This document shows positions 1-64,000 of a DNA stretch of 64,000 bases, in pieces (the first letter of the stretch is position 1; every line of letters starts with the position of its first letter). The notes below the pieces were generated by a model. That model was not told the origin of the DNA, made no database searches, and saw nothing but the letters and a program-made list of their open reading frames with translations. Location of the stretch: assembly GCA_965199945.1 (NCBI GenBank), contig OZ241354.1, positions 996,638 through 1,060,637 on the forward strand, given 5' to 3'. Source of the stretch: Candidatus Azotimanducaceae bacterium (GTDB taxonomy: Bacteria > Pseudomonadota > Gammaproteobacteria > Pseudomonadales > Azotimanducaceae). Both the position numbers and the translations under genes were made by a program.

Positions 1-1816
1 GGCTGAAGCGTTGCAGTGTCAATTTGCCGAGCATGTGGGCGGGTTCGGCGTTCGCCCGCAGCGGCGGCGCGCGCAAGTCCTGCAGCTGCGCCGAAGCCCC
101 AAGACAAGCGGCGAGACCAAGCGCCGCGGCGACGCGCCACCGCCACGGCGCCTTCGCAGCCGCGCTGCGTCCGAAGGCCCACAGGGCGAACGCGAGCAGC
201 AATGCGGCCAGCAACGCGACGGCCATGGACGATGCGCCGAGCTGCCTGCCGACCACCCAGAACAGCCATAGCGCCGTGGCCAGCATTGGGAAGGCAAGCA
301 CCTGCCGGAACACCGCCATCCAGGGGCCCGGCTTCGGCAAGGCCGCGCCGAGGGAAGGAATCCACGTGAGCGCCAAGTAGGGCAGCGCAAGCCCCACGCC
401 TAGCGCCAGAAAGACGGCCATCGCCACCGCCGCCGGCTGCACCAGCGCGTAGCCCAGCGCGCCGGCCATGAACGGCGCCGTGCAGGGGGTGGCCACGACC
501 ACCGCAAGCAGGCCGGTGAGAAACGCGGCGCGTTTCTCGCCAGCGCCCTGTCCCGCGCCGCCCAGGCCCATCAGCCGCGTGCCGATCTCGAACACGCCAG
601 CCAGGTTCAGTCCGATGGCGACCATGCCGAGCCCGAGGCCCAGATTCACCCAAGGCGACTGAAGCTGAAAGCCCCAGCCGGCCGCGCTGCCCGCGGCCCG
701 CAGTGCCAGCAGCGCCACGGCGATTGCCGCAAAAGCCACGAGCACGCCGGCGGTGTAGAGAAGCCCGCTCGCGCGCACCGCCCGCCGTTCCGCCCCGGCA
801 AGCTGCACCAGGCCAAGCGCCTTCATGCTGAGGATCGGAAAGACGCACGGCATCAGGTTGAGCACGATGCCGCCAAGCAACCCGAAGACGATGGCCTGCA
901 GCATGTCCGCAACGGCGAAAGTCGTGGCGACGGGGACGGCCGGCGTCGTTGCCCCCGTTAGAGGCGGCAACGGCGCACTGGCTCTGGCGAGCGACAGCCC
1001 CACGCCGGAAGCGCTGCCGATGTCGGCGTCCGCTTCGCGGCCCCGCAAGACGGCAGAGACACCCGATGTCTGCTCCGCCCCGCCGCCGGCCGGCATGACG
1101 AAGCGCAACGTGTCGCCGGCGCGCTCGGCGCGCTGCTCGTCGTAGCGCACGAAGCGCTTGGCGGCGACGAAGAGATAGGGGTCGCGGACTTGGACGCCGG
1201 CCGGCAGCGACACGTCCACCACGACTTCGCCGTCCGCGACCTCGAAGCGCGCTGGCCAGCCCACGGCGCGCGGCAGCTTGTCGCGAGCCGCGGCGAACAG
1301 ATCGGCATTGGCGACTTCCGGTGCACCCTCCCCGACGGAGAGCGTCAGCGCCAGCTCGGCCTGCTCCGGCACGCACAGCTCGTCGTCGCAGACCACCCAG
1401 CTTGCCGTGCCGCCGAGCGTGTGATTGCTGCCGGGCGGCAGGCCGGCCGGCGCCCGGAGCGTCGCGAGCAGCAGGAAGTCGCCGTCGAATCCGTAGGTGT
1501 TGAACGCGCCGAATGGAATCAGCGTGGGGGTCGGGAAGGCGAGCGGCCCGGCCTCGAAGCCAGGCGGGAGCCGCCAGCGCATCGACGGTTCCTTGCCGGC
1601 GTCGCCCGGGTTGATCCAGTAGCCGTGCCAGCCGGCGTCCGGGCGCACGTGCAGCGCCAGTTCGACAGCGCCGCCAGCGGCCGGCAGATGCGCTTGTTCG
1701 GCGACCAGCCGGACCTCGGAGTGCAGAGCGCGAACCGGCTCGGCCATGCTCGGCTGCGGCACTGCCAGGAGCGCCAGGGCGAACAGCCCGGCCAATCGAT
1801 GCGCGATCATCGTCAT
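1..1816 (-). CDS. dsbD: DsbD-family thiol:disulfide interchange protein (N-terminal periplasmic domain plus cytochrome-c-biogenesis-type membrane core); 3' end runs off the window
   Basis: This minus-strand frame is open from the ATG at 1816 to the window edge, so it is absent from the ORF track. My translation reads MTMIAHRLAGLFALALLAVPQPSMA (signal peptide), then WVVCDDELCVPE, LNLMPCVFPILSMK and VVATPCTAPFMAGALGY. These are the two conserved membrane-core Cys motifs of DsbD/CcdA proteins. Confidence 0.8.
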   Translation of the reverse strand, partial: MTMIAHRLAGLFALALLAVPQPSMAEPVRALHSEVRLVAEQAHLPAAGGAVELALHVRPDAGWHGYWINPGDAGKEPSMRWRLPPGFEAGPLAFPTPTLIPFGAFNTYGFDGDFLLLATLRAPAGLPPGSNHTLGGTASWVVCDDELCVPEQAELALTLSVGEGAPEVANADLFAAARDKLPRAVGWPARFEVADGEVVVDVSLPAGVQVRDPYLFVAAKRFVRYDEQRAERAGDTLRFVMPAGGGAEQTSGVSAVLRGREADADIGSASGVGLSLARASAPLPPLTGATTPAVPVATTFAVADMLQAIVFGLLGGIVLNLMPCVFPILSMKALGLVQLAGAERRAVRASGLLYTAGVLVAFAAIAVALLALRAAGSAAGWGFQLQSPWVNLGLGLGMVAIGLNLAGVFEIGTRLMGLGGAGQGAGEKRAAFLTGLLAVVVATPCTAPFMAGALGYALVQPAAVAMAVFLALGVGLALPYLALTWIPSLGAALPKPGPWMAVFRQVLAFPMLATALWLFWVVGRQLGASSMAVALLAALLLAFALWAFGRSAAAKAPWRWRVAAALGLAACLGASAQLQDLRAPPLRANAEPAHMLGKLTLQRFS

Positions 1817-1940
1817 GCAGTACCTCTGGTTCGCAAGCCGCACGGCATTCGCCACCGGCAGCGTGTTTCGCCGCCTAGGCTTTGACCGATTGTAGAACCG
1901 CTTGTTTACAATCGCCCGCCAGCCGACTCGCAGGCCCATC

Positions 1941-2945
1941 ATGCACACCAAACGCCCGACCGTCGCCGCGGCGGAGGAAATCCTCGGCGGCTATTTCCCG
2001 GTGCTCGACCACGGCTTCGTGGCGCTGGTGGACTACATGGGCACGGATCAGGACATCGAGCGCGCGGCGCGGGTGAGCTACGGCGCCGGCACGCGCCGCA
2101 TGAGCCACACGCGAGGGCTGGTGCGCTATCTGCAGCGCCACGCGCACACGACGCCGAGCGAAATGGTGGAACTGAAGTTCCATTGCGCGATGCCGATTTT
2201 CGTGGCGCGGCAGTGGATCCGCCACCGCACCGCCTCGGTGAACGAGCTGAGCGCCCGCTACAGCCTGCTGCCGCTCCTGTTCTACACGCCGCCGGCGGCC
2301 AATTTCGCCCATCAGAGCAGCGTCAACAACCAGGGCCGCCAAGACCGGCCGGCGGCGGCCGATCTCTACGCCACCGCCGTGACGCGCTGGGAGCGGCTGC
2401 GCGCGGACTCCGCCGACGCCTACGGCTGGCTGCTCGGCGAGGACGTGGCGCGGGAGCTGGCGCGCATCGACCTGCCGCTCTCCACCTACACGCAGTGGTA
2501 CTGGAAGATCGACCTCCACAACCTGCTGCACTTCCTGCGGCTGCGCGTCGATGCCCATGCGCAGTGGGAGATCCGCGAGTACGGGCGCGTGATGGCGGGG
2601 ATGCTGCAGCGCGTCGCGCCGCTGGCCTTCGAGGCATGGCTCGACTACGACGTGCTCGGCGCCCGGCTCAGCGCCGGCGAGCGCCGAGCCATCGCCGCAC
2701 TGCTCCACGCCGACGGCGACACTCTCGCGGTGCGCGACGGGGCGTCTTCCTTGAGCGCCGCGCAACTGCGCGATTTCGGCCTGGCGCCGCGCGAAGCGCG
2801 CGAGCTGCTCGCCAAGGTGGCGGCCCCGCAGCGCCCGGATTTCAGCCTGGACTTGGCGGCCATGCGCAGCGCCGAGGAGATGGAATCGAAGATGCGCGCC
2901 GCGGTGCCGTCGGCGGAAGTGCCGCATCGGCCGGCTGTTCCTTGA
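1941..2945 (+). CDS. thyX: Flavin-dependent thymidylate synthase ThyX
   Basis: Within ORF 1902..2945. The ThyX signature RHRTASVNELSARY (RHRxxSxxxxSxRY) is present, as is N-terminal VLDHGFVALVDYMGTDQDIERAARVSYG. ATG at 1941 chosen as start. Confidence 0.93.
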   Translation: MHTKRPTVAAAEEILGGYFPVLDHGFVALVDYMGTDQDIERAARVSYGAGTRRMSHTRGLVRYLQRHAHTTPSEMVELKFHCAMPIFVARQWIRHRTASVNELSARYSLLPLLFYTPPAANFAHQSSVNNQGRQDRPAAADLYATAVTRWERLRADSADAYGWLLGEDVARELARIDLPLSTYTQWYWKIDLHNLLHFLRLRVDAHAQWEIREYGRVMAGMLQRVAPLAFEAWLDYDVLGARLSAGERRAIAALLHADGDTLAVRDGASSLSAAQLRDFGLAPREARELLAKVAAPQRPDFSLDLAAMRSAEEMESKMRAAVPSAEVPHRPAVP

Positions 2946-3566
2946 GTGCCGGAGCCGCGCCGGATGTTCTCGAATCCCGAAGTGCCGCTGGCGTCCCTGC
3001 CGCGCGCAGCCGATCTCGAGTGGCACGCCCTGCATCCGCGCTTCATCGCGCGCATTCTGTCCCAGCGCATCCTCGTCCTGAGCGTCGCCGCCTTGACGCT
3101 TGGCGTGGCCACCATCGTCGTGTTCGCCAAGCAGGTCTGGGAAGGCCACGCCACGCCCATGGCGAGCGTCGTCTGGGGATTGGGCGTCTGTTTCGCCGCG
3201 TGGCGCCTGATCTGGCCGGTGTTCGAGGTGCCTCGGCGCGGCTATGCGCTGCGCGAGAAGGACATCGCGTTCAAGAGCGGCCTGCTTTGGCGCTCGGTGA
3301 CCGTCGTGCCCTTCAACCGCGTGCAGCACGCCGCCACCGGCAGCGGCATGTTGGACCGCAACTTCGGCCTCGCCACCCTCACCGTGTTCACCGCCGGCGG
3401 CAGCGGCGGCGACCTGCACATCGCCGGCTTGGGCGCCGATCGCGCCGAGCGCTTGCGCGCCTATGTCGTGGCCAAGGTCGGTGGCACTGCGGACCCGCCC
3501 GAATCCCCCGACCATGCGCTGCCGCCGGTCGCCGACGAAGGAGCGGACGCGCTTGGCGGCAATTGA
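2946..3566 (+). CDS. Membrane PH-domain protein (bPH_2 / YdbS-like)
   Basis: ORF 2946..3566. Two predicted TM helices are followed by YALREKDIAFKSGLLWRSVTVVPFNRVQHAATGSGMLDRNFGLATLTVFTAGG, typical of DUF304/bPH_2. GTG start at 2946 directly abuts the thyX stop; alternative ATG at 2964. Confidence 0.7.
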   Translation: MPEPRRMFSNPEVPLASLPRAADLEWHALHPRFIARILSQRILVLSVAALTLGVATIVVFAKQVWEGHATPMASVVWGLGVCFAAWRLIWPVFEVPRRGYALREKDIAFKSGLLWRSVTVVPFNRVQHAATGSGMLDRNFGLATLTVFTAGGSGGDLHIAGLGADRAERLRAYVVAKVGGTADPPESPDHALPPVADEGADALGGN

Positions 3567-5100
3567 GTTCGACGCCGAATGGCAGCGCAGTTCGCCCTTC
3601 GGCGCGGTGTTCTTCTTCGAGCGCGCCGTCAAGGGCCTGGTGGGCAACCTGCCCCAACTGGGCGGCACGGTGGCGCTGCTCGTCACGCTCTGGCGGGAGT
3701 CGCCGTGGCTCGCGCTGCTCGGCTTCGTTGGACTGCTGGCGCTGTGCGCGGCGGTGGGGCTGCTCCGCTACTGGCACTTCCGCTTCCGCCAGGACGAGCG
3801 CGGCGTGCGCATCCGTCAAGGCATCTTCAAGAAGGAACATCTGGACGTGGAGTACGACCGCATCCAGGGCATCAACGTGGAGCAGTCGCTGATCTTCCGC
3901 TTGCTCGGCCTGGTGACGGTGCGCTTCGACACCGCCGGTTCGACCAAGCAGGAAGGCCATCTGCCGGCCGTGACCCGGGAGTTCGCGGAGGCATTGCGTG
4001 GCCGCGTCGAGAACCGCGCGCGGGACGATGGCCACGCAGCCGCAGCCGACGCTTCGGCTGCGGCGGGCACTCCGGCGGCAAGGGGAGGGCGTGTGCTGCT
4101 CGCCTTGGGAAACGCCGACATGCTGCGCATCGCGGTGACGGATCCCAGCGTGCTGGTGGCGTTGGTGGCGGTTCCCGCACTGCTGCCGCCATACGGCGAC
4201 GCCCTCAAGGACTTGGCCGAAGCCGCCATGGCGCAGGCAGCGGACTACCAGAATCTAGGCGCGGCGTTGCTTGCGGCGGTGCTGCTTGGAGTCGCGCTTG
4301 CTGGCCTCTCGATCCTCCTGCTGTTGGCCGTGTGCTCCACGTTCCTGCGCTTCCACGGCTACCAACTTCGTCTGGAAGAGAACACGTTGCGTTCTCGGGG
4401 CGGCTTGATGACGCGCAAGGAAGTCGTCGTGGCAGCGGCGAAGATCCAGCAAGTGACCGTCGTCCAAGGGCCGGTGCTGCGCCTGCTGGGCCGCTTCCGA
4501 ATGCGCGCCCTGCCGGCCGGCAGCGGTCTTCCCACCTACGACATGGATGGCACGGCCAGCACGCAGAGGCTGCAAGTGCCGCTGCTGCTGCCGTCCTTGG
4601 CGCAGGAGCTGCGCAAACCCATCTTCGGCGACGAAGGCGCTGGCTTGAGCCTGCTGCCGACCGGCACCCGCTTCACGGCCATCTCGCCGCACTACATTCG
4701 GGCCCGCACCCTTGCCTTCGGCGTTGCGCCGGCCTTGGTGGGGACCGCCGCGGCTGCGCCGATTCTCGGCGCCGGCGCACTCGCGTTTCTCGCTTGGGCG
4801 CCGCTCGTCGCGCTGCTTGCCTGGCAGTCGTGGCGGCACTACGGCTACATGCACGACGATCACGGCCTCGCCAGCCGCTGGGGATTTCTCGGCAGGAAGG
4901 TGAGCGTGTGCCTGTTCCGCAAGGTGCAGGCCGTCACGCTGGTGCGCTCCCCGATGCAGCGCCGCAAAGGACTCGCGACGTTGCACGTCCACCTTGCATC
5001 GGGCGCCCTCTTGGTGCCCTTCATCGACTACCAGCGCGCCTGCGATCTGCGCGACTACATGCTCTACAAGGCCGAATCCAGCCGCCTGCCTTGGCACTGA
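3553..5100 (+). CDS. Membrane protein with repeated bPH_2 domains (YdbT-like)
   Basis: ORF 3463..5100. It has repeated units of the type RIQGINVEQSLIFRLLGLVTVRFDTAGS, KIQQVTVVQGPVLRLLGRFRMRA and KVQAVTLVRSPMQRRKGLATLHVHLASG, and pairs with the upstream YdbS-like gene. Start uncertain: TTG 3553, ATG 3514 or 3463. Confidence 0.7.
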   Translation: MAAIEFDAEWQRSSPFGAVFFFERAVKGLVGNLPQLGGTVALLVTLWRESPWLALLGFVGLLALCAAVGLLRYWHFRFRQDERGVRIRQGIFKKEHLDVEYDRIQGINVEQSLIFRLLGLVTVRFDTAGSTKQEGHLPAVTREFAEALRGRVENRARDDGHAAAADASAAAGTPAARGGRVLLALGNADMLRIAVTDPSVLVALVAVPALLPPYGDALKDLAEAAMAQAADYQNLGAALLAAVLLGVALAGLSILLLLAVCSTFLRFHGYQLRLEENTLRSRGGLMTRKEVVVAAAKIQQVTVVQGPVLRLLGRFRMRALPAGSGLPTYDMDGTASTQRLQVPLLLPSLAQELRKPIFGDEGAGLSLLPTGTRFTAISPHYIRARTLAFGVAPALVGTAAAAPILGAGALAFLAWAPLVALLAWQSWRHYGYMHDDHGLASRWGFLGRKVSVCLFRKVQAVTLVRSPMQRRKGLATLHVHLASGALLVPFIDYQRACDLRDYMLYKAESSRLPWH

Positions 5101-5119
5101 AGGTGCGGACGAAAAAGTG

Positions 5120-5167
5120 CCCCGGCGACAAGGGGGATGGGGGAGGGAGGGGATGTCGTCGCCGGGG
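5120..5167 (+). terminator. Candidate stem-loop downstream of the ydbT-like gene, with a G-tract-rich loop
   Basis: CCCCGGCGAC (5120-5129) pairs with GTCGCCGGGG (5158-5167). The loop contains GGGGGATGGGGGAGGGAGGGG. No U-tail follows, so terminator function is uncertain. Confidence 0.3.
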
Positions 5168-5402
5168 CGTATATCGGGATGGATGCCTTGCTGCGCCTGT
5201 GGGTCGTCCGCTTGCTTCAAGCCGCCGCTACGTTTTTCGGAAACACTCTAAACGGCACATCCTGGCCGCAGCCTAAGGCGCATGTCTGAAATCCTGTGCT
5301 CCATTGACCATTTGTTGCTTGGGACAACGCCGAGCAAGCGAAAGTTCAGCCATTGCGATGGAGATGCGATGGAGGCAGGATGGAAGCAGGGTGGAAGAGA
5401 CC

Positions 5403-6434
5403 ATGACATCAACAAGCAAGCCCACGGTGCCGCACCCGTTCCCCTACCAGGGGAGCAAGCGCGCGATCTGCGACCGCATCCTGTCGCACGTTCCCGCCGG
5501 CGCTGGCCTTCTGGTGGAGCCGTTCTGCGGCTCGGCTGCGGTCTCGCTCGCCGTCGCAGCGCACGGGCGCGCCGAGCGATTCTGGCTGAACGACGCCAAC
5601 GCGCCGCTCATCGCGCTGTGGCGGGAGATTCTCGAACGTCCCATGCAGCTGGCCGACCGCTACGAAAAACTGTGGCGCGAGCAGCTGGCCGACAAGAAGG
5701 CATTCTTCTTCCAAGTGCGGCGCGAGTTCAACGAGACCCATGCCCCCGACCTGCTGCTCTACCTGCTGGCGCGGATCGTCAAGGGGTCGGTGCGCTACAG
5801 CGCCGATGGGCGGTTCAATCAGAGCGCCGACAACCGGCGCTGGGGCATGCGGCCCAAGGCCATGCGCATGCAGCTGCTCGGCGTCTCCGCGGCGTTGGCT
5901 GGGCGCACCAGGACCACCGCCGAGGACTTCCGCAGCGTCGTTGCGGAAACGACGGCCGACGACGTGGTCTACATGGACCCGCCCTACCAAGGCACTTCGG
6001 GCGAAAGGGATCCCCGCTACTACGCCAGCCTTCGCTTCGCCGAATTCGTGGACGCACTCGGCGAGATGAACAAGACAGGCAAGTCCTACATCGTCAGCTA
6101 CGACGGCAAGACGGGCGACAAGCAGCACGGCGAGCCCCTTCCAGCGCGCTTGAACTTGCGCCATCTGCACGTTCGGGCCGGCCGGTCCAGCCAGTCGACG
6201 CTGCTCGGACGCGATTGCGAGACCGTGGAATCCCTGTACCTGTCGCCAGCGCTGGTCGAACGGCTGGACGCGAATCGCAATCTTGAAACGACGCAGAGCG
6301 CGGAGCGGCAGGCGATGTCGAGCTATTGGGTTCCCGCGACTAGCCGCCGCTGCAAATCCACAGGCAGGGCGTGGCGCGGTTCGGCTGCCGGTTGGCCGGC
6401 GGCGGGTAGTTCGAGGAAGGTGATGCTCTCGTAG
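5403..6434 (+). CDS. DNA adenine methyltransferase (Dam / D12-class N6-adenine MTase)
   Basis: Within ORF 5304..6434. Motifs present: PFPYQGSKR, EPFCGSAAV (FxGxG SAM site) and VYMDPPYQG (DPPY catalytic motif). Start set at ATG 5403. The last roughly 50 codons overlap the convergent NYN gene and look non-native, so the 3' end is uncertain. Confidence 0.8.
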   Translation: MTSTSKPTVPHPFPYQGSKRAICDRILSHVPAGAGLLVEPFCGSAAVSLAVAAHGRAERFWLNDANAPLIALWREILERPMQLADRYEKLWREQLADKKAFFFQVRREFNETHAPDLLLYLLARIVKGSVRYSADGRFNQSADNRRWGMRPKAMRMQLLGVSAALAGRTRTTAEDFRSVVAETTADDVVYMDPPYQGTSGERDPRYYASLRFAEFVDALGEMNKTGKSYIVSYDGKTGDKQHGEPLPARLNLRHLHVRAGRSSQSTLLGRDCETVESLYLSPALVERLDANRNLETTQSAERQAMSSYWVPATSRRCKSTGRAWRGSAAGWPAAGSSRKVMLS

Positions 6435-6953
6435 AAGTCGTCCAACGTGACGAACGTGCCATTCGCCTCTGCCCACTCGCGCATCCGGCGGTTGCAGCTG
6501 TGCCGCCACGACAGCACCTCGATGCGCCAACCGCGCCTGCGCATTCGCTCCAAGTCGGCGTGGAAGCCAACGCCGTCGTCGAATCCGGCGCCGTCGCCGG
6601 TGAGCATGACGGCGATTCCGGGGTTGCCGTTGTAGTCGAATCCGTCGCGGAGCATTGCCGTTTGCAGGGCTTGGTCGACGCCTTGCTCGCGACCATGCAG
6701 CGAGCCGCGTTCCAACAGCTGGACAGTGACGCCTTCGTTCTCCCAAGCGATTCCATACGTGGCGGAGTTCCGGCGGCACGGAGCCCACGGCGGTCGCGTG
6801 CTCGATGGAGCGTTCTGCCCGTGCGAGCTCGAGCAGGTGACCGAAGTGGATGCGCACGCGCGAGCGGGCGCCTTGGCCTTCCCGCTCCATGGCGACGTAC
6901 TGCGCGCCGATGAAGACGTTGGAGTTGTCCCAATAGATGAATACGCTGTCCAT
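6323..6953 (-). pseudogene. NYN-domain (LabA-like) ribonuclease gene split by a 1-nt frameshift
   Basis: The N-terminal half (MDSVFIYWDNSNVFIGAQYV...VPPELRHVWNRL) lies in the frame of ORF 5409..7010. The C-terminal half (ENEGVTVQLLERG...GIAVMLTGDGAGFDDGVGFHADLERMRRRGWRIEVLSW) lies in the frame of ORF 6323..7000. Removing one C from the CCC run at 6742-6744 restores ...WNRLENEGVTV.... Confidence 0.75.
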
Positions 6954-7110
6954 GATGTCTTCTCGGAAGGGCGGCCTGCGGCGCTCGCGGCTAGATCCAC
7001 AAATCGTCAATGCCCTACCGTATTGGCGGCCCGCACCACCGTCAACGACCGTGCCGGCCGTTCAAGAGCCGCCGGTTGCGCCCGCAACCCAACCCGCCTA
7101 CGCTTGCCGC

Positions 7111-7719
7111 ATGACCAAAGTCAAGAACGAGAGCCTTCATGCCGCGCTGGGCGAAGGCGATCTTCGGGCGCGGTGCGTTGCGCTGCGGGAGGCGTGTCCC
7201 TGTCGCAACGGTGGCACGCGGGAGGATCTTGCGCTGTGGCGCGAGGTCTTCGAGCGGGCGTCGAAGGGTGGCCGGCGCGAGCGTCGGGCGGCGGCCCATG
7301 CCATTGGCACGCTCACCGAGAAGGCGAAGACGAGCGACGAGTGGCGCGGCCTGCTGCACGATCTGCGCGACGATCTGGACGCACTGCTGCGCGACCCGCG
7401 GGCGTCGCAGCAGGTGCTCGGCACGATGAAGCGGCATGGCCACGCCCATCGGGGCGCGGCGCGCAAGAACTACCGCCGCCGGCGCAAGGCGCTGGACTTG
7501 GCCACGCCCGAAGAACTGGCGGCTTGGGTGAACCGCCGCTGGCAGCTCTCCAAGAGCCAAGCGCTCACCGCCCAGGACGCGGGCGTGCGCCGCCTTTTCC
7601 AGTGGCTGCGCCACCGCGTGGACTTCCAGCCCGAGCGCGCCACCAAGGAGAGCGAACTGGCCAAGCGCGCCACGCGCTATCTGCCAATGCTCCTCGGCTG
7701 CGAACGGCAGGCGGCCTGA
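7111..7719 (+). CDS. Hypothetical protein (202 aa, helical, Arg-rich)
   Basis: Within ORF 6937..7719. ATG 7111 (MTKVKNESL...) chosen because upstream codons overlap the NYN gene start region. No motif recognised. Confidence 0.45.
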   Translation: MTKVKNESLHAALGEGDLRARCVALREACPCRNGGTREDLALWREVFERASKGGRRERRAAAHAIGTLTEKAKTSDEWRGLLHDLRDDLDALLRDPRASQQVLGTMKRHGHAHRGAARKNYRRRRKALDLATPEELAAWVNRRWQLSKSQALTAQDAGVRRLFQWLRHRVDFQPERATKESELAKRATRYLPMLLGCERQAA

Positions 7720-7875
7720 GGGCGATTGCGCCGAATCTTCGAGAGGATCGGCAGTCGAGCCGCCGGGCGCGGCGCTCGCGCCGGCCCTGCCCAACGCCCA
7801 GCCACCCCGTCGCAAAGCACCGTGAAAGCGGCGACCGTAGGCGCTTGAAAACCGCCCCTTCCCTCCGCATCCGGC

Positions 7876-7881
7876 TATAAT
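7876..7881 (+). promoter_or_regulatory. Perfect TATAAT hexamer 30 nt upstream of the GAPDH start (candidate -10)
   Basis: Sequence is ggcTATAATccgcc. No good -35 element at 17-bp spacing. Confidence 0.25.
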
Positions 7882-7910
7882 CCGCCGCACACGCCGCCCG
7901 AGGTCTCGCC

Positions 7911-9410
7911 GTGGCACTGCCCAACCTAGAGGACTACTTCCCAGACTGGAAGGAGCGCGAAGCGCTTGCGGAGGCGATGATTCCCATCATCGGGCGCCTC
8001 TACCGCAAGAATGTCGTCGTCTACTGCTACGGGCGGGCGCTCTACAACAAGAGCGTCACGGACATCATGAAGGCGCACCGCTTCGTGCGCCAAGTGGCGC
8101 AGAACGAGCTTTCGGAGTTCGAGAGCTACCCCATCCTGGAGGCCATGGCGCAGCTGGACATCGGCACCTCCCACGTCGACGTCGGCCTCTTGGCGGTGGA
8201 CTACATGGAGCGCACCGCCAAGGGCGAGTCGCTCACGCCGCTCGAATACACGCGCCAAGCCTGCGCGCAGGTCATCGGCCGCCACGCGCAGCCGCTGGCC
8301 AAGCCGCGCGACGTGGTGCTGTTCGGCTTCGGGCGCATCGGGCGGCTGCTGGCGCGGTTGCTGATCGAGAAGACCGGCAGCGGCGATCAGCTGCGCCTGC
8401 GCGCCATCGTGCTGCGCCCCGGGCGGCCGGACGACCTCGCCAAGCGCGCCGCCCTGCTGCGCCGCGATTCCGTTCACGGCTCCTTCCGGGGAACCATCCG
8501 CGTGGACGAACAGAACCAGTGCCTCATCGCCAACGGCAACGTCGTGCGCGTCATCTACGCCGACGACCGCGCCAGCATCGACTACACGAGCTACGGCATC
8601 GACGATGCGCTGCTGATCGACAACTCCGGGCGCTGGCGCGACCGCGCCGGCTTGGGCGCGCACTTGCAGTCCAAGGGCATCTCCCGGGTGCTGCTCACCG
8701 CCCCCGGCAAGGCCGGCGTGCGCAACATCGTCTCCGGCGTGAACTCGCATCTGGTGCAGGACGAAGACGGCGTGCTCGCCTGCGGCTCCTGCACCACCAA
8801 CGCCATCGTGCCGGTGCTGAAGGCGGTGCACGACCGCTGGGGCATCGCCCACGGCCACATGGAGACGATCCACGCCTACACGCCGGATCAGAACCTGCAC
8901 GACAACTACCACAAGAGCGACCGGCGAGGCCGCAGCGCGCCGCTCAACATGGTCATCACCGAGACGGGCGCGTCGAAGGCCGTCACCGAGCTGCTGCCGG
9001 AACTCGAAGGCAGGCTCACCGGCAATGCCATCCGCGTGCCCACGCCGGACGTCTCCCTCGCCGTGCTGAACCTGGCGCTGATGCGCGAGGCAAGCTGCGA
9101 CGAAGTGAACGCCTACCTGCGCGACACGGCGCTGTATTCGTCCTTGCAGCGGCAGATCGACTACACCTCGTCGCGGGAGCGCGTCTCCAGCGACTTCATC
9201 GGCAATCGCCACGCCTGCGCCATCGACGGCGGCGCCACCTTGGCCGCTGGCAACCGCGTGGTGCTCTACGCCTGGTACGACAACGAGTTCGGCTACGCCT
9301 GCCAAGTGGTGCGCGTGGCGCAGAAGTGGGCCGGCATTCGCTATCCGCTGATTCCCGGCGACGTGGCGCGCACCGGATTCGACGAGCTGCGCACGGCCGC
9401 CGCCGGCTGA
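7911..9410 (+). CDS. gap: Glyceraldehyde-3-phosphate dehydrogenase, long form with N-terminal extension
   Basis: ORF 7911..9410. Catalytic GSCTTNAIVP, Rossmann VVLFGFGRIGR, and an N-terminal REALAEAMIPIIGRLYRKNVV extension as in the roughly 480-aa pseudomonad-type GAPDH. Confidence 0.9.
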   Translation: MALPNLEDYFPDWKEREALAEAMIPIIGRLYRKNVVVYCYGRALYNKSVTDIMKAHRFVRQVAQNELSEFESYPILEAMAQLDIGTSHVDVGLLAVDYMERTAKGESLTPLEYTRQACAQVIGRHAQPLAKPRDVVLFGFGRIGRLLARLLIEKTGSGDQLRLRAIVLRPGRPDDLAKRAALLRRDSVHGSFRGTIRVDEQNQCLIANGNVVRVIYADDRASIDYTSYGIDDALLIDNSGRWRDRAGLGAHLQSKGISRVLLTAPGKAGVRNIVSGVNSHLVQDEDGVLACGSCTTNAIVPVLKAVHDRWGIAHGHMETIHAYTPDQNLHDNYHKSDRRGRSAPLNMVITETGASKAVTELLPELEGRLTGNAIRVPTPDVSLAVLNLALMREASCDEVNAYLRDTALYSSLQRQIDYTSSRERVSSDFIGNRHACAIDGGATLAAGNRVVLYAWYDNEFGYACQVVRVAQKWAGIRYPLIPGDVARTGFDELRTAAAG

Positions 9411-9464
9411 ACGCGCCCGGCGTGGTTCCTGCCGCTGGGCGAGCCGCGAGGTAGGAGACGCATC

Positions 9465-9773
9465 ATGCACATCGGCGTGCTCGCCCTGGACTTCCATCTC
9501 GACGGCTGCGCGTCGTTGAAGGAGAAGCGCCGGCGCTTGGGCCGGCTGCGCGACAAGTTCGGCCGCATCGCCAATCTCGCCGTCTGCGAGAGCGCCTATC
9601 AGGACAGCCACCGCCGGGCGCGCTGGGAGATCGTCGCCGTGGCGGGCGATCCGAGCGTGGTCGAGAAGTCCTTGGCCGACGTGGAGCGGTGGGCGGCGAT
9701 GAGCGTCGATGCGACCATCGTCGACGCGGCGCGCAGCACGGCGTTCGGCGACATGGGCAGGGCGGCGCGCTGA
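9465..9773 (+). CDS. DUF503 family protein (YlxP-like)
   Basis: ORF 9465..9773. MHIGVLALDFHLDGCASLKEKRRRLGRLRDKF matches the DUF503 pattern. AGGAGA sits upstream of the ATG. Confidence 0.7.
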   Translation: MHIGVLALDFHLDGCASLKEKRRRLGRLRDKFGRIANLAVCESAYQDSHRRARWEIVAVAGDPSVVEKSLADVERWAAMSVDATIVDAARSTAFGDMGRAAR

Positions 9774-10201
9774 TGCTCTGGGCGCTGCTGCTGGGCTTCG
9801 GCCTGCTCGCGCTGATCTGGTGGCGCAGCGCCGGCCGGGCCCGCGAGAACTGGCTGCACGACTTGAGCCTCGTCGGCAAATGGGAACTCGAAACGCCCGA
9901 TACGCTGCAGGAGCACACGCGGCGTTCGCTGACCTTCAGCGGCGATCTCGCGTCCGGGCGCTACGTCGCCCGCGACGGCGATAACGTCCACCGCGGCAAA
10001 TGGCGCTTGAGCGGACACACGCTCGCGTTGGAGCCGCTCGAATCCGAAGCGGGAGACCATCCCGGCGCCGCGCAATTCGACCTGCGCCTGTTCGCGCACG
10101 GGCGCATCGGCATCGACGGCCCGGGACGCGAGCGCGAGACGTACCGCAAACGCGAAGGCAACGTGATTCCGCTGGCAAGACGCCCTCGGCGCCGGGGATG
10201 A
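9773..10201 (+). CDS. Small membrane-anchored hypothetical protein
   Basis: Within ORF 9689..10201. The ATG at 9773 overlaps the DUF503 stop (TGATG). N-terminal TM helix MLWALLLGFGLLALIWW. Confidence 0.5.
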   Translation: MLWALLLGFGLLALIWWRSAGRARENWLHDLSLVGKWELETPDTLQEHTRRSLTFSGDLASGRYVARDGDNVHRGKWRLSGHTLALEPLESEAGDHPGAAQFDLRLFAHGRIGIDGPGRERETYRKREGNVIPLARRPRRRG

Positions 10202-10245
10202 CGTCCCGCCGCGCGCAGCCTTGAGGGACGCGGCCCTTTAGCCCG

Positions 10246-12099
10246 ATGGCGCCGGCCGATGTCGAGCCTCCGCCGGCGGCGACGGGCGGCGCCGCGGACG
10301 TGAAGCACTTCCTCGCCACGCTGACGACGCGGCCCGGCGTCTACCGCATGGTGGGCGACGGCGACGAGGTGCTGTACGTCGGCAAGGCGCGCAATCTCAA
10401 GGCGCGGGTCACGTCCTACTTCCGCGCTTCCGGCCTCGCGGCGAAGACCCTCGCCCTCACCTCCAAAGTGCGCGACGTGCAGGTGACGGTCACGCCAAGC
10501 GAGACCGAAGCGCTGCTGCTCGAACAGAGCCTCATCAAGGAACACCGGCCGCGCTTCAACGTCGTGCTGCGCGACGACAAGTCCTATCCCTTCATCCACC
10601 TCACCGAGCATCCCTATCCGCGCCTCGGCTTCCATCGCGGCAAGAAGGGCAGCGGGCGCTACTTCGGACCGTTTCCGAGCGCGGCTTCCGTGCGCGACAG
10701 CCTGAACATCCTGCAGAAGCTGTTCGGCATCCGGCCCTGCGCCGACGGCTTCTTCAAGAACCGCTCGCGGCCTTGCCTGCAATACCAGATCAAGCGCTGC
10801 AGCGGCCCGTGCGTGGGCTTGATCGACCGCGAACGCTACGCCGAGGACGTGCGCCTGGCGGTGCTGTTCCTCGAAGGCAAGAGCGCGGACGTGCTGGCCG
10901 AGTTCAAGCGGCGCATGGACGCCGCTGCGGAAAAGCTGGAGTTCGAGCGCGCCGCCCGCCATCGCGACCAGATCAGCCATCTGCGGCGCATTCAGGAGAA
11001 CCAGTACGTCCACGGCGAAGGCGGCGACGTGGACGTCTTCGGCGTGGCGGTGGGCGCCGGCCATGCCTGCGTGCAGGGCCTGTTCGTGCGCGGCGGGCGT
11101 CTTCTCGGCCACCGCACCTGGTTTCCGGGCAACCAGCTGGACGTCGCCGAAGACGAGCTGCTCGTCGCGTTTCTCTCCCAGTACTACCTGGGCGGAGCGG
11201 CGCGGGAAGTGCCGCGCACCGTGGTCGCCGCGGCGCCGCCCGAGGAAGCGCAGCTGCTCGGCACCGCGTTGTCGGAGCGCACCGGGCGCAACACGGAGGT
11301 GGCCTCCCAGGTGCGCGGGCAGCGCGCGCGTTGGGCGGCAATGGCCACGGAAAACGCGCAGTTGGCGCTCGATGCACTGGTCGCCGACCGCAAGAACGTG
11401 TTTGGCCGCTTCGTGGCGCTGCAAGCCGCCCTCGGCTGGGAAGACGTGCCGCGGCGTCTCGAATGCTTCGACATCAGCCACTCCGCCGGCGAGGCCACCG
11501 TCGCCTCGTGCGTCGTCTTCGACAGCAACGGGCCGCTCAAATCCGACTACCGGCGCTTCAACATCGAAGGGGTGCCGAGGAGCGACGACTACGGCGCCAT
11601 CGAGCAGGCCATCCGCCGCCGCTACACGCGCCTGGCGCAAGGAGAGGGCGTCCTGCCGGATGCGCTCGTCATCGACGGCGGCAGCGGCCAGCTGCGGCGC
11701 GCCGCCGAGGTGCTGGAACAGCTGCAGGTGAAGGACGTGGCGCTCATCGGCATCGCCAAGGGCCCCACCCGCAAGGCCGGGCTGGAGACCATCGAAGTGG
11801 CGGGCATTGGCGAACTGGCGCTGCCGCCGAACGGCCCGGCCATGCACCTGCTGCAGCACATCCGCGACGAAGCGCACCGCTTCGCCGTCGCCGGCCATCG
11901 CGGTCGGCGGCAGAGAAAGCGGCGTCAATCGGCCTTGGACGACGTGCCCGGCGTCGGGCCGAAGCGCAAGCGCGAGCTGCTGGCGCACTTCGGCTCCGTC
12001 GTGGCCATCAAGGGTTCGAGCGTTGAGGAGATCGCCAAAGCGCCGGGCATCAGCCGCAAGCTGGCGACGGACATCCACGGCGCCCTGCATGGCGAGTAG
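10246..12099 (+). CDS. uvrC: Excinuclease ABC subunit C
   Basis: ORF 10246..12099. GIY-YIG region GVYRMVGDGDEVLYVGKARNLKARVTSYF, UvrBC-interaction region, and C-terminal HhH (LDDVPGVGPKRKRELLAHFGS). Confidence 0.95.
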   Translation: MAPADVEPPPAATGGAADVKHFLATLTTRPGVYRMVGDGDEVLYVGKARNLKARVTSYFRASGLAAKTLALTSKVRDVQVTVTPSETEALLLEQSLIKEHRPRFNVVLRDDKSYPFIHLTEHPYPRLGFHRGKKGSGRYFGPFPSAASVRDSLNILQKLFGIRPCADGFFKNRSRPCLQYQIKRCSGPCVGLIDRERYAEDVRLAVLFLEGKSADVLAEFKRRMDAAAEKLEFERAARHRDQISHLRRIQENQYVHGEGGDVDVFGVAVGAGHACVQGLFVRGGRLLGHRTWFPGNQLDVAEDELLVAFLSQYYLGGAAREVPRTVVAAAPPEEAQLLGTALSERTGRNTEVASQVRGQRARWAAMATENAQLALDALVADRKNVFGRFVALQAALGWEDVPRRLECFDISHSAGEATVASCVVFDSNGPLKSDYRRFNIEGVPRSDDYGAIEQAIRRRYTRLAQGEGVLPDALVIDGGSGQLRRAAEVLEQLQVKDVALIGIAKGPTRKAGLETIEVAGIGELALPPNGPAMHLLQHIRDEAHRFAVAGHRGRRQRKRRQSALDDVPGVGPKRKRELLAHFGSVVAIKGSSVEEIAKAPGISRKLATDIHGALHGE

Positions 12100-12247
12100 C
12101 GCTGCTGGACGCCGCTCGAGAACGCGCGGTGCGATGCGCCGCGCGGTGGCGTAGCATGGCGTTCGTTCCGTTGCGCGAGAGCAAGCCGCGCCGGCTTGTC
12201 GCGGAAAGGCACGGAAGCAACGGCGAAGCCAGCAGCTGGATAGACGC

Positions 12248-12811
12248 ATGACGAGCCTTCCGAACGTCCTCACGCTGGCGCGCATCGGGCTCATCCCGGT
12301 CTTCGCGCTGATCTACGTCGTCACGGACACCTACTACTGGGTGGCGGCGCTGCTGTTCGCCACGGCGGCGGCAACGGACTGGATCGACGGCTACCTGGCG
12401 CGGCGCCTCGGCCAGACCACGCCCTTCGGCACGTTCCTGGATCCGGTCGCGGACAAGCTCATTGTCGTCACCGCGCTGGTGCTGCTGATCGGCAACCACG
12501 CCAGCCTGTGGCTGACAATCCCCGGCGTCGTCATCGTCGGCCGGGAAATCGCCATCTCCGCGCTGCGCGAGTGGATGGCGGAAATGAATCGCCGCGGCCT
12601 CGTCGCCGTCACTTGGACCACCCGCGTAAAGACCGCCATGCAGATGGTCGCGATCATCATCCTGCTGGCGAACCCGCCGGCGATGGTGCCCTGGGTGGTC
12701 GTCGGCCTCGTGCTGCTCTACGCGGCGGTGTGCATCACCACATGGTCGATGGTCGTCTACCTGCGCGCCGCTTGGCCATCGCTCAAGGAAGGGCTGTACG
12801 AGTCGCGGTAG
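12248..12811 (+). CDS. pgsA: CDP-diacylglycerol--glycerol-3-phosphate 3-phosphatidyltransferase
   Basis: ORF 12248..12811. CDP-alcohol phosphatidyltransferase motif DWIDGYLARRLGQTTPFGTFLDPVADK. The uvrC-pgsA-tRNA synteny matches enterobacteria. Confidence 0.93.
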   Translation: MTSLPNVLTLARIGLIPVFALIYVVTDTYYWVAALLFATAAATDWIDGYLARRLGQTTPFGTFLDPVADKLIVVTALVLLIGNHASLWLTIPGVVIVGREIAISALREWMAEMNRRGLVAVTWTTRVKTAMQMVAIIILLANPPAMVPWVVVGLVLLYAAVCITTWSMVVYLRAAWPSLKEGLYESR

Positions 12812-12921
12812 CCGCTGTCTGCCGTGCGAACGGCGCACCAGTCCGAACGCGCTTCGGCTTCGTTCGCGCGCCTTGTGGTAGCATTTCCGAACTTGCCGGA
12901 GCTTGCCGCTTCGCGCATCTC

Positions 12922-12995
12922 GGCTGGATGGCAGAGGGGTTATGCAGCGGACTGCAACTCCGCGTACGCCGGTTCGAATCCGACTCCAGCCTCCA
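12922..12995 (+). tRNA. tRNA-Cys (anticodon GCA)
   Basis: GGCTGGA acceptor stem pairs with TCCAGCC, followed by T and CCA. Anticodon arm is GCGGA-CTGCAAC-TCCGC. T-loop is GGTTCGAATCC with one C-A mismatch in the T stem. The D region resembles E. coli tRNA-Cys. Confidence 0.85.
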
Positions 12996-13061
12996 ACACC
13001 TCCCGACGCAGCGCTGGCGCACCGAGAGCCGTCGCAGCGGGGTTCGCAAGGCTTGGAAGAG

Positions 13062-13148
13062 TGGTGCCTAGGGAGAGACTCGAACTCTCACATGGTTTCC
13101 CATACCAGATTTTGAGTCTGGCGCGTCTACCGATTTCGCCACCTAGGC
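13062..13148 (-). tRNA. tRNA-Leu (anticodon CAA), long variable arm
   Basis: The reverse complement reads GCCTAGGTGGCGAAATCGGTAGACGCGCCAGACTCAAAATCTGGTATGGGAAACCATGTGAGAGTTCGAGTCTCTCCCTAGGCACCA. This is a class II tRNA with a CUCAAAA anticodon loop. Confidence 0.92.
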
Positions 13149-13214
13149 AGGCGAGACGTGGATTCTGCGCCAACGAACGCCGGAGTCAACCCGCTAGTCT
13201 TGCGCGGCTTGGGG

Positions 13215-13246
13215 CTACGCGTCGCAATCCAGCCGATTGGTCGAGA
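13215..13246. repeat. Direct repeat copy 1 (att-like): orphan duplicate of the cytochrome c gene 3' end
   Basis: CTAcGCGTCGCAATCCagCCGATTGGTCGAGA matches 20220-20251 at 29 of 32 positions. On the minus strand it reads ...STNRLDCDA-stop, against ...STNRADCDA-stop at the real gene end. Confidence 0.8.
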
Positions 13247-13257
13247 GTGACGATCTT

Positions 13258-15111
13258 CTAGAAATCCAGAAACTGCAGCGCCCGCATGAGCGGGCCGGGT
13301 TCTGGCCGGGCGCGGAAGGTGTTCGCGTCCAGGCGTTCGAGCAGGCTCGCCATGTCGACGTAGCCGGCCCGCGAAGGCGGCTGCGCAGTTAGCAACGCGC
13401 GAATCGTCGGGAACTGCGCCACCAGCGCGTCCACAAACGGCTCGCTGCGCGCCGGATCCCGCTTCTGCGTGTTCCAGCAGACTTCCGGCGGCAGCACTGT
13501 GCGCATGGCGTGGCGGAACAGCCACCGGGTGTGCTTGCCGCGTCGGAACTGCTCCGGCGGCAGCCCCAGGGCGAACGCCACGAGCCGCCGGTCCAGCAGC
13601 GGATAGGCGTATTCGATGCCGCGCCGGGCGCCGCTGGCCGCCCAGCCTTCCATGCGCGCGGTGAGATGGCCGTTGGCAAGCAGCCCCAGCTGCACGCGGC
13701 GAACGCTAACTGGCCGGCGCTGGGGAACCGTCAGCAGCCGCGTCCGTCGCGCGAACGCGGGGTCGATCAGCCAGCGGCGACGCGGCCCCTCCCGGCCACG
13801 CAGCCGGCGCAGCCGCTCCGGCAGCGCCGGATGCAACAGCGGCAGCGCGACGTTGGCGAGGAAGGGCGCCAAGGCGGCGTCCTGCGCTCGGCACTCGAGA
13901 GCCAACTGCCGCCAACGGCCGCGCAGCAGCAGGCCCTGCAGATGGCCCCGGCCGCCGAACGACGCGCACTCGTCGCCGCCCCAGCCGGAAAGCAGCAGCC
14001 GCACGCCGGCCGCCGCCGCATTGCGCTGCACGATTTCCTCGTTGGGATGGACGTGAATGCCGGGCACGGCGCCGTCCTGGCGCAGCACGCCGAGCAAGTC
14101 GTCCGGCGTCGGCGCGCCGAAGCAGACGCGTAGCCGTTCCTGCCCGCGCACCGCGTCCACCAAGGCGTACTCCGGCGCATGGTCGGGCTTCGGCGGTGCC
14201 GCCCCGAGCGCCGGCAGCCAGGCGAAGGCTGCCGGCGCAGGCCGTCCCTGCTCGCGCAACTCCCGCGCCAGCAATACCGCGATGCTCGACGAATCGAGGC
14301 CCCCGCTCAGATGCGCGCCGACTTCGCCGGCGCCGTAGCCGCGCAGCCGGTCGCGCACGGCCTGCCTGCACAGCGCACGCAGCTGTTCCGCATAGGCATC
14401 GTCCGATGCGGGAGGCTGGCTGGGCGCGTCCTCCGGGCGCCACCAGCGGCGCCGGCGCAGCCGTGGTTCGCCCGCCGCGCCGTTGCGCTGGCTCTCGACC
14501 AGAAGCGAGCAGCCGGGCGGCAGCTTGCGGACGGCGGCGAAGAAGCTCTGCTCCGAGCTCGCCGACGAACTGGCCAGATGCGTGGCGACGACCGCCTCGT
14601 CCAGCGCCGGCGGAACGCCCGGCGCCGCAAGCACGGCCTCGACGGTGGAGGCGAAGAGGAAGGCGCCGCCCTGCACGGCGTAGTAGAAGGGACGGACGCC
14701 GATGTGGTCGCGAGCGCAGAACAGCGCCCGGCGCTGCCCGTCCCAGAGCGCGAACGCGTAGTCGCCGAGCAGCCGGCGCGGACACTCCTCCCCCCACTGC
14801 CGCCAAGCGCGAAGGATCAGCGCCGCGTCGGAGACGGCGCCACGTTCGGCGACGGCAACGCCCAGCGCGTCGCACAGCGCCTGCCGATCGTCGAGGCGGG
14901 CGTCCGCGACCACCGCCAAGCCGGCCTGCCGATCCGCGTACAGCGCGGCGAAGCCGTCTGGCCGTTGGCCGTTTCGGCAGCCGAGGCCGACCCCGCCATC
15001 CGCCGGCGACCATTGCTCCGAGGCACCCGGGACGTGGGCTTCCAGCGCCCCCAGCAGGGCCGGCAGCGCCTTCGGCCCACCGCCCACGCTTCCGCAGATC
15101 GCCGCAGCCAT
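13258..15111 (-). CDS. Asparagine synthetase-like protein, lasso-peptide-cyclase (C protein) type
   Basis: ORF 13258..15111. N-terminal Ntn-like MAAAICG, PP-loop HLSGGLDSSSIAVL, and the overall AsnB-like layout. Adjacent to a PqqD gene. Confidence 0.8.
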   Translation of the reverse strand: MAAAICGSVGGGPKALPALLGALEAHVPGASEQWSPADGGVGLGCRNGQRPDGFAALYADRQAGLAVVADARLDDRQALCDALGVAVAERGAVSDAALILRAWRQWGEECPRRLLGDYAFALWDGQRRALFCARDHIGVRPFYYAVQGGAFLFASTVEAVLAAPGVPPALDEAVVATHLASSSASSEQSFFAAVRKLPPGCSLLVESQRNGAAGEPRLRRRRWWRPEDAPSQPPASDDAYAEQLRALCRQAVRDRLRGYGAGEVGAHLSGGLDSSSIAVLLARELREQGRPAPAAFAWLPALGAAPPKPDHAPEYALVDAVRGQERLRVCFGAPTPDDLLGVLRQDGAVPGIHVHPNEEIVQRNAAAAGVRLLLSGWGGDECASFGGRGHLQGLLLRGRWRQLALECRAQDAALAPFLANVALPLLHPALPERLRRLRGREGPRRRWLIDPAFARRTRLLTVPQRRPVSVRRVQLGLLANGHLTARMEGWAASGARRGIEYAYPLLDRRLVAFALGLPPEQFRRGKHTRWLFRHAMRTVLPPEVCWNTQKRDPARSEPFVDALVAQFPTIRALLTAQPPSRAGYVDMASLLERLDANTFRARPEPGPLMRALQFLDF

Positions 15112-15145
15112 GCCGTCTTCGCTTCCCGCCTCGGCGGCGCCCCGG

Positions 15146-17044
15146 TCAGCCTAGGAACGCCAGCGCCTCGTCGAGATAGCCGAACTTGGCCATCACCTCG
15201 CCGTGCGCGTCCACCAGCGCCCGCACCTGCTGCCGGGTCAGCGCCGAGCGCCAGGAGCCGGCCACGCCGGCGCGGAAGAAGGACTTCGCCGTCGGCGGCT
15301 TCTCGACGAAGCCGAACTCGGTCTCCTGCGCCTGCAGCCGCGCGAAGCTGCTGCGCTCCACAGCTTGGCGCAGCCGCGCCGGATCCTCGCCGAGGCCAAC
15401 GAAGCGAACGATCGCCGCGAATCCGGCTCGCGGACGCGCCAGCAGGTCTTCGTAGCGGGCGACATGGACGGGAATGGCCGTCTGTTCGGTCCAGCTCGAC
15501 ACATGGCCGCTCCAAGTGGTCAGCAGCTCTGGAAAGCGTCCGAAGGCGCCTCCTCGGATGTGCGATTCAAAGCTGCCGTCGCTGTTCATCCAGCCAACAA
15601 TGCGGTCGATGGAGACGTTGCCGTGATGCGCGAAGGAGACGGCGACGTCGAGGGGATTGCGCACTAGGCACACCGCGCCGCCGGTCTTCGGAAACCGTGG
15701 GGCGCGTGGTGCAGCGCGGTAGGCATCGTGGGTCTTCAGGACGAGCGGGTCGCCGTCGTGCGGATGTGCCGCGGGTGGCCCCGCGTTTCCGCCGCCTTCG
15801 GCCAGCCATTCGCGGAACTGCGGCAGATGGCGCTCCACTTCGGCCTCCGTCATGTTCGTGGACTCCGCTCCGAGAAACTCGTCGAAGGCTTGGCGGTGGT
15901 TGCCCCGACCGCCAAGCAGCGCGTTGATGGAGGCCGGCGCGCCGTCTCTGCTCGAGTAGTTGGTCAGCACGGCCCGCAGCCAAGTGTTGCCGCTCTTCGG
16001 GTAGGACGCGAGCCAAACGATGCCCGGCGCGTCGGTATGACCCTGCCTGACGGCAGCGGGCACCTTGGCGGCGACGCGCCGCACGGGCGTGGATCGACTC
16101 CGGGCCGAGGAGGCGCTTGGCCGCCAGCCCGGGGTCGGCTGCAACGTCCTCAGTTGCGCATCGACGCGGGCCGCCAGCGCTTCCAAGGTGAACGGATGCC
16201 GAGGTCGCGTTGCCAACAGCATCGGCACGCGCCGCGCCAGGGCGGTGACGGTGCGGAAGTGCCCCGCGGTACCGCCTATCGCGTCCAGCGCCCGCTTGCG
16301 GTGCGTGTTCTCCGTCAGTGCCCAGAACGCGTCGCCGCAGGACACGAGGCGGATGTCGATTTCCGCGGCGGTGCCTTCGGCCAGTGCGACGGCGGCGAGC
16401 ACCGGCTGCGGCTCGGCACAGTAGCGCTCGGGCTCGGTCCAGTGCTTGTCCAGGCCCTGGCGCACTCTCGCGCCGGCCTGTGCGCGCCAACCCATCCTGT
16501 CCAGCGTCTGCGCCCACAGTTTTTGGCGCGGAAAAGCCGGCAGAGCCAGCGGTTGGCCGCCGGCGTCCAGCACTACGCCGGTGATGTCGTCGGCCAGCAG
16601 CGCATGGCCGCGTCGAACCAACGCCGCCGCCAGCGACGACTTGCCGACGGCGCTCGGGCCAAGCAGCAGCACCGCGCCGCCTTGCCGTGCGACGGCCGCC
16701 GCGTGCAGCGTCGCCACGCCTCTTTGCTGCAGGCAGGGAGCAAGCGCGGCGCTGACGAAAGTGGAGGCCACGTCGCCGGCGTCTCCGAGCGGATCGACCA
16801 GAATGTCCCTGCCGCCTGTGGCCAGGTACCGGACGACGCCTTCGAGCTCGATGAGAAAGGCGCCCGGGCGGGCTTCCCAGATTGGGCCTTTGGTCGTTTG
16901 GCCAGCGCCGGCGGGGAGGGTGCGCGGGACGGCGCCGAGGCGAACGGTCAAGTCTGGCGCGGACGATGGCTTCGGCTGCAAGGGATGGAACGGCAGCGCA
17001 ACGGCGGAGCGCACATGCAGACCGTAGGCGCGGTATTCGTGCAT
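15146..17044 (-). CDS. Fusion protein: N-terminal HPr-kinase-related kinase domain plus C-terminal sulfotransferase domain
   Basis: ORF 15146..17044. The N-terminal half has the HprK-like P-loop LLLGPSAVGKSSLAAALVRRGHALLADD. The C-terminal half has the sulfotransferase PAPS motifs SYPKSGNTWLR (5'-PSB) and VRNPLDVAVSFAHH (3'-PB). The domain boundary is near nt 16050-16150. Confidence 0.8.
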   Translation of the reverse strand: MHEYRAYGLHVRSAVALPFHPLQPKPSSAPDLTVRLGAVPRTLPAGAGQTTKGPIWEARPGAFLIELEGVVRYLATGGRDILVDPLGDAGDVASTFVSAALAPCLQQRGVATLHAAAVARQGGAVLLLGPSAVGKSSLAAALVRRGHALLADDITGVVLDAGGQPLALPAFPRQKLWAQTLDRMGWRAQAGARVRQGLDKHWTEPERYCAEPQPVLAAVALAEGTAAEIDIRLVSCGDAFWALTENTHRKRALDAIGGTAGHFRTVTALARRVPMLLATRPRHPFTLEALAARVDAQLRTLQPTPGWRPSASSARSRSTPVRRVAAKVPAAVRQGHTDAPGIVWLASYPKSGNTWLRAVLTNYSSRDGAPASINALLGGRGNHRQAFDEFLGAESTNMTEAEVERHLPQFREWLAEGGGNAGPPAAHPHDGDPLVLKTHDAYRAAPRAPRFPKTGGAVCLVRNPLDVAVSFAHHGNVSIDRIVGWMNSDGSFESHIRGGAFGRFPELLTTWSGHVSSWTEQTAIPVHVARYEDLLARPRAGFAAIVRFVGLGEDPARLRQAVERSSFARLQAQETEFGFVEKPPTAKSFFRAGVAGSWRSALTRQQVRALVDAHGEVMAKFGYLDEALAFLG

Positions 17045-17230
17045 CGAACCCGAGCCAACATCTGCTTAAGACATCACGATGAGGTAATACGCCGAGTTTC
17101 CAATAGCGTATCACCATTCGGCCCCGATCCTGTCGCTCGAAGATTCCTGCCGGCCCAGATGGTCGGCTTGGACCAAGGCAGCTTGCGGGTGCCGGCTACG
17201 CCTTCCGAGACACGTCTGCCCTCGGCGTTC

Positions 17231-17284
17231 TCAATCCCTTCGCCTTCGGGGGGGGGGGGGGGGGGGGGTCAATTCATCACGCAT
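17231..17284 (-). other. 17-codon ORF spanning the poly-C tract (MRDELTPPPPPPRRRRD); the reading frame depends on tract length
   Basis: My own translation of the minus strand. With 20 or 23 C the ORF would extend to a stop at 17074-17076 (about 69 codons). With 22 C it ends after PKAKGLRTPRADVSRKA. No evidence it is expressed. Confidence 0.15.
17248..17268. repeat. Homopolymeric tract, 21 G (poly-C on the strand of the flanking genes)
   Basis: Counted directly: 3+10+8 G at 17248-17268. It lies in the 288-nt gap between the PqqD stop (17333) and the kinase-sulfotransferase start (17044). Confidence 0.95.
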
Positions 17285-17332
17285 CAGATAATCCCAAGAT
17301 TGAACCAGTGCAGGCGTCCGGACGCGCCAGAT

Positions 17333-17650
17333 TCAGGAAGCCGACGGCAACGCGAAGATGCGCTGTTCCAAGCCGGCCTGCAGAAACTCCAACGTGTCGC
17401 GCTCGCAAGTCTCCGCATCCACGTCGTATTCGCCGGCGAGGGCGTCGCAGATGCTGCTGGCCGATCTGGGCTCCTCGAGCAGAGTCCAAGCGCGCGAGGC
17501 GACCGGATCGAGCTCGTAGTATTGGCCTTCGTCGACGTCCACCATCACGACGGTGTCGTACAAGCGCGTGAACACGATGGCATCGTTGCGCGCAATCACC
17601 GACGAGAGCGCCACTCTCGGCTGCCCTTCGTCTTCGCTGGCGGCAGACAT
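17333..17650 (-). CDS. PqqD-family peptide chaperone (RRE / lasso B1-like)
   Basis: ORF 17333..17650. AIVFTRLYDTVVMVDVDEGQYYELDPVASRAWTLLEEPRSASSICDALAGEYDVDAETCERDTLEFLQAGLEQRI matches the PqqD pattern. Confidence 0.8.
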   Translation of the reverse strand: MSAASEDEGQPRVALSSVIARNDAIVFTRLYDTVVMVDVDEGQYYELDPVASRAWTLLEEPRSASSICDALAGEYDVDAETCERDTLEFLQAGLEQRIFALPSAS

Positions 17651-17812
17651 CCGCGTTCATCCCATTGCCCAGCCGAGCAGGATCATAACGCAAACCGCCA
17701 CCGTTTCAACAGCCTTCACAGCCTTCCCACGGGCGCATCGCAAGCCTCGACTCTGTCCGCCAAGACCGTGCCCACCGGCGCGGGGACAGAACCGGGCGCG
17801 GCCTCGGCCGCG

Positions 17813-17866
17813 ATGAACCATGCTACTTTCACCGCCGACGAGAGCGCGAGGGGCACCCTCGCATGA
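17813..17866 (+). other. Conserved 17-codon upstream ORF (MNHATFTADESARGTLA) ahead of Uma2 copy 1
   Basis: Same length and position as 19009-19062 (MNHATFASDENARGTRA). Both end in TGA inside the first GCGAGGG..CCCTCGC-type hairpin. Confidence 0.3.
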
Positions 17867-17912
17867 AGGGAGCCCTCAGCGGGGAGCGCGAGGGGCACCC
17901 TCGCTTGTAAAA
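17845..17912 (+). repeat. Two hairpin repeat units (GCGAGGGGCACCCTCGC) in the 5' leader of Uma2 copy 1
   Basis: The repeat unit is AGCCCTCAGCGGGGAGCGCGAGGGGCACCCTCGC. The 7-bp stem GCGAGGG/CCCTCGC has a 3-nt loop. Confidence 0.7.
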
Positions 17913-17925
17913 GGAGAACAGCCAC

Positions 17926-18843
17926 ATGAGAGCGCCTCCGCCGGTCAGCGCGGCCGCGGCCGCCGCCTCGAATGTCGGCGCAACCCGCGCGGACGACGTG
18001 TTCTATCCGAGCTCGGACGGCAGGCCGATGGCGGACGACATGTGGCAGGGGACAGCCCTCAGGAGCGCCGCCGGCGATCTCGAAGCGGTGCGCCCGACGG
18101 CGCTGGTGGCGTGGGCCATCCTGGTGTACCCGGAGGAGGGGAACAACAAGAACCGCATCGCGTCGGACGTGCTGGTGGGGCTTGGACTGGGAACGCACAA
18201 CCGATCGAGCTACTTCGTCTGGGAGGAGGGCAAGCCGCCGGACTGGGTTCTGGAGGTGGCGTCGCCCCGCAAGCAGGCGGAGGACCGGGGCTACAAGCGG
18301 CGCTACTACGCGGAGATGGGCGTGCCGGAATACTGGATGTTCGATCCCAAGGGCGACTTGTACCCGCCCGGGATCCCACGGCTGCAGGGGCTGAAGCTGG
18401 TGGACGGCGAGTACCGTCCGTTGGAATCGCGGGTGGTGGACGGCGAGTGGACGATCCGCAGCGAGGTGCTGGGCCTGGATATCCGCGTGGATGGCGAGCT
18501 GCTTCGCTTCCGGGACGTCGCGACGGGCCGGGATGTCCTCCGCCGCAGCGAGGTCGAGGCGGCCATTGAACGGTACCAGGCGGCCACTAGACGGCACCGG
18601 GCGGCCACTGAACGGCACCGAGCGGCCACTGAACGCGCCTTGGCGGACGCCGAACGGCACAGGGCGGCCACTGAACGCGCCCGGTCTAGGCGGGAAGCCC
18701 TGCGCAAGGCCGCCGAAGTCCGCGCCGAGCAGGAAAAAGCCCGGGCCGAGCAGGAAGCTACCCTTCGCTCGGCTGCCGAGGCTCGCATCGCGGAGTTGGA
18801 GGCTGCACTGCGGCGCTCAAGGGCGGGCCATCCCGCTGAATAG
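17926..18843 (+). CDS. Uma2-family (DUF820, PD-(D/E)xK-like) endonuclease with C-terminal heptad-repeat extension, copy 1
   Basis: ORF 17926..18843. YPSSDGRPMADDMWQ...SDVLVGLG...PDWVLEVASP...KRRYYAEMGVPEYWMFDP is typical of Uma2. The C-terminal tail is ERHRAATERHRAATER...AEQEKARAEQEA. RBS AAGGAGA precedes the ATG. Confidence 0.8.
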   Translation: MRAPPPVSAAAAAASNVGATRADDVFYPSSDGRPMADDMWQGTALRSAAGDLEAVRPTALVAWAILVYPEEGNNKNRIASDVLVGLGLGTHNRSSYFVWEEGKPPDWVLEVASPRKQAEDRGYKRRYYAEMGVPEYWMFDPKGDLYPPGIPRLQGLKLVDGEYRPLESRVVDGEWTIRSEVLGLDIRVDGELLRFRDVATGRDVLRRSEVEAAIERYQAATRRHRAATERHRAATERALADAERHRAATERARSRREALRKAAEVRAEQEKARAEQEATLRSAAEARIAELEAALRRSRAGHPAE

Positions 18844-19008
18844 CCGCTGACAGTCGCTCCCGCAGGTCTTTCGCGCATCCGATCGCCGCGATTTCGCACA
18901 CGACGCATGGCGATTGTCCTACAGACGGGCGCATTTCAAGCCCCGACACTGTCCGCCGAGACCGTGCCCAACGGCGCGGGGACAGAACGGGGCGCGGCCT
19001 CGGCCGCG

Positions 19009-19062
19009 ATGAACCATGCTACTTTCGCCAGCGACGAGAACGCGAGGGGAACCCGCGCATGA
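19009..19062 (+). other. Conserved 17-codon upstream ORF (MNHATFASDENARGTRA) ahead of Uma2 copy 2
   Basis: Paralogous to 17813-17866, with the same length. Confidence 0.3.
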
Positions 19063-19185
19063 GAGCCCTCAGCCGGGAGCGCGAGGGGAACCCTCGCAAG
19101 CAAGGAGCCCTCAGCGGGGAGCGCGAGGGCACCCCTCGCATGTAAAGAGCCCTCAGCAGGGAGCGCGAGGGGAACCCTCGCATGA
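19040..19185 (+). repeat. Four hairpin units, three of them in a 42-bp tandem array, in the 5' leader of Uma2 copy 2
   Basis: AGCCCTCAG starts at 19064, 19106 and 19148 (period 42). Each unit carries a GCGAGGGG-N-CCCTCGC palindrome. One degenerate unit lies at 19041-19057. Confidence 0.75.
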
Positions 19186-19202
19186 AGAAGGAGAACAGCC
19201 AC

Positions 19203-20150
19203 ATGAGAGCGCCTCTGCCGGTCACCGCGGCCGCGGCTGCCGCCGCCTCGAACGTCGGCGCCGTGCGCGTGGACGACGTGTTCTACCCGAGCTCGGACGG
19301 TAGGCCGATGTCGGACAACATGTGGCAGGGGAAAGCCATTACGAACGCCGACGGCGACCTCGAATCGGCCCACCCGAAGGCGCTCGTGGCGGCGGACATC
19401 CTCGTGTACCCGGAGAAGGGGAACAACAGGAACCGCATTGCGCCGGACGTGCTGGTGGCGCTCGGGCTGGGAATGCACTACCGCTCGAGCTACTTCGTGT
19501 GGGAGGAGGGCAAGCCCCCGGACTGGGTTCTGGAGGTGGCGTCGCCGAGCACGAAGAAGAAGGATCTGGACGACAAGCGGCGCAAGTACGCGGAGATGGG
19601 CGTGCCGGAGTACTGGCTGTTCGATCCCAAGGGCGACGTTTACCCGCCCGGGACGCCGCGGCTGCAGGGGCTGAAGCTGGTGGACGGCGAGTACCGTCCG
19701 CTGAAGTCGCGCCTCGTGGACGGCAAGCGGATGATCCGCAGCGAAGTGCTGGGCTTGGACGTGCGCGTGGATGGCAAGCTGCTCCGCTTCCGGGACGTCG
19801 CGACGGGCCGGGACATCCAACATCGCAGCGAGGTCGAGGCGGACAAGAAACGCGCCCTGGCGGCCATTGAACGGCACCGGGCGGCCACTGAACGCGCCCA
19901 CGCGGCCACCGAACGCGCCCACGCAGCCACCGAACGCGCTCAAGCCCAGGCCAGGCAGGAAGCTGCGCAGCGCAAGAACGCCGAAGCCCACGCCAAGCAG
20001 GAAGCGGCCCGCGCCGAACAGGAGGCGGCCCGTGCCAAGCAGGAGGCCGCCCGTGCGGAACGGGAAGCTGCCCTTCGCTCGGCTGCCGAAGCGCGCATCG
20101 CGGAGTTGGAGGCCGCGCAGCGGCTCCCGAAGGGCGGGCCATCCCAGTGA
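19203..20150 (+). CDS. Uma2-family endonuclease with C-terminal coiled-coil extension, copy 2 (tandem paralogue)
   Basis: Within ORF 19182..20150. The ATG at 19203 is positionally equivalent to 17926 (GAAGGAGAACAGCCACATG). The protein is collinear with copy 1. Confidence 0.8.
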   Translation: MRAPLPVTAAAAAAASNVGAVRVDDVFYPSSDGRPMSDNMWQGKAITNADGDLESAHPKALVAADILVYPEKGNNRNRIAPDVLVALGLGMHYRSSYFVWEEGKPPDWVLEVASPSTKKKDLDDKRRKYAEMGVPEYWLFDPKGDVYPPGTPRLQGLKLVDGEYRPLKSRLVDGKRMIRSEVLGLDVRVDGKLLRFRDVATGRDIQHRSEVEADKKRALAAIERHRAATERAHAATERAHAATERAQAQARQEAAQRKNAEAHAKQEAARAEQEAARAKQEAARAEREAALRSAAEARIAELEAAQRLPKGGPSQ

Positions 20151-20219
20151 ATAGCCACTGACCTGCGATTTGCCACACACCCTCGCCGCGCGTCGGCGAA
20201 AGTCGGCGCTGTGCCCGAG

Positions 20220-20251
20220 CTATGCGTCGCAATCCGCCCGATTGGTCGAGA
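20220..20251. repeat. Direct repeat copy 2 (att-like): the functional 3' end of the cytochrome c gene
   Basis: CTAtGCGTCGCAATCCgcCCGATTGGTCGAGA; see 13215-13246. Confidence 0.8.
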
Positions 20252-20573
20252 TGTACGCCACGAGGCGCCAGATGTCGTCGTCGCCTTGGGGGAGCTTGCC
20301 CTTGAAGCCGATCATCGCCGTGTCCGGCACGCCGCTGGCGATGATGTCGAAGAGTTCCTGGTCGCCACCCGTGCCGTTCTGCCAAGTGCAGTCGAACAGG
20401 TTGGGGGCGGCGCGCTCCACCGTCGGGCTGTGGCAGTAGCCGGCGCAGGTGCCCACGAACAGCGACTTGCCGCGTTGCAGCGCCTGCTGGTCGGCGCGAA
20501 AGGCGTCCGCCGGGCTCTCCGGCTGACAGGCAGCGGCGCAGAGGGCGAGCAGCAGCGCGACGCTCGAACGCAC
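20220..20573 (-). CDS. Periplasmic c-type cytochrome (XoxG/PedF-like partner of the PQQ dehydrogenase)
   Basis: ORF 20220..20573. Signal/lipobox-like MRSSVALLLALCAAAC and heme motif CAGYCH. It is the last gene of the PQQ-dehydrogenase operon. Confidence 0.8.
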   Translation of the reverse strand: MRSSVALLLALCAAACQPESPADAFRADQQALQRGKSLFVGTCAGYCHSPTVERAAPNLFDCTWQNGTGGDQELFDIIASGVPDTAMIGFKGKLPQGDDDIWRLVAYISTNRADCDA

Positions 20574-20579
20574 GGCGCA

Positions 20580-21386
20580 CTAGGGCGCAAGCAGCGCTTG
20601 CATGGACGCCCGCGTGTGCGTGGTCTCGAAGGGAGCGTGGGCGGGGAAGCGGTGCTGCCGCATGAGCGCCAGCAGGGCCGCTTGCACGGCCTCATCGGCA
20701 AAGGCGCGGTTCAACGCCGCCAGCAGCGGATCGTCCCGCCGGGCGGTGGCATGCAGGTTCCAACGCAGCACCGCCGGCGGCGCGAAACCGTCGTTCCGGC
20801 CGATGTCCACCGTCGCCAAGTCGGGGCCCCACACAAGCGCAGACGTGGCCGCCCCGGTGCGCAGCGCGGCGAGGATGCCAGCGGTCTCCGCCTGCATGGT
20901 CCAGCGCGCGCCAAGCGCGTCTACGGCGACATGCGCCACGGAATTGGCGCGCACCGCCACCACGCCGGCGTAGGGTTCCTTCCAGCGGAAGGCGGAACCG
21001 GCCGGCAGGAGCTCGAAGGCGGCGCCGTAGTAGGGCTCGCTCAGCACCAATCGACCGCGAAAGCGGGCGATCGCGTCTGCGCCGGGCACCGAGAGCTGCG
21101 CGTCGCACTGGCCGGTCAGGATCGGCCGGTAGTCCACGTCGGTGGATTCGATGTCGGTCTGATAGCGCTCCGCGACCCAGACGATGCGCAAGTTCCGCTG
21201 CAAGTGCCGAGCGAGCAGCCGCGCCACGTCCACGTCGAAGCCTTGGGCGCCGGCGCGGAGCGACCGCGGCGGGTCGTTCTCCGCGAAGCAGACGGAGAGC
21301 TGGGCCTCTTGCGCGGCAGGTGTCGCGGCAATTGCCGCAACTGCGGCGCTGGCGGCCAAGGCGGCCGCCAGAGCCAGACGCCTCAT
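20580..21386 (-). CDS. Quinoprotein-dehydrogenase-associated periplasmic substrate-binding protein (XoxJ/MoxJ-like)
   Basis: This is the last 268 codons of ORF 20580..23222, starting MRRLALAAALAASAAVAAIA (ATG 21386). It has a type-2 SBP-like sequence and sits between the PQQ dehydrogenase and the cytochrome c. Confidence 0.7.
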   Translation of the reverse strand: MRRLALAAALAASAAVAAIAATPAAQEAQLSVCFAENDPPRSLRAGAQGFDVDVARLLARHLQRNLRIVWVAERYQTDIESTDVDYRPILTGQCDAQLSVPGADAIARFRGRLVLSEPYYGAAFELLPAGSAFRWKEPYAGVVAVRANSVAHVAVDALGARWTMQAETAGILAALRTGAATSALVWGPDLATVDIGRNDGFAPPAVLRWNLHATARRDDPLLAALNRAFADEAVQAALLALMRQHRFPAHAPFETTHTRASMQALLAP

Positions 21387-21412
21387 CGACGCGCAGGTTG
21401 AGCGCTGGGCGC

Positions 21413-23236
21413 TCAATCCGGCAGCGCGAAGACGAACAAGTGGCCGCCTTCCGGAATCGCCGTGCGGCCGCCGGCGAAGGCCACGAAGGTGGCGTAGTTG
21501 CCGGAGCCGATGGCGACATACGTCTTGCCGCCGGCGCGGTAGGCCACCGGCTGGCTGCGCATGCCGCTGCCCATGCGGAACCGCCACAGCAATTCGCCGC
21601 TCGCCGCATCCAACGCCAAGGCGAAGCCCTCCTGGTTGCCGGTGAAGACGACGCCGCTCGCCAGCGACAGCACGCCGCCCATCATCGGGTCGCGGTCCAT
21701 GTAGCGCCAGCGCACTTCGCCGGTGTGGACGTCGATGGCGGAGAGATGGCCGTGCGCCTTGCCTGCCTCCACGTCGATGGGAATGGGCGTGCCGCCCATG
21801 AACGGCTGGCCCTTCACGAACGCCGTGATGCCCTTTTGGTAGTACTGGCACGATTCCACCACGGGAATGTAGGCGAGGCTCAAGTCTGGATTGAGAGCGC
21901 CCGTCCACGCGCCGTTCATGCCGCCTAGGTTGCTGGGGCAAACGCGGTAGTTTGGTTCCTCGGTGGGATTGGCGCGCGGATCCACCACCGGCCGCCCGTT
22001 CTCGTCGAGCGTTGCCCAGTTGAGTTCCTCCACGTAGATGCTGGCGTCGATGAAAGCGCCGGTGGCGCGATCGAGGATGTAGAAGAAGCCGTTGCGGTTG
22101 GCTTGCACGATGGCTGGGGTGACGGCCCCGTCGCGCTCGACGTCGACGAGGAACAGCTGCGTGTTGCCGTCGTAGTCCCACACGTCGTGGGGCGTGAACT
22201 GGAAGTGCCAAAGGCGCTCGCCGGTGTCGGGATTTACCGCCAGCAGGCTGTTGGAGTAGAGGTTGTCGCCGGCGCGCAGATCGCCGTTCCAGTCCGGAGA
22301 GGGGTTGCCGGTGGTCCAATAAAGCACGTCGGCTTCGGGATCGTAGGCGCCGCTGGTCCAAGCCGGAGCGCCGCCCGTCTTCCACGAATCGCCCGCCCAC
22401 GTCTCCACGCCCGGCTCGCCTTCCACGGGCACGGTGTAGTGGCGCCAGCGCAGTTCGCCGGTGGCCACGTCGTAGGCGTCGAAGAAGCCGCGCACGCCGA
22501 ACTCCCCGCCGGCGATGCCGATGACGGCCATGTCCTTGACGATCATGGGCATGGAGGTGGCGCTGAAGCCCTCGTCGTGTTCCGCCAACGTCACTTCCCA
22601 CCGCTTCTCGCCGGTGAGCCGGTGGAACGCCACCATCTTGGCATCCAGAGTCGCCATCAGCACCAGATCGCCGCTCAGCGCGGCGCCCCGATTCACCGTG
22701 CCGCAGCAGAGCTTCATGTCCTGGCGATCCGGCAGCGGATGGTCGTAGCGCCAGTAGATCTCGCCGGTCTCGGCGTTCAGTGCGAACAGGCGGTTGAACG
22801 AGGTGGTGACGTACATGATGCCGTCGTAGATCGTCGGCGACACCTCGAACTGCTCCGTGGTGCCGGTGGGAAACGCCCAGGCCACCTCGAGGTCGGCCAC
22901 GTTGGCCGGCGTGATGTCGTCGATGGGCGAGTGGCGAAGATTGGCGTAGTCGCCGCCGTAGAGCAGCCACTTCTCGGGATCGGCCGGGCCAGCCAGCAGA
23001 TCGGCGTTGGTCGTCGGCCCGCCGCCGTTGCCGATGGGCTCGTCGATCGTCCAGTGCGTGGGCAAGGGGGGCGCCGCGGCCGCTTCCACGGCCATCTCGG
23101 CGACGGGCGCGGCTTCGGCGGGGGCCTGCTCTTCCTGCGGAGGAACCGCAGTGGATTCCGGCGGCTGGCAGCCGAGCGACAGTGCGGCGGCGACGAACGC
23201 GGCGACGCCGAGCGCAGCGCATTTGGAATGGTTCAC
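21413..23236 (-). CDS. PQQ-dependent dehydrogenase, methanol/ethanol family (XoxF/PedH-like, predicted lanthanide type), lipoprotein signal
   Basis: Within ORF 21413..23275. Vicinal disulfide KLCCGTVNRG, W-rich propeller repeats, and DVWDYDGNTQ (Asp two residues after the catalytic Asp). GTG 23236 is preceded by GGAGG. Signal peptide ends in the lipobox LSLGC. Confidence 0.88.
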   Translation of the reverse strand: MNHSKCAALGVAAFVAAALSLGCQPPESTAVPPQEEQAPAEAAPVAEMAVEAAAAPPLPTHWTIDEPIGNGGGPTTNADLLAGPADPEKWLLYGGDYANLRHSPIDDITPANVADLEVAWAFPTGTTEQFEVSPTIYDGIMYVTTSFNRLFALNAETGEIYWRYDHPLPDRQDMKLCCGTVNRGAALSGDLVLMATLDAKMVAFHRLTGEKRWEVTLAEHDEGFSATSMPMIVKDMAVIGIAGGEFGVRGFFDAYDVATGELRWRHYTVPVEGEPGVETWAGDSWKTGGAPAWTSGAYDPEADVLYWTTGNPSPDWNGDLRAGDNLYSNSLLAVNPDTGERLWHFQFTPHDVWDYDGNTQLFLVDVERDGAVTPAIVQANRNGFFYILDRATGAFIDASIYVEELNWATLDENGRPVVDPRANPTEEPNYRVCPSNLGGMNGAWTGALNPDLSLAYIPVVESCQYYQKGITAFVKGQPFMGGTPIPIDVEAGKAHGHLSAIDVHTGEVRWRYMDRDPMMGGVLSLASGVVFTGNQEGFALALDAASGELLWRFRMGSGMRSQPVAYRAGGKTYVAIGSGNYATFVAFAGGRTAIPEGGHLFVFALPD

Positions 23237-23377
23237 GGCATGGCCTCCCAGGTTCCCTCTGATTCGTGCGGCCATTATTGCCTAAACGACGCCTTCCCTG
23301 TTTGCTGGCGTGCAGGCGGGGCAGCAGAGGGAAGCGACGGCTCCTTTGGACGCGACGTGTCGCGGCCTTGGAGGCCT

Positions 23378-24235
23378 TCAGGCGAGCTGCTTGCGCACCT
23401 CTTCGGCGAAGTTCTCCTCGCCCTTGTCGATGCCTTCGCCGACCTCGAAGCGCTCGAAGCCGGCGCAGGCGGCCTTTGCGTCCGAAAGCAGCTTGGCGAC
23501 CTTGACGTCGCCGTCCTTCACGAAATCCTGTTCGAGCAGGCTGGATTCGGCGAGGAACTTGCGCACGCGCCCGTCGACGATCCGTTCCAGGATGTGCTGC
23601 GGCTTGGGCTTGGCGGCCTCGGCCTGCTCCTGGGCCGTCTGCTCCTCGAAGAGCTTGCGCTCCTTGGCCACGACGTCCGCCGGCATGTCTTCGGGCCGCA
23701 CGACCAAGGGGCGCATGGCCGTGACGTGCATCGCCAGATCGCGCGCCAAGGCCGGCGCGTCGGCGGAGAGCGCCACCAGAGCGCCTTTCTTCGCGTCCTG
23801 ATGCAGGTAGCTGGCGACGATGCCGCCCCCGGGGGCGTCCAAGCTGGCGGCCCGGCGCACGCGGATGTTCTCGCCCACTTCCTGCACCAGCGCTTGGCGC
23901 TCGCCTTCCAACGCTTCCGCGAGACCGTCGGCGCCGCGTTCGAGCACGGCGTCCACGGCGCGCTCGACGAAGGCGACGAACTTGGGATTGCGCGCCGCGA
24001 AATCAGTCTCGATGTTCACTTCCACGATGGCGCCGCGTTGGCCGGCGACCTTGACGCCCAGCAGCCCCTCGGCGGCGGTGCGGTCGGCCTTCTTCTCGGC
24101 CTTGGCGCCGCTTTGCAGACGCACGATGTCCACGGCCCGGGCCATGTCCCAATCCGCTTCCGCGAGCGCTTTCTTGCAGTCTCCGAAACCAACGCCTGTG
24201 CGTTCGCGCAGTTCCTTGATCATGGCCACGTTCAT
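23378..24235 (-). CDS. tsf: Translation elongation factor Ts
   Basis: C-terminal part of ORF 23378..25264. MNVAMIKELRERTGVGFGDCKKALAEADWDMARAVD. Lies downstream of rpsB. Confidence 0.95.
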   Translation of the reverse strand: MNVAMIKELRERTGVGFGDCKKALAEADWDMARAVDIVRLQSGAKAEKKADRTAAEGLLGVKVAGQRGAIVEVNIETDFAARNPKFVAFVERAVDAVLERGADGLAEALEGERQALVQEVGENIRVRRAASLDAPGGGIVASYLHQDAKKGALVALSADAPALARDLAMHVTAMRPLVVRPEDMPADVVAKERKLFEEQTAQEQAEAAKPKPQHILERIVDGRVRKFLAESSLLEQDFVKDGDVKVAKLLSDAKAACAGFERFEVGEGIDKGEENFAEEVRKQLA

Positions 24236-24270
24236 GCGTCTGTTCCTCGATGCCTGGCGCTTGAGCCGTC

Positions 24271-25173
24271 CTATGCCGTCGGTGTTGTCGGTGCCGCTGT
24301 CGTTGCGGGTGCTGCGGGAGTTGCGGGCGCTGCGGGAGTTGCGGGTGCCGCGGGAGTTGCGGGCGTCGCGGGCGCTGCGGAAGTTGCCGGTGCTGCGGGC
24401 GTCGCCGCCGGTGCGGCGGGCGTCGTTGCCGATGCGGCCGGCGCCGAGTCTTCGAGATCGACGAACTCCTCGATGGCGACATCGCCCGAGCTCTGCGCCT
24501 TGCCTTCCTCGATGGCGTCGGCGATGGCCGTCACGAACAGCTGCACGGCGCGAATGGCGTCGTCGTTGCCGGGGATCACGAAGTCCACGCCGTGCGGATC
24601 GCTGTTGGTATCCACGACGCCGATGACCGGGATGCCCAGCTTGTTGGCTTCGGTCACCGCGATGCGCTCGTAGTGGACGTCGACGACGAACATCGCGTCC
24701 GGCAGCCCGCCCATGTCCTTGATGCCGCCGAGACTGCGCTGCAGCTTCTCCATCATCCGCCGCCGCTGCAAGCCTTCCTTCTTGGTGAGCAGATCGAAGG
24801 TGCCGTCTTCGGCCTGCGTCTCCAGGTCGGCCAGACGGCGAATGGACTGGCGGATGGTCTTGTAGTTGGTGAGCGTGCCGCCGAGCCAGCGCTGGTCGAT
24901 GTACGGCATCCCGACGCGCTCGGCCTGTTCGCGGATCACCTTGGAGGCGGCGCGCTTGGTGCCGACGAAGAGCACCTTGTTGCGCCTGGCCGCCAGACGC
25001 CGCACTTCGACGAGGGCGGCTTCGAGCGCCTGCACGGTGGCGTCGAGGTTGATGATGTGGATCTGGTTGCGGGCCCCGAAGATGTGTTCTTCCATCTTCG
25101 GATTCCAAAAGCGCGTGCGGTGGCCGAAGTGGACCCCAGCCGCCAGCAGATCGCGCATGGTGGGCGTTGCCAT
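24271..25173 (-). CDS. rpsB: 30S ribosomal protein S2 with Pro/Ala/Thr-rich C-terminal extension
   Basis: Within ORF 24271..25230. [27 protein letters not shown]. The C-terminal tail is [58 protein letters not shown]. Confidence 0.95.
24274..24425. repeat. Imperfect 18-bp tandem repeats encoding the (PAAPAT)n tail of S2
   Basis: The plus strand reads gctgcgggagttgcgggc / gctgcgggagttgcgggt / gccgcgggagttgcgggc, and so on. Confidence 0.8.
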
Positions 25174-25435
25174 GTCGAAAGCTCCTTCGGGTTGCCTTTC
25201 CGCTTGGCGTCGCGCCGCTGAATCCGCCACGCGAAGTGGCCACCCGCAGCGGCGTTGAAATCAACGCGGCGTCTATTTCCCTCGTCTTGGAGCGGCACTC
25301 CGCGGCGAAGGCGCGGCCTTATACCACACTCGCGCCCACGGGCGCAGTCTTCGGCGCGGCGCCGGCCGAGTTGAAGCGCGTTCGACCGCGCAAGTTGCGC
25401 GTCCTTTGGCGGCGGTCAAGGCCGCCGGCTCGGCC

Positions 25436-26605
25436 TCAGCGCCCCGGGTGGTTGTGCGTCGCCTCCGCACCCATGTGGTCGTGGAACGACGGGATGCCGA
25501 AGGACACCCGGTGGTACTGGTCGGTAGTCAGCACGCCCTTGGCGATGGCGTCGTTCAGCACGTCGTCCGCATCCGGCGTCGCAAGCGCGCTGGCTGCGTC
25601 GTCCCAGAACAGCACCTTGTCGCCGCGCTCGTGCATGTGCTTGGCCAACGTCAGCATCAGCGCTGGCCGCTCCATGCTGGCGAGCCGCTCGTTGTAGTAG
25701 CGCGTCCGCTGCGCGTCGCCGTAGGCGAGCGCGTCGACGATGGCCGCGTCGGAGTCGAGATTCCCGTGCTGCGCTGCGGCCTCGACCGCGCCGCGCAAGT
25801 AGCCGTGGATGTGCTGCGGAAAGCCCATGGACGCCGCGGCGAGCGGGCCTGCGCGGGCCTTGTCGATGCCGACTCCCAGCGCCTCCAGGCCGCGCACAAT
25901 CGCCGTCGAGGCGTCGGTTTCGTCCAAGGGGCCGAGCGTCAGCCGCTCGGCAAAGCGCGAGATGCCGCTCTCGTCCAACGTGCCGTCCGCCTTGCGCATC
26001 GTCGCGGCGAGGCGCATGGCGGCGTGCTGCAAGCCGGCGCCGACCAGCATGATCGGGCACTCGTGCATCCCCTCGTGGAGGGCGAGGAGCGTGCGGCGCT
26101 CGTCCACGCCGATCGCTTGGATTTCGTCCACGGCCACGACCAGGGTTCTGCCCTGCCACAGCGCGCCGCGCTTGGAGCGGACGAGCATGGCGTTGATCGA
26201 CAGTCCCAAAGGGGTGGCCCGTTGCGCGGAGACGCCGACGCCGGCGATCTTCGCGCCCGTCAAGCCGCCGGCCTCGTCGGCGATCTGCTTGGCGGCGCGG
26301 TCGTCCCCGCCCAGGGCGTGGACGATGCTGGCGAAGAGCGCCAGCGGGTTCGCCAAATCGGCGGCGGGCACTCGCAGTGCAGCGATTCGGTGGTCGTCCT
26401 GCACGGCTGCCGAACCGAACTGCGACAGGAGCTGCGTCTTGCCGACGCCTTGGACGCCGTCGACGAGCACCATTCCCCCGTGCGGATCCCGCGTCTCGTG
26501 GATGTGCCGCAGCCGGTCGTGCAGCGCTTCGAGTTCCCGGTGCCGGCCGGCGAAGTAGGGCGGCGCATCCCGCGCCGAGCCGAGCGACAGGGCTGCGTCT
26601 TTCAC
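25436..26605 (-). CDS. P-loop NTPase (AAA/ORC-Cdc6-like ATP-binding protein), function unknown
   Basis: Within ORF 25436..26776. Walker A VDGVQGVGKTQLL and Walker B TLVVAVDEIQ. GTG 26605 lies 4 nt after the rhomboid stop; upstream codons overlap the rhomboid gene. Confidence 0.7.
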   Translation of the reverse strand: MKDAALSLGSARDAPPYFAGRHRELEALHDRLRHIHETRDPHGGMVLVDGVQGVGKTQLLSQFGSAAVQDDHRIAALRVPAADLANPLALFASIVHALGGDDRAAKQIADEAGGLTGAKIAGVGVSAQRATPLGLSINAMLVRSKRGALWQGRTLVVAVDEIQAIGVDERRTLLALHEGMHECPIMLVGAGLQHAAMRLAATMRKADGTLDESGISRFAERLTLGPLDETDASTAIVRGLEALGVGIDKARAGPLAAASMGFPQHIHGYLRGAVEAAAQHGNLDSDAAIVDALAYGDAQRTRYYNERLASMERPALMLTLAKHMHERGDKVLFWDDAASALATPDADDVLNDAIAKGVLTTDQYHRVSFGIPSFHDHMGAEATHNHPGR

Positions 26606-26609
26606 GTCG

Positions 26610-27185
26610 CTATGCGTCGGCTTGGCGCCGATCCAGCGCGTAGGCCGCGCGGGCGACGACGATGCCGGCGAGCAGGCCGAAGAGGTGGCCTTCCCAGGAG
26701 ACCCGGCCGCTGATCGGCACCAGGCCGAAGAGCATCGACACGCCGTAGCTAAGGGTGACGACGACGGTGATGGCAATCGACGTCAGGCGGCGCTCGTAGA
26801 GGCCGCGTACCACCAGAAAGCCGAACAGGCCGAACACCACGCCGCTGGCGCCGATGTGGGCGGCGTCGCGCCCGAAGGCCCACAGGGCGGTGCCGCCGAG
26901 CAAGGCCACGGCGAATGCCACGCCCAGGAAGTAGGGCACGCCGCGCGCCACGAGCATCGCGCCGAAGACCAGCAGCGGCATCGTGTTGGCCAGCAAGTGG
27001 CCGTAGGAGTCGTGGACGAAAGACATTCCGAGCACGCCGGGGAGGCCGTCCAGGCGGCGCGGCAACAGCGCCAACTGGTAGCGTAGCTGGGGAATGTAGA
27101 AGGCAAGCACCGACACGGCCCAGATCGCGCCGATGCTGGCCAACAGCCCGACCAGCCGTGGCTTCCAAAGCGCCGGGTCGATCAC
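26610..27185 (-). CDS. Rhomboid-family intramembrane serine protease
   Basis: ORF 26610..27185. FVHDSYGHLLANTMPL, catalytic GASGVVFGL, the second His in WEGHLFGLLAG, and six hydrophobic segments. Confidence 0.85.
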   Translation of the reverse strand: MIDPALWKPRLVGLLASIGAIWAVSVLAFYIPQLRYQLALLPRRLDGLPGVLGMSFVHDSYGHLLANTMPLLVFGAMLVARGVPYFLGVAFAVALLGGTALWAFGRDAAHIGASGVVFGLFGFLVVRGLYERRLTSIAITVVVTLSYGVSMLFGLVPISGRVSWEGHLFGLLAGIVVARAAYALDRRQADA

Positions 27186-27200
27186 CTCTGTGTCGTTCGC

Positions 27201-28052
27201 CTACGGCGCGATCGCGTCCGCGCCGAGGCGTTCTTCCAGCCACCCCTTGAGCGGCACGTCGTCGTCCGCTGGCGAGGTGTAGCCGAAGCCGCCGTTCGGG
27301 CTTGCGCCGAGAAGCTGCTTGCGGATCGGATCCGCGCCGTCGAGATAGTGTTCCACCGTCATGTCGTCCCGGGGCCGCAGCCAGCGGTAGCTGTAGCCGA
27401 GAAAGAGCACCATGCGCGTCACGTCGGAGTGGTTGCGGCCAGCGGCATGCCAGAGCCGCCGGTCGAAGAACACGGCGTCGCCGGCGTCCGCCTGCACCGG
27501 CGTGGCCTCTTGGTGGTCGAGGCTCGCGTCCTGCGGCAGATCCAAGCGGTTGCGCCGATGGCTCCCAGGCACGACGTGGAAGTTGCCGCGGTCCGTCGCC
27601 AGCGTGCTGGAGAAGAAGAAGCCGATCTTCAAGGAGACCCGCGGGCGCGGTTCGCCTTCGAGTTCGAGATTCAGCCGCCCGCTGTCCTGATGCCAGCCGA
27701 GCCGTGGCTGGCTTGGAAGATGGTCGTCCGGCAGCGGCGGCGTGACGATGAGATGCGAGTGGTAGAGCTGAATGTGCCAGCCGAGAATGTCCACCACCTT
27801 CATGAACGTCGCCGGCCAGTCCAGCAGCTCCAGAAATGCGTCGTCCTTGCCGATGGCGTCGAGCAGATTGAGCGGTTGATGCGCCTGCAGATTCCGCTTC
27901 GGCCGCCACTGCGCGTCGATCCGCCGCGCGGCCTCCGCCAAGGGCGCGACTTTCTCCGCCGGCAACACGTTGGGCACCACGAGAAAGCCCTGTTCCTCGA
28001 ACTGCCGCCGCTCGGCGTCCGTCAGCCGGTGCCGCAGGCAGGCGTCGTCCAC
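27201..28052 (-). CDS. Phytanoyl-CoA dioxygenase (PhyH) family Fe(II)/2-oxoglutarate oxygenase
   Basis: ORF 27201..28052. FEEQGFLVVPNVL, WHQDS, GDAVFFDRRLWHAAGRN (His-Asp...His facial triad pattern). Confidence 0.8.
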   Translation of the reverse strand: MDDACLRHRLTDAERRQFEEQGFLVVPNVLPAEKVAPLAEAARRIDAQWRPKRNLQAHQPLNLLDAIGKDDAFLELLDWPATFMKVVDILGWHIQLYHSHLIVTPPLPDDHLPSQPRLGWHQDSGRLNLELEGEPRPRVSLKIGFFFSSTLATDRGNFHVVPGSHRRNRLDLPQDASLDHQEATPVQADAGDAVFFDRRLWHAAGRNHSDVTRMVLFLGYSYRWLRPRDDMTVEHYLDGADPIRKQLLGASPNGGFGYTSPADDDVPLKGWLEERLGADAIAP

Positions 28053-28079
28053 TGTCGTTCCTCCGAATGCGCCATTTGT

Positions 28080-29624
28080 CTACTGTAGCGCACTTCCTTC
28101 GTCCCGAGTCCCGGAGGCGGGCGGTGGGGCGGCGAAGTCTTCGGGAAAGCGCCGCATGGCGCTCGTCACCGGAATCGGCGTCATGCCGCCCATCTGGCAC
28201 AGGCTGGCCGCTTCCATCGTCTCGCACAGCTCTTCGACGAGCGCCAGCTTGTCGGCGGTGTCGCCGCCCTCGGCGCGCGCCTTGAGGACCGCATCCATCG
28301 TCTCCTTGCCGCGCACGGAGCCGAGCCGGCAGGGCGTGCATTTGCCGCAGGATTCGACCTCGCAGAACGCGAAGGCGTAGCGTGCCTGTTCCGCCATGTC
28401 GACGCTGTCGTCGTAGAGCACCAGCCCGCCGTGGCCGATGCCGGCGCCCAACGCCGCCATCGCTTCGTAGGTAAGCGGCGTGTCGAACTCGTCCTGCCTC
28501 AGATAGGCGCCGAGCGGGCCGCCGATCTGCACGGCGCGGATCGGCGCGCCGCTGCGCGTGCCTTCGCCGTAGCCGTTTACCAATTCGTCGATGGTGATGC
28601 CGAACGGAACCTCCACCAAGCCGCCGCGCTTGACGTTGCCGGCCAGCTGGAACGGCATCGTGCCCGTGGAAGGGCCTACGCCCAGGCTCGCGTACCAGTC
28701 GCCGCCGTTGGCGACGATGGCCGGCACCGACGCGAAGGAAATCACGTTGTGGACCAAAGTGGGCTGGCCGAACAAGCCGCTCACCGCCGGCACCGGCGGC
28801 TTGACGCGGATCTCGCCGCGCTTGCCCTCCAGGCTCTCGAGCAGCGACGTCTCCTCGCCGCAGATGTAGGCGCCGGCGCCGATGAAGAGTTCGATGTCGA
28901 AGGCGCGCCCGCTGCCGAGCACGTCCGCGCCGAGCAGACCCGCTGCGTATGCGCCGTCCAGCGCCTTCTGCAGCACGTCGGCGGCGAGCGGATATTCCGA
29001 GCGCAGATAGACGTAGCCGTGCGCCGCGCCCACCGCAAGGCCGGCGATGGCCATGCCTTCGATCAGGCGGTAGGGATCGCCTTCCATCAGCAGCCGGTCG
29101 GAGAAGGTGCCGGAATCCCCCTCGTCGGCATTGCAGACGACGTGCTTGCGTTCCGCTTCGGTCGCGGCGACGGTTCGCCACTTGATGTGGGCGGGAAAGC
29201 CGGCGCCCCCCCGCCCGCGCAGCCCGGCGGTTTCGATCTCGTCGATGAGCGTCGCCGGATCGCGTTCCAGGCAACCGTCGAGAACGGTGGCCGGCGCGAG
29301 CGCCAGCGGGTCGTCCGTGCCGGCGCGATCGAAGACGGCGCGGGTCTGCGAGCGCAGGTAGGAAACTTCGGCGACGTCTCCGAGCGCCTTGGCATGATCG
29401 CCGCTCGGCAGGCTGCCGAGGATGGCCGGCGCGTCCTCCGTGCGTGCATTGCGGAATGCCAGCCGCTTGCCGCCAGCCTCGACTTCGACCAGCGGCTCCG
29501 CCCAGGCCATGCCCCGGGAACCGTTTCGCACGACCGTCGCGCCGGCCTGGGCGAACGCCGCCGCGACGTCGTCCGCGCCGACGGCTACCGCCGACGAATC
29601 CGCAGGAACGTAGACGGTGGCCAT
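28080..29624 (-). CDS. NuoF/FdsB-like NAD(H)-binding FMN iron-sulfur flavoprotein (orphan; no NuoE/FdsG or catalytic partner nearby)
   Basis: ORF 28080..29624. GLRGRGGAGFPAHIKW, VVCNADEGDSGTFSDR, YICGEETSLLESLEGKRG, and the 4Fe-4S motif ESCGKCTPCR. Confidence 0.85.
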   Translation of the reverse strand: MATVYVPADSSAVAVGADDVAAAFAQAGATVVRNGSRGMAWAEPLVEVEAGGKRLAFRNARTEDAPAILGSLPSGDHAKALGDVAEVSYLRSQTRAVFDRAGTDDPLALAPATVLDGCLERDPATLIDEIETAGLRGRGGAGFPAHIKWRTVAATEAERKHVVCNADEGDSGTFSDRLLMEGDPYRLIEGMAIAGLAVGAAHGYVYLRSEYPLAADVLQKALDGAYAAGLLGADVLGSGRAFDIELFIGAGAYICGEETSLLESLEGKRGEIRVKPPVPAVSGLFGQPTLVHNVISFASVPAIVANGGDWYASLGVGPSTGTMPFQLAGNVKRGGLVEVPFGITIDELVNGYGEGTRSGAPIRAVQIGGPLGAYLRQDEFDTPLTYEAMAALGAGIGHGGLVLYDDSVDMAEQARYAFAFCEVESCGKCTPCRLGSVRGKETMDAVLKARAEGGDTADKLALVEELCETMEAASLCQMGGMTPIPVTSAMRRFPEDFAAPPPASGTRDEGSALQ

Positions 29625-29648
29625 GGCGCGGGATTTGCGATCGGACGC

Positions 29649-30926
29649 CTAGAAGGTGGAGGCGTCCAGCGCCGCGCCGAGGTCGAGTGCGCCGTGGCCG
29701 TAGATGGGCGAGAGGCCGGTCGTCGCGTCGTAGTTGCCGTTGTTGGTATCCACCTCCCGGGCGGTGTCCAATATGCGCTGCACGATCTCCTTGCCGGTCT
29801 TGTCCGGGAACGCCGCCCAGACCGCGGCCATGGCCCCCGATACATGCGCCGTGGCGAAGGACGTGCCGGTGATCGTGTGGAAGCCGCGCGCCGTGCTGGT
29901 GTACGTTCCATCGGTCGTGTAGATGCGGTCCCCCGGCGCGAAGATGCACCAGCGCCTGACGGCGCCGCAGCGGTTGCTGATGCTGCGCACCACGTCCTGG
30001 GTCTGTTCCAGCATGCCGACGGCGATGGCCCAGCCCGCGATGCCCGCGTCGACCACCGCCGTGGCGGGAAGGGCCGCCGGCTCCGCTCCGCTGGAGTTGC
30101 CGAGAGCGGCGACCATGATCCGGTCCTCGCGCGCCAAGAGCTTCATGCCGTTGCGCGTCGGCGTCGGGTTGTTGCGCGCGCTCACCAGGCTGAAGCTGAG
30201 ATTGACGATGTGGGCGCTCGCCGCGGGGTTCGAGTCCCACATGTTCGCGGCGTCGGGCCCGTACCGTCCCGTCAGGCCGGCCACCGAAGCGAGGATCGCT
30301 TCCATGTCGTCTTCCTCGTCGTCGTTGTAGGCGACGCTGACGAGGTTCGCGTTGTAGGCGATCCCGTGCAGTCCGTATCCATTGCGCCGGGCCGCGGCGA
30401 CGCCGGCCACCCGCGTTGCGTGGGCGCTGACGGGGCCTCGCCCGGAGATGTCCACCACCCGCACGTCGCGCAGATCGGGATGGCCAGGGGATTCGGCGTC
30501 GTCGGCGACGACCCGGTCGTTTTCGACGATGGCGATGGTGATGCCCCCGCCGCCTGGCTTGCCGGTGCTGCGCACCGCGTATCCCGTGTTGGCCCGGGCC
30601 CTCCCCAGGCCGGCTTGGGCGTTGTATTCGGTCGTCTCCCAGGAACTGGCCGTGCGCGGGCTGGCCGGCTCCAGCGTTTCGGCTCGATAGACGGTCTCGA
30701 CGCGCCGCGGGTGGTCCGCCGGCGGCATGTGCGTATACGCCGCCGTGGCCGAGCGCACCGTGGCGTCTTCCGCCAGCGCCGGCAGCAATGCCGGCGGCTG
30801 CGGTGCCGACGACGGCGGCTGCGCCGAAGGCACGTTCCTTGGGGCATCGGCAAGAACGGGCGACGTTCCCGCCAAGGCCGAGAGCAGGCCCAGAGCGACC
30901 ACGGCGAACTGTCTATTCATCCCCAT
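29649..30926 (-). CDS. Secreted S8 (subtilisin-like) serine peptidase, paralogue 1
   Basis: Within ORF 29649..31121. Signal peptide MGMNRQFAVVALGLLSALAGTSPVLA, His motif SAHATRVAG, Asn AALGNSSG, and Ser motif TGTSFATAHVSG. The expected Asp-motif position reads IAIVEND. Confidence 0.8.
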   Translation of the reverse strand: MGMNRQFAVVALGLLSALAGTSPVLADAPRNVPSAQPPSSAPQPPALLPALAEDATVRSATAAYTHMPPADHPRRVETVYRAETLEPASPRTASSWETTEYNAQAGLGRARANTGYAVRSTGKPGGGGITIAIVENDRVVADDAESPGHPDLRDVRVVDISGRGPVSAHATRVAGVAAARRNGYGLHGIAYNANLVSVAYNDDEEDDMEAILASVAGLTGRYGPDAANMWDSNPAASAHIVNLSFSLVSARNNPTPTRNGMKLLAREDRIMVAALGNSSGAEPAALPATAVVDAGIAGWAIAVGMLEQTQDVVRSISNRCGAVRRWCIFAPGDRIYTTDGTYTSTARGFHTITGTSFATAHVSGAMAAVWAAFPDKTGKEIVQRILDTAREVDTNNGNYDATTGLSPIYGHGALDLGAALDASTF

Positions 30927-30988
30927 GCCGTGTGGACAGCTGGCCCAGATTCGTGAAACTGCCGACCATCGACGCGGCCCCGCCTTTT

Positions 30989-31077
30989 GCGTGGTTGCTT
31001 CAACGTGTGTTCCAAGCCTTGCGGAGGCATGGAATGGCGCGAAGATGCGCGATTCCACGGCGGAGTTCAAGAAGCGG
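30989..31077 (-). promoter_or_regulatory. Conserved ~90-bp element upstream of S8 paralogue 1 (duplicated at 32682-32776), with a candidate promoter and an imperfect palindrome
   Basis: The minus strand reads cTTGAACtccgccgtggaatcgcgCATCTTcgcgccattcc: -35 TTGAAC (31065-31070), a 17-nt spacer, and a weak -10 CATCTT (31042-31047). The palindrome is GGAATGGCGCGAAGATGCGCGATTCC. Confidence 0.3.
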
Positions 31078-31340
31078 ATGACGTCGGCGCACGACAAATA
31101 CACTGCATTGACGCGGCCCACAAAAGCAGCTTAGTGTGGAGTCGTCGTCCCGATTAGCGTTCAATGGGGCGGCTAGCTAGGGGGCTCCTTCGGGAGCCTC
31201 CATATTATCTGCCTTCGGATGGCACAGGGGTGGCCGTGTGGCCGTACAGCCACACTTGCCGTCTGCGAACGACATGGCAACGTGCTGGGCGCGGCCATTT
31301 GCCCCCGACAGGAAGAATCGAAGTTGAAGCGTCTGTCGCC

Positions 31341-32606
31341 CTAGAAGGTGCTCGCGTCCAGCGCCGCGCCGAGGTCGAGTGCGCCGTGGCCGTAGAGGGG
31401 CGAGAGGCCGGTCGTCGCGTCGTAGTTGCCGTTGTCCATGTCCACCTGCCGGGCGGTGTCCAATATGCGCTGGACGATCTCGGCGCCGGTCTTGTCCGGA
31501 AACGCCGCCCAGACCGCGGCCATGGCCCCCGCCACGTGCGTGGTGGCGTAGGACGTGCCGGAGATCGTGTGGAAGCCGCGCGTCGTGCTGAAGTACTCGC
31601 CGTCGGTGGTGTAGATGTGGTCCCCCGGCGCGAAGATGCACCAGCGCCTGACGGCGCCGCAGCGGTTGCTGAAACTGGCATCGTTGTCCTCCCTGAGCGC
31701 GCTCAGCGCGCCGACCGCGATGGCATGACCGGCGATGCCCTCGTTCGCCACCGCCGTCGCCGGAAGGGCGGCCGGCTCCGCTCCGCCGCTGTTGCCGAGG
31801 GCGGCGGCCATGATCCGGCCCTCGCGGGCCAAGAGCTTCATGCCGTTCAAGGTCGGCGTCGGGTTGTTTGTCGGGCCCGTTAGAGCGAAGCTGAAACTCG
31901 CGATGTGGGCGCTCGCTGCGGGGTTCGCGTCCCACATGTTGGCGGCGTCGGGCCCGTAGCGCCCGGTCAGGCCGGCCACCGAGGCGAGGACCGCCTCCAT
32001 GTCGTCCTCCTGGTCGTCGGTGAAGGCGACGGTGACGAGGTTCGCGTTGTAGGCGACCCCGTGCGGCCCGAATCCATTGCGCCTTGCGACGGCGGCGCCG
32101 GCCACGCGCGTCGGGTGGGCGTCGACGAGGCCGCGCCCGGAGACGTTCACCGCCCGCACGTCCCGCAGGTCCGGATGGCCGGGGATTTCGTCGTTGTCGG
32201 AGACGACCCGTGCGTTTTCGACGATGGCGATGGTGATGCCTCCGCCGCCTGGCTTGCCGGTGCTGCGCACCGCATAGCCCGTGTGGGCGCGCATCTTCGC
32301 CAGGCCGCCTTGGGAGTTGAACTCGAAGGTCCTCCAAGAGCTGGCCGTTCGCGGGGCCGTTGCCGGCTCCAGCGTTTCGGCCCGGTAGTTCGTCACGACG
32401 CGCCGCGGGTGGTTGGTCGGCGGCGTGTGGGTGTACGCCGCCGTTGCCGCGCGCACGGTCGCGTCTTCCCCCAGCGCCGGCAGCACCGCCGGCGGCTGCG
32501 GCGCCGACGGCAACGGCGGCTGCGCCGCTAGCGCGTTCGCAGCGGCCTGGACGGGCGACGCCGCAACAGCGAGGAGCAGGCCGAAGCCGAGCAGGGCGTA
32601 CCGCAA
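31341..32606 (-). CDS. Secreted S8 (subtilisin-like) serine peptidase, paralogue 2
   Basis: Within ORF 31341..32666 and collinear with paralogue 1. TTG 32606 gives MRYALLGFGLLLAVAASPVQA, which aligns with the paralogue-1 signal peptide; ATG 32666 is also possible. Motifs present: HPTRVAG, ALGNSGG, SGTSYATTHVAG and IAIVENA. Confidence 0.8.
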   Translation of the reverse strand: MRYALLGFGLLLAVAASPVQAAANALAAQPPLPSAPQPPAVLPALGEDATVRAATAAYTHTPPTNHPRRVVTNYRAETLEPATAPRTASSWRTFEFNSQGGLAKMRAHTGYAVRSTGKPGGGGITIAIVENARVVSDNDEIPGHPDLRDVRAVNVSGRGLVDAHPTRVAGAAVARRNGFGPHGVAYNANLVTVAFTDDQEDDMEAVLASVAGLTGRYGPDAANMWDANPAASAHIASFSFALTGPTNNPTPTLNGMKLLAREGRIMAAALGNSGGAEPAALPATAVANEGIAGHAIAVGALSALREDNDASFSNRCGAVRRWCIFAPGDHIYTTDGEYFSTTRGFHTISGTSYATTHVAGAMAAVWAAFPDKTGAEIVQRILDTARQVDMDNGNYDATTGLSPLYGHGALDLGAALDASTF

Positions 32607-32681
32607 TCGACTCGGCCCCGCCGTGCCGTGACGACAGACTGGGGTTGCCCCGATTTCGTGCATCAACGCGGCCTTGCCCTC

Positions 32682-32776
32682 AGTGTTGGTTGTTGCCTCA
32701 AGCGTGTTCGTAGCCTTGCGGGAGGCGTGGGAAGGCGCGAAAGATGCGCCATTCCACGGCGGAGTTCAAGAAGCGG
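32682..32776 (-). promoter_or_regulatory. Second copy of the conserved S8-upstream element
   Basis: ccgcttcTTGAACtccgccgtggaatggcgCATCTTtcgcgccttcc on the minus strand. It overlaps the 3' end of the heptad-repeat gene. Confidence 0.3.
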
Positions 32777-33140
32777 GCGAAGCGGACGGCCCCTTGCCGG
32801 CGCGCTCTTTCCCATGCAAGCGGTTGCGCGCGAACCCAAGGCCCTCGAGCAGACCCTCGACCCGGCCAAGCCGCTCTCGCACGTCGCCAAGGTACTCGTT
32901 CATCTCCCGCCGCAACCCATCGACCTGCTGGCCCAGCCCGTCGACGCGCCCGTTCAGTCCGTCGACACGCCCGCTCAGTCCGTCGACGCGCCCGCTCAGT
33001 CCGTTGATGCGCGCGCCCAGCTCACGTCGCAACCCATCGATCCGTTCGCTCGTCTCCCGGCGCAACGAGCGGTTCGACGTGGCGATTGCGATCAGAATCA
33101 CGATCCCCGTCGTCAGGATCGACCAAATTTCAGGACTCAC
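32766..33140 (-). CDS. Small N-terminally membrane-anchored protein with 7-aa (RVDGLSG-type) tandem repeats
   Basis: Within ORF 32766..33209. GTG 33140 is preceded by AAGGAGG. TM helix SPEIWSILTTGIVILIAIA is followed by RIDGLRR / RINGLSG / RVDGLSG / RVDGLNG / RVDGLGQ / QVDGLRR. The underlying 21-bp DNA repeats lie at about 32900-33060. Confidence 0.65.
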   Translation of the reverse strand: MSPEIWSILTTGIVILIAIATSNRSLRRETSERIDGLRRELGARINGLSGRVDGLSGRVDGLNGRVDGLGQQVDGLRREMNEYLGDVRERLGRVEGLLEGLGFARNRLHGKERAGKGPSASPAS

Positions 33141-33410
33141 GGCAACCTCCTTCTTGCTCTTGCTTGCTTCGGTGGCGCCGCGCACATGATCTCGACGACA
33201 CAAGCGCATCCTAGACCGTCAGAATCGGCCAAGAAACAGGCGATGTCGCAATGGCACGCGCGTGTTTGCCGCAATGGGCCGTAGGATATCGCCCTCTCCT
33301 TGGCTTCCGCCCCCACCGAGCGCATCAGTTGCCCCAATACAGTGCGTTTTTCGAGACATGATGTGCGTAAGATGCGCACGCTCCCATAGCCCATTAAGTA
33401 GAACCCGAAG

Positions 33411-36400
33411 TTGAAGTTCAGTCCCAGACAAGCCGCCGTCGCCGCCTGCTTGCTTGCCACCTTCACGGCGGTCAGCGGCTGGGGCCAGCCGGTCGTGAGC
33501 AGCGTGGGCCTGCACGGTGCGCCGGCCGCGAGCAGCGGCGTCTACCAGTTGGCCGAGGCGATCACGGTGCGCGTCACCTTCGACCAGGCGGTGGACGTCA
33601 TCGGCGCGCCGCAGCTGGCGCTCACCATCGGCACGGCGACCCGCCAGGCGAGCTTCAGCCGGCGGACTGGAGCCTCTCTCTGGTTCGTCTACTTCGTGCA
33701 GTCGGCGGACAGCGACACGGACGGCTTCGCGGTTGGCGCGAGCGCCCTGACGTTGAACGGCGGCACGATCAAGGCCGCCGGCGGCGCGACGAACGCGACG
33801 CTGGATCTCGGCCGCCACGCGCTTGCGAACGCCAACACCTACCAGGTGAACGGCAGCTTGACGACCGCGCCGGCGGTGAGCCAGGTGTTGATTTCCAGCA
33901 CCCCGGCAAGCGGCAGCGCGTACCAGTTGGCGGAGGTCATTTGGGTTGGAATCGTCTTCGACCGGGCGGTGGACTTAACCGGCGCGCCGCAGCTGGCGCT
34001 GACCATCGGCGCAGCGACCCGGCAAGCGAGCTACGTCAGCGGCGACGGCATCGGCTATCTCTGGTTCCGCTATGCCGTGCAGTCGTCGGACGTCGACGCG
34101 GACGGCATCACCATCGCCGCCACCGCGCTGACGCTGAACGGCGGCACGATCAGAATTCGCGGCGGCACCACCAACGCCACGCTCGGCCTCGGCACCCACG
34201 CCATCATGAACTCGACCAGCCACCAAGTGAACGGCGCTTTGCAGGGCGCACCCACCGTAAGCGCCGCGTCGATCGAAAGCAGCCCGGCGCGCGGCGACAC
34301 CTACGGGCTGGCGGAGACGATCTGGGTGCGCATCTCCTTCGACCGACTCGTGGACTTGACCGGCGCGCCGCAACTCGCGCTGACCATTGGCTCGACCACC
34401 CGCCAGGCCAGCTACGACAGCGGCACGGGCACCAGCGATCTCTGGTTCCGCTACGCCGTGCAAGTGGCGGACGCCGACACGAACGGCATCAGCGTCGGCG
34501 CGAGCGCGCTGGCGCTGAACGGCGGCACGATCAGGGTCGCCGGCGGCGCCACGAACGCGACGCTCGGCCTCGGCAGCGCGGCGATCGCGAACGCCGCAAG
34601 CCACAAGGTGGATGGCGGCACGGCCGTGGCAACGCTGAGCGGCAGCAGTCCCGCCACCTTGAATCAAGGCAACCTGCGCCGGGCGACGGTCTCCGTGACC
34701 TTCGCCCCAGCCTACGCAGCCGGGGCCGACGTCTCCCACTTCACGCTCGCCACCACCGTCCCCGGCCTCTCCGTCGACAAAGTGAGCTTCAACACCGGTC
34801 GAACGGTGGCCACCCTGCGACTGCACTACGACGGCTCGGACTTCGACGCCGCCGCCGCCATCGCCGTCACCGTCGCCGCGGCCGCCACCGGGCGCCCGGC
34901 CGCGCTGACCACCCTCGCCCAGGCCGTCTTCCCGGCGCGCTGGGTCAACGTCTCGAAGAAGACCGTCGCGCTTACCGAAGGCGGCAGCGCCGGCGCCTAC
35001 ACGGTCGTCTTGGAGAGCCCGCCCACCGGCAACGTCACCGTCACCGTGACCAGCGACAACGCAGCGGTTGCCCGCAGCCCGGGCACGCTCACGTTCACCA
35101 CGCAGAACTGGAACACCGCGCAGACCGTCACGGTCACGCCGGTGGACGACAACGCGGACGCCCACGACGAGCTGGCGCTGGTCGCCAACGTCGCCGCCGG
35201 CGGCGGCTACGCGGACAGCCCCGTCGCCTCGCGCACCGTGCGCGTGACGGTCGCCGACGACGAGCAGACCGGCACCGACTACGACGCCGACGACGACGGG
35301 CTCATCGAGATCAGCGGCCACGCCCAGCTGAACGCCATGCGCTGGGACCTGGACGGCAACGGCTCGTCGCTGAACGCCGGCTACGCCACCGCCTTCCCCA
35401 GCGCCGCCACCGGCATGGGCTGCCCGGACGGCGGCGACAGCAACCAGACGCCGGACGGCTGCAAGGGCTACGAGCTGACGGCGAACATCGACCTCGACAC
35501 CGACGGCGACGGCAGCGCCGACTCCCAAGACGCCTACTGGAACGGCGGCCAGGGCTGGGATCCCATCGGCCAACAGCGCAAGAAGTCGGCCACGCCGTTC
35601 ACGGCGACGTTCCGAGGCAACGGCTATTCCGTGTCGAACATGTACCAGCACCATAGACACGACATAGAGTCCTCCGAGGCGCTCTTCGGAATAATCAGGA
35701 ACGCGCGAGTCGAATCCGTCGCGGTGCTCGGGGTCGACTTCGGCGACGGCTCGCGACTCAACAGCCCGACCGGCGCCATTGGCGCGCTCGCGGGAGTCGC
35801 CGAGGGGAGCACCGTGGCAGGCGTCTACGCCGAGGGCGCCATGAGCATTTGGAACACTGGCGCTAATGAAACAGCGGGTGGCTTGGTGGGGTATTGCGCG
35901 GGCAGCACCATCCACACGTCCTATTCCAATGTCTCGATAATGCAGGCTCTCAATCTAGGTGGCTTGGTTGGAGGCGTTGGAACAGGCTCCCGCACGAAGC
36001 AAGACAGTCTCGGCTACGGCTACGGCTGTCGGGCATACAACAGCTACGTAAACGGGGCCCTAGGTCCGCAAACCGGCTACAGGGCGGGCGAACCGTTCAC
36101 GACCGGTGCCTTGTTTGCAGGCGGCAGCAGCATCGCCGTCGGCGATTCCTATTGGGACCGACAGACCACCACCAAGACGAGCAGCAGCGGTTCGCCCGAC
36201 TCGGACGGCCTGACCACCGCCGAACTGCAAGCGCCTACCGCGGCGACGGGCATCTACGCGCAATGGGACGACTACGACGTGGATGGCGACGGCCGCGTCG
36301 ACGCGGACGACGACGCCTGGCACTTCGGCCAGGCCAACCAGTACCCGGCGCTGAAGTGGGGCGGCCACGCCGCCGCCACGCAGTTCACGGCGCAGCTGTC

Positions 36401-39400
36401 CGGACAGACGGACACGGCGCCGAGCTACGGCGGCATCTGGGTGGCCAACAAGACCTACGTGCTGGGCGCGGCGATCCAGCCGTTCCAGATCCCGCCGCCC
36501 ACCGGCGGCAACGGCACCTACGACTACACGGTGGCCGGCCTTCCGGCGGGCTTGTCCTTCGACGAAGACGGCACGGGCGACTGCATGGCCGCGCGCACGG
36601 TGTGCGGCACGCCCACCGCCACCGCGCCGACGACGGCGACCGTGACGGTGACGGTGGCGGATGCCGACGCCAACGTCATGACCAGCGATCGGGCCACCTT
36701 GACGTTCACGATTGCGCTGCGCCGGCCAAGGGTGCTGGCGACGCCGGCGCGGCTGGCAATCGCCGAAGGAGGCACCGGCGCCTATGCCGTGCGGCTGGAA
36801 CAGGCGCCCTCGGCGAACGTGACGGTGGCGGTGTCGAGCGACAACGCGACCGTGACGGCGGGCACGAGCTCGCTGACATTCACAACGCAGAACTGGAACA
36901 CGGCGCAGTCGGTGACCGTGACGGCGGCCGGCGACGCGGATGCCGTGGACGAGGCCGCGACGATCACGAACACGGCCAACGGCGGCCCTTACACCGGCGC
37001 CTCCGCGTCCGTCCAGGTCGGCGTGGACGACGACGAGGCGACTGGCACGGACCACGACGCCGACAACGACGGTCTGATCGACATCGATTCGCTGGCCAAG
37101 CTGAACGCGCTGCGCTGGGACCTCGACGGCGACGGCGCCGCCTCCTCCGGCAACGAGACGAGCTACGCCGCGGCCTTCTCCGGAGCAGTGGCGGTCGAGC
37201 ACATGGGCTGCCCGGACTCTGGCACGGACGGGGACACGGACGGCGACTGCGTCGGCTACGAGCTGACCGCGGACCTGGACTTCGACACCAACGAGGACGG
37301 CAAGGTGGACGCCGACGACGCCTTCGCCAACTGGACGCCGGTGGTCGGCTGGGCGACGATGTTCAACGGCCGAGGGCACACGATCTCCAACCTGACAGTG
37401 ACCGGCGCCGGCAACGACCGCGGCCTGTTCGGGACGACGACGACGGCGTCGACGATCCGCGCGCTGGGCCTGCTGGACGTCCGGGTGACGGGCCCCGGCG
37501 TCCGGCTGGCCGCACTGGCGGGCACGATGAACGGCAAGGTCCAAGCGGTGTACGCGTCTGGCCGGGTGTCGGGCGCCGGCGGGGTGGGCGGCCTGGTGGC
37601 CGAGATGCAGTCGGCGTCGGCGGCAATCGTGGCGTCGTACTCGACGGTGGCGGTGGAATGCACGGCCAGCGCGAACTGGGCGCGCGCCGGCGGGCTCGCG
37701 GCCCGCAACGACGGCACGATTACGACGAGCTACGCGGCGGGCGCGATCACCGGCGACTGCCCGACGGGCGTGAAGGGCGGCTTGGTGTCCACCAGCAGCG
37801 GCACGGTAACGGCGAGCTACTGGGACGCGGGCCTGACCGGCATCGCGGACGACAACGACATGGCCTCGCCGGAGGGCCTGTCGACGAGCGCCATGTGGAC
37901 GCCGACGGAGTACGGCGGGAGCGCCAGCGACGTCTACCGCCTCTGGAACGACCAGGACGTGGACGGCGACGGCGCCGTGGACGCGGACCCGTGGGACTTC
38001 GGCACCGCGCTGAACCACCCGGTGCTCAAATGGGGCGGACTGGACCCGGCCGACCAGCGCACCGACTACGACGCCGACGGCGACCGGCTGGTGGAGATTT
38101 CCACGTTGGCGCAGCTGAACGCCGTGCGCTGGGATCTGGACGGCGACGGGGCGCCGACTGCGGACAACGTGGCGGCGTACTTCGGCGCGTTCTTCAACCC
38201 CGTGTTCAACCCGAGCGGCGTGGGCTTCTGCGCGCCGACCGAGGACGACGCGGACGACAACGACTGCCTGGGCTACGAGCTGCTGAACGATCTGGACTTC
38301 GACACCGACGGCGACGACAGCACGCACGCGAACGGCGTCGGCGACTCCGACGACGCCTACTACAACGCGGACGACGGCTGGGTTCCCATCGGCCCGAACG
38401 AAACGCCGGGCGCCGCGACGCACTACCGCGCCCGCTTCGACGGCAACGGGCACGTCATCGACAACCTATTCGTGAAGCGCAGCCGCAACTACTCGGGGCT
38501 GTTCGCGGCGCTGTCGGACGCCGCGGTGGTGACGTCGCTGGGTCTGCCGGACGCCTACGTGGGCGACGGGCAGGGCACGGTGGGGATGCTGGCCGGGGCG
38601 AACCGCGGGCGCGTCGCGGCGGTGTGGTCGTCCGGTTCGGTGACGGCGAGAGGCAACGTCGGCGGCTTGGTGGGGGCGGCGCAGGCGACGTCGACGGTGG
38701 TGGCGAGCTACTCGACGGCGACCGTGGTCTGCACGCAGGCCGGCGCCTACCGCGCCGCCGGCGGGCTGGTCGGCGCCAACGGCGCGACCTCCACCATCGC
38801 GGCGAGCTACTCGACCGGGACGGTGACGGGCCCCTGCGGCCTCCGGCGCGCCTTCGCGTACAACGAGGGCACGGTGGCGGCGAGCTACTGGGACACGACC
38901 CAGACCGACATCGCGGACGACACGGAGAACCCGCCGCAGCCGCCTGAGGGCAGGACGACGGCGGTGCTGCAGGCGCCGACGGACTACGACACGGTCGTCG
39001 GCTCTCCTGGCGAGGCCATCTACGCGGCGTGGGACGACCAGGACGTGGACGGCGACGGCGCGACCGGCGACGGCGACGACGCCGACCCGTGGGACTTCGG
39101 GCTGTCGAACCAGCACCCGATCCTGAAGTACCGCGGCCTGGCGGCGGCGCCGCAGCTGGACGCGCAGCCGGACTCGGCGCCGGACTTCGGGACGGCGACG
39201 GTGTCGAACAAGACGTTCCAGAATGGCCAGGCCATCCAGGCGTTCCAGATTCCGGCGGCGGGCGCCGGCAACGGCGCGCTGGTCTACGCGGAGAGCGGGC
39301 TGCCGGCGGGCCTGTCTCTGGGAACGCCGATCTGCGCAACCGCCCGCACGGTGTGCGGCACGCCGACCGCCGACACCGCGGCGGTCACGGTGACGATCAC

Positions 39401-42400
39401 CGTCTCGGACTCCGACTCGACGATGGGTTCGGGCGACGAGGACGCGCTGACGTTCACGGTGGAGGTGGTCACGCCCTCGGCCGCGATCTCCTCGCCGGCG
39501 GCGCTGGCGGAGGCGACCTTGAGCAACGCCACGGTGACGGTGGAACTGACCAACGCCGCCTTCGAGGCCGGCGTGACGTCGAGCAGCTTCACGCTGGCGA
39601 CCAACCCTACGCTGCCTGGTCTGTCGGTCGCCTCGGTGGCGACGGTGAACGCCGGCGACACGTCGGCGACGCTCACGCTGGGCTACTCCGGCGGCAACTT
39701 CGACACGGTGCGCGCGCTGTCGGTCACGGTGGCCGATGCGGCGCACACGCTGGTCGGAGCGCTGACGACGGCGACGGTGAACATCGTGCCCACGCCGTCG
39801 GTGGCGGTGAACCCGACCAGCCTGTCGCTGACCGAGGGGAGCAGCAGCGGAACCTACACGGTGTCGCTCGGCGGCCAGCCGACCGGCAACGCCACCGTGA
39901 CGGCGACCAGCGGCGACGCCGCCGTGCATGTCGACACCGACGCCTCGCCGCTGGCGCGGACGCTCACGTTCACGCCCATGAACTGGGACACGGCGCAGAC
40001 GGTGACGGCGGCGCCGCAGGACGACGACGACGCCGCAGACGAATCCGTCACGATCGCCCACGCGGTGGCGAACTACGGCGGCGCGACGGCGGCGAGCGTG
40101 ACCGTGACGGTGGACGACGACGAGACGAACGGCATCGTGATCGACGCCGACCCGAGCACGGCGACCGTGGTGGACGCCGGCCCGGTGGCGCTGCGCGAGG
40201 ACGCGATGCACGCTGACAACTCGCGGACCTACTCGGTGAAGCTGGCGGCGGAGCCGACGGCGACGGTGACGGTGACGGTCACCAGCACCGACACGGCCGC
40301 CGTGACCGTGGACACGGACGCGGCGACCGGGCTGCAGAGCACGCTGTCGTTCACGACGACGAACTGGGACACGGCGCAGACGGTCACGCTGGCCGCGGTG
40401 GAGGACGCCGATCCGAACAACGAGGAGACGGCGATCGACCACGCCGCGGCGAACGGCGGCTACAACGGCGTCACGGGGCGGTTGACGGCGACGGTGGCGG
40501 ACGACGACGTGGGCGTGATCGTGGACACGGCCCCGGGCCGCGCCGGCGACCAGACGACGCCGATCGCGCTGCGCGAAGGGCAGACGGGGACGTACACGGT
40601 GCGCCTCTCGACGCAGCCGGCGGGCGGGAACGTGACGGTGGAGGCGACGAGCGGCAACGGCGCCATCGACGTGGCGGCGGGCGCGTCCGGGGGAACCTTC
40701 GGCAGCACGGCGAGCTTGACGTTCACGGCGACGGACTGGGCCACGGCGCAGACGGTGCGGGTGTTCGCCGAGCACGACGTGGACGCCGTGGGGGAATGGG
40801 AGGACATCTCGAACACGGCGACCGGCGGCCAGTACAGCGGCGAGACGACGGACGTCCGCGTCACGGCGCAGGACGACGAGATGGGCGGCACGGACTACGA
40901 CGCCGACGACGACTTCCGGATCGAGATCGACTCGCTCGCCAAGCTGAACGCGGTGCGCTGGGACCTCGACGGCGACGGCGACGTGGACGCGAGCGGCAAC
41001 GAGACGAGCTACCGCGCCGCCTTCGCCGGTTCGGTCATGGCGGAGGACATGGGCTGCCTGGACGGCCCGGACGCGGACCAGGAAGGCGACTGCGCCGGCT
41101 ACGAGCTGGCGGCGGCCCTGGACTTCGACACGGACGACGACGGCGACGTGGACGCGGACGACGACTACCCCAGCTGGGCGCCCATCGGCGGCACCTACTC
41201 GGCCACCTTCGACGGCAACAACCATGTGATCTCCAACCTGACCATCGTCGACGCGGCGGGCAGCGCGGGACTGTTCAACACCGTGAGCGGCGCCGTCCGC
41301 GGCCTGGGGCTGGCGGACGTCGACGTGAGCGGCGTCGGCGGCAGCAGCACCGATATCGCGCCGCTGGCGGTGGTGGTCAACGGGACGGTGATCGCGTCCT
41401 GGGCCTCGGGGCGCGTGCATGTCGGTTCGACCGGCCTCGCCCGCGCGGGCGGGCTGGTGGGCAGGGTGACCGGTTCCGGCTCCCGGCTGGCGGCCAGCTA
41501 CTCCACCGCGAGCGTCACCGGCGCGGGCAACTCCGCCTCCTACGCCGGCGGGCTGGCCGCATTGATCCACAACGGGGCGACGGTGGTGGCCTGCTACGCG
41601 ACGGGACTGGTCGACGAGGGCGGCAGCGGCAGCGTGCGCGCCGGCGGGTTGATCGGCGCCAACACTGGGCCCACCACGGTGAGGGCGTCGTACTTCGCCG
41701 GCACGGTTGCGGGCAGCGGCGTGAGCGGTGTGACCGCCGCGGACGACGGCAGCGGCGAGAACTACCACAACGTGTACTACGACTCCGGCACCACGGGGCT
41801 CACGGCGGGGTCGGCGGCCCAGACCACCAGCGCCCTGCAGGGGCCGACCTCGGCGACGGGCATGCTGTACGCGGCCTGGGACGATCTGGACGTGAACGGC
41901 AACGGCACGGCGGACGAGGATCCGTGGGATTTCGGCACGGCTTACAACCACCCGGCGCTGAAATACGGCGGCATGGACGTGGCGGCGCAGCGCAACGACT
42001 ACGACGCCGACGGCGACGGGCTGATCGACATTTCGACGCTGGGGCAGCTGCACGCGGTGCGCTGGGACCTCGACGGCGACGGCGCCCCGTCCACGGGCAA
42101 CGAGTCGAGCTACTACGGGTCGAGCGCGTTCTTCAACGGCATTTTCAGAGCGAGCGGCGTGGGCTTGTGCCCGACGACCGAGGACGACGCGGACGACAAC
42201 GACTGCGCGGGCTACGAACTGCTGAACGATCTCGACTTCGACACCGACGGCAGCGGCGCCACCTGGACGGAGAGCGGCGGCACGGTGACGGGCGATTCCA
42301 ACGACGCCTACGACAACGCCGGCGCCGGCTGGGAGCCCATCGGCGCGGCCACCGCGGTGGGCGTCTCGACGCACTTCAACGCGACGTTCGACGGCAACGG

Positions 42401-45400
42401 CAAGATCATCGACAACCTGTTCGTGAACCGCGCCCGCGACAACTCCGGGCTGTTCGCGGGCCTGTCGGCGAACGCGAAGGTCCGCGCGCTGGGGCTGCCG
42501 GACGCACTGGTGCGCGCCGGGCAGGACAACGTGGGCGTTCTGGCCGGCGAGTCGCGCGGGCGGATCGGCGCGGTGTGGTCGTCGGGCGCGGTGGTCGGCG
42601 ACGACGACGTCGGCGGCCTCGTCGGCGAAAACCGCAGCTTTATCGCGGCGAGCTACTCGACGGCGGCGGTGGAATGCGAGGACGCGACCGGCAGCGGCGC
42701 AGGCCTCGCCGGCGTCAATTCGCTGCTGATCGACACCAGCTACTCGACCGGGGAGGTGACGGGCGCCTGCGCGACGAAGGCCGGCCTCGCGACCGGCGCT
42801 GGCGCGGCGATCGGCAGCTACTGGGACGCCGATCTGAGCCGCATCGCCGACGACGTGGACGATCCGCCGGCGTCGCCGGAAGGCAAGTCGACGCTGGATC
42901 TGCAGACGCCGACCGCCTACGGCACGGGCGACGACGACCTCTACTCGACGTGGGACGAGCAGGACGTGGACGGCGACGGCGTGTACGGCGAGGAGGAGGA
43001 CGGCGACCCGTGGGAGTTCGGGCTGCCGAACCAACACCCGATACTCAAGTACCGCGGCCTGGCTGCGGCGCCGCAGCTGGCCGCGCAGCCGCCGGTGCCG
43101 GACTTCGGCGACCGGACGGTGTCGAACAAGACCTTCCAGAACGGGCGGGCGATCCAGTCGTTCCAGGTGCCGGCGGCGAGCGGCGGCAACGGCGCGCTGG
43201 TCTATGCGCAGAACGGGCTGCCGGCGGGCCTGTCGCTGGGCACGCCGACCTGCGCGACCGCCCGCACGGTGTGCGGCACGCCGACCGCGGACACCGCGGC
43301 GGTCACCGTGACCATCACCGTCTCGGACTCGGACATGACGACGGGCTCCACCGACGAGGACACGCTGACGTTCACGGTGGAGGTGGTCACGCCCTCGGCG
43401 GCGATCTCCTCGCCGGCGGCGCTGGCGGAGGCGACGCTGAACGGCGCGATGGTGACGGTGGCGCTGACCAACGCGGCGTTCGAGGTCGGCGCGGGCACGG
43501 GGAACTTCTCGCTGACGACGAACCCTGCCTTGCCGGGGCTGTCCGTGTCCGCGCTGGCGACGGTGAACGCCGGCGACACGTCGGCGACGCTGACGCTGGG
43601 CTACTCCGGCGGCAACTTCGACACGGTGCGCACCTTCGCCGTGACGGTGGCGGATTCGGCGCACACGCTGGCCGGCGCGCTGACCACCGGCACGGTGAAC
43701 ATCGTGCCCACGCCGTCGGTGGCGGTGAGCCCGACGAGCCTGACGGTGACGGAAGGCGGCAGCAGCGGAACCTACACGGTGCGCCTCGGCGGCCAGCCGA
43801 CCGGCAACGTCGTGGTGACGGCGACCAGCAACGACGCGGCGGCGACGATCGACACCGACGCCACGCCGCTGACCCGGGCGCTGACGTTCACGCCGATGAA
43901 CTGGAACACGGCGCAGACGGTGACCGTGGCGCCGGCGGACGACGACGACGCAGTGGACGAGTCCGTCACGATCTCCCACGCGGTGGCGAACTACGGCGGC
44001 GCGACGGCGGCGAGCGTGAGCGTGACGGTGGAAGACGACGAGACGGCGCGGATCGTCATCGACGCCGATCCGAGCACGGCGAACGTGGTGGACGCCGGCC
44101 CGGTGGCGCTGCAAGAGGACGCGATGCACGCCGACAACTCGCGGACCTACTCGGTGAAGCTCGCGGCGGAGCCGACCGGAACCGTGACGGTGACGGTCGC
44201 CAGCGCCGACACGGCCGCGGTGACGGTGGACACCGCCCCGGCGACCGGGCTGCAGAGCACGCTGACGTTCGCGACGACGAACTGGGACACGGCGCAGACG
44301 GTGACCCTGGCGGCCGTGCAGGACGACGACCCGACCAGCGAGGAGATCGCCATCGACCACGCCGCGCAGGGCGGCGGCTACAACGGCGTCGCGGCGCGGC
44401 TGACGGCGACGGTGGCGGACGACGACGTGGGCGTGCTCGTGGACACGGACCCGAACACCTCGGGCGACCAGACGACGCCGCTCGCGCTGCGCGAAGGGCA
44501 GACGCGGACGTACCGGGTGCGCCTGTCGACGCTGCCGGCGGCCGGCAACGTGACGGTGGCGGTGGCGAGCGGCAACGGCGCCATCGACGTCGCGGCGGGC
44601 GCGTCCGGGGGAACCTTCGGCAGCGCGGCGAACCTGACCTTCACGGCGACGGACTGGGCCACGGCGCAGACGGTGCGAGTGTTCGCCGAGCACGACGCGG
44701 ACGCGGTCGGCGAGTGGACGACGATCTCGAACGCGGCGACCGGCGCCCAGTATTCCGGCGAGACGACGACCGTCCGCGCCACGGCGCGCGACGACGAGAT
44801 GCGCGGCACGGACTACGACGCCGACGACGACTTCCTGATCGAGATCGATTCGCTCGCCAAGCTGAACGCGGTGCGCTGGGACCTCGACGGCGACGGCGAC
44901 GTCGATTCGAGCGCCAACGAGGCGAGCTACCGCGCCGCCTTCGCCGGTTCGATCATGGCTGAGGACATGGGCTGCCTGGACGGCCCGGACGTGGACCAGG
45001 AAGGCGACTGCGCCGGCTACGAGCTCATGGCGGCCCTCGACTTCGACACGGACAGCGACGGCGACGTGGACGCGGACGACCCGAACTCCCACGCCAACTG
45101 GGCGCCTATCGGCGGCAGCTACACGGCGGCCTTCCACGGCAACAACCGCGCGATTTCCAACCTGACCACGAGCGGCGCCGGCGACCGCGGGCTGTTCGCG
45201 GCGCTTGGAACGGGCAGCCGCGTGTCGAACCTGGGCCTGCTGGACGTCGCCGTGTCGTCCACCAGCGGCACGGCGGGCACGATCAACGCCGGCGGCCTGG
45301 CCGCGGTCAACCGGGGAGCCGTGGTCGCCGTCCACGTGCGCGGCGGCGCGGTCTCCGCCTCCGTCTCCACCGCGAACGTGCGCGCCGGGGGGCTCGTGGG

Positions 45401-48400
45401 CTTCCATGCAGGCGGCAGCGTCACGGCCAGCTACGCGACGGCCGCGGCGTCAGGCACCGGCCAGATCGCGTACGTCGGCGGCCTGGCGGGAGAGGCGCAG
45501 GCGGCCGTCGCGGCCAGCTACGCCGCCGGTGCGGCGTCCGGCCACCAAGGAATCGTGCGGGTGGGCGGTCTGATCGGAAGGACCAACGCCAGCGCGGCCG
45601 TCGTCACGAACTCCTACGCGACAGGCGCCGTCAGCCGCACCGGCACCGGCACGTCTCCGCTGCTCGGCGGCCTGGTGGGCCAGCAAACCAGCGGCAGCGC
45701 AGCGGCGTCCTACTGGGACAGCCAGACATCGGGCCAGAGTTCCAGCGCCGTGGGCACGACCCAGACCACCAGCGGCCTGCAGACGCCGACCGCCTACGGC
45801 ACGGGGGCGAGCATCTACGCCGCGTGGGACGACTACGACACCAACGGCGACGGCACGGTGGACGCCGCGGACGACGCCTGGGACTTCGGCAGCGCCTACA
45901 ACTATCCGGCGTTGAAGTACGGCGGGCTGGACCCGGCCTCCCAGCGCAACGACTACGACGCGGACGACGACGGGCTGATCGACATCGCGTCGCTGGGGCA
46001 GCTGAACGCGGTGCGCTGGGACCTCGACGGCGACGGGGCGCCCTCCACCGGGAACGAGGCGAGCTACCACGGCGCCGCCGCGTTCTTCAATCCGCGCTTC
46101 AACCCGGGCGGCGCCGGCCTCTGCCCGACGACCGCGGCCGACGCGGACGACGACGACTGCGCCGGCTACGAGCTGCTGAACGACCTGGACTTCGACGTCG
46201 ACGGCGACAACGACGTGGACGCCAACGACGCCGGCTCCTACCCCAACTGGACGCCCATCGGCGGCACCTTCGCTGCCGCCTTCGAGGGCAACGGCCGCAC
46301 GATTTCGCACCTGACGAGAACCGGCGGCGGCGGAGGCGGCGGGCTGTTCAACGACGCCAGCGGCGCCGTGCGCAATCTGGGCCTTCCCGACGTGAACATC
46401 ACCGACGCGGGCACGGACTCCGTGCAGACCGTCGCCGCGCTGGCGGACCGCTTGCTCGGCAGCGACGCGGAAGCGACCGCCGTGTGGGCCACGGGCACGG
46501 TGGCGTCGACGGGGAGCACCCGGGTCGGCGGCCTGGTGGGCCACGTCAGGGAAGGCGCGCGACTGGCGGCCGCCTTCTTCGGCGGCACGGTGACCGCCTC
46601 CGGCGCAAGCGAAACCGGCTACGCCGGGGGGCTGGTGTACGCGCTGTTCCAGAACGCCACGCTGACGGCAGGCTACTTCAGCGGCAGCGCGACGGCAACC
46701 AACGGCGTCGCCGGCCTTGTCCACGTGTGCGGCTACAACGCGACGATGAGCGCGTCCTACGCCGCTGCCAGCCTCTCCGCGCCAGCGCCGTCCCTGACGA
46801 CGACCGGAACCGGGGGGGTCGTCAACCAGTTGGAGATCGACGACGGCCCCTGCACGGCCAACGACGTCTACTTCGATTCGACCGCCGCCTCGGGAGTGAG
46901 CGCCGTACGCGGCTCGGGGCAGACCACGACGGCCTTGCAAAGCCCGACCTCCGCGGCCGGCATCTACGCCGACTGGGACGATCTGGACGTGGACGACGAC
47001 GGCAGCGCGACCGAAGACCCGTGGGATTTCGGGCTGCCGAACCAGTATCCGGTGCTCGGCTACCGCGGCATTCCGGAGACGCCGCAGCTGGACGCGCAGC
47101 CGGACACGGCGCCGGCCTTCTCGGGCACGGTGGACGACATGACGCTGCCGGGCAACGTGGCGGTGGAGTTCCAGGTTCCGGCCGCGACGGCCGGCAACGG
47201 CGCCTACCGCTACGCCGCGAGCGGGCTGCCGGCCGGGCTGTCCTTCGGCCTGCCGGACTGCGCGGACGAGCGCACGGTGTGCGGTGCGCCCACCGCGGCG
47301 TCCACGGGGACGGTGACGGTCACGGTGTCCGACAGCGACAGCAACATGGAGGCGACCGACCGCGACACGCTGACCTTCATGGCGACCGTGCCGGCGGCCT
47401 CTGCGAGCATCGCCAGCACGACGCCGCCGGCGCTGATGGAAACCAACCTGAACGGCGCGCGGGTAGTCGTCGAGCTGGCCGGCAGCGTGTTCCACGGCCT
47501 CTCGCCGGCGGGCTTCGCGCTGGCGACCACGCCGCCGATTGCCGGCCTCTCCATCGCCTCGGCGACGAGGACCAGCCCCACCCAGGCGACGCTGACGCTG
47601 CGCTTCGACGGCACGGACTTCAATACGCAGGCGACGCTGCTGGTGCGCGTGCTGGCGGCGGCGCACCGCTTCGGCGGCGACCAGGACACGGGCGCGGTGG
47701 CGGTGGCGCCGGCCGGCGGCGTGATGCTCTCGGCGACGACGCTGGCGCTGGAGGAGGATCCCGGAACCAGCAACGCCAACGTCGGCACCTACACCGCGGT
47801 GCTGACCGGCCAGCCGGCCGGCGCGGTGACCGTGACGCCGGCGAGCAGCAACCCGGACGTGACCCTGAGCGGGGCGCTGACGTTCAACGCGACGAACTGG
47901 AACACGGCGCAGACGGTGACCGCGACGGCCGGCGCGGACGACGACGCGGTGGACGACGTGGCGCACGTCACGCACGCGGTGCAGGGCGTGCCGGGCGTCA
48001 CGAGCGGCCCGCGGGTGCGGGTGACGGTGAACGACAAGGACGCCCAGGGCCTGACGCTGGACGCGGCGACGCTGGCCGGCAGCGGCGTGACGGAAGGCAT
48101 GACGGCGACGTACACGGCGGTGCTCGACAGCGAGCCGACGGGGCCGGTGACGGTAGCCGTTTCCAGCAGCGAGGACGCCGCGACGGTGGACGCGGACGCC
48201 GGCGCGGCCGGCGCCCAGAACACGCTGCTGTTCCACGCCATGAACTGGAACACGCCGCAGACGGTGACCGTCCGCGCCGCCGAGGACGACGACGGCGAGA
48301 GCGAGACCGCGACGCTTGCCCACGCCGTCTCCGGCGCGGACTACGGCGAGGTGGCCGACGTGGACGTGTCGTTCACGGTGTCCGACAACGACGCGAAGGG

Positions 48401-51400
48401 CGCGACGCTGTCCACGACGACGCTGAACGTGCAGGAGAACGGCACGGCGACCTACACGCTGGTTCTGGACACGCAGCCGGTCGACGGCGCCGTGAGCGTG
48501 GCGGTGGGGATCGGATCGCAGACCGCCGCCACGGCCAGCCCGGAGACGCTGGCGTTCACGGCCGGGAACTGGGACGCGCCGCAGACGGTGATCGTGGTGG
48601 GCGTGGACGACGCCAACACGGGCAACGAGATCGTCGCGTTCACCCACACGCCGACCGGAGGGGGCTACGACGGCGTGTCCATCGCCAACATCAACGTGAC
48701 GGCCGTGGACGACGACGTGGCCGGCCTGAAGGTGTCGCCGACCTCGCTGACGGTGGCGGAGGGCGCGACGGCGACGTACACGGTGCGCCTGAACGTCGCG
48801 CCGACGGGAACGACGACGGTGACGGTGGGCGGGGCGACGGCGAAGCTGGCGGCGGACACGGACACGGGCACGCCCGGCGACCAGACGACGCTCTCCTTCG
48901 ACGCGGCGAACTGGGACACGGCGCAGACGGTGACCGTGACCGGCGCCGAGGACGCCGACGGCGCCGACGAGACCGTCGGCCTCGCGCACGCCGTGGCCGG
49001 CACGGGCGACTACGCCGCGCTGGCGGCGATCCGGCGCCCGGGCGTGGACGTGCTGGTGCGCGACGACGAGACCGCCGGCGTCGTGCTGTCGCCTTCGTCG
49101 CTGGCGATCGACGAAGGCGGCACGGCGACCTACGACGTGGAGCTCTCGGCGCCGCCGGCGACCGGCGCCGTCACGGTGACCATCGCGGCGACGGGCATGG
49201 CCGGACTGACGACGGACGCCAGCGCGCTCTCCTTCACCACGACCACCTGGGACACGGCGCAGACGGTGACGGTCACGGCGGTGGCCGACCACGCCCGGCT
49301 GGAGAACGCCCGAGGGACGCTGACCCATGCCGTGGCCGGCTACGGCGCGGTGGAGTCCGGCCCGGATCTGCCGGTGCGGGTGGCGAACACGACGGTGGAC
49401 TACGACGTCGACGCCGACGGGCTGATCGAGGTCGGCAGCCTGGCGCAGCTGAACGCGATGCGCTGGGACCTCGACGGCGACGGCGCGGCGTCCTCCGGCA
49501 ACGCGGCGATGTACGCCACGGCGTTCCCGACCCCGCGCGGCGGCGGCGTCTGCCCGACGGCGACCTCGGGGACGGCCTGCGACGGCTTCGAGCTGACCGC
49601 GGACCTCGACTTCGACACCGACGGCGACGGCGCCACGCACGCGGACGGCGCGGGCGACGACGGCGACGACTACGACAACGGCGGCGCCGGCTGGACGCCG
49701 GTCGGCGCCGACGCGGCGACGCCGTTCGCGGGGCGGTTCGACGGCAACGGGCGCATCGTGCGCAACCTGTTCGTGAACCAGGCCGCGGCCAACTACCGGG
49801 GCCTGTTCGGGGTCGTGTCGGGGCGCATCGCGGCGGTGGGCCTGGCGAACGCCTGGGTGCGCGGTGCGCACGGCGCGGGGGCGCTGGCCGGCTTCGCCAG
49901 CGCCGCGGCGAGCGTGACGGGCGCCTGGAGCACGGGTGCCGTGTCGGGCGACGCGTCGGCCGGCGGCCTGGTGGGGCGGACGCAGACCGGCGCGCGCATC
50001 GCCGCGAGCTACTCGACGGCGGCGGTGGAGTGCCGCAACGCGGCGAGCGGCTACGCCGGCGGCCTGGCGGGCGGCGGCAGCAGCGGAACGACGGCGGTGT
50101 CGACGAGCTGGTCGGCGGGGGCGGTGACCGGCGCCTGCCCGGACAAGGCCGGCCTGATCGGCGAGCGCGCGGCGGCAACCGCCAGCTGGTGGGACGCGGC
50201 GGCATCCGGCATCCCCGACGACGCGGACCTAGACTCCCCGGAGGGACGCAGCACGTCGGACTTGCAGACGCCGACCAGCTACGCGGGCCTCTACGCGAAT
50301 TGGAACGTCGACCTCGACGGCGACTACGACGCGGACGATCCGTGGCACTTCGGCAGCCCGCGCCAGTACCCGTCGCTGAAGTGGCGCGGCTTCGATCCGT
50401 CGAAGCAGTTCGCCGTGGCCGAGGCGCCGGAACCGGAGCCGGCGGAGGCATCATCGAGCGTTCCGACGGAGGTGCGCGCGGAGACGACGTCCCAGGGCCT
50501 GCTGGTGACGTGGCGGGCGGCGGCCGGGGCGACGGCGTACCTGGTGCAGTGGCGGCAGTCTGGGCAGGCGTGGTCGTCGCAGCGGCAGGCGGAGACTTCA
50601 GAGACGCGCTACGAGATCGCCGGGCTGCCGGCCGGCGCCTACGAGGTGCGCGTGCTGGCGGTGGTCGACGGCGAGGCCGGCGAGCCGTCGGCGCCGGCGC
50701 GGGGCGAGTCGGGCGTACCGAACCGCCCGCCGCTGGCGCACGGCATCGCGGACGTGGACATGGACGTCGGGAAGACGGCGGAGGTGGATTTGGACGCCGC
50801 GTTCTCGGACCCGGACGGCGACGTCCTGCGCTACGCGGCGTCCGCGGATGGAGACGTGGTGCAGGCGTGGGCCTCGGGCGAGACGCTGCGGCTGCGCGGG
50901 ATGCGCCCTGGCGAGGCGACGGTGACGGCGACCGCGACCGACCCCGAGGGCCTGTCGGCGAGCGCGTCGTTCGCGGTTCGGGTGGGCGCGGTGCTGTCGC
51001 TGCGCGGGAATCCGGCGGCGCCGGAGGGCGGCGAGGCGGTGCTGACCGCGGAACTGAGCCGGCCGCTCGGCTCGGACGTGGAGGTCGGCTGGCGCCTGGC
51101 CGCGGACGGCGAACCCGGCACGGCTGACGCCGACGCGGCGGACTTCGCGGCGTGGGCCGGAACGGCGACGATCGCCGCCGGCCAGACGCGGGCGCGGATC
51201 GTGCTCGCGGTGCTGGACGACGACGAGATCGAACCGGCGCGGGAGCGCTTCGCGGTCGAGCTCGAAGAGCCGGCGGATCCGAACGTGGGCCTGTCGGCGC
51301 GCGCCTGGCGGGCGCTCGGCGCCGTGCAGGAGGGCGTGTGCGACCGGACGCCTGCCGTGCGCGCGGAACTGTCCCGCGGCTGGCGCGCCTGCCGTTGGCC

Positions 51401-52334
51401 GGGAACTCTGGACCTGGCGCGCCTGCCGCGTCTCGACCTGCGCGGCGCCGGCGCCGAATCGCTGCGCGCCGACGACCTGCTGGGCCTGTCCGGGCTGCGG
51501 ACGCTGGACCTGGGTGGGAACGCGCTGCGCGAACTGCCGGCGGCGCTGCTCTCCCACTCGCCGCGCCTGCGTTCGCTGCGGCTGGACGGCAACCGCCTGC
51601 AGTCGCTGCCGGCGGCCCTGTTCGCGGGCGTCTCCGGCCTGCGCGAACTGCGCCTGTCCGGGAACCCCGGGGCGCCGTTCGCGCTGGCGCCGGTACTGCG
51701 CCGGACGGACGCCGAGCCGTGGGCGGCTGGCCCGGCGACGGTCGAGGCGCATCTGCCCCTGGGCGCGCCGTTCGCCATGCGCCTGGCGCTGTCGGCGATG
51801 GGCGGCGAAGCGTCGGCGGAGGAACTGGCGCTCGCTGCCGGCGCCGTGGCCAGCGGCGCGATGCAGGTCTCCGGCGACGGCCCGGTGCGCGTGACGCTGG
51901 CCGCGCCGACGATCCCGGACGCGCGCTGCGGCGACGGCCCGTGCTTCAACGGCCTTGCCCCGGAAGGCTCCGCGCTGGCGCTGTTCGCAACGCCGCCACG
52001 CATGGCTGGCGAAGTCGCGCCGGCGGAGCTCCTGGGCGCCGACGCCGTGCGCATCGACCTCTCGGCGCACTTCGCGGCGGGCGGCGGCGGGACGCTCTCG
52101 TACTCGGCGGCGGTGGATGACCCCCGCCTGGCGACGGCCTCCGTGGACGGCTCGATCCTGACCGTGGCGGCGAACGAGGACGGCGAGGAAGGCTTCGCCA
52201 CCGTGACGGTGGTCGCCACGGACGAAGCGGGCCAGACCGCGACCCTGCGCTTCCAGGTGGAGGTCTCGCCGCGACCGCCCGGCAACTGGCGCGGCTGGCG
52301 TTCAACCATCGAGACGCCGGCGGCCGGGCAGTAG
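33411..52334 (+). CDS. Giant secreted multi-repeat protein (6,307 aa): signal peptide, 3 N-terminal ~123-aa repeats, 8 Ca-binding/GLUG beta-helix modules, 4 He_PIG-type Ig domains, many Ig-like and Calx-beta-like domains, FN3, LRR
   Basis: A single uninterrupted ORF, 33411..52334, with a TTG start. The N-terminus is MKFSPRQAAVAACLLATFTAVSGWGQ. The motif DYDADDDGLIEI..L.QLNA.RWDLDGDG occurs 8 times, followed by F(D/R)GNGH.ISNL and GGLVG-type (GLUG) repeats, ending ...DPWDFG..NQ(Y/H)P.LK(W/Y). LP(A)GLS...GTPT marks the He_PIG domains. LTFT..NW(N/D)TAQTVTV...DD.D..(D/E)E marks the beta-sandwich domains. Confidence 0.9.
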   Translation: MKFSPRQAAVAACLLATFTAVSGWGQPVVSSVGLHGAPAASSGVYQLAEAITVRVTFDQAVDVIGAPQLALTIGTATRQASFSRRTGASLWFVYFVQSADSDTDGFAVGASALTLNGGTIKAAGGATNATLDLGRHALANANTYQVNGSLTTAPAVSQVLISSTPASGSAYQLAEVIWVGIVFDRAVDLTGAPQLALTIGAATRQASYVSGDGIGYLWFRYAVQSSDVDADGITIAATALTLNGGTIRIRGGTTNATLGLGTHAIMNSTSHQVNGALQGAPTVSAASIESSPARGDTYGLAETIWVRISFDRLVDLTGAPQLALTIGSTTRQASYDSGTGTSDLWFRYAVQVADADTNGISVGASALALNGGTIRVAGGATNATLGLGSAAIANAASHKVDGGTAVATLSGSSPATLNQGNLRRATVSVTFAPAYAAGADVSHFTLATTVPGLSVDKVSFNTGRTVATLRLHYDGSDFDAAAAIAVTVAAAATGRPAALTTLAQAVFPARWVNVSKKTVALTEGGSAGAYTVVLESPPTGNVTVTVTSDNAAVARSPGTLTFTTQNWNTAQTVTVTPVDDNADAHDELALVANVAAGGGYADSPVASRTVRVTVADDEQTGTDYDADDDGLIEISGHAQLNAMRWDLDGNGSSLNAGYATAFPSAATGMGCPDGGDSNQTPDGCKGYELTANIDLDTDGDGSADSQDAYWNGGQGWDPIGQQRKKSATPFTATFRGNGYSVSNMYQHHRHDIESSEALFGIIRNARVESVAVLGVDFGDGSRLNSPTGAIGALAGVAEGSTVAGVYAEGAMSIWNTGANETAGGLVGYCAGSTIHTSYSNVSIMQALNLGGLVGGVGTGSRTKQDSLGYGYGCRAYNSYVNGALGPQTGYRAGEPFTTGALFAGGSSIAVGDSYWDRQTTTKTSSSGSPDSDGLTTAELQAPTAATGIYAQWDDYDVDGDGRVDADDDAWHFGQANQYPALKWGGHAAATQFTAQLSGQTDTAPSYGGIWVANKTYVLGAAIQPFQIPPPTGGNGTYDYTVAGLPAGLSFDEDGTGDCMAARTVCGTPTATAPTTATVTVTVADADANVMTSDRATLTFTIALRRPRVLATPARLAIAEGGTGAYAVRLEQAPSANVTVAVSSDNATVTAGTSSLTFTTQNWNTAQSVTVTAAGDADAVDEAATITNTANGGPYTGASASVQVGVDDDEATGTDHDADNDGLIDIDSLAKLNALRWDLDGDGAASSGNETSYAAAFSGAVAVEHMGCPDSGTDGDTDGDCVGYELTADLDFDTNEDGKVDADDAFANWTPVVGWATMFNGRGHTISNLTVTGAGNDRGLFGTTTTASTIRALGLLDVRVTGPGVRLAALAGTMNGKVQAVYASGRVSGAGGVGGLVAEMQSASAAIVASYSTVAVECTASANWARAGGLAARNDGTITTSYAAGAITGDCPTGVKGGLVSTSSGTVTASYWDAGLTGIADDNDMASPEGLSTSAMWTPTEYGGSASDVYRLWNDQDVDGDGAVDADPWDFGTALNHPVLKWGGLDPADQRTDYDADGDRLVEISTLAQLNAVRWDLDGDGAPTADNVAAYFGAFFNPVFNPSGVGFCAPTEDDADDNDCLGYELLNDLDFDTDGDDSTHANGVGDSDDAYYNADDGWVPIGPNETPGAATHYRARFDGNGHVIDNLFVKRSRNYSGLFAALSDAAVVTSLGLPDAYVGDGQGTVGMLAGANRGRVAAVWSSGSVTARGNVGGLVGAAQATSTVVASYSTATVVCTQAGAYRAAGGLVGANGATSTIAASYSTGTVTGPCGLRRAFAYNEGTVAASYWDTTQTDIADDTENPPQPPEGRTTAVLQAPTDYDTVVGSPGEAIYAAWDDQDVDGDGATGDGDDADPWDFGLSNQHPILKYRGLAAAPQLDAQPDSAPDFGTATVSNKTFQNGQAIQAFQIPAAGAGNGALVYAESGLPAGLSLGTPICATARTVCGTPTADTAAVTVTITVSDSDSTMGSGDEDALTFTVEVVTPSAAISSPAALAEATLSNATVTVELTNAAFEAGVTSSSFTLATNPTLPGLSVASVATVNAGDTSATLTLGYSGGNFDTVRALSVTVADAAHTLVGALTTATVNIVPTPSVAVNPTSLSLTEGSSSGTYTVSLGGQPTGNATVTATSGDAAVHVDTDASPLARTLTFTPMNWDTAQTVTAAPQDDDDAADESVTIAHAVANYGGATAASVTVTVDDDETNGIVIDADPSTATVVDAGPVALREDAMHADNSRTYSVKLAAEPTATVTVTVTSTDTAAVTVDTDAATGLQSTLSFTTTNWDTAQTVTLAAVEDADPNNEETAIDHAAANGGYNGVTGRLTATVADDDVGVIVDTAPGRAGDQTTPIALREGQTGTYTVRLSTQPAGGNVTVEATSGNGAIDVAAGASGGTFGSTASLTFTATDWATAQTVRVFAEHDVDAVGEWEDISNTATGGQYSGETTDVRVTAQDDEMGGTDYDADDDFRIEIDSLAKLNAVRWDLDGDGDVDASGNETSYRAAFAGSVMAEDMGCLDGPDADQEGDCAGYELAAALDFDTDDDGDVDADDDYPSWAPIGGTYSATFDGNNHVISNLTIVDAAGSAGLFNTVSGAVRGLGLADVDVSGVGGSSTDIAPLAVVVNGTVIASWASGRVHVGSTGLARAGGLVGRVTGSGSRLAASYSTASVTGAGNSASYAGGLAALIHNGATVVACYATGLVDEGGSGSVRAGGLIGANTGPTTVRASYFAGTVAGSGVSGVTAADDGSGENYHNVYYDSGTTGLTAGSAAQTTSALQGPTSATGMLYAAWDDLDVNGNGTADEDPWDFGTAYNHPALKYGGMDVAAQRNDYDADGDGLIDISTLGQLHAVRWDLDGDGAPSTGNESSYYGSSAFFNGIFRASGVGLCPTTEDDADDNDCAGYELLNDLDFDTDGSGATWTESGGTVTGDSNDAYDNAGAGWEPIGAATAVGVSTHFNATFDGNGKIIDNLFVNRARDNSGLFAGLSANAKVRALGLPDALVRAGQDNVGVLAGESRGRIGAVWSSGAVVGDDDVGGLVGENRSFIAASYSTAAVECEDATGSGAGLAGVNSLLIDTSYSTGEVTGACATKAGLATGAGAAIGSYWDADLSRIADDVDDPPASPEGKSTLDLQTPTAYGTGDDDLYSTWDEQDVDGDGVYGEEEDGDPWEFGLPNQHPILKYRGLAAAPQLAAQPPVPDFGDRTVSNKTFQNGRAIQSFQVPAASGGNGALVYAQNGLPAGLSLGTPTCATARTVCGTPTADTAAVTVTITVSDSDMTTGSTDEDTLTFTVEVVTPSAAISSPAALAEATLNGAMVTVALTNAAFEVGAGTGNFSLTTNPALPGLSVSALATVNAGDTSATLTLGYSGGNFDTVRTFAVTVADSAHTLAGALTTGTVNIVPTPSVAVSPTSLTVTEGGSSGTYTVRLGGQPTGNVVVTATSNDAAATIDTDATPLTRALTFTPMNWNTAQTVTVAPADDDDAVDESVTISHAVANYGGATAASVSVTVEDDETARIVIDADPSTANVVDAGPVALQEDAMHADNSRTYSVKLAAEPTGTVTVTVASADTAAVTVDTAPATGLQSTLTFATTNWDTAQTVTLAAVQDDDPTSEEIAIDHAAQGGGYNGVAARLTATVADDDVGVLVDTDPNTSGDQTTPLALREGQTRTYRVRLSTLPAAGNVTVAVASGNGAIDVAAGASGGTFGSAANLTFTATDWATAQTVRVFAEHDADAVGEWTTISNAATGAQYSGETTTVRATARDDEMRGTDYDADDDFLIEIDSLAKLNAVRWDLDGDGDVDSSANEASYRAAFAGSIMAEDMGCLDGPDVDQEGDCAGYELMAALDFDTDSDGDVDADDPNSHANWAPIGGSYTAAFHGNNRAISNLTTSGAGDRGLFAALGTGSRVSNLGLLDVAVSSTSGTAGTINAGGLAAVNRGAVVAVHVRGGAVSASVSTANVRAGGLVGFHAGGSVTASYATAAASGTGQIAYVGGLAGEAQAAVAASYAAGAASGHQGIVRVGGLIGRTNASAAVVTNSYATGAVSRTGTGTSPLLGGLVGQQTSGSAAASYWDSQTSGQSSSAVGTTQTTSGLQTPTAYGTGASIYAAWDDYDTNGDGTVDAADDAWDFGSAYNYPALKYGGLDPASQRNDYDADDDGLIDIASLGQLNAVRWDLDGDGAPSTGNEASYHGAAAFFNPRFNPGGAGLCPTTAADADDDDCAGYELLNDLDFDVDGDNDVDANDAGSYPNWTPIGGTFAAAFEGNGRTISHLTRTGGGGGGGLFNDASGAVRNLGLPDVNITDAGTDSVQTVAALADRLLGSDAEATAVWATGTVASTGSTRVGGLVGHVREGARLAAAFFGGTVTASGASETGYAGGLVYALFQNATLTAGYFSGSATATNGVAGLVHVCGYNATMSASYAAASLSAPAPSLTTTGTGGVVNQLEIDDGPCTANDVYFDSTAASGVSAVRGSGQTTTALQSPTSAAGIYADWDDLDVDDDGSATEDPWDFGLPNQYPVLGYRGIPETPQLDAQPDTAPAFSGTVDDMTLPGNVAVEFQVPAATAGNGAYRYAASGLPAGLSFGLPDCADERTVCGAPTAASTGTVTVTVSDSDSNMEATDRDTLTFMATVPAASASIASTTPPALMETNLNGARVVVELAGSVFHGLSPAGFALATTPPIAGLSIASATRTSPTQATLTLRFDGTDFNTQATLLVRVLAAAHRFGGDQDTGAVAVAPAGGVMLSATTLALEEDPGTSNANVGTYTAVLTGQPAGAVTVTPASSNPDVTLSGALTFNATNWNTAQTVTATAGADDDAVDDVAHVTHAVQGVPGVTSGPRVRVTVNDKDAQGLTLDAATLAGSGVTEGMTATYTAVLDSEPTGPVTVAVSSSEDAATVDADAGAAGAQNTLLFHAMNWNTPQTVTVRAAEDDDGESETATLAHAVSGADYGEVADVDVSFTVSDNDAKGATLSTTTLNVQENGTATYTLVLDTQPVDGAVSVAVGIGSQTAATASPETLAFTAGNWDAPQTVIVVGVDDANTGNEIVAFTHTPTGGGYDGVSIANINVTAVDDDVAGLKVSPTSLTVAEGATATYTVRLNVAPTGTTTVTVGGATAKLAADTDTGTPGDQTTLSFDAANWDTAQTVTVTGAEDADGADETVGLAHAVAGTGDYAALAAIRRPGVDVLVRDDETAGVVLSPSSLAIDEGGTATYDVELSAPPATGAVTVTIAATGMAGLTTDASALSFTTTTWDTAQTVTVTAVADHARLENARGTLTHAVAGYGAVESGPDLPVRVANTTVDYDVDADGLIEVGSLAQLNAMRWDLDGDGAASSGNAAMYATAFPTPRGGGVCPTATSGTACDGFELTADLDFDTDGDGATHADGAGDDGDDYDNGGAGWTPVGADAATPFAGRFDGNGRIVRNLFVNQAAANYRGLFGVVSGRIAAVGLANAWVRGAHGAGALAGFASAAASVTGAWSTGAVSGDASAGGLVGRTQTGARIAASYSTAAVECRNAASGYAGGLAGGGSSGTTAVSTSWSAGAVTGACPDKAGLIGERAAATASWWDAAASGIPDDADLDSPEGRSTSDLQTPTSYAGLYANWNVDLDGDYDADDPWHFGSPRQYPSLKWRGFDPSKQFAVAEAPEPEPAEASSSVPTEVRAETTSQGLLVTWRAAAGATAYLVQWRQSGQAWSSQRQAETSETRYEIAGLPAGAYEVRVLAVVDGEAGEPSAPARGESGVPNRPPLAHGIADVDMDVGKTAEVDLDAAFSDPDGDVLRYAASADGDVVQAWASGETLRLRGMRPGEATVTATATDPEGLSASASFAVRVGAVLSLRGNPAAPEGGEAVLTAELSRPLGSDVEVGWRLAADGEPGTADADAADFAAWAGTATIAAGQTRARIVLAVLDDDEIEPARERFAVELEEPADPNVGLSARAWRALGAVQEGVCDRTPAVRAELSRGWRACRWPGTLDLARLPRLDLRGAGAESLRADDLLGLSGLRTLDLGGNALRELPAALLSHSPRLRSLRLDGNRLQSLPAALFAGVSGLRELRLSGNPGAPFALAPVLRRTDAEPWAAGPATVEAHLPLGAPFAMRLALSAMGGEASAEELALAAGAVASGAMQVSGDGPVRVTLAAPTIPDARCGDGPCFNGLAPEGSALALFATPPRMAGEVAPAELLGADAVRIDLSAHFAAGGGGTLSYSAAVDDPRLATASVDGSILTVAANEDGEEGFATVTVVATDEAGQTATLRFQVEVSPRPPGNWRGWRSTIETPAAGQ
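33490..34615 (+). repeat. Three tandem ~123-aa N-terminal repeats of the giant protein
   Basis: The pattern YQLAE.I.V...FD..VD..GAPQLALTIG..TRQAS......LWF.Y.VQ..D.D.DG......AL.LNGGTI...GG.TNATLGLG...I.N...H.V.G occurs three times. Confidence 0.8.
39085..41245 (+). repeat. Internal long duplication, copy A (He_PIG + Ig + four Calx-like domains + start of a GLUG module)
   Basis: High nucleotide identity (by eye roughly 85-90%) to 43006-45170. The offset is 3921 nt at TACCGCGGCCT (39129 vs 43050) and 3924 nt at GGCAACAACC (41214 vs 45138). Confidence 0.85.
43006..45170 (+). repeat. Internal long duplication, copy B
   Basis: See copy A. The protein segments are collinear, for example PILKYRGLAAAPQL...TVCGTPTADTAAVTVTITVSDSD...EVVTPSAAISSPAALAEATL. 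Confidence 0.85.
50460..50715 (+). other. Fibronectin type III domain of the giant protein
   Basis: PTEVRAETTSQGLLVTWRAAAGATAYLVQWRQSGQAWSSQRQAETSETRYEIAGLPAGAYEVRVLAV. Confidence 0.7.
51408..51670 (+). other. Leucine-rich repeat region of the giant protein
   Basis: LDLARLPRLDLRGAG..., LSGLRTLDLGGNALRELPAALLSHSPRLRSLRLDGNRLQSLPAALFAGVSGLRELRLSGNP. Confidence 0.75.
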
Positions 52335-52426
52335 GCTGAGCATGAACGGCCGCCATGTCGCACCCGGACAGGGGCGTACTTTGGCATGTTGTTTTGGCAT
52401 CCAACCATGAGGCGCATAATCGCCCC

Positions 52427-52777
52427 ATGAAAATGAAGCTGATCATTGCCGCCGTGGCGGAGGACAAGACCGACTCGGTGATCGAGGCCGCGCGCGCCGG
52501 CGGGGCCACCGGCGCCACGGTGGTGGCGCGGGGTCGCGGCGAGGGCTTGAAGCCGCACAAGACCTTTCTCGGCATGGATTTGGCGGCGCAGACCGACGTG
52601 CTGCTCTTCCTCGTCGTCGAACCACAGGCGCGGCTGATTCTGGAACGCATCCGCGATGTCGCGCACCTCGACGACGAGCACGGCGCTGGCGTCGCGTTTC
52701 AGCTGGCCATCGAGGATGTCGTGGGTCTGGCGACGCAGCTGCCGGTGATGGCCCGCGAGGTTGGAGACGCCCTATGA
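52427..52777 (+). CDS. P-II-like signal-transduction family protein
   Basis: Within ORF 52355..52777. MKMKLIIAAVAEDKTDSVIEAARAGGATGATVVARGRGEG...DVLLFLV has a GlnB-like beta-alpha-beta pattern. ATG at 52427. Confidence 0.6.
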   Translation: MKMKLIIAAVAEDKTDSVIEAARAGGATGATVVARGRGEGLKPHKTFLGMDLAAQTDVLLFLVVEPQARLILERIRDVAHLDDEHGAGVAFQLAIEDVVGLATQLPVMAREVGDAL

Positions 52778-53166
52778 GCGAAAACGCGCCGCGCCGCGTC
52801 AAGGACGTGATGGCGACCGAGCTGCACGTCGTGGACGGGCTGGCAACGCTGGAACAGGCACTGCGCGACATGGAGCGCCACGGCGTCAGCTCGCTGGTCG
52901 TCGCGCGCCGCGACGTGGACGACGAGGTGGGGCTGCTGGAGGTGGGCGGCATCGCCGACGCGGTGGCCGACAATCGCTCCTTGGAACGCACGAACGTCTA
53001 CGAAGCGATGACGAAGCCGGTGCTCACGCTGCCGCCCGACATGCAGGTGCGCTACGCGGTGCGTCTGCTGCGCCAGCACGGACTCAGCCGCGCCGTGGTG
53101 GTGGACGCCAACCGCGACGCGGTGGGCATGGCGACGCTGCGCGACTTGGTGTTGGCGAGCGTCTAG
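52774..53166 (+). CDS. CBS-domain pair protein
   Basis: ORF 52774..53166. Its ATG overlaps the preceding stop (ATGA). VKDVMATELHVVDGLATLEQALRDMERHGVSSLVV and VYEAMTKPVLTLPPDMQVRYAVRLLRQHGLSRAVVV. Confidence 0.8.
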   Translation: MSENAPRRVKDVMATELHVVDGLATLEQALRDMERHGVSSLVVARRDVDDEVGLLEVGGIADAVADNRSLERTNVYEAMTKPVLTLPPDMQVRYAVRLLRQHGLSRAVVVDANRDAVGMATLRDLVLASV

Positions 53167-53215
53167 GCGCGTTGACTGCACGCTGGCTTGCGAACGCGCC
53201 CGATGCCGAATGAGG

Positions 53216-53290
53216 GTGGAGCGGGAAACGGGGATTGAACCCGCGACCCCAACCTTGGCAAGGTTGTGCTCTACCACTGAGCTATTCCCG
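53216..53290 (-). tRNA. tRNA-Gly (anticodon GCC)
   Basis: The reverse complement reads GCGGGAATAGCTCAGTGGTAGAGCACAACCTTGCCAAGGTTGGGGTCGCGGGTTCAATCCCCGTTTCCCGCTCCA. Confidence 0.95.
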
Positions 53291-53376
53291 CAGCCGCAGA
53301 GTAGCCTGCCCGATGGCCGCGCGGATTGCAAGGCCGGCGGCGTGTTGGCGCGCTTGATGGGACACGAGGAAGACCT

Positions 53377-54339
53377 TTGAAGTTCGCCGTCTTGCAGTTC
53401 TTCAGCTGGCCGGGCCGCCGCGTGCCGTTGCAGACCGTGTACCGCCGCGCGTTGGAGCGGGTGCGGATCATGGACGGCGCCGGCTTCGACGCGGTGTGGC
53501 TGGCCGAGCACCATTTCTCCACCTACAGCGTGTGCCCGTCGGTACACATCATGGGCATGCACGTCGCCGACATCACGCGCAAGCTGCGCATCGGCACCGG
53601 CGTCAGCCTGGCGGCCTTCTACCACCCCTTGCGGCTGGCCGAGGAAGTGGCGCTGCTGGACAACCTCTCCGGCGGGCGCGTCAACTGGGGCGCCGGACGC
53701 GGTTTCGACCGCAAGGAAATGGAGGTCTTCGGCGTCGGGCGCGAAGAGTCCTACGCCCGTTTCCGCGAGAACGTGGAGGTGGTGCAAGGCGCGTGGCGCG
53801 ACGGCGCGCTCGACTACGCGGGCCGCTTCAACACCTACCGCGACGTCGAGGTGCTGCCGAAGCCCTTGCAGGATCCCATGCCGACGTGGATCGCCTCTTC
53901 GTCCGCGGAAGCCATCGACTGGTCGGCCAGCCGCGGCCACGCGATTCTGATGGACCCGCACTCCACCCACGAGGAGATCGCCGCCAAGTACGCCCGCTAC
54001 CGCAGCGCGCTGGAGGAAGGCGGCTTCGAGAACCGGCAGGACACGCCGATGGCGCGGCTGCTCGCCATCGCCCGCACGGACGAAGCGGCGGAGCGCATCG
54101 CCCGTGAAGGCGCCCGCTGGACTTTGGATTCCTATGCCGCGCCGGGGCCGGGCGCGCCCTCCAAGGAGGAGCGCATCGAGCGCTACGTGAACGAGGTCGT
54201 CGTCCACGGTTCGCCGGCCAAGGTGGTGGACGAGCTCAAGCGCTTGGAAGAAGAGATTCCCCTGAACTACCTGCTGGCGTCCATCTTGAGCCACGAGACC
54301 TTTCTGCTGCTCACCGACGAGGTGATGCCGAGGATGTAG
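53377..54339 (+). CDS. LLM-class (luciferase-like) flavin-dependent oxidoreductase
   Basis: Within ORF 53326..54339. LKFAVLQFF...GFDAVWLAEHHFSTYSVCPS...LAEEVALLDNLSGGRVNWGAGRG. TTG 53377 is the likely start. Confidence 0.8.
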   Translation: MKFAVLQFFSWPGRRVPLQTVYRRALERVRIMDGAGFDAVWLAEHHFSTYSVCPSVHIMGMHVADITRKLRIGTGVSLAAFYHPLRLAEEVALLDNLSGGRVNWGAGRGFDRKEMEVFGVGREESYARFRENVEVVQGAWRDGALDYAGRFNTYRDVEVLPKPLQDPMPTWIASSSAEAIDWSASRGHAILMDPHSTHEEIAAKYARYRSALEEGGFENRQDTPMARLLAIARTDEAAERIAREGARWTLDSYAAPGPGAPSKEERIERYVNEVVVHGSPAKVVDELKRLEEEIPLNYLLASILSHETFLLLTDEVMPRM

Positions 54340-54844
54340 CGCCTTCGGAACCGAACAGCGTCCCGTCCGGCAGTTCTTCCGGCGGGCGCTCGCCATCGTC
54401 CCGCCAGGCCTCGATTTCCGATTTCAGCGTCCAAGCGCCGGCGTGGTCGCGGCCAAGCAGCAGAAAGAAGCCGCGTTGCTGCGCGCCGTAGACCTCCGCG
54501 CACGCCAGCGCACTGTTGCCGTCGATGCCGATCCTGGACACGGCTACCACCGGCGCGCGGTGCTCGGCGTGGAGCCGCCGCGGCGAAGCGCCGCTGTCGT
54601 CGATGCGCAGCCGGGCGGCGCCTGGGCCGAAGTCCAGTGCGCCGGCATCCCCGGCGTTCGCTGCCAGGAATGCGGCGAAGAGCAGCGCTGGCAGGGCGGC
54701 GTCGGTTTCCCCGTGGCTGCCGCAGTCGCTTGGCCGGCTGGTGACGAGGACGCCGCCCAACGGCGCAAGGAAGTCCTGCACCAGCGCCTGCGCCACGTCC
54801 TGCTCGCGCGGCGCTGGAAGTTCGGGCGCGCAGCTGCTCAGCAC
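54311..54844 (-). CDS. Hypothetical protein (possible lipoprotein; start unclear)
   Basis: ORF 54311..54844. Codons in frame just upstream read ...QGALAAAALVLSSC (lipobox-like), but no canonical start codon precedes them. No motif recognised. Confidence 0.35.
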   Translation of the reverse strand: MLSSCAPELPAPREQDVAQALVQDFLAPLGGVLVTSRPSDCGSHGETDAALPALLFAAFLAANAGDAGALDFGPGAARLRIDDSGASPRRLHAEHRAPVVAVSRIGIDGNSALACAEVYGAQQRGFFLLLGRDHAGAWTLKSEIEAWRDDGERPPEELPDGTLFGSEGATSSASPRR

Positions 54845-54914
54845 CAGAGCGGCAGCGGCCAGCGCGCCTTGGCGGGCGCAACGCCCCCGTTGAACGGCGC
54901 TGTCCTCGACGGTG

Positions 54915-57281
54915 CTAGGCCGCGTCCCGCGCCCGTGCGACGCGCCGCGTCAGCAGGTCGTCGATGCTTGCGCCGTCGTAGCCCAGTTCTTCAAGCAGCG
55001 CCCGTGTCGAATCGCCCATCGCGCTTGCGCCGCCGTAGGCAACGCCTTTGGCGAAACGCGCCATGGGGCCGTTGCGGTAGTAGTCGCCCCAGTCCGGGTG
55101 GACGGCGGGCACGCGCAGCTCCTCGATTCCGCAGTGCGGGTCGTTGAGAAAGAAATCCGGCGGCTGCGCCCCGTCGGCGCGTACGCAGCCGACGCCCTTG
55201 GGGGCCAGACGGCGCTCGAAGTCGTCTGCGTCGCCGTTGGCGAAGGTCGCCTCGAGCATATTCGCGAGTGCTCCGGCGTCGCCGCCCGCGAGCGGGTTGT
55301 CCGCGGTCTTCAGCCCGAGCTCCGTCGCCAGAATCTCCCATTCGCTTTCGTTCGCCACCATCAGGAAGACCCAGCCGTCGCGGCAGCGGTAGAGGCGGTG
55401 CAGCGGGCCCAGGCCGTAGCCCTCGGCGTCCACCGGCGGGCGCTGGGGCTTGCCGGGGTGGGACAGGAAGTCGTCCCAGTTGGCGTAGGCGTTGGCGCCG
55501 AACATGTCCACGAAGATCTTCTGCCCATGACCAAGCGCGCGGCGGGCGGCGAGGCCGAGCAGGGCGGTCGTGGCCACCACCATCGACGTGTTCGGGTCCG
55601 GGTTCACTTCGTTGGCGCGCAGCAGCTTGCGCGCCGTCTCGCGCAGCTCGTCGATGGACTGCGCGGCGTCCGCCGGCGGCAGGCCGCCAAGCTGCCAGAC
55701 CACGCCGCCGAGCGCCGCGCCGGGGATCGGATGGGTGGACGGCCGCTTCGCCCCCGGCCCGGCCGGGCCGTAGCCGTTGGCGGAGACGTAGACGAGGTTC
55801 GGATTCAGCGCCGCCAGATCGTCGTAGCCGATGCCGAGCTTCTCCGGCACGCCCATGCGGTAGTTGTGGATCCAGACGTCCGCCTTGGCGGCGAGGGACT
55901 GCGCGATGGTCTGGCCCTCGGGGGACTTCAGGTCGAGGCAGATGCTCTCCTTGCCGGCGTTGCACTTGGACGCGCCGAAGCCGTGGAACATGCTGCGGAA
56001 GGGATCGCCGCCGAGCGGTTCGATCTTGATGACGCGAGCGCCCAGATCGGCCAGCACAGAAGCGCCGAGCGGGGCGGCGATGATGGTGGCGCTCTCCACC
56101 ACGGTGACGCCGTGCAGCGGGCGCTGCGGCGCGGCGCCGTTGCTCCGGGGCACAGTCACGGAACGCGGCGTGAGGTCCTTGAAGGTCGTCTCCCTGGCGG
56201 CTTCTCCAGCCTTGCCCGGCGATTGCGTCAGATTCGCAAGCAGGCCGAGCTGCTTGCCGCCGTTGCGTTCCACCACGTGGCCATTGGCGACGATGTCCGG
56301 ATCCTCGAGCGCGTCCTGGGTCGTCTGGTAGGGATGGGAGACCACGCCGCCGTCGGACACGAAGATGTCCGTCCATTCGGCCAGCGTCTTGGTCTGCATG
56401 TGCGTAAACAGACGGTCGCGGAATCCTTCCAGCGTCTCGCGCGGCCAGCGCATGGGGTCGCCTTCGTATTTCGGGTCGCGCAGTTCGTCGGCGAGCCCGG
56501 AGGCGCGGAAGAAGTTGGCCAAGAGGTGCGGCAGCAGGTTGCCCAGTTGCAGCCAATGGCCGTCCTTGGTGCGCACCGGGTGGTAGTTCAGCGTCGGCAT
56601 GGACTTGGTGCGGTCCCGAGCCGCCTGCGGGCGCTCCAGAATCCCTTTGTCCCACAGCTGGGCCATGGCCATGATGCCCATCTCGTAGGGCATCATGCCG
56701 CGCAGCATGGAGGTGTCGAAGGAGAAGCCGTGGCCGGTCGCCTCGCTCCCCGCCAAGGCGGCCAAGAGCGCTGCCGCGGCGCTCTGCGCGGTGGCGTGAA
56801 CGCCGACTTGCAGCGCGGCGTAGTTCGGGCCGTCGCGGTCGGCCACGCCGGCGAAGGAGAGCATGCGCCCGGACTTCGCCGCCACCACCGGTTCGTAGCC
56901 GGGGTAGGCCGCGTAGGGGCCGTCTTCGCCGAAGCCCTCGATGACGCCAAGCACGAGGTCCGGCCGCCCGAGCGCGTCGCGGTCGAGGCCCAGGTGCGCA
57001 CGCTGTTCCCTGTTCAGCGTCGTCAGCACGGCATCCGCCGACTCTGCGATCAGTCGCCGCACTTTCGCCGCGTCTTCGGCATCGCGCAGATCCGCGCGCA
57101 CCAGCTGCTTGCCGCGGGTCCACAACGGCCAGGACGCCATGTTGGAGAACGCATCGCCCTCGGCGGGCACGATCTTCACGACCTCGGCGCCGAAATCGGC
57201 GAGGACCATGGTGGCCAGGCCGGATGCCGGGCCGATGCCCAGCTCGACGATGCGGAAACGGGAGAGCGGCGCCATGGACAT
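54915..57281 (-). CDS. Tandem-domain family III CoA-transferase (two CaiB/BaiF-like domains fused)
   Basis: Within ORF 54915..57335. MSMAPLSRFRIVELGIGPASGLATMVLADFGAEVVKI, then a second copy PLHGVTVVESATIIAAPLGASVLADLGARVIKIEP. Confidence 0.8.
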   Translation of the reverse strand: MSMAPLSRFRIVELGIGPASGLATMVLADFGAEVVKIVPAEGDAFSNMASWPLWTRGKQLVRADLRDAEDAAKVRRLIAESADAVLTTLNREQRAHLGLDRDALGRPDLVLGVIEGFGEDGPYAAYPGYEPVVAAKSGRMLSFAGVADRDGPNYAALQVGVHATAQSAAAALLAALAGSEATGHGFSFDTSMLRGMMPYEMGIMAMAQLWDKGILERPQAARDRTKSMPTLNYHPVRTKDGHWLQLGNLLPHLLANFFRASGLADELRDPKYEGDPMRWPRETLEGFRDRLFTHMQTKTLAEWTDIFVSDGGVVSHPYQTTQDALEDPDIVANGHVVERNGGKQLGLLANLTQSPGKAGEAARETTFKDLTPRSVTVPRSNGAAPQRPLHGVTVVESATIIAAPLGASVLADLGARVIKIEPLGGDPFRSMFHGFGASKCNAGKESICLDLKSPEGQTIAQSLAAKADVWIHNYRMGVPEKLGIGYDDLAALNPNLVYVSANGYGPAGPGAKRPSTHPIPGAALGGVVWQLGGLPPADAAQSIDELRETARKLLRANEVNPDPNTSMVVATTALLGLAARRALGHGQKIFVDMFGANAYANWDDFLSHPGKPQRPPVDAEGYGLGPLHRLYRCRDGWVFLMVANESEWEILATELGLKTADNPLAGGDAGALANMLEATFANGDADDFERRLAPKGVGCVRADGAQPPDFFLNDPHCGIEELRVPAVHPDWGDYYRNGPMARFAKGVAYGGASAMGDSTRALLEELGYDGASIDDLLTRRVARARDAA

Positions 57282-57352
57282 GCCTCGTCGCAACACAAGG
57301 GCGGCACTTTGCGCGAGCAACGCCCTTTGGGTCAACCGCCGTGGGCGATAGG

Positions 57353-57361
57353 GGTGTGCGA
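57353..57361. repeat. Target-site duplication (left), GGGCGATAG
   Basis: An identical 9-mer is found at 58879-58887, immediately outside the IS inverted repeats. Confidence 0.85.
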
Positions 57362-58878
57362 CGTTTTAGTGCGCTAGGCGCTCCGGCGCGGGGATTGGCG
57401 GTCCGCGACGCTGTCGCCAGAAGTCGTCGTACAGTCCGCTGCGGATGCAGGCGCGCAGGGGCAGGATGTCGTTGGCGCCGGCCCTGCTCCAGCGCATGCC
57501 GCCGCGTTTGAAGCGGGCGGCGACCAGCGTGCCGCAGGAGCTTTCGACCACGCCCGAGCCGACCAGCAGCCCCATGGCGCGGTAGCGCGGATAGCGCATC
57601 CGGCTGCGGTTGTTCACGAAGTAGCCGATGGCCTTGTCGGCGGCCGGCTCGCCGGCGTGCCGGCGCAGTTCGCGCAGCACGTCCTTGATGCGTCCCTCGG
57701 AGAGCGCCGCGCAGACCTTCTCCGACCACGCCCGGCACTGCCGCGCGCCGGCGCCGTGCACGGCGCGCCCGACCTCCCACAGCCGCTCGCGGGCGTGCCA
57801 GATGTCGACGATGCAGACGGCGTTCGGGAACAGTTCCGCGGCGGTGTTCCAGATCCACTTCGCGCCGTCCCCGACCACCACCTGCCGCTTCGCCGCCGCG
57901 AACCCGAACCGCTGCGCCGCCCGCCACAGCCGCTGCGCGAACGGCGACGGCTGCGGGTCGGCGTCCTTCGAACGCGCGCTGTCGATCGCCGCCGTGTGCC
58001 GCGCCGAACCCGCGTCCCGCTCCGGCAGGCCGGTCCTCGGACTCCGCTCCGCCGTGTGGAACACCGCCACCTTCGCCTCCCGCGTCTTCGCCGGCTGGCC
58101 GTCCTCCCCCGTGCCGGCGTCCCGCCGCACCATCGGCACGCCCGTGCCGTCCGGACTGCAGTACATCGTCTCCGCCGGCGCCTCGGCCAGCCCCGGCGCC
58201 GACCGGTCCCACGCCGCGATCTCCCGCCCCGCCTGCTTCGCCGCCCGCTCCGCGCGCTTCGCCGTCGCCCAGACCCCGGCCTGCCGGCCCAGACTCTCCG
58301 CCGCCTTCGCGAAGCTCTTCTCCGACGCCTCCTCCGCCAGCGCCCGCAGCGCCGCCGGCGTCAGCCGGACGCCAGCCCGCCCCGCCACCCCCAGCGCGCG
58401 GTCCAGCGGATGCGCCCCGCCCTTCGCGCACGGGCACGTCCAGTAGCCGCGCTTCAACTCCAGGCGGCCCAGCAGCGACAGCGGCGACAGCGCGCGCGTG
58501 CCCCGGCGATGCATCCTCGCGCCGCACCCCTCGCACAACGGCGCGTCCAACTCCCCGTCCAGCTCCGACAGCACCTCCGACGCGCCCCGCGCCGCGCCGC
58601 GCAGAACCGCCCCGCGCAGATCCTCCTCGAACTCCAGGCAGCCCCGTCCGCTCCCCAGCATCTCCCGGCAACGCTCCCGGAACTCCGGCGACGACGCCAG
58701 CAGCATCCGAACGCCGTCTCCCAGAAACGCCCACGCCTCCTTGCGTTCCAGCGCCTCCCGCGCCAACATCCCGTCCGTCATCGCGATTCCGTCCGCTTTG
58801 GTTGTCGATACCCTCAGCATATGCCGGAATCGCGATGGCCCCTTCAACCCTCCCAGCGCACTAAAACGTCGCACACCC
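57362..58878 (-). mobile_element. Insertion sequence (1,517 bp), ISKra4-family type, with perfect 24-bp terminal inverted repeats
   Basis: IR-L is GGGTGTGCGACGTTTTAGTGCGCT (57362-57385). IR-R is AGCGCACTAAAACGTCGCACACCC (58855-58878), its exact reverse complement. The element is flanked by a 9-bp direct repeat. Confidence 0.9.
57366..58781 (-). CDS. ISKra4-family transposase
   Basis: The last 471 codons of ORF 57366..59213, starting MTDGMLAREALERKEAW (ATG 58781, inside the IS). CxxC...CxC zinc-like region (CEGCGARMHRRG...YWTCPC) and core VVGDGAKWIWN...VDIWHARERLWE. The stop codon lies within IR-L. Confidence 0.8.
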   Translation of the reverse strand: MTDGMLAREALERKEAWAFLGDGVRMLLASSPEFRERCREMLGSGRGCLEFEEDLRGAVLRGAARGASEVLSELDGELDAPLCEGCGARMHRRGTRALSPLSLLGRLELKRGYWTCPCAKGGAHPLDRALGVAGRAGVRLTPAALRALAEEASEKSFAKAAESLGRQAGVWATAKRAERAAKQAGREIAAWDRSAPGLAEAPAETMYCSPDGTGVPMVRRDAGTGEDGQPAKTREAKVAVFHTAERSPRTGLPERDAGSARHTAAIDSARSKDADPQPSPFAQRLWRAAQRFGFAAAKRQVVVGDGAKWIWNTAAELFPNAVCIVDIWHARERLWEVGRAVHGAGARQCRAWSEKVCAALSEGRIKDVLRELRRHAGEPAADKAIGYFVNNRSRMRYPRYRAMGLLVGSGVVESSCGTLVAARFKRGGMRWSRAGANDILPLRACIRSGLYDDFWRQRRGPPIPAPERLAH

Positions 58879-58887
58879 GGGCGATAG
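58879..58887. repeat. Target-site duplication (right), GGGCGATAG
   Basis: See 57353-57361. Confidence 0.85.
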
Positions 58888-58911
58888 AATCCGCCGCGCA
58901 ACTTGGCTCGC

Positions 58912-60075
58912 ATGGAGAGACAGCCCGTCGTGGCCCTTCCGCGCAATCCGTCCATTACCTTCGGCGTCGAGGAGGAGTTCTTTCTCGTCGACCCGGAGAC
59001 CCGCGATCTCATCGCCGACCCGGCGCCGGGCATCTTCGAGGCCTGCGAGGCGGCGAAGGGCCCGCACAAGGTGGTGCCGGAGTTCCTGCGCTCGCAGATC
59101 GAAACCAACACCCGCGTCTGCGATTCCATCGCCGAACTGCGCGCGGCGCTGCTGGAAACGCGGCGGCTGGTAGTGGAGGGCGCGGAACAGCATGGCGCCG
59201 GCGTGCTGGCCACGGCGACGCATCCGTTCGCGGACTGGCAACTGCAGGTGCCGACGGCGCGCGAGCGCTACGAACGGTTCGCCGTCACCTACCAGGAAAG
59301 CGTGCGGCGCTTTCTGGTGGGCGGCATGCACATCCATGCCGGCTTCGACGACGCCGATGCGCGCATCCGCGTGATGACGGCGCTGCGCCGCCACCTGCCG
59401 CTGCTGCTGGCGCTGTCCACGTCGTCGGCGTTCAGCGCCGGGCGCGAGACCGGCTTCAAGTCGTCGCGCTTGAACCTCGTCGGCGCGCTGCCGCGCACGA
59501 ATCTGCCGCCGCCGCTGCACTCGCTGCGCGACTACGAACTGCTGGTCGATGACTACAAGCAGTTGGAGTTCATCCAGGACGGCAGCGAGCTGTGGTGGGA
59601 CCTGCGCCCCTCGGCGCGCTATCCGACCATCGAACTGCGCATCTGCGACGTCTGCCCGCGCCTCGACGAAGCCATCGGCATCGCCGCGCTCTACGCCTGC
59701 CTGATTTCGCGCCTGCTTCGCACCGGCGCAGCGGCTTGGCCGGCCGAGCCGCCGACGGAGCTGATCGCGGAGAACCGCTGGCTGGCCTCGCGCTACGGCG
59801 TGCTGGCGTTCTTCGGCAACATGGCGGTGGGCGGGCGCGTCGACATCGACGACTACGCCGAGCGGCTGATCGACGATCTGCGCGAAGACGCACAGGCGCT
59901 TGGCTGCGAAGCGGAACTCGAGAGCATCCGCGCCATCATCCGCGAAGGGGCCGCGGCGGACAGGCAGATCGACCTGTATCGGCTGCGCAAGCTCGAGGGA
60001 GACGACGACGCGAGCGCTTTGCGCGCGGTGGTGGACCTGGGCCTCGCCGAAACGCGCTCCGGCCTCGGCCTTTAG
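58912..60075 (+). CDS. Carboxylate-amine ligase (YbdK / glutamate-cysteine ligase family 2)
   Basis: Within ORF 58903..60075. ITFGVEEEFFLVD...RSQIETNT...VGGMHIHAG...WWDLRPSARYPTIELRICD. Confidence 0.85.
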   Translation: MERQPVVALPRNPSITFGVEEEFFLVDPETRDLIADPAPGIFEACEAAKGPHKVVPEFLRSQIETNTRVCDSIAELRAALLETRRLVVEGAEQHGAGVLATATHPFADWQLQVPTARERYERFAVTYQESVRRFLVGGMHIHAGFDDADARIRVMTALRRHLPLLLALSTSSAFSAGRETGFKSSRLNLVGALPRTNLPPPLHSLRDYELLVDDYKQLEFIQDGSELWWDLRPSARYPTIELRICDVCPRLDEAIGIAALYACLISRLLRTGAAAWPAEPPTELIAENRWLASRYGVLAFFGNMAVGGRVDIDDYAERLIDDLREDAQALGCEAELESIRAIIREGAAADRQIDLYRLRKLEGDDDASALRAVVDLGLAETRSGLGL

Positions 60076-60085
60076 CGGCGGCGCG

Positions 60086-62520
60086 ATGCGCCTGGCTCTC
60101 TGCCGAGTTGGCTGCCGAATCGTCTGCCTGCTCGGCATCTGCGCCGGCGCGCTCGCGCAGGAAGACGCCCGCTTCTCGGCCGAGGTGCGCCGCACCACCT
60201 ACGGCATTCCCCATGTGCGCGCCGCCGACTGGGGCGGCCTCGGCTACGGCCTGGGCCATGCCTACGCGCAGGACAACTACTGCGTGGTGATGCGCGACAT
60301 CGTCCATGCGACCAGCCGCTCGGCGGAGTTCTTCGGCGAGCTCGACGGCGATGCGACGGCCGATTTCGTGCTGCGCCTGGTGCTCGGCACGAAGGCCGAG
60401 TTCCGCGCCAGCCATCTGCCGCCGCCGACAAGCGCCGGAGCGCGGCTGGTCGCCGGTTTCGCCGCCGGCATGAACCGCCATCTGCGCGAGACCAGTGCTG
60501 GCGCGTTGCCAGCGGGAGAGCGCGGCTGCCGCGCCGCGCCGTGGGTCTACGCCGTGGACGAGGTGGACGTGTGGATGCTGTTGGCGCGCCTCGCGCTGCA
60601 AGCGAGCAGCGACCATCCCTTGGTGCGCCACGCCATCTTCGATGCCTCGACGCCGGTGGCCGCGGCGGCATCGGGCACGACGAAGCCTCGGGGCGCGACG
60701 GCGCTGTCGCACGGCGAGTGGAGCAGGTTGCGGACCGACTTGCGCCGCTTCGGCCAAGCCCTCGCCAATTCCGAAGCAGGCAGCAACGCCATCGTCGTCG
60801 GGCGCGACCTGAGCCGCTCCGGGCACGGCCTGCTGCTGGCGAATCCGCACCGGCCCTGGGGCGGCAGCGGCAGCTTCTACGAGGCGCATCTGACCATTCC
60901 GGGCCAGTACGACGTCGCCGGCGCGACGTTGCCGGGCATGCCGCTCATCGGCATCGGCTTCAACCGCGACCTCGCCTGGACGCACACCATCTCCTTCGCC
61001 ACCCGCTTCATCCTCTACGAGCTGCGCCTGAACCCGCGCAACGCCGCGCAGTACCTCTACGACGGGCGCTTTCGGAACTTGACGACGAAGACCATCGCCG
61101 TGCTGGTGAAGGGCGACGACGGCCAAGTGCGCACCGTGCGGCGTGCGTTCCGCCTCTCGCACTTCGGCCCGCTGGTGGATCTTTCCAGCGTGAGCCCATT
61201 GCTCGGCGGCATGGTGGCGGCCATCCGCGACGCCAACGTCGGGCGCTACGCTGTGATGCTGGAACAGTATCTGCGCATGGGCCAGGCGGCCAATGTGACC
61301 GAGTTCGCGCAAGCGCTGCGCACCATCGGCGTCCCCGTCTTCCACACGCTTGCCGCCGACCGCGCTGGCGACGCCTTCTACGCCGAAGCCGCGCCCGTGC
61401 CCCGCGTCACCCAGGCCCAGCTCACCGCCTGCGTGAACACGCTGACGCGCATCCTGCTGCGCTTGCAGACCAACAACGCCGCGCTGGCCTTCGACGGCAG
61501 CACCTCGGGCTGCGAGTGGGGCCGGGATGCGGACAGTCCGGCGGATGCGGACATCTACGGCTTCGATGCGCGTCCCAAGCTGCGCACCACGGACTACGTG
61601 GCGAACGGCAACGACAGCTACTGGCTGAGCAACGCGGCGAACCCGCTTGCCGGCTATCCGGTGGTGTTCGGCTTCCTCGGCTTCGAGAACCGCCAGCAGC
61701 AGTTGCGCACGCGCCTCGGCCATCTGATGGTGGCGGAACAGCGCGACGCCGGCTTCGACCTCGCGGCCTTGAAGCGGCTGCTCTATCGGCACCGCGTCCA
61801 CGCCGCGAGCTGGTGCTGGACGACGTGCTGCGGGTCTGCGCCCTGACGCCGGGCGCCGCCACCGGCGACAGCGCCGTGGCGCGGGCAAAGCGCGCCTGCG
61901 GTGTCCTTCGGGAGTGGGACCGCCGCGCCGACCACTCGAGCCGCGGCGCCCAGGTCTTCACCGAGTTCTGGCGCGCCGTTCGCGCCGAACTGAGCAGCTT
62001 CTTCACCAGCGTGGTGGGCAGTCCGAACTTCTGGGCCGTAGGCTTCGACCCAAGCGCGCCGCTCACGACGCCGCGCGGCATCGACACTGCGAACGCGGCG
62101 AATCGCGAGCTGGTGATCGCCGCCTTGAGCGACGCGGTTGCCGCCCTTGAAGCAGCGGGCGTGGCACTCGATGCGCCTTGGCGCGACGTGCAGTTCGACG
62201 CCCGGGGCCCCGAGCGCCTGCCGATTCACGGCGGCGACGGCAACATGGGCGTGTACGCGGCGATTTCCGCCGAGCTGGGCGACGGCGGCTATTCGCGCAT
62301 CGAGTCCGGCAATTCCTACGTGCAGGCCGTCACGTGGGACGCCACCGCATGCCCGCTGGCCGACACCATCCTCGCGCACTCCCAGTCGGCCGACCCGCAA
62401 TCTCCGCACCACCGCGACCAGACCGCCCTCTATTCCGCCAAGCAGTGGCTTCGCTTTCCATTCTGCGAGGCGCAGATCGCCGCCGAGCAGATCGGCGAAA
62501 CGCTGCTGCTGGAGGAGTAG
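60086..62520 (+). pseudogene. Ntn-hydrolase acylase (penicillin/AHL acylase, PvdQ/QuiP-like) interrupted by a 1-nt frameshift
   Basis: The N-terminal part lies in the frame of ORF 59900..61846: signal MRLALCRVGCRIVCLLGICAGALA, TTYGIPHVRA, and the nucleophile motif EAGSNAIVVG. The C-terminal part lies in the frame of ORF 60541..62520 (ELVLDDVLRVC...HSQSADPQSPHHRDQTALYSAKQW). The frames switch near 61803-61809; adding a G (GCCGCG-G-AGCTG) restores ...RVHAAELVLDD.... Confidence 0.75.
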
Positions 62521-62583
62521 GGCGAACCGCCGGCTCCCGGCCTATTTCGGGGCCCCTTTTCACGCACACCTTGCGCGCCTTGA

Positions 62584-62604
62584 TACTGTATCCATATCCA
62601 CATA
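62584..62604 (+). promoter_or_regulatory. Candidate degenerate SOS (LexA) box upstream of imuA
   Basis: TACTGTATCCATATCCACATA. The left half matches the gamma-proteobacterial consensus TACTGTAT, but the right half (CCAC instead of ACAG) does not. Confidence 0.25.
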
Positions 62605-62640
62605 TTCTCGCATCCCGCTGTGCGAAAAGCTGCTTTGCGA

Positions 62641-63432
62641 ATGGCATTTGGTCTTCGTTCCGGCTCGAAAGCCGTTGCCGGGCTCGGCGCCGCGTTTGCC
62701 GCGACGGGCGCGGTTTCCGATGTGTGGCGGGCGGGCGATGCGGCGGCGGCTCGCGGCGCCTGGCAGGGGGACGAAGGCGGAGTGCCGACCGGCTTCGCCG
62801 CTTTGGATGCCGCCTGCCTGCATCGCGGTTGGCCGCGGGCGGGATTGACGGAACTGCTGTGCGACGCCTGCGGCATCGGCGAATTGCGCCTGCTGGCGCC
62901 GGGGCTCGCGGCGTTGTGCCGGAACGAGGCGCGGGCAATCGCGCTGGTCATGCCGCCTTTCGTGCCCTATCCGCCGGCGCTGCGGGACATCGGGGTGGAT
63001 GTCGCCATGGTGCTGCTGATTCGTCCCCGAAATCAGCGCGAGGCGCTTTGGGCGATGCAGCAGGCGCTTGGAACCGGCGCTTGCAGCGCCGTGCTCGGCT
63101 GGCTGCCGGAAACGAGCCTGGGATTCGCCAATCTGCGGCGGCTGCTGCTGGCCGCTCGCCAAGGCGAAGCCTGGGGCTGCCTGTTTCGTCCGGCGCAAGC
63201 TACCGAAAGCGCCTCTGCCGCCGAGCTGCGTCTGCATCTGTCGCCCCTTCCAGGTGGCCGCCTGCGAGTGGACATCGTCAAGCGGCGGGGCGGTTGGCCG
63301 TTGTCCGGCATCGAGCTCGATGTCGGGGCGCAAGGCGGTCCCGGCCGGAGGCTGAGCGGCGCCCCGGCCATGCCTTCGCTGCGGCACTGCGCCGAGTTGC
63401 CGGCGCAGGGAACCCAAGTGCGCAGCGCTTGA
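62641..63432 (+). CDS. imuA: Translesion-synthesis-associated protein ImuA (SulA/RecA-fold)
   Basis: Within ORF 62620..63432. VPTGFAALDAACLHRGWPRAGLTELL...GIGELRLLAPGLAAL. Immediately followed by imuB. Confidence 0.8.
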   Translation: MAFGLRSGSKAVAGLGAAFAATGAVSDVWRAGDAAAARGAWQGDEGGVPTGFAALDAACLHRGWPRAGLTELLCDACGIGELRLLAPGLAALCRNEARAIALVMPPFVPYPPALRDIGVDVAMVLLIRPRNQREALWAMQQALGTGACSAVLGWLPETSLGFANLRRLLLAARQGEAWGCLFRPAQATESASAAELRLHLSPLPGGRLRVDIVKRRGGWPLSGIELDVGAQGGPGRRLSGAPAMPSLRHCAELPAQGTQVRSA

Positions 63433-63476
63433 GTGCGGGCGCGACGATGCAAGTGTTCGTTTGAGCAGCGCCGAAC

Positions 63477-64000
63477 ATGGAAGCGCTCTGGCTGGCCGCC
63501 CACTTTCCCGCGCTTGGGTTCGAGAACCACTGTCGCGCCGCTGCCGACAACGTTGACGGCCGGCCCATGGCGCTGGTCGAGAACAGAAGGATCGTGCAGG
63601 TGAATGCGCCGGCGGAGCGCCTTGGCTTGGAAACCGGCACGACGCTGGCAACCGCCGTCGCCATCGTCGACGAACTGGCGTACTTCGAGCGCGACCTCGA
63701 CGAGGAGCGCCGGCGCTTGGCATGGCTCGGCCTTGCCTGCTATCGCTATTCCTCCCGCGTGAGCGTCGAGCCGCCAGCCGGTCTGCTTGTGGAGGCGGGC
63801 GGCAGTTCGCAATTGTTCGGCGGCTTGCAAACGCTGGCCGAGGCACTGAACTGTCGGTTTCGGCGTCTCGGCCACGCGGCGAACATCGCCGTCGCCGCAA
63901 CGCCGGCCGCGGCGACGGCGCTGGCGCGTACGAACGAGGGAGTGTTTCTTGCGGAGGATGCCGCCGCGGCGCTGCATCGCGTTCCGCTTGCCTGCGCGGA
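63477..64000 (+). CDS. imuB: Y-family DNA polymerase ImuB (5' part; runs off the window)
   Basis: My translation from ATG 63477 reads MEALWLAAHFPALGFENHC...RPMALVENRRIVQVNAPAERLGLETGTTLATAVAI...YRYSSRVSVEPPAGLLVEAGGSSQLFGG. This is the typical ImuB N-terminus. Confidence 0.8.
   Translation, partial: MEALWLAAHFPALGFENHCRAAADNVDGRPMALVENRRIVQVNAPAERLGLETGTTLATAVAIVDELAYFERDLDEERRRLAWLGLACYRYSSRVSVEPPAGLLVEAGGSSQLFGGLQTLAEALNCRFRRLGHAANIAVAATPAAATALARTNEGVFLAEDAAAALHRVPLACA

Follow-up and report, generated by a model that had tools for sequence, protein, structure and literature searches.

An orphan cytochrome c gene end between tRNA-Leu and a RiPP-like gene cluster in Azotimanducaceae as a possible relic of an ancient insertion

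In E. coli, e14 and phage 21 integrate into the 3′ end of icd, the element bringing a substitute end while the displaced original survives, at the far junction, as an orphan. The locus described here lies in a 64-kb stretch of DNA from a Candidatus Azotimanducaceae bacterium of the Pseudomonadales (the window) and resembles these systems in having a direct repeat of the last codons and stop of a gene, one copy functional and one orphan, with few substitutions and with accessory DNA in between. It differs from them in lacking any integrase, excisionase or phage gene and any empty-site polymorphism, in a repeat length of 33 nt compared with approximately 165 nt at icd, in an orphan that is eroding across strains, and in a cargo consisting of a RiPP cluster and Uma2 genes. 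TRNA-targeted genomic islands offer a second comparison, since here also accessory DNA lies by a tRNA gene and is flanked by a short direct repeat. The repeat at this locus is however not tRNA sequence, the segment lies on the 5′ (promoter) side of tRNA-Leu and not in the 3′ end of that gene, and there is no integrase.

The features of the locus are given below with window positions, strand and the basis of each assignment.

13062 to 13148, minus strand: tRNA-Leu(CAA), with its 5′ end toward the accessory segment (ARAGORN; Rfam RF00005, 60.9 bits)
13149 to 13194, minus strand: 46-nt block common to all strains, bounding the variable region on the left (strain alignments and promoter scan)
13195 to 13213, no strand: 19-nt spacer of the window strain only, weakly resembling one allele of the cytochrome c 3′ flank
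13214 to 13246, minus strand: left copy, orphan pseudo-3′ end of cytochrome c (STNRLDCDA-stop), a relic (orthologous 15-16-nt remnants in type A strains)
13258 to 15111, minus strand: Asn-synthase-like, lasso-cyclase-like protein, 617 aa (Pfam Asn_synthase and GATase_7; NCBIfam lasso cyclase)
15146 to 17044, minus strand: HPr-kinase-like domain fused to a sulfotransferase, 632 aa (Pfam Hpr_kinase_C and Sulfotransfer_1; NCBIfam)
17066 to 17284, minus strand: precursor-peptide-like small ORF, MRDELT-polyPro...KLPWSKPTIW... (six-frame translation and comparison with L085-L090)
17333 to 17650, minus strand: PqqD-family peptide chaperone (RRE), 105 aa (Pfam PqqD; NCBIfam lasso PqqD chaperone models below cut-off)
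17722 to 20162, plus strand: two tandem Uma2 units, Uma2a at 17926-18843 and Uma2b at 19182-20150 (Pfam Uma2; repeat search)
20219 to 20251, minus strand: right copy, true cytochrome c 3′ end (STNRADCDA-stop), invariant in all relatives
20220 to 20573, minus strand: c-type cytochrome, 117 aa, last gene of the PQQ-dehydrogenase operon (Pfam Cytochrome_CBB3; weak MoxG match)
20580 to 21392, minus strand: MoxJ-like periplasmic binding protein, 270 aa (weak NCBIfam MoxJ matches; beside the dehydrogenase in at least 20 species)
21413 to 23275, minus strand: PQQ-dependent alcohol dehydrogenase of the methanol/ethanol family (Pfam PQQ; NCBIfam TIGR03075, 552 bits, above cut-off)

Read directly from the window, the left copy (13214 to 13246) is GCTACGCGTCGCAATCCAGCCGATTGGTCGAGA and the right copy (20219 to 20251) is GCTATGCGTCGCAATCCGCCCGATTGGTCGAGA. 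The two are identical in 30 of 33 positions, and a repeat search returned the same pair. An earlier reading of this DNA from the sequence only had placed the repeat at 13215-13246 and 20220-20251, and its 29 identical positions out of 32 were obtained again on re-reading. Read on the minus strand, the right copy codes for ...STNRADCDA-stop, the end of the 117-aa cytochrome c, and the left copy, which spans the last 10 codons and the stop of that gene, reads STNRLDCDA-stop without any gene ahead of it. The earlier description of the right copy as the true gene end and of the left copy as an orphan pseudo-3′-end, separated from tRNA-Leu(CAA) by a gap of 66 nt, is thereby confirmed. The left copy starts 11 nt beyond the stop of the Asn-synthase-like gene. 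Pairwise and local alignments with shuffles showed no significant homology past the 33 nt on either side; the score of the 20 nt after the stop of the left copy (13195 to 13214) against the L076 allele was equalled by 9 of 500 shuffles, which is not significant given that seven alleles were tested. A 28-mer pattern with up to 3 mismatches matched these two sites only in the 64-kb window, with 0 matches expected (100 shuffles), and each related locus holds exactly one repeat copy, the cytochrome c end. For the 64 kb and the related loci these counts speak against a REP/MITE-like dispersed repeat, and within the window the repeat is not the common dispersed sequence that the earlier reading had raised as an objection to itself. 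The repeat had 0 matches each in JGI metagenome contigs and viral contigs.

The locus was compared with that of approximately 15 strain-level relatives, 92-98% identical, in which it takes several forms. The full left copy was found in the window strain only and in none of the relatives. Type A strains (L077-L081 and L086) have a remnant of 15-16 nt, CATCTCGACCAATCGGC or TCCCGACCAATCGGC, equally far from the Asn-synthase stop; in L086 it is a 16-nt exact match to the strain's own cytochrome c tail (a length reached by 0 of 2000 shuffles, maximum 14). Since this remnant stands at the same spot, the left copy should be older than the split of the strains, and since the STNRxDCDA motif is specific to the species complex the copy would have arisen within this lineage. 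In another group of strains, type B, the left copy is gone. The RiPP-less strains L075 and L076 have imprecise deletions with ends that are not at the repeats, and keep a Uma2 gene together with toxin-antitoxin fragments. Fragments of the type A antitoxin and toxin genes occur in the type B and the RiPP-less forms, which are therefore taken to be deletion derivatives of type A. L002, L077 and L081 also contain IS481 and IS3 genes, as sporadic secondary insertions.

The limits of the variation are sharp. All strain alignments break at 13194/13195, and variation begins exactly outside the predicted tRNA-Leu promoter (TTGACT-16-CAGAAT at 13189-13162, within the 46-nt block) and outside the cytochrome c stop. 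The 19-nt spacer of the window strain shares no exact sub-motif with any locus and does not match the type A interval significantly. The tRNA-Leu and tRNA-Cys genes form a convergent pair with nothing in between, and Rfam families over 12500-21000 were represented by these two tRNAs only. In other species the PQQ-dehydrogenase operon showed no tRNA-Leu adjacency within 10 kb and no integrase beside the cytochrome c gene, where the neighbours are housekeeping genes, unknown genes and a single DDE transposase.

Pfam and NCBIfam scans of all ORFs of the segment bore out the earlier statement that no integrase, recombinase or transposase lies between the copies. A tyrosine or serine recombinase was likewise found in none of at least 14 related haplotypes and nowhere in the rest of the 64-kb window, where the search for an integrase turned up an ISLre2/UPF0236-like gene only, and no search done gave an integrase remnant or an attP-bearing element. 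The empty site with a single repeat copy that the sequence-only reading expected in relatives, and whose absence it had named as speaking against integration, was found in none of approximately 15 strain-level haplotypes, and in no case did a presence/absence polymorphism break precisely at the two repeats, the deletions of L075 and L076 being imprecise. Searched as a whole, the segment gave one 161-nt asnB match only among plasmids and nothing among phages. A transposon or IS with target-site duplication (2-15 bp) was rejected, the repeat being 33 nt long, with no inverted repeat at the segment ends and no transposase in the segment. With no empty site, no integrase and a left copy of 15-16 nt or none in strains with the same cargo, the two copies do not appear to work as attL and attR of a separate mobile unit of 7 kb. 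The earlier proposal of site-specific integration with regeneration of the gene end thus stands in one part, as an insertion duplicating the 3′ end is still the simplest origin, and finds no support in the other, that of functional att sites.

Between the repeats lie the Asn-synthase-like cyclase, the HPr-kinase-like/sulfotransferase fusion, PqqD and two Uma2 genes. This DNA had been called accessory, rightly so, because the RiPP genes are broken, truncated or absent in many strains and have homologues (55-68% identity) in unrelated contexts of other genomes. G+C is 74-75% over 13500-15000 compared with approximately 69% in the flanks. The closest described clusters are the kinase-bearing (paeninodin-type) lasso clusters, beside some of which sulfotransferase genes have been recorded (PMC8498205), and which share with the segment an Asn-synthase-like cyclase, a PqqD-type RRE, an HPr-kinase homologue and precursors ending in Ser (PMC8498205). 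Unlike these, the segment has no B2 leader peptidase or transporter, its kinase is fused to a sulfotransferase, its cyclase and PqqD fall under the NCBIfam lasso cut-offs (the best NCBIfam match of the Asn-synthase-like protein, the lasso cyclase model, scoring 317 bits against a cut-off of 525), and its precursor of approximately 60-70 aa has a polyPro/KPWSKPT leader and no obvious ring-forming Asp/Glu at positions 7-9. A PqqD-like B1 is present in the segment; an ORF for a transglutaminase-like B2 leader peptidase was found neither there nor in the homologous clusters of L087-L090. The precursor-like family is conserved in its KPWSKPT leader and C-terminal Ser and shows no consistent acidic residue at core positions 7-9. 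In the window this ORF carries a frameshift in a C21 homopolymer (G21 on the plus strand, 17248-17268), a tract that varies in length from 10 to 24 among strains.

The two Uma2 units are 86-89% identical in DNA, in blocks, with 42-nt hairpin repeats ahead of each. Nothing implicates Uma2 in mobilisation, for which the earlier reading had put it forward as the DNA-acting candidate, and strains that have lost the RiPP genes still have a Uma2 gene. A linkage of Uma2 with the RiPP genes was considered and dropped, since Uma2 is absent beside three of four distant homologous clusters; that beside the fourth is a distant Uma2, with 31-35% identity.

At a probability of roughly 50%, the left 33-mer is a relic of an ancient insertion of accessory DNA at the cytochrome c 3′ end, and the segment is now immobile. 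A Uma2 module and a lasso-like RiPP module would have been inserted at this gene end in the ancestor of the species complex, leaving a duplicated, non-functional gene end in the manner of e14 and phage 21 at icd, and the recombinase or recombination route responsible would since have been lost together with mobility. Thereafter the interval from the tRNA-Leu promoter to the cytochrome c stop may have behaved as an unconstrained indel hot spot, in which, in the type A lineage, a toxin-antitoxin cassette would have taken the place of the relic's distal half, later deletions would have cleared what was left of the relic (type B) or the RiPP module as a whole, and IS elements would have struck several strains, leaving the window strain with the least-eroded version. 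The repeat, the orphan state of its left copy, the partial orthologues in other strains, the lack of an empty site and of an integrase and the imprecision of the deletions are observed. An original event of insertion with target-end duplication, and a window arrangement that is ancestral, are what we infer. One replacement event leads from the window form to type A, and for the reverse a 16-nt match would have to exist already and be extended from a template. The population tree is star-like, recombining and incongruent between loci and gives no rooting, so that this polarity follows from parsimony of events and not from an outgroup. Against insertion stands that no strain has the cytochrome c gene abutting tRNA-Leu, that the operon of other species has no tRNA-Leu within 10 kb, and that neither an integrase nor a remnant of one nor an attP-bearing element came to light. 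As the repeat is only 33 nt long, an integrase, a Campbell-type single crossover and homology-facilitated illegitimate recombination are indistinguishable as its cause.

Duplication followed by erosion would do without any insertion at the cytochrome c end. In one version a tandem duplication of 7 kb began in the cytochrome c tail and reached just beyond the Asn-synthase-like gene; in the other a second cytochrome c paralogue stood on the downstream side of the RiPP genes. Either would later have been deleted save for its last 33 nt. Tandem duplication at the locus is evident from the two Uma2 units, deletions are frequent, and partial copies near the tRNA pair do occur, as in OZ251532.1 (L061, a related species), where a 256-nt, 93% identical pseudogene copy of the 3′ part of its own cytochrome c gene lies 4.2 kb from the same tRNA-Leu/tRNA-Cys pair. 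We nevertheless regard this course of events as rather unlikely, since it takes two events and a coincidence, a deletion ending within 1 nt of the copy's stop and 11 nt after the Asn-synthase stop, and since neither another remnant of the second copy, nor extended homology, nor a cytochrome c tail relic after Uma2a, the sign of a larger tandem unit, was found. A templated patch in the window lineage, by which a toxin-antitoxin deletion was repaired by template switching or gene conversion with the cytochrome c tail, 7 kb off, as the source, primed on a short match already present, would account for the break between window and type A inside the repeat (at approximately 13231/13232) and for the confinement of the distal 17 nt of the left copy and of the unexplained 19-nt filler to the window strain. 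Such a patch is however improbable, as it needs a chance 16-nt match in type A, which the shuffles never produced, and as 2 of 18 templated positions differ from a strain-invariant template, unexpectedly for a recent copy.

A still-functional integrative element with attL and attR, moved in trans by an integrase encoded at another place in the genome or by its own Uma2 nucleases, is very unlikely. The direct repeats of a gene 3′ end, the accessory cargo, the slightly deviating G+C and the Uma2 neighbour of one distant RiPP cluster would agree with such an element, but none of the approximately 15 haplotypes shows a precise excision or an empty site, one strain only has a left site that is neither degraded nor lost, the deletions that spare Uma2 have ragged ends, the 64 kb hold no integrase, most of the distant RiPP clusters are without Uma2, and neither the repeat nor the segment has a copy in viral, plasmid, phage and JGI metagenome collections. 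Scarcely any credence is given to an integrase-less cassette inserting at, and regenerating, the cytochrome c 3′ end by an unrecognised route such as break-and-copy 'homing' by the tandem Uma2 PD-(D/E)XK nucleases; were it true, the independent partial cytochrome c copy of L061 would be a second trace left by that process.

The footprint is best read as ordinary genome evolution that reveals no new mobility mechanism, and it cautions that one pair of flanking repeats is not evidence of current mobility. It documents the decay of an insertion scar, the same orphan gene end being present at 33, 15-16 and 0 nt in co-occurring strains of an uncultured species complex. More interesting than the repeat is the RiPP cargo, which may merit separate attention as a widespread lasso-like cluster without B2 peptidase, with a kinase-sulfotransferase fusion and an unusual precursor family conserved in its polyPro/KPWSKPT sequence.

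Two direct repeats about 7 kb apart bracket the segment, and re-reading of the sequence and a repeat search recovered the same pair, identical at 30 of 33 positions (29 of 32 over 13215-13246 and 20220-20251, as the sequence-only reading had stated). With up to 3 mismatches allowed, a 28-nt pattern found the two copies and no other site in the 64 kb, and nothing in 100 shuffles. Translation on the minus strand confirmed the right copy as the true cytochrome c end (...STNRADCDA-stop, 117-aa c-type cytochrome). The left copy reads STNRLDCDA-stop with no gene upstream, in agreement with its description as an orphan pseudo-3' end, and lies 11 nt beyond the Asn-synthase-like stop codon and 66 nt from tRNA-Leu(CAA). 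No significant similarity extended beyond the 33 nt on either side of the copies. Gene order, derived from a third-position G+C scan and Pfam/NCBIfam searches, is uvrC, pgsA, tRNA-Cys(+), tRNA-Leu(-), left copy, RiPP genes, Uma2a, Uma2b, right copy, operon, tsf and rpsB.

Features of the window around the repeat pair
13062-13148, minus: tRNA-Leu(CAA)
adjoining tRNA-Leu, plus: tRNA-Cys
13189-13162, minus: predicted sigma-70-like promoter TTGACT-16-CAGAAT, inside the 46 nt adjoining tRNA-Leu
13214-13246, minus: left copy, GCTACGCGTCGCAATCCAGCCGATTGGTCGAGA, read directly
13258-15111, minus: Asn-synthase-like protein, best match the lasso cyclase model (317 bits against a cut-off of 525)
between the Asn-synthase-like gene and the precursor-like ORF: HPr-kinase-like/sulfotransferase fusion
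17066-17284, minus: precursor-like small ORF, between PqqD and the kinase/sulfotransferase
between the precursor-like ORF and Uma2a: PqqD
tandem units: Uma2a and Uma2b, 86-89% identical in blocks
20219-20251, minus: right copy, GCTATGCGTCGCAATCCGCCCGATTGGTCGAGA, read directly
ending in the right copy: cytochrome c, 117 aa, then a MoxJ-like protein
beyond the MoxJ-like protein: PQQ alcohol dehydrogenase (TIGR03075, 552 bits)

Because the tRNA-Cys and tRNA-Leu genes converge, the segment is on the side of the tRNA-Leu promoter and does not occupy the 3' end of a tRNA gene. Profile searches (Pfam/NCBIfam) agreed with the earlier claim that the segment holds no integrase, recombinase or transposase, and found none in the rest of the 64-kb window except one ISLre2/UPF0236-like gene at 57366-59267 (minus), whose 633-aa product weakly matches UPF0236 (ISLre2-type transposase). 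A single ORF of about 6311 codons at 33402-52334 (plus), with coding-like third-position G+C, probably encodes a giant surface or adhesin-type protein. Directly upstream of both Uma2 start codons (17842-17910, 19050-19185) are 42-nt tandem repeats, each with a GCGAGGG...CCCTCGC hairpin, two before Uma2a and about four before Uma2b, the number being higher or lower in other strains. The Uma2 C-terminal parts (18536-18722, 19795-20069) are built from tandem units of 21 nt (7 aa) in which E, A, R, K and Q are abundant; these units are coiled-coil-like in appearance and differ in number between Uma2a and Uma2b.

Many ENA metagenome-assembled contigs, which share 92-98% identity with the window, encode exactly the same cytochrome c and pgsA proteins. 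Among species-representative genomes, the operon was located in uncultured Pseudomonadales/'Ca. Azotimanducaceae' MAGs, with 84% at the protein level for the closest match in another species. Single samples (e.g. ERZ25070167) hold many distinct strains of the species complex (loci L001-L008 and L075-L086), with 2-6% divergence and incongruent gene trees among co-occurring strains. Each relative carried the 33-mer exactly once, at the cytochrome c end, even with up to 6 substitutions allowed. The C-terminal motif STNRxDCDA is restricted to the species complex of the window, which places the origin of the orphan copy in this lineage. Several forms were distinguished over the interval from the tRNA-Leu promoter to the Asn-synthase stop.

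Haplotype forms, and further changes in single strains
Window form: 19-nt unique spacer, 33-nt copy, 11 nt
Type A (L077-L081, L086): 94-aa ORF, RelE/ParE-type toxin gene, about 150 nt, partial copy (CATCTCGACCAATCGGC in L086; TCCCGACCAATCGGC in L077-L081), 10 nt
Type B (L002-L004 = L082-L084, L085): 91-aa ORF joined almost directly to the Asn-synthase stop, partial copy lost
RiPP-less (L001 = L075, L076): missing from inside the toxin gene through the end of Uma2a
L002/L082: IS481-type gene between PqqD and Uma2
L077, L081: IS3-type insertion truncating the cluster, then unrelated genes
L080: insertion within the Asn-synthase gene
L003/L083, L085: internal deletions

The type A toxin gene and its overlapping 94-aa partner ORF lie on the tRNA-Leu side (L078:10998-11559; also L077, L079-L081 and L086); the toxin scores 56.9 bits with TIGR02683 against a curated cut-off of 62.85 (E-value 2e-15). 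The pair is not in the window, and fragments are left in type B and RiPP-less strains, the latter also keeping an 85-nt filler and one Uma2 gene.

The partial copy of L086 matches the cytochrome c tail of the same strain exactly over 16 nt, in the position and orientation of the window's left copy. Since it lies at the same place and no match of 16 nt arose in 2000 shuffles of the 152-nt interval (maximum 14), the type A remnant is homologous to the left copy, and the duplication is older than the strain divergence. The window form leads to type A by one replacement, a toxin-antitoxin cassette in place of 37 nt, and type B and RiPP-less forms derive from type A by deletion, as both still hold pieces of its genes. 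The reverse route would require a deletion and a templated extension of the pre-existing 16-nt match. On parsimony, the window form is taken as the least-eroded ancestral state. The population tree, without outgroup rooting, has a star-like shape and disagrees between loci, a sign of recombination.

At least 20 other species conserve the PQQ-dehydrogenase/MoxJ-like/cytochrome c operon, and none of them has a tRNA-Leu within 10 kb downstream. Many of these species have in common a downstream neighbourhood unlike that of the window, made up of housekeeping or unknown genes without integrases. Another species, OZ251532.1, has an intact operon (L011) and, at L061 (9996-10250), a frameshifted duplicate of its cytochrome c gene's 3' part, which spans 256 nt at 93% identity and ends at the stop codon. 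The same tRNA-Leu/tRNA-Cys pair is 4.2 kb away, so that partial copies of cytochrome c close to these two tRNA genes are a recurrent finding. Between copy and tRNA pair are accessory genes including a methyltransferase, an ISLre2-like protein and a YhgA-like 'Transposase_31'. Further observations at L061 are a 39%-identical relative of the window's 57366-59267 protein within this stretch, a 52-nt inverted piece of the cytochrome c 5' end (11328-11379), and a distance of about 388 kb, in inverted orientation, to the intact operon.

Chance is excluded as the origin of the repeat by both sets of shuffles, and a dispersed repeat, which would have undone the earlier interpretation, by two copies in 64 kb and one per related locus. 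Transposon-type target duplication is ruled out, 33 nt being too long and terminal inverted repeats and a transposase lacking. The most probable origin, at roughly even odds (about 0.5), is an ancient insertion at the cytochrome c 3' end that would have duplicated its last 33 nt or so, one copy keeping the gene intact and the other left as an orphan; the machinery would then have been lost and the scar would be decaying. Elements e14 and phage 21 at icd similarly keep the gene intact with one end copy and orphan the other. In structure the repeat pair looks like the 'regenerated 3' end' left by integrative elements, but two of their defining features, a recombinase gene and precise presence/absence polymorphism, are lacking. 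The same structure would result from an integrase, from a Campbell-type single crossover or from homology-facilitated illegitimate recombination, and 33 nt do not suffice to tell these apart. An appreciably weaker candidate is duplication with subsequent deletion, or a second copy of cytochrome c that eroded; it agrees with the instability of the locus and has a precedent in L061, but needs two events and a deletion end coinciding with the stop codon. That templated repair produced the copy in the window lineage is improbable given the 16-nt relic in type A and the mismatch at 2 of 18 positions between the would-be templated part and its template, the latter being invariant in all strains.

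Least credible is an element that is still active and moves with help in trans or through Uma2, a reading that the population data contradict. Insertion with gene-end duplication is reasonable as a past event. The discrete, possibly mobile attL/attR unit of the sequence-only reading is not supported: among about 15 haplotypes there was neither the single-copy empty site it predicted nor an integrase, full-cargo strains lack a usable left site, and deletion ends in RiPP-less strains are ragged and away from the repeats. Searches of viral contigs, of phage and plasmid records and of JGI metagenome contigs recovered neither the repeat nor the segment. On the evidence, the segment is not at present a mobile island. 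Uma2, named earlier as the only DNA-acting candidate on board, is kept in RiPP-less strains and adjoins only one of the four distant homologous clusters (L087-L090), with only 31-35% identity, so that Uma2-driven mobility is without support.

In these four clusters the Asn-synthase-like protein is 58-69% identical and is accompanied by kinase, sulfotransferase and a small ORF; they lie in unrelated contexts without cytochrome c or tRNA-Leu nearby. The DNA between the copies is accessory, as had been proposed, also on a longer timescale. The cargo resembles kinase-bearing lasso clusters (PMC8498205) but lacks a B2 peptidase and scores under curated lasso cut-offs. Lacking this leader peptidase, the RiPP cluster may not be a canonical lasso system. 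The conserved precursor-like ORF (window 17066-17284 (-), L085:573-785, L087:3928-4134, L088:8738-8935, L089:10195-10374, L090:5814-5990(-)) has an N-terminal polyPro stretch, the leader motif (K/R)(K/R)PW(S/T/A)KPT(I/F), about 30 further residues and, in most cases, Ser at the C terminus. The window's ORF has a frameshift at the C21 tract that encodes the prolines (17248-17268); tract length ranges from 10 to 24 among strains, which could reflect phase variation or long-read homopolymer error. Inactivation of the cluster by different routes in at least six strains suggests relaxed selection. The repeat is an ordinary evolutionary scar of a familiar type, seen here in several stages of its decay, and the RiPP cluster inside the segment is the more promising lead.

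Follow-up and report, generated by a model that had tools for sequence, protein, structure and literature searches.

A lasso-type gene cluster with a fused kinase-sulfotransferase, no linked leader peptidase and a poly-C tract in its predicted precursor gene

The question raised by this locus is what can be made by a cluster that carries the recognition element and the cyclase of a lasso peptide pathway, as well as a kinase fused to a sulfotransferase, but for which an earlier note on the same DNA had reported neither a B2 leader peptidase nor an obvious precursor. In the window (i.e. the whole stretch of 64 kb that was analysed), the three enzymes of the cluster (B1, K-ST and C) are real and intact, and all are encoded on the minus strand:

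13062..13148, minus strand: tRNA-Leu(CAA), the downstream limit of the cassette (ARAGORN and Rfam)
13258..15111, minus strand: C, asparagine-synthetase-like macrolactam (lasso) cyclase homologue, 617 aa (NF033535; Asn_synthase and GATase_7 domains)
15146..17044, minus strand: K-ST, fusion of an HprK-like kinase and a PAPS-type sulfotransferase, 632 aa (Pfam domains)
15149-16027, minus strand: PAPS-type sulfotransferase half of K-ST (~residues 340-632)
16145-17044, minus strand: kinase half of K-ST, HprK-like peptide kinase (~residues 1-300)
17333..17650, minus strand: B1, PqqD-family RiPP recognition element (RRE), 105 aa (Pfam PqqD, 1.8e-18)
17682..17709, minus strand: sigma-70-like promoter candidate, TTGAAA-16-TATGAT, upstream of PqqD (consensus scan, 10/12 matches; pattern match only)

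The PqqD match and the best NCBIfam match of the cyclase homologue, which is the lasso cyclase model NF033535 (317 bits, 1.9e-94, cut-off 525 bits), bear out the earlier view of a lasso-like RiPP cluster with an RRE and an Asn-synthetase-type cyclase. The closest solved structure to B1 is the lasso RRE TbiB1 (PDB, 5e-15), and B1 is matched at 1e-39 by a B1 HMM made from related loci, while it scores 54 bits with lasso_PqqD_Bac of NCBIfam, under the 80-bit cut-off. The cyclase is homologous to those in B2-containing loci (e.g. L033, 7e-93).

The 632-aa fusion was recovered as described earlier, with its motifs GPSAVGKS, PKSGNTW and RNPLD and with Pfam domains for both halves (Hpr_kinase_C at residues 112-156, Sulfotransfer_1 at residues 343-622), and the existence of more than 100 full-length fused homologues (44-93% identity), some on complete chromosomes, shows that it is genuine and not two genes joined by a sequencing error. 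The kinase residues K135, D152 and D153 and the sulfotransferase residues K350, H439, R462 and S470 are invariant in all 14 K-ST homologues, with H114 of the kinase kept in 12 of the 14. An HprK/P structure matches the P-loop region, and the nearest solved structures to the sulfotransferase half are TEG12, Teg14, StaL and phenol SULTs. The glycopeptide enzymes StaL, TEG12 and Teg14 share with it the cytosolic-type PAPS fold, including the 5'-PSB (PKSGNTW), the catalytic His (KTH) and the 3'-PB (RNPLD...S), although the similarity amounts to only ~50 bits and the window domain, unlike theirs, is fused to a kinase. A further peptide sulfotransferase for comparison is RaxST of the RaxST/RaxX system, RaxX being a sulfated RiPP of Xanthomonas; no sulfated lasso peptide was found in the literature searched. 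It is a reasonable prediction that phosphorylation and sulfation are combined in this one enzyme.

The lack of a linked B2, as noted earlier, was upheld: when the entire 64 kb was searched in six frames with an HMM made from 48 Transglut_core3 neighbours at related loci, no match was found. That the cluster was cut short by the Uma2 cassette, the reason suggested earlier, does not agree with the wider distribution. Most members of the fused-enzyme clade have no B2 within 7-10 kb (and some of these B2-less loci no PqqD either), and the Uma2 genes are therefore not the cause of a truncation. In addition, the B1-A-K/ST-C unit (A being the precursor gene described below) is kept in seven related assemblies with differing left flanks, i.e. 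Uma2, an IS481-type transposase, an ISAzo13-type transposase or other genomic context, and judging from dN/dS values of 0.10-0.37 the three enzymes are evolving under purifying selection. B2 is present in most of the distant relatives. Kinase, sulfotransferase, PqqD and AsnSyn genes occur together in ~60 loci from many phyla, with Transglut_core3 (B2, 36 loci), NTP_transf_5 (20 loci) and Asp/Asn beta-hydroxylase (14 loci) as recurrent neighbours. Towards the canonical B1+B2+C+kinase lasso clusters found in Chloroflexota, Bacteroidota, Firmicutes and others there is a gradual transition, in the enzyme set as well as in the precursor family. Because this transition is continuous, the suggestion of a different, undescribed system holds only in part: as far as its sequence relations go, the cluster is a variant within the known family of kinase-tailored lasso clusters, with a fused K-ST and no linked leader protease, and not a new class.

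A precursor gene does lie in the gap between PqqD and K-ST:

17074..17284, minus strand: A, precursor peptide gene (jackhmmer family of small ORFs adjoining the cassette; independent HMM)
17077..17127, minus strand: predicted core SGPNGDTLLETRRITSS, 17 aa, after Thr(-2)-Gly(-1), with Ser at its end (family alignment)
17158..17184, minus strand: conserved leader motif K-L-P-W-S-K-P-T-I (W-x-x-P-x-[ILV] kept in the precursors of more than 60 loci)
17248..17268, minus strand: pure C21 homopolymer (G21 on the plus strand), encoding the poly-Pro part of the leader

Reading from an ATG at 17284 (MRDELT), the gene enters the poly-Pro/poly-C stretch; leader and core then follow in the +1 frame up to a TGA at 17074-17076, so that in the assembled sequence the ATG is shifted by one base relative to them. 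This effect of C21 is why the precursor was missed before. The minus-strand stop-to-stop segment 17077-17268, which translates as ...TRKLPWSKPTIWAGRNLRATG followed directly by the core SGPNGDTLLETRRITSS, was the sole match among 863 six-frame segments of the window (E = 1.3e-5) to a precursor HMM trained on other lineages alone. The two small ORFs listed earlier for this gap do exist; the TTG ORF (GRQESSSD...) runs in a frame other than that of the precursor, and the poly-C ORF is in fact the true 5' end of the gene. In the in-frame homologues L005 and L006 (MRDVIPPPPPEAEA...KPWSKP...), L008 and L012, ATG, poly-Pro tract and leader are seen to belong to a single gene. The segment is retained at orthologous loci, and the family, which adjoins the same enzyme set in many phyla, follows the pattern ...K-x-W-x-K-P-T-I-R...T-x for the leader and S/G-G...E-N-x-x-Y...Ser-COOH for the core, the C-terminal Ser being found in nearly all members. 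Lasso leaders carry an aromatic-x-x-P-x-L motif, and by analogy K-L-P-W-S-K-P-T-I is the probable RRE-binding site.

The described systems of paeninodin (pade), pseudomycoidin (psm), ThcoK and SyanK resemble the window in their HprK-like kinase with His-Lys-Asp-Asp, their split-B-type PqqD RRE and Asn-synthetase-like cyclase, and the W-x-x-P-x-I/L leader motif, Thr at -2 and C-terminal Ser, the known phosphorylation site (PMC8498205, PMC9266682, PMC6993621). The window differs in the fusion of its kinase to a PAPS-type sulfotransferase (sulfotransferase genes were previously just uncharacterised neighbours in Firmicute clusters; PMC8498205), in its long leader with a poly-Pro segment from pure poly-C, and in having no B2, ABC exporter or nucleotidyltransferase, whereas described clusters are ordered A B1 B2 C K D, as in the proteobacterial kinase clusters known so far, or C A K B1 B2 D (PMC5067487).

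Taken together, we consider it fairly probable that the locus is a compact B1-A-K/ST-C operon of the kinase-tailored lasso family, with the pathway predicted below and a poly-C switch in its precursor. The RRE would bind the leader segment K-x-W-x-K-P-T-I, and the HprK-like domain would place a phosphate on the C-terminal Ser while the precursor is still linear, as kinases of this kind (PadeK, ThcoK, SyanK and PsmK) do (PMC8498205, PMC9266682). The sulfotransferase domain would move sulfate from PAPS onto a core hydroxyl, for which the Tyr of the conserved E-N-x-x-Y motif seems the likeliest target, the closest solved relatives sulfating phenols on peptide antibiotics. After cleavage of the leader behind the conserved Thr(-2)-x, the Asn-synthetase homologue would form a macrolactam between the N-terminus and a Glu or Asp. 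The weak point of this pathway is leader removal: B2 is found neither in the window nor within 7-10 kb in most members of the fused-enzyme clade, and the protease would have to come from outside the cluster, either as a B2 elsewhere in the genome or as another enzyme. That a lasso macrolactam of this family can form in vivo when the leader peptidase is missing was shown by the pseudomycoidin minimal system (Zyubko et al. 2019), which also suggests that the fold may be kept in place by bulky C-terminal modifications (PMC6993621). A B2 gene is nevertheless part of the psm cluster, and independence of B2 was seen only by expressing a leaderless core, whereas the window precursor has a ~50 aa leader that still needs removal.

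The poly-C tract itself stands out in several ways. It is the sole homopolymer of at least 8 nt within the 64 kb, and it is pure even though CCC makes up just 27% of the Pro codons in the window. Pure poly-C of 11-24 nt is found at precursor 5' ends in gammaproteobacterial, alphaproteobacterial and Binatia MAGs, ~20 of the 24 C/G runs of at least 10 nt in 1.22 Mb of loci sit at this position, and comparable tracts were absent among 80 distant loci. Tract lengths are 11, 15, 17, 18, 21 and 24 in the window lineage, 15 versus 17 and 16 versus 19 in two strains of one sample, and 21 versus 15 in an Azophilus-like pair. Precursors are in frame in ~6/20 copies (about one third), matching random phase, and the window copy is in the OFF register, C20 or C23 being needed for frame. 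Simple-sequence contingency loci of Neisseria, Bordetella, Haemophilus and Campylobacter phase-vary through poly-C/poly-G tracts; what they govern in these host-adapted pathogens is surface antigens, restriction-modification systems and similar functions. They too have a C/G homopolymer in the 5' coding region that is length-polymorphic in close strains and shifts the frame, whereas the candidate tract lies in a RiPP precursor gene of environmental bacteria and is kept across classes and phyla; no homopolymer tract in a RiPP precursor gene was found in the literature searched. The tract may be a slipped-strand or frameshift switch for the peptide, with its length in the first precursor codons setting the frame of the start codon. 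Since tract length varies in near-identical strains and sets the frame, peptide output is probably switched stochastically via slipped-strand mispairing and/or transcriptional or ribosomal slippage on CCC-C (a stimulatory RNA structure 3' of the tract was not found, z = +1.0), i.e. precursor expression would probably be under a hypermutable switch.

It is possible, though we would place it on the unlikely side, that the precursors are truly in frame, that the apparent ON and OFF states reflect homopolymers miscounted in long-read or short-read assemblies, and that the poly-C does no more than encode a poly-proline leader segment. Tracts of 14-24 nt exceed reliable calling on most platforms, the related genomes are mostly long-read MAGs (many of them chromosomes, some at 3-5x coverage) in which homopolymer length is error-prone, and the short-read scaffold L169 breaks with an N-gap inside the tract, for which reasons the ON/OFF states are uncertain; the K-ST gene also shows apparent frame breaks in some MAGs. 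Against miscounting, the short C11 tract of the short-read scaffold L167 is out of frame too, the remaining genes of the window and of L001-L004 are intact, and the length differences between the tracts of L001, L002 and the window are exact multiples of three, not random amounts. Even if miscalled, a pure C run of at least 15 nt is expected to be hypermutable in vivo, as known from contingency loci.

Whether the locus could be a decaying remnant, i.e. a once-canonical cluster that has lost B2 and its exporter, with a precursor pseudogene and enzymes not yet damaged, was also considered, and this we regard as unlikely. Apart from the out-of-frame start (shared by 6/6 independent alleles of the lineage), the window precursor departs from the family consensus by a private 1-nt core deletion, which takes out the conserved Asn and Tyr and alters the core tail relative to the sister alleles (L001/L002 SGPNSDTQFENTAYYLIVTS, L169 SGPTGDTQNENSFYYLIVTS). 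B2, transporter and isopeptidase are all absent from the 64 kb, and the cassette is bordered by mobile elements in sister genomes. What speaks against decay is that every related assembly (at least seven) has all three enzyme genes undamaged, with the low dN/dS given above, that the precursor keeps its leader, Thr(-2) and C-terminal Ser, and that sister alleles retain the full E-N-x-x-Y-Y...S core. Moreover, the B2-less state is common to a wide clade and hence not a recent loss, and neutral decay would not keep a poly-C tract pure across phyla. For the switched lasso-type operon that we favour, the OFF register and the private core deletion mean that the window copy itself may be silent or yield an atypical product.

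Quite doubtful is the idea that, in the B2-less clade, the AsnSyn homologue and K-ST give a different, non-lasso product from the same precursor family, for instance a side-chain lactam or an amide on a peptide left uncleaved or cleaved differently. It would fit the absence of B2 (and at some loci PqqD) within 7-10 kb and the cyclase score under the curated lasso cut-off, as well as the variable spacing from the putative N-terminal residue after Thr-x to the conserved Glu, which is 10 in the window and mostly 9 in relatives, with 10-11 in some of them. The spacing is greater than in rings known so far, which also counts against the lasso pathway favoured above, unless the acceptor is a different one (Asp6/7) or cleavage takes place elsewhere. 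On the other hand, all the enzymes as well as the precursors have their homologues in B2-containing clusters, the B2/cyclase recognition residue Thr(-2) is kept in most B2-less precursors, and the AsnSyn homologue scores by far best against the lasso cyclase. Membership of the TIGRFAMs 'HPr-rel-A' (HprK-related kinase A / PqqD) system, to which a weak match to TIGR04352 HprK_rel_A could point, is highly improbable and was rejected on the curated models, as that match reaches 33 bits against a 200-bit cut-off, the PqqD protein best matches lasso B1 NCBIfam models and not the HPr-rel-A PqqD, and the gene neighbourhood is of the lasso type.

All genes of the cluster are located on the minus strand, in the following arrangement (window coordinates):

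17709-17682 (-), candidate sigma-70-like promoter, from a pattern match
17650-17333 (-), PqqD protein (B1)
288-bp gap (-) between the PqqD gene and the 632-aa ORF, containing the precursor segment 17077-17268
17044-15146 (-), 632-aa ORF, the kinase-sulfotransferase fusion
15111-13258 (-), 617-aa Asn-synthase homologue
13148-13062 (-), tRNA-Leu(CAA)

The domains read from this stretch in the earlier note, i.e. PqqD, an HPr-kinase-related domain joined to a sulfotransferase, and an Asn-synthetase-type protein, were all recovered with Pfam and NCBIfam. The PqqD protein, which provides the RRE (B1) component of the cluster, matches Pfam PqqD (1.8e-18) and a neighbour-derived B1 HMM (1e-39); its best NCBIfam models are lasso B1 chaperones (54 bits, under the 80-bit cut-off) and its closest solved relative is the lasso RRE TbiB1 (5e-15, PDB). 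The Asn-synthase homologue contains Asn_synthase and GATase_7 domains, is homologous to the cyclases of loci with a B2 gene (the transglutaminase-like Cys protease that serves canonical lasso clusters as leader peptidase), and has the lasso cyclase model NF033535 as its top match, under the curated 525-bit cut-off and far ahead of other families (317 bits, 1.9e-94). Its N-terminus (13258-15111(-)) reads MAAAICGSVGG, which means that the Cys of a glutaminase-type N-terminal domain is not at position 2, and which fits a non-glutaminase (lasso-cyclase-like) role.

The 632-aa ORF combines Hpr_kinase_C (residues 112-156) with Sulfotransfer_1 (residues 343-622; PF00685, 79 bits against a cut-off of 22 bits in Pfam). 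Among solved structures, the P-loop region matches HprK/P, and the sulfotransferase half is nearest to the glycopeptide sulfotransferases TEG12, Teg14 and StaL and to phenol SULTs. That the fusion might be a sequencing error, as the earlier note had allowed for, is ruled out by more than 100 fused homologues: a protein search returned 201 relatives, most of the best 120 of which are full-length fusions (44-93% identity), and complete chromosomes carry several of these. When 14 fused relatives were aligned, kinase residues K135, D152 and D153 proved invariant (14/14) and H114 was kept in 12/14, a His-Lys-Asp-Asp set that is the motif of lasso-tailoring kinases (PMC9266682) and that, together with the C-terminal Ser of the core (...SS in the window), marks the kinase half as a tailoring kinase of the HprK-like type. 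The sulfotransferase residues K350 (PKSGNTW), H439 (KTH), and R462 and S470 (RNPLD..S) are likewise invariant (14/14), and supply the 5'-phosphosulfate-binding loop, catalytic His and 3'-phosphate-binding motif of a PAPS-dependent sulfotransferase. Membership in the HprK-related-kinase/PqqD system of TIGRFAMs (HPr-rel-A), which the earlier note mentions as background, did not hold, with the kinase scoring 33 bits against TIGR04352 (cut-off 200 bits), and the SynChlorMet system gave sub-threshold matches only.

A scan limited to a single genome for each species gave 80 loci, which belong to Gamma- and Alphaproteobacteria, Acidobacteriota, Binatia, Gemmatimonadota, Chloroflexota, Cyanobacteria, Bacteroidota, Planctomycetota, Verrucomicrobiota and Firmicutes. 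Kinase and sulfotransferase are separate adjacent genes in the distant phyla and are fused in a proteobacterial/acidobacterial group. Searching for other HprK-sulfotransferase fusions, as had been suggested, yielded fused relatives with PqqD and Asn-synthase neighbours, and both genes adjoin the kinase/sulfotransferase in nearly all loci with enough flank. After clustering of the neighbour genes and scanning of representatives against Pfam, the recurrent families were Transglut_core3 (the lasso B2 peptidase; 48 genes in 36 loci), NTP_transf_5 (20 loci) and Asp/Asn beta-hydroxylase (14 loci). By its Pfam content, this neighbour set is that of the kinase-tailored lasso clusters described in Firmicutes and Proteobacteria, where the C-terminal Ser of the still linear precursor is the residue phosphorylated by the kinase and a sulfotransferase gene has been noted only as an uncharacterised neighbour (PMC8498205, PMC9266682, PMC5067487, PMC6993621). 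In metagenomes, a first scan with a single-protein query found no close relatives, and an alignment scan found distant loci only (≤44% identity), all of which were without poly-C tracts.

The earlier note had reported no obvious precursor, which turned out to be incorrect. In the related locus L005, a small ORF reads MRDVIPPPPPEAEAVSGGQKPWSKPQVHRI...YDPNIS; its N-terminus matches the 'poly-C ORF' of the window (MRDELTPPPPPP...), while its middle matches another frame of the window gap (...KLPWSKPTIW...). With jackhmmer on all stop-to-stop segments of the loci, a family of such small ORFs beside the enzymes was recovered, which a simple pattern search widened to more than 60 loci. The family leader has the form K-[KR]-x-W-x-[KR]-P-x-[IL]-[R], followed by 6-9 residues and T-x, and the core is [SGA]-G-(6-9 residues)-E-[N]-x-x-Y-(2-6 residues)-S, with an almost universal terminal Ser, i.e. 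the known target of the kinase. Lasso precursors have a leader with a recognition motif and Thr at -2, and a core starting with Gly, Ala, Ser or Cys and bearing an Asp/Glu acceptor at 7-9. Loci that contain B2 yield textbook cores of this kind, such as that of L033, where ...TEDTA is followed by SGGLSSFLENTNYYPNTISVS (Thr -2, Ser1-Glu9).

A precursor HMM built only from lineages other than that of the window matched one of its 863 six-frame segments, 17077-17268(-), with E = 1.3e-5. The encoded peptide is (P)7EGEGIENAEGRRVSEGVAGTRKLPWSKPTIWAGRNLRATG, followed by the core SGPNGDTLLETRRITSS; it keeps W-S-K-P-T-I, Thr(-2)-Gly(-1) and Ser1, and in the assembly its start codon lies in another frame. 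The TTG ORF at 17111-17176 (GRQESSSD...), considered earlier as a near-core candidate, is in the wrong frame, has no homologues and is not matched by the precursor HMM. The conserved Glu is at position 10 in the window, compared to 9 in most relatives, and an Asp is found at position 6 (7 if the core starts at Gly-1). Relative to its sister alleles, whose cores are SGPNSDTQFENTAYYLIVTS (L001/L002), SATQINTVETSFYYIPITS (L003), SGTASQSTENTHYYNVFTS (L167), SGTQINTLENTHYYMPITS (L168) and SGPTGDTQNENSFYYLIVTS (L169), the window has a private 1-nt deletion in the Glu10 codon region; the core tail (...LLETRRITSS) has lost the conserved Asn and Tyr and kept the terminal Ser. The window's own precursor copy may be silent or atypical.

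The ATG at 17284 (MRDELT) leads into a pure C21 tract (17268-17248(-), codons 6-12 of the precursor gene), the sole homopolymer in the 64-kb window to reach a length of 8 nt. Pro codons of the window are 60% CCG and 27% CCC, so that seven consecutive CCC codons are not an effect of codon usage. With respect to ATG 17284, leader and core are read in the +1 frame, and a tract of C20 or C23 would therefore join them. Between the upstream stop and the tract of the window there is no in-frame alternative start codon; an ATT preceded by GAAGG occurs in some alleles and is not conserved in L167 and L169. A pure C tract occupies the same position in the precursor genes of the related loci listed below.

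Poly-C tract lengths in precursor genes of related loci (L001-L004 and L167-L169 are orthologous cassettes of the window's own lineage; all lengths are assembly-level)
L001: C24
L002: C18
L003/L004: C15
L168: C17
L167: C11 (short-read scaffold)
L169: C5, then a 10-N gap, then C19 (the scaffold is interrupted within the tract)
L005: C16, C17
L006: C19, C15
L008: C21
L171: C15
L009: C24
L010: C14
L012: C19
L014: C18 (Binatia)
L021: C18+10, C22
L025: C16, C18 (Alphaproteobacteria)

In 1.22 Mb of loci there are 24 C/G runs of at least 10 nt, some 20 of which are precursor-gene tracts, and no precursor-type C/G run was found in 80 more distant loci. The window, L001 and L002 have nearly identical flanks, with tract lengths that differ by exact multiples of three. 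Frame-changing differences occur between two strains from one sample (L005b with C17, out of frame, versus L006b with C15, in frame), and L008 (C21) is in frame where L171 (C15) is not. The conserved upstream ATG shares the frame of the precursor in about 6 of 20 copies, as expected for random phase, and in the window lineage none of the six independent alleles is in frame (P = 0.09 if phase is random). That the tract exists and is pure is solid, whereas individual ON/OFF states are not, the related genomes being mostly long-read MAGs whose tract lengths are unreliable. In L169 (2750-2765), the 10-N gap of a short-read scaffold falls exactly inside the tract, and it is therefore likely that precursor genes of this type are broken or lost in short-read assemblies.

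Poly-C/G tracts are established as contingency tracts in Neisseria and Bordetella. The C21 tract has the size and place typical of such loci (a homopolymer of at least ~8 nt in the promoter or the 5' part of the coding region), and its length changes frame between close strains at the level of assemblies; on those same assembly-level lengths, the pattern matches that of a slipped-strand contingency tract. Transcriptional slippage or +1/-1 ribosomal slippage on the poly-C could also be involved: long C runs can permit the former as well as the latter (by tRNA-Pro on CCC-C), and the register geometry of the window suits a +1 shift (CCC-CGA to CC-CCG-AA, by which the A site moves to GAA). Against this, no stable RNA structure that might stimulate programmed frameshifting follows the tract, the fold 3' of it being no better than shuffled sequence (z = +1.0), nor did Rfam find a known RNA element in the PqqD-kinase gap (two tRNAs were the sole matches). 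Should the tract lengths be assembly errors, what is left is an uncharacterised, ordinary kinase-tailored lasso sub-family with poly-proline leaders. The poly-C switch is the most interesting and the least certain element of the system.

The absence of a B2 gene near the cluster, as read originally, stands: a B2 HMM (PF13471-type, built from neighbours) found no match in six frames of the 64-kb window, and the neighbour HMMs for the nucleotidyltransferase and the hydroxylase found none either. The same three genes were not found by HMM search in the orthologous loci L001-L004 and L167-L169, and B2 is absent within 7-10 kb in most of the fused-enzyme clade (L007-L012, L014, L018-L023, L028, L170, L171). 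Some loci of this clade have no recognisable PqqD in addition to no B2; in L008, L012, L170 and L171, just precursor, fusion and Asn-synthase homologue are seen within 7-10 kb.

Truncation at the point where the Uma2 genes now sit, which the earlier note had offered as an explanation, is ruled out. Uma2 genes flank the cassette on the left in the window and in L002, L003 and L169; in L001 they are joined there by an IS481-type transposase, in L168 an ISAzo13-type transposase takes this place, and L167 has another downstream context, yet the unit of B1, precursor, fusion and cyclase homologue is constant throughout. With B2 missing across the orthologues and most of the clade, its lack is a property of the clade. 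Compared to the window, the fusion of L001-L004 is 84-93% identical and uvrC 98%. The dN/dS values against L001 and L003 (PqqD 0.10-0.15, fusion 0.28-0.34, cyclase 0.32-0.37; uvrC 0.07-0.08), together with the intact enzyme genes of the window, indicate that the cassette is maintained by selection as a lineage.

Sister genomes carry mobile elements around the cassette, namely transposases of the IS481 and ISAzo13 types and a Gp49-like toxin pair (L001 6241-7224, L168 1068-2297, L003 11969-12530, L167 4572-5516), and one copy is found in another chromosomal context, with a NifU/Fe-S gene downstream. Based on these elements and the relocated copy, the cassette behaves as a movable unit beside tRNA-Leu. 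The Uma2-family genes of the window (17926-18843(+) and 19182-20150(+)) are a tandem duplication of ~1.25 kb (17722-20162) that includes the upstream regions, with copies 81-91% identical and a 21-nt repeat array (7-aa, ERHRAAT-like) in the 3' part of each gene.

Among the neighbours, one protein of 366 aa matches nothing in Pfam, has an HEALH (HExxH) motif and might serve as an alternative protease; as a substitute leader protease it was rejected, being limited to L005/6, L014 and L019 and absent from the window. The commonest neighbour in B2-less loci is an Asp/Asn beta-hydroxylase (PF05118; L007, L009, L010, L012, L014, L018, L020-L023, L028, L073), also absent from the window, for which the conserved Asn in E-N-x-x-Y is a possible target.

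Starting from the observed gene content, conserved catalytic residues, precursor family and tract polymorphism, maturation might proceed as follows. By homology, the RRE would bind the leader segment W-x-x-P-x-I, the kinase domain would (poly)phosphorylate the C-terminal Ser of the linear precursor, and the Asn-synthetase homologue would close an N-terminal macrolactam. More tentatively, the sulfotransferase domain might sulfate the conserved Tyr, phenols on peptide antibiotics being the substrates of its nearest relatives of known structure, and the leader might be cut after Thr-x by a protease encoded elsewhere.

Taken jointly, it is possible, though we consider it rather doubtful, that a lasso-type clade of Gammaproteobacteria, Alphaproteobacteria and Binatia evolved three features together. 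The first would be a hypermutable poly-C/poly-Pro gate, which might act as a stochastic ON/OFF switch for peptide production or as an obligatory gate dependent on slippage or EF-P (poly-Pro translation needs EF-P). The second would be maturation that needs no B2 leader peptidase of its own and, in some cases, no RRE either. The third would be a single bifunctional enzyme, with one activity phosphorylating the C-terminal Ser and the other sulfating the core, probably on Tyr, which would give the first phospho-sulfo lasso peptide. The kinase-tailored cluster type as such is already known; the fused kinase-sulfotransferase, the B2-less clade and the conserved poly-C tract in the precursor gene are not described. 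No report of phase variation or homopolymeric tracts tied to lasso or other RiPP precursors was found in the literature searched, nor one of a characterised lasso sulfotransferase or a sulfated lasso peptide.

If this holds, RiPP production would be under contingency-locus-type (bet-hedging) control, which to our knowledge has so far been tied to surface antigens of pathogens and not to natural-product biosynthesis of environmental bacteria. Genome mining with RODEO, antiSMASH and similar tools would then systematically miss poly-C precursors, because two thirds of them do not share a frame with their start codon and the tract breaks short-read assemblies. It would also predict an undescribed lasso tailoring pair, i.e. 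sulfation and phosphorylation by one fused enzyme, and provide a natural test case of leader removal without a linked B2 protease.

Larger related clusters were seen in two places. That of L005/L006 (3500-17900) contains three precursor genes, two of them with poly-C tracts, as well as two Asn-synthase homologues, a PMT_2 glycosyltransferase, a TPR protein, NTP_transferase, Sulfotransfer_3 and a SIS-domain gene. In L025 (4100-14900, an alphaproteobacterial MAG), at least seven paralogous precursor genes surround one enzyme set, two with pure poly-C (C16 and C18) and the others with a degenerate Pro-rich segment at the same position.

Follow-up and report, generated by a model that had tools for sequence, protein, structure and literature searches.

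A predicted giant beta-helix protein, probably an adhesin, from a presumably marine gammaproteobacterium

An 18.9-kb gene in the 64-kb stretch of Candidatus Azotimanducaceae DNA analysed here (hereafter the window) raises the question of what a protein of 6,307 residues does for a bacterium, to which family it belongs and how it could leave the cell. The gene is real and intact. As the preliminary description had it, the ORF listing contains a single open frame at 33411..52334 (+) with 6,307 codons and no internal stops. An in-frame TAG at 33399 shuts the frame upstream, so that only a start at TTG 33411 gives the hydrophobic leader MKFSPRQAAVAACLLATFTAVSG/WGQP (the slash marks the predicted cleavage site); inspection of the upstream sequence revealed no Shine-Dalgarno-like sequence at a fitting distance 5' of this TTG. 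GC3 of the ORF is 0.94 in a genome of 70% G+C, the high-GC3 phase is unchanged from ~33450 to 52350 with a single dip within module 1, and HMM matches across the gene are confined to this one frame. Frameshifts had also been reported for two other genes in the window, which holds for at least one, a penicillin amidase. Exact-protein look-ups for UvrC and for a small upstream ORF found neither on record.

The encoded protein is a chain of repeated domains (Table 1). It is strongly acidic, with 754 Asp and Glu against 268 Lys and Arg, and its 42 cysteines lie mostly in closely spaced pairs. Loops of the pattern Dx[DN]x[DN]G number 41, compared with 1.07 +/- 1.0 in residue shuffles, and 38 of the 41 fall inside the modules, in four conserved regions. 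The three N-terminal repeats carry one DxDxDG loop apiece, have neither a Pfam match nor a PDB sequence match, and recur as an internal block in four paralogues (L013, L014, L016 and L017). Pfam scans on slices of ~1,700 aa gave zero matches in the first three slices, probably through composition or repeat filtering, and were redone on single modules and short segments; these covered all segments except 3215-3799, which duplicates 1908-2493 at ~80% identity.

Table 1. Features of the giant gene and its protein, numbered from the first nucleotide of the window.
Feature	Position	Strand	Evidence
TTG start and Sec-type signal peptide, aa 1-24	33411..33482	+	Sequence inspection; predicted cleavage VSG/WG
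Three ~128-aa N-terminal repeats, aa 28-416	33492..34658	+	Self-BLAST, 55-63% identity between copies
~100-aa domain, copy a, aa 417-510	34659..34940	+	Self-similarity, sequence listing; no Pfam match
~100-aa domain, other copies	39477-39797, 43395-43715, 47391-47717	+	Self-similarity, sequence listing
R120 Ig-like repeat, copy 1	34941..35273	+	jackhmmer, alignment A3
Module 1, aa 622-983, predicted GLUG-type beta-helix	35274..36359	+	Most divergent of the copies
He_PIG Ig domain 1	36423..36719	+	Pfam He_PIG 36.4 and 31.8 bits (threshold 24)
He_PIG homologous copies	39183-39476, 43104-43394, 47112-47390	+	Copies 2 and 3 by self-similarity only
R120 repeat, copy 2	36729..37046	+	jackhmmer
Modules 2 and 3 in tandem, aa 1213-1541 and 1551-1907	37047..39131	+	Module alignment; module 3 modelled
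R120 repeats, copies 3-5	39798..40889	+	jackhmmer, alignment; copy 3 modelled by AF2
Modules 4 and 5 in tandem	40890..43052	+	Module alignment
R120 repeats, copies 6-8	43716..44807	+	jackhmmer; within the 3.37-kb segmental duplication
Modules 6 and 7 in tandem	44808..47063	+	Module alignment; segment furthest from L078 orthologue
R120 repeats, copies 9-13	47718..49394	+	jackhmmer
Module 8	49395..50384	+	Module alignment
FN3 domain	50460..50702	+	Pfam fn3 34.3 bits (threshold 25)
Ig domain (Big_9/He_PIG), then Calx-like domain	50721..51335	+	Big_9 36.2, He_PIG 29.5 (threshold 24), Calx-beta 22.5 bits (threshold 27)
Leucine-rich repeats, animal extracellular type	51378..51740	+	LRR_8 52.5 bits (threshold 27)
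C-terminal Ig-like domain and conserved tail SPRPPGxWRGWRST...	51978..52331	+	HYR/He_PIG-like matches

Eight modules of ~350 aa each are marked by RWDLDG motifs at nt 35340, 37113, 38127, 40956, 42060, 44874, 46014 and 49461, all within 6 nt of where they had been placed before. The eight-module alignment also agrees with the order of elements proposed earlier: a DYDADxDG loop, L.QLNA.RWDLDGDG, a Cys...Cys linker, DLDFDTDGDG, F.GNG..ISNL, GGLVG/ASYSTG rungs and a closing segment LQ.PT..IY..WD..DVDGDG..DPWDFG..Q.P.LK. The fifth element had been given as F(D)GNGH.ISNL, of which F.GNG..ISNL stands and the exact string GNGH occurs in one module of eight. The other modules show 41-59% identity to module 3, with 53 columns invariant across the alignment. 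A profile built from all eight matches 3n6z_A (BACOVA_03286) at E 6e-14, the S. pneumoniae IgA1 protease (6xjb/7jgj/6xja) at 1.4e-12 and the G. haemolysans IgA1 protease at 2.6e-10 (7uvl) and 8.5e-10 (7uvk), with the part homologous to solved beta-helices lying at profile positions ~94-275. The AF2 model of module 3 is a beta-helix (pLDDT 85.6, pTM 0.90); its top five Foldseek matches are 3n6z, 7uvl, 6xja, 7jgj and 7uvk (probability 0.92-1.00), and the remaining beta-helices have E>0.2 and probability <0.2. GGLxG/SYSTG rungs of the module correspond to the Pfam Glug motif (PF07581). The earlier assignment of GLUG-type turns is upheld by homology and fold match, and the Pfam motif itself exceeds threshold in only one module (21.4 vs 20.5 bits), is sub-threshold in five (11.7-19.4 bits) and is absent in two; about half of the homologues, among the matches listed, have a precomputed PF07581 match. 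Profile and model identify the predicted module core as a GLUG-type right-handed beta-helix, homologous to the M26 IgA1 protease beta-helix and to 3n6z, that is decorated by four DxDxDG calcium-type loops and a disulfide-type linker.

In IgA1 proteases of the M26 family, the beta-helix forms a small domain that folds on its own and moves when substrate binds (PMC7695701). The module resembles it in size and in its predicted independent folding, as well as in the profile match, fold and Glug-type rungs that both share with BACOVA_03286. In contrast to M26 IgA1 proteases, the giant protein has no metalloprotease part, and Pfam scans found neither a G5 domain nor an LPXTG wall anchor in it. The beta-helix domain occurs eight times per chain here and once in M26/3n6z proteins. 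Neither the ~90-aa N-terminal part of the module (two DxDxDG loops, two helices and the Cys-Cys loop) nor its ~80-aa C-terminal cap with the fourth Ca-type loop has a sequence match to M26/3n6z structures.

HMM library searches with the whole RWDLDGDG...PWDFG unit match no defined family as a whole. EF-hand and dockerin matches are sub-threshold, Pfam yields just the 28-aa Glug motif together with a marginal match to Peptidase_M26_N, and the NCBIfam search gave only noise (ZmpA and ZmpC at 7.7-11 bits, cut-off 3000); neither Pfam nor NCBIfam holds a full-length model. The preliminary description called the module unusual, which does not hold: its core is a known beta-helix, and the ~340-position module occurs in 77,373, 51,568 and 14,442 representative clusters at E<=1e-3, 1e-10 and 1e-30, respectively. 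The family is common yet undefined and uncharacterised because no library models the whole module and no secretion partner is known for it. All of the best 150 module-matching clusters are multi-module giants, 1.2-7.4 k aa long and with as many as 27 matched stretches, and genome scans detected ORFs with 4-17 matched stretches in many MAGs. Source records name homologues 'hypothetical' or 'FN3 domain-containing'. A word-indexed protein search listed only proteins of ~620 aa or less, several of which are, on locus inspection, fragments of broken giant genes. Related Ca. Azotimanducaceae genomes, like Dehalococcoidia, Acidobacteriota and Latescibacterota MAGs, contain at least 7-8 paralogous giant loci each. 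In the Azotimanducaceae these span roughly 7-20+ kb, and ORFs that share the architecture are intact, at 3.9-5.5 k aa, in closed genomes of relatives. On this homology, the giant protein is an uncharacterised member of a common family and not a one-off. It is one member of a large, fast-diversifying Ca. Azotimanducaceae (HTCC2089) multigene family within a much larger cross-phylum family of multi-module GLUG giants. A single giant gene is ordinary for its lineage. Collectively, the loci represent a large genome investment and are candidates for host/partner recognition; a curated model of a unit that occurs in >50,000 representative clusters would annotate much metagenomic dark matter.

He_PIG Ig domains had been placed between the modules, where Pfam scans confirm them. 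The Calx-like blocks of 1 to about 9 domains also described there are instead blocks of 1, 1, 3, 3 and 5 copies of a ~120-aa repeat (R120; 13 copies, jackhmmer E 1e-29 to 1e-56) plus four copies of a different ~100-aa domain. R120 belongs to no Pfam family, and its profile found no match among PDB sequences; Calx-beta (PF03160) matches one of the 13 copies (E 0.0016). For copy 3, AF2 predicts an Ig-like sandwich (pLDDT 81), with the S-layer protein SbsB as best Foldseek match (TM 0.56, 16% identity) and CALX-CBD1 (3ead) in tenth place (E 1e-4, TMt 0.62, 20% identity). R120 appears to be a generic Ig-like sandwich because SbsB and pilus chaperones score equal to or better than CALX-CBD1. The label 'Calx-like' survives as a loose fold-level likeness, with no Pfam Calx-beta match above threshold.

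The proposed tail order of FN3, Ig, Calx-beta, LRR and Ig is borne out, although its Calx-beta part is sub-threshold; the Big_9 threshold is 23.6 bits, and HYR (25.6 bits) is also above its threshold. Best PDB sequence matches of the LRR are IGFALS, LRRC15, Toll and LGR4/5 (E down to 4e-24), which places it closest to animal ectodomain LRRs. The Ig and Calx-like cassette is kept in paralogues, and the C-terminal cassette is conserved at ORF ends. The giant protein ends in ...WRGWRSTIETPAAGQ, and the SPRPPGxWRGWRST tail occurs at the extreme C-terminus of eight paralogues and in database fragments. As a rule, reported eukaryotic-like proteins are of small to medium size and the eukaryote-like repeat accounts for the bulk of the chain, whereas such a repeat makes up <4% of this one. 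The parallel with the eukaryotic-like proteins (LRR, FN3, cadherin, Ig) of sponge and invertebrate symbionts lies in the FN3 and animal-type LRR of the tail and in the homologues from sponge-microbiome-type lineages (Dehalococcoidia, Latescibacterota, Acidobacteriota and Ca. Oxydemutator). Ca. Oxydemutator has been described as sponge- or coral-associated, and the evidence that links the source organism to a host or to sponges is circumstantial. Literature searches on the GLUG motif, also in connection with sponges, on giant proteins of sponge symbionts and on the taxon names yielded no functional description, and full-text searches on GLUG turned up no sponge-symbiont paper.

The short Sec-type signal noted earlier is confirmed by the leader, and paralogues have canonical AXA signal peptides (e.g., ...LLAGASAFA/QS). 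A lipoprotein linked via Cys13 (VAAC) is unlikely; the preceding hydrophobic stretch is just 5 residues long, and paralogue leaders are of SPase I type. Scans agree with the preliminary description that RTX, autotransporter, TPS and sorting-tail signatures are missing: there is no RTX nonapeptide run (one chance GGxGxD at aa 712) and no Pfam HemolysinCabind match, Pfam scans detected neither a TPS domain nor a C-terminal autotransporter beta-barrel, and the last 70 aa contain no hydrophobic stretch, TM segment or match to PEP-CTERM, GlyGly-CTERM, LPXTG or T9SS CTD/Por_Secre_tail. No secretion-system genes are seen within the window, again as described. A tblastn search with 11 window neighbours, the two S8 subtilases among them, turned up nothing recurrent at ~70 homologous loci, and a dedicated processing protease or secretion partner was therefore dropped. 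The window also contains a rhomboid-family gene at 26610-27185; a GlyGly-CTERM/rhombosortase system was ruled out, as the tail carries no GG-TM-basic signal. In some Dehalococcoidia homologues the chain ends in a TM anchor, a hint that the family is located at the cell surface. The mechanistic question that follows is how a diderm exports and retains a ~650 kDa Sec-dependent protein without a T1SS, T5SS or sorting signature.

The giant protein is probably an adhesin of a presumably marine gammaproteobacterium. Taken as a whole, we lean towards a Sec-exported, acidic, Ca-stabilised extracellular fibre or adhesin of ~650 kDa that belongs to a fast-diversifying family. We infer calcium binding, an extracellular location, an adhesive function and an outer-membrane route. 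Eight autonomous GLUG-type beta-helix modules would be arranged as beads on a string with Ig-like spacers between them; EF-hand/dockerin-like DxDxDG loops together with a disulfide-type linker would cap every module, and the chain would end in the conserved FN3-Ig-Calx-like-LRR-Ig cassette. The protein most probably serves in adhesion or surface interaction, with the beta-helix faces and the terminal animal-type LRR as putative binding surfaces for host, matrix or partner and the Ig domains as calcium-rigidified spacers. Adhesion or host/partner interaction had already been suggested and is kept as the most reasonable role that the domains predict. Counting against an adhesin, the sole characterised role of a GLUG-type beta-helix is gating a protease active site, not adhesion (PMC7695701). 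It is also a point against that the host is diderm, yet no outer-membrane translocation route and no anchor are visible, and the WRGWR tail is not hydrophobic.

Known giant adhesins offer partial parallels. The T1SS RTX adhesins LapA, MpIBP, SiiE and BapA are likewise giant, acidic chains of Ca-loop-rich Ig-like beads with binding modules near one end, and LapA-domain matches, weak and below threshold (E 0.001-0.007), are present. Unlike them, the giant protein starts with a Sec leader; it has neither their RTX nonapeptides and C-terminal T1SS signal region nor their N-terminal retention module, and T1SS genes were not found within the window. FHA, pertactin and the H. influenzae IgA1 protease are likewise Sec-dependent, large, beta-helix surface proteins of Proteobacteria, a location that is predicted for the giant protein. 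It differs from FHA and autotransporters in having no detected TPS domain, extended signal peptide or C-terminal beta-barrel, and in having short discrete helix modules where they have one long helix; no TpsB gene, as in FHA-type systems, was found near the giant gene.

A more far-reaching interpretation of the same domains, which we regard as unlikely, is that the whole ~350-aa unit is an undescribed autonomous domain family, a building block of cross-phylum giant surface proteins, and that the conserved Ig-Calx-like-LRR-Ig cassette of the Azotimanducaceae, with its SPRPPGxWRGWRST end, is a novel signal for export, anchoring or recognition on a Sec-dependent route that takes proteins of >600 kDa through the outer membrane. 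In this view a double Ca loop of EF-hand/dockerin-like type, a disulfide loop, the GLUG beta-helix and a Ca-loop PWDFG cap would together make up the unit, which may have passed horizontally between marine symbionts living side by side, probably in sponges or invertebrates, and would help them recognise a host or matrix. A structural role is similarly doubtful, in which the protein would form a Ca-crosslinked, S-layer-like coat or biofilm scaffold as a protective or spacing layer. Extreme acidity, many Ca-type loops, many paralogues per genome and no obvious single tip-adhesin domain besides the short LRR are consistent with a coat, as is SbsB as best match of R120, but that match reflects a generic Ig-like fold for which pilus chaperones and CALX score equally. 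Pfam scans found no SLH or other wall- or OM-binding domain, and S-layer proteins are normally products of single, very highly expressed genes, not paralogue families of 4-7 k aa.

It is very unlikely that the modules are enzymes (polysaccharide lyases or hydrolases of pectate-lyase or tailspike type) within a giant multi-catalytic glycan degrader. The right-handed beta-helix is the scaffold of pectate, rhamnogalacturonan and fucoidan lyases and of tailspike depolymerases, which appear lower in the Foldseek list, and Ca2+ is a cofactor of pectate lyases. However, lyase and tailspike matches are insignificant, with E 0.3-2, probability <0.2 and TM 0.1-0.23, far from the probabilities of the GLUG helices, and no lyase or hydrolase family matches in Pfam or NCBIfam. 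Many invariant module residues are Gly, Trp, Phe, Leu, Cys or loop Asp, and the solved GLUG helices are without reported catalytic activity (PMC7695701). Homology of the modules to the M26 N-terminal beta-helix, with the marginal Peptidase_M26_N, ZmpA and ZmpC matches, might instead suggest a degenerate or auxiliary component of an M26-type (ZmpA/IgA1) metalloprotease system, whose modules would present or gate substrates for a protease encoded elsewhere, such as the two S8 subtilases encoded divergently upstream (29649-32666). Such a role is highly improbable: no HExxH and no Pfam Peptidase_M26_C match occur in the 6,307 aa, the subtilases adjoin none of the ~70 paralogous or homologous loci, and, compared with L077, the two subtilase genes form an indel of their own.

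It is scarcely credible that the giant ORF arose in assembly, through collapse or expansion of repeats, or that it is a long frame due to high G+C: spurious antisense ORFs, the longest of 2,313 aa, do overlap this highly repetitive gene in its G+C-rich genome, orthologues in low-coverage contigs are fragmented, and a short-read contig of a 99%-RpsB relative stops just short of the region, but the longest exact internal repeat is 53 nt, GC3 keeps a single phase throughout, all segments have protein-level homologues in frame, and the closed relative genomes hold intact ORFs of like architecture. The closest internal repeat is a segmental duplication (37943-41276 vs 41876-45197) with 82.7% nt identity over 3.37 kb. 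An independent long-read contig, L078, is colinear with the last 10.5 kb of the gene at 92-94.5% identity and keeps downstream synteny, and L001 matches 34442-39167 at 95.5%. Synteny between the window and L077, a relative with 97% RpsB identity that is without the subtilase pair, stops at ~32.8 kb, before the giant gene. The locus is strain-variable and diverges faster than its flanks, which fits surface proteins under diversifying selection.

The eight modules (M1–M8) of the giant protein are predicted to be GLUG-type beta-helices with four calcium-type loops, because profile matches and the top-ranked structural neighbours are the helices of 3n6z and of IgA1 proteases (IgA1P). Eight RWDLDG motifs occur in the protein, all within 6 nt of the positions assigned in the preliminary description, and alignment of all eight modules reproduces exactly the motif order proposed there. 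The modules align over their full length, with 41–59% identity to module 3 and 53 invariant columns. Dx[DN]x[DN]G loops number 41 in the protein (1.07 ± 1.0 in shuffles), and 38 of these lie in modules, at four conserved regions. Pfam recognizes a 28-aa Glug motif, which passes the threshold in one module, falls short of it in five and gives no match in two, together with marginal Peptidase_M26_N, EF-hand and dockerin matches; in NCBIfam, ZmpA and ZmpC match at noise level only. Against PDB, an eight-module profile matches 3n6z (‘putative IgA1 protease’ BACOVA_03286) at 6e-14 and the Gram-positive IgA1 metalloprotease beta-helix at 1e-12 to 9e-10 (profile positions ~94–275). Structure prediction (AF2) for a single module, a check proposed earlier, yielded a beta-helix: the module 3 model, computed from 72 sequences, reaches high confidence (pLDDT 85.6, pTM 0.90), with an N-terminal strand-helix-loop-helix part, a low-confidence loop preceding two conserved Cys, a beta-helix from residue ~125 to 278, and a helical and strand cap. 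In a Foldseek search with this model, 3n6z and four IgA1P entries rank first (probability 0.92–1.00). In IgA1P the beta-helix is a small domain that folds on its own and moves by ~10 Å upon substrate binding (PMC7695701). It is homologous to the core of the module, which is decorated with the four calcium-type loops.

The giant protein is a new member of a kind that is known and common but has yet to be characterised. When 1.84 billion representatives were searched exhaustively with an HMM of the module, 77,373 proteins passed E≤1e-3, 51,568 passed E≤1e-10 and 14,442 passed E≤1e-30. Of the 77,373 matches, the top 150 are all giants (1,209–7,362 aa) with 3–27 matched stretches, mostly covering the whole profile. 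At least 276 relatives were found among the GTDB species genomes scanned; the closest of those found (86–92% aa identity) are in closed long-read MAGs that carry the label Ca. Azotimanducaceae; this gammaproteobacterial family belongs to the order Pseudomonadales and corresponds to HTCC2089 in GTDB. The RpsB of the window has 83% identity to its best named match, from a gammaproteobacterial MAG, in agreement with this placement. Further relatives occur in Dehalococcoidia/Chloroflexota, Acidobacteriota, Latescibacterota and Ca. Oxydemutator, which is described as sponge- or coral-associated. Homologous loci translate into ORFs of 2,000 to >7,000 aa with 4–17 matched module stretches, single Azotimanducaceae genomes contain at least 7–8 separate giant loci, some in tandem, and database entries bear names such as ‘hypothetical protein’ and ‘FN3 domain-containing’. 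The eight-fold architecture is therefore typical of a large, unannotated family. The preliminary description had the architecture right and its suggestion of adhesion is plausible, but with so many strong matches and multi-module giants at the top, ‘unusual’ was wrong.

Positions of modules and other features, and domain order along the giant protein (L003 to L071 are loci of relatives)
Feature	Position	Strand	Remarks
Asn-synthase-like gene	13258-15111	-	candidate RiPP/lasso-peptide cluster
HPr-kinase-like/sulfotransferase fusion	15146-17044	-	candidate RiPP/lasso-peptide cluster
N-terminal part			signal peptide, three ~128-aa repeats, ~100-aa domain
After ~100-aa domain			R120, M1, He_PIG, R120, M2-M3
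Middle			(He_PIG, 100-aa domain, 3 x R120, M-M) twice
After duplication			He_PIG, 100-aa domain, 5 x R120, M8
Tail			FN3, Ig (Big_9/He_PIG), Calx-like domain, LRR, C-terminal Ig-like domain
M1	aa 622-983		
M2	aa 1213-1541		
M3	aa 1551-1907		
M4	aa 2494-2852		
M5	aa 2862-3214		
M6	aa 3800-4170		
M7	aa 4180-4551		
M8	aa 5329-5658		
...SPRPPGxWRGWR(S/I).. tail	52281-52331		also at ORF ends of L003, L005, L008, L010, L011, L032, L048, L071
P-II-like gene (small) and CBS-domain gene	52355-53166	+	directly 3' of giant gene
tRNA-Gly(GCC)	53217-53291	-	after CBS-domain gene

The two units of like domain order in the middle of the protein are related by a 3.37-kb duplication with 82.7% nt identity. Neither Pfam nor PDB provides a match for the three N-terminal repeats. 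Between the modules lie 13 copies of R120, a ~120-aa Ig-like repeat that has no Pfam family (one copy matches Calx-beta at E 0.0016 and two match LapA) and no sequence match in PDB. In its AF2 model (pLDDT 81), R120 folds into an Ig-like sandwich of generic type that matches SbsB, pilus chaperones and CALX-CBD1 alike, all at ~E 1e-4, so that ‘Calx-like’ is a loose fold-level label only. At that level the likeness noted earlier stands, but blocks contain 1, 1, 3, 3 and 5 repeats rather than up to about nine. The protein is strongly acidic (D+E 754 vs K+R 268), has 42 Cys, mainly in closely spaced pairs, and lacks an HExxH motif. The nearest relatives of its LRR are animal ectodomain LRRs (IGFALS, LRRC15, Toll, LGR4/5; E down to 4e-24), and its C-terminal Ig-like domain carries the tail ...SPRPPGNWRGWRSTIETPAAGQ.

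The export route and the conserved WRGWR tail are the most interesting aspects of the giant protein. Paralogues bear classical Sec signal peptides. The Ig-Calx-like-LRR-Ig cassette with its ...WRGWR... tail forms the extreme C-terminus of eight paralogues and recurs in 18 database fragments, in close relatives only; a second paralogue class has another conserved end, ...GKWRLTVSS...SNLSTPGRR (also written ...GKWRLTVSS..V(M)SL..xxGxLxNLS...). Neither tail resembles a known sorting signal. The giant protein has no RTX run, and neither a TPS domain nor a barrel was found in it, nor a tail that is hydrophobic or of a known sorting type, which upholds the absences reported earlier. Some multi-module homologues from Dehalococcoidia (L047, L060) have a C-terminal TM helix and basic tail, ...WTLIGIPIALLVLGATFFIYRRSLRP, a membrane anchor that is absent from the giant protein; this anchor suggests a cell-surface location for the family. 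We lean towards reading the giant protein as a Sec-exported, calcium-rigidified extracellular fibre that serves as adhesin or recognition protein and belongs to a multigene family undergoing diversification, in which fibre the beta-helix modules and terminal LRR cassette would be the binding surfaces; its calcium binding, localisation, ligand and outer-membrane route are what we infer here. That it is a structural coat or matrix protein appears rather doubtful. In the Foldseek search, pectate lyases, tailspikes and pentapeptide proteins rank lower (E>0.2, probability <0.2), and no catalytic role of the IgA1P GLUG beta-helix is known; modules acting as glycan-active enzymes are quite unlikely.

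The giant gene is flanked by core chromosome (thyX, uvrC, gap, rpsB-tsf, a nuoF-like gene, tRNAs and others), and it lies at a synteny breakpoint and diverges faster than its flanks. The syntenic contig L077, of a relative whose RpsB is 97% identical, follows window 14208-29705 colinearly; it lacks the subtilase pair (block 29705-32693, ~3 kb) and carries ftsH where the window has the giant gene. These two tandem S8 subtilase genes (29649-32666, -) are divergent from the giant gene. They adjoin none of ~70 homologous loci, around which none of 11 window neighbours searched by tblastn recurs, and a role for the giant protein as accessory of a protease system is very unlikely. A 124-aa ORF at 32766-33140 (-) has a strong GGAGG Shine-Dalgarno, an N-terminal TM helix, a coiled-coil-like region containing 7-residue repeats (GLSGRVD x4-5), and no record in the protein collection. 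Downstream, the P-II-like and CBS-domain genes are co-directional with the giant gene and overlap each other by 4 nt. A long-read contig from a different sample (L078) holds the orthologous 3' 10.5 kb of the giant gene and shares downstream genes (95.7–96.1%). Identity is 94.5% over window 41786-45197 and 92.2% over 46963-53176, whereas 45197-46963 (end of M6 and M7) matches L078 3463-5155 only patchily (~82–85% nt), a pattern that points to diversifying selection or to conversion between paralogous genes.

The giant gene is thus real in at least two assemblies, and an artefactual ORF is highly improbable. As described earlier, one uninterrupted frame, here of 6,307 codons from a TTG start, fills window 33411-52334 (+). 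The frame is closed upstream by TAG at 33399, and TTG 33411 is the only start giving the leader MKFSPRQAAVAACLLATFTAVSG|WGQP because later in-frame start codons fall inside or past this hydrophobic leader; a small caveat is that no Shine-Dalgarno-like sequence was seen at suitable spacing upstream. The frame is genuinely coding because GC3 is 0.94, the high-GC3 phase is unchanging across all 18.9 kb, and protein-level homology is confined to this frame. The repeats inside the gene differ too much from one another to have caused assembly collapse (longest exact repeat 53 nt). The window has 70% G+C and abundant spurious long ORFs; those antisense or out of frame to the giant gene reach 2,313 aa (e.g., 38466-45407, -), a by-product of 72–76% G+C and repetitive codon usage that naive ORF callers could mis-annotate.

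Elsewhere in the window, a penicillin amidase (acylase) gene at 59900-62520 (+) is interrupted by a frameshift at about 61.8 kb: Pfam profile positions 2–463 of 675 fall in ORF 59900-61846 and the C-terminal part lies in the frame of ORF 60541-62520, while the L078 orthologue is intact (812 aa). A 1.5-kb insertion relative to L078 (57351-58878), between CoA-transferase and GCS2 genes, is probably an IS element, given a weak UPF0236 (transposase-like) match of ORF 57366-59213 (-). The longest ORF for a GAPDH homologue, at 7911-9410 (+), has ~130 residues before the NAD-binding domain (Gp_dh_N from residue 134), which reflect either a genuine N-terminal extension or a start set wrongly upstream. 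Window 13258-17700 (-) is a possible RiPP or lasso-peptide-type cluster, with a PqqD-like gene beside it in syntenic contigs L074 and L077. A tandem pair of Uma2-family genes for putative restriction endonucleases, at 17926-18843 and 19182-20150 (+), cross-hit at ~80% nt identity, and further tandem Uma2 arrays adjoin a GLUG gene in the locus L076.
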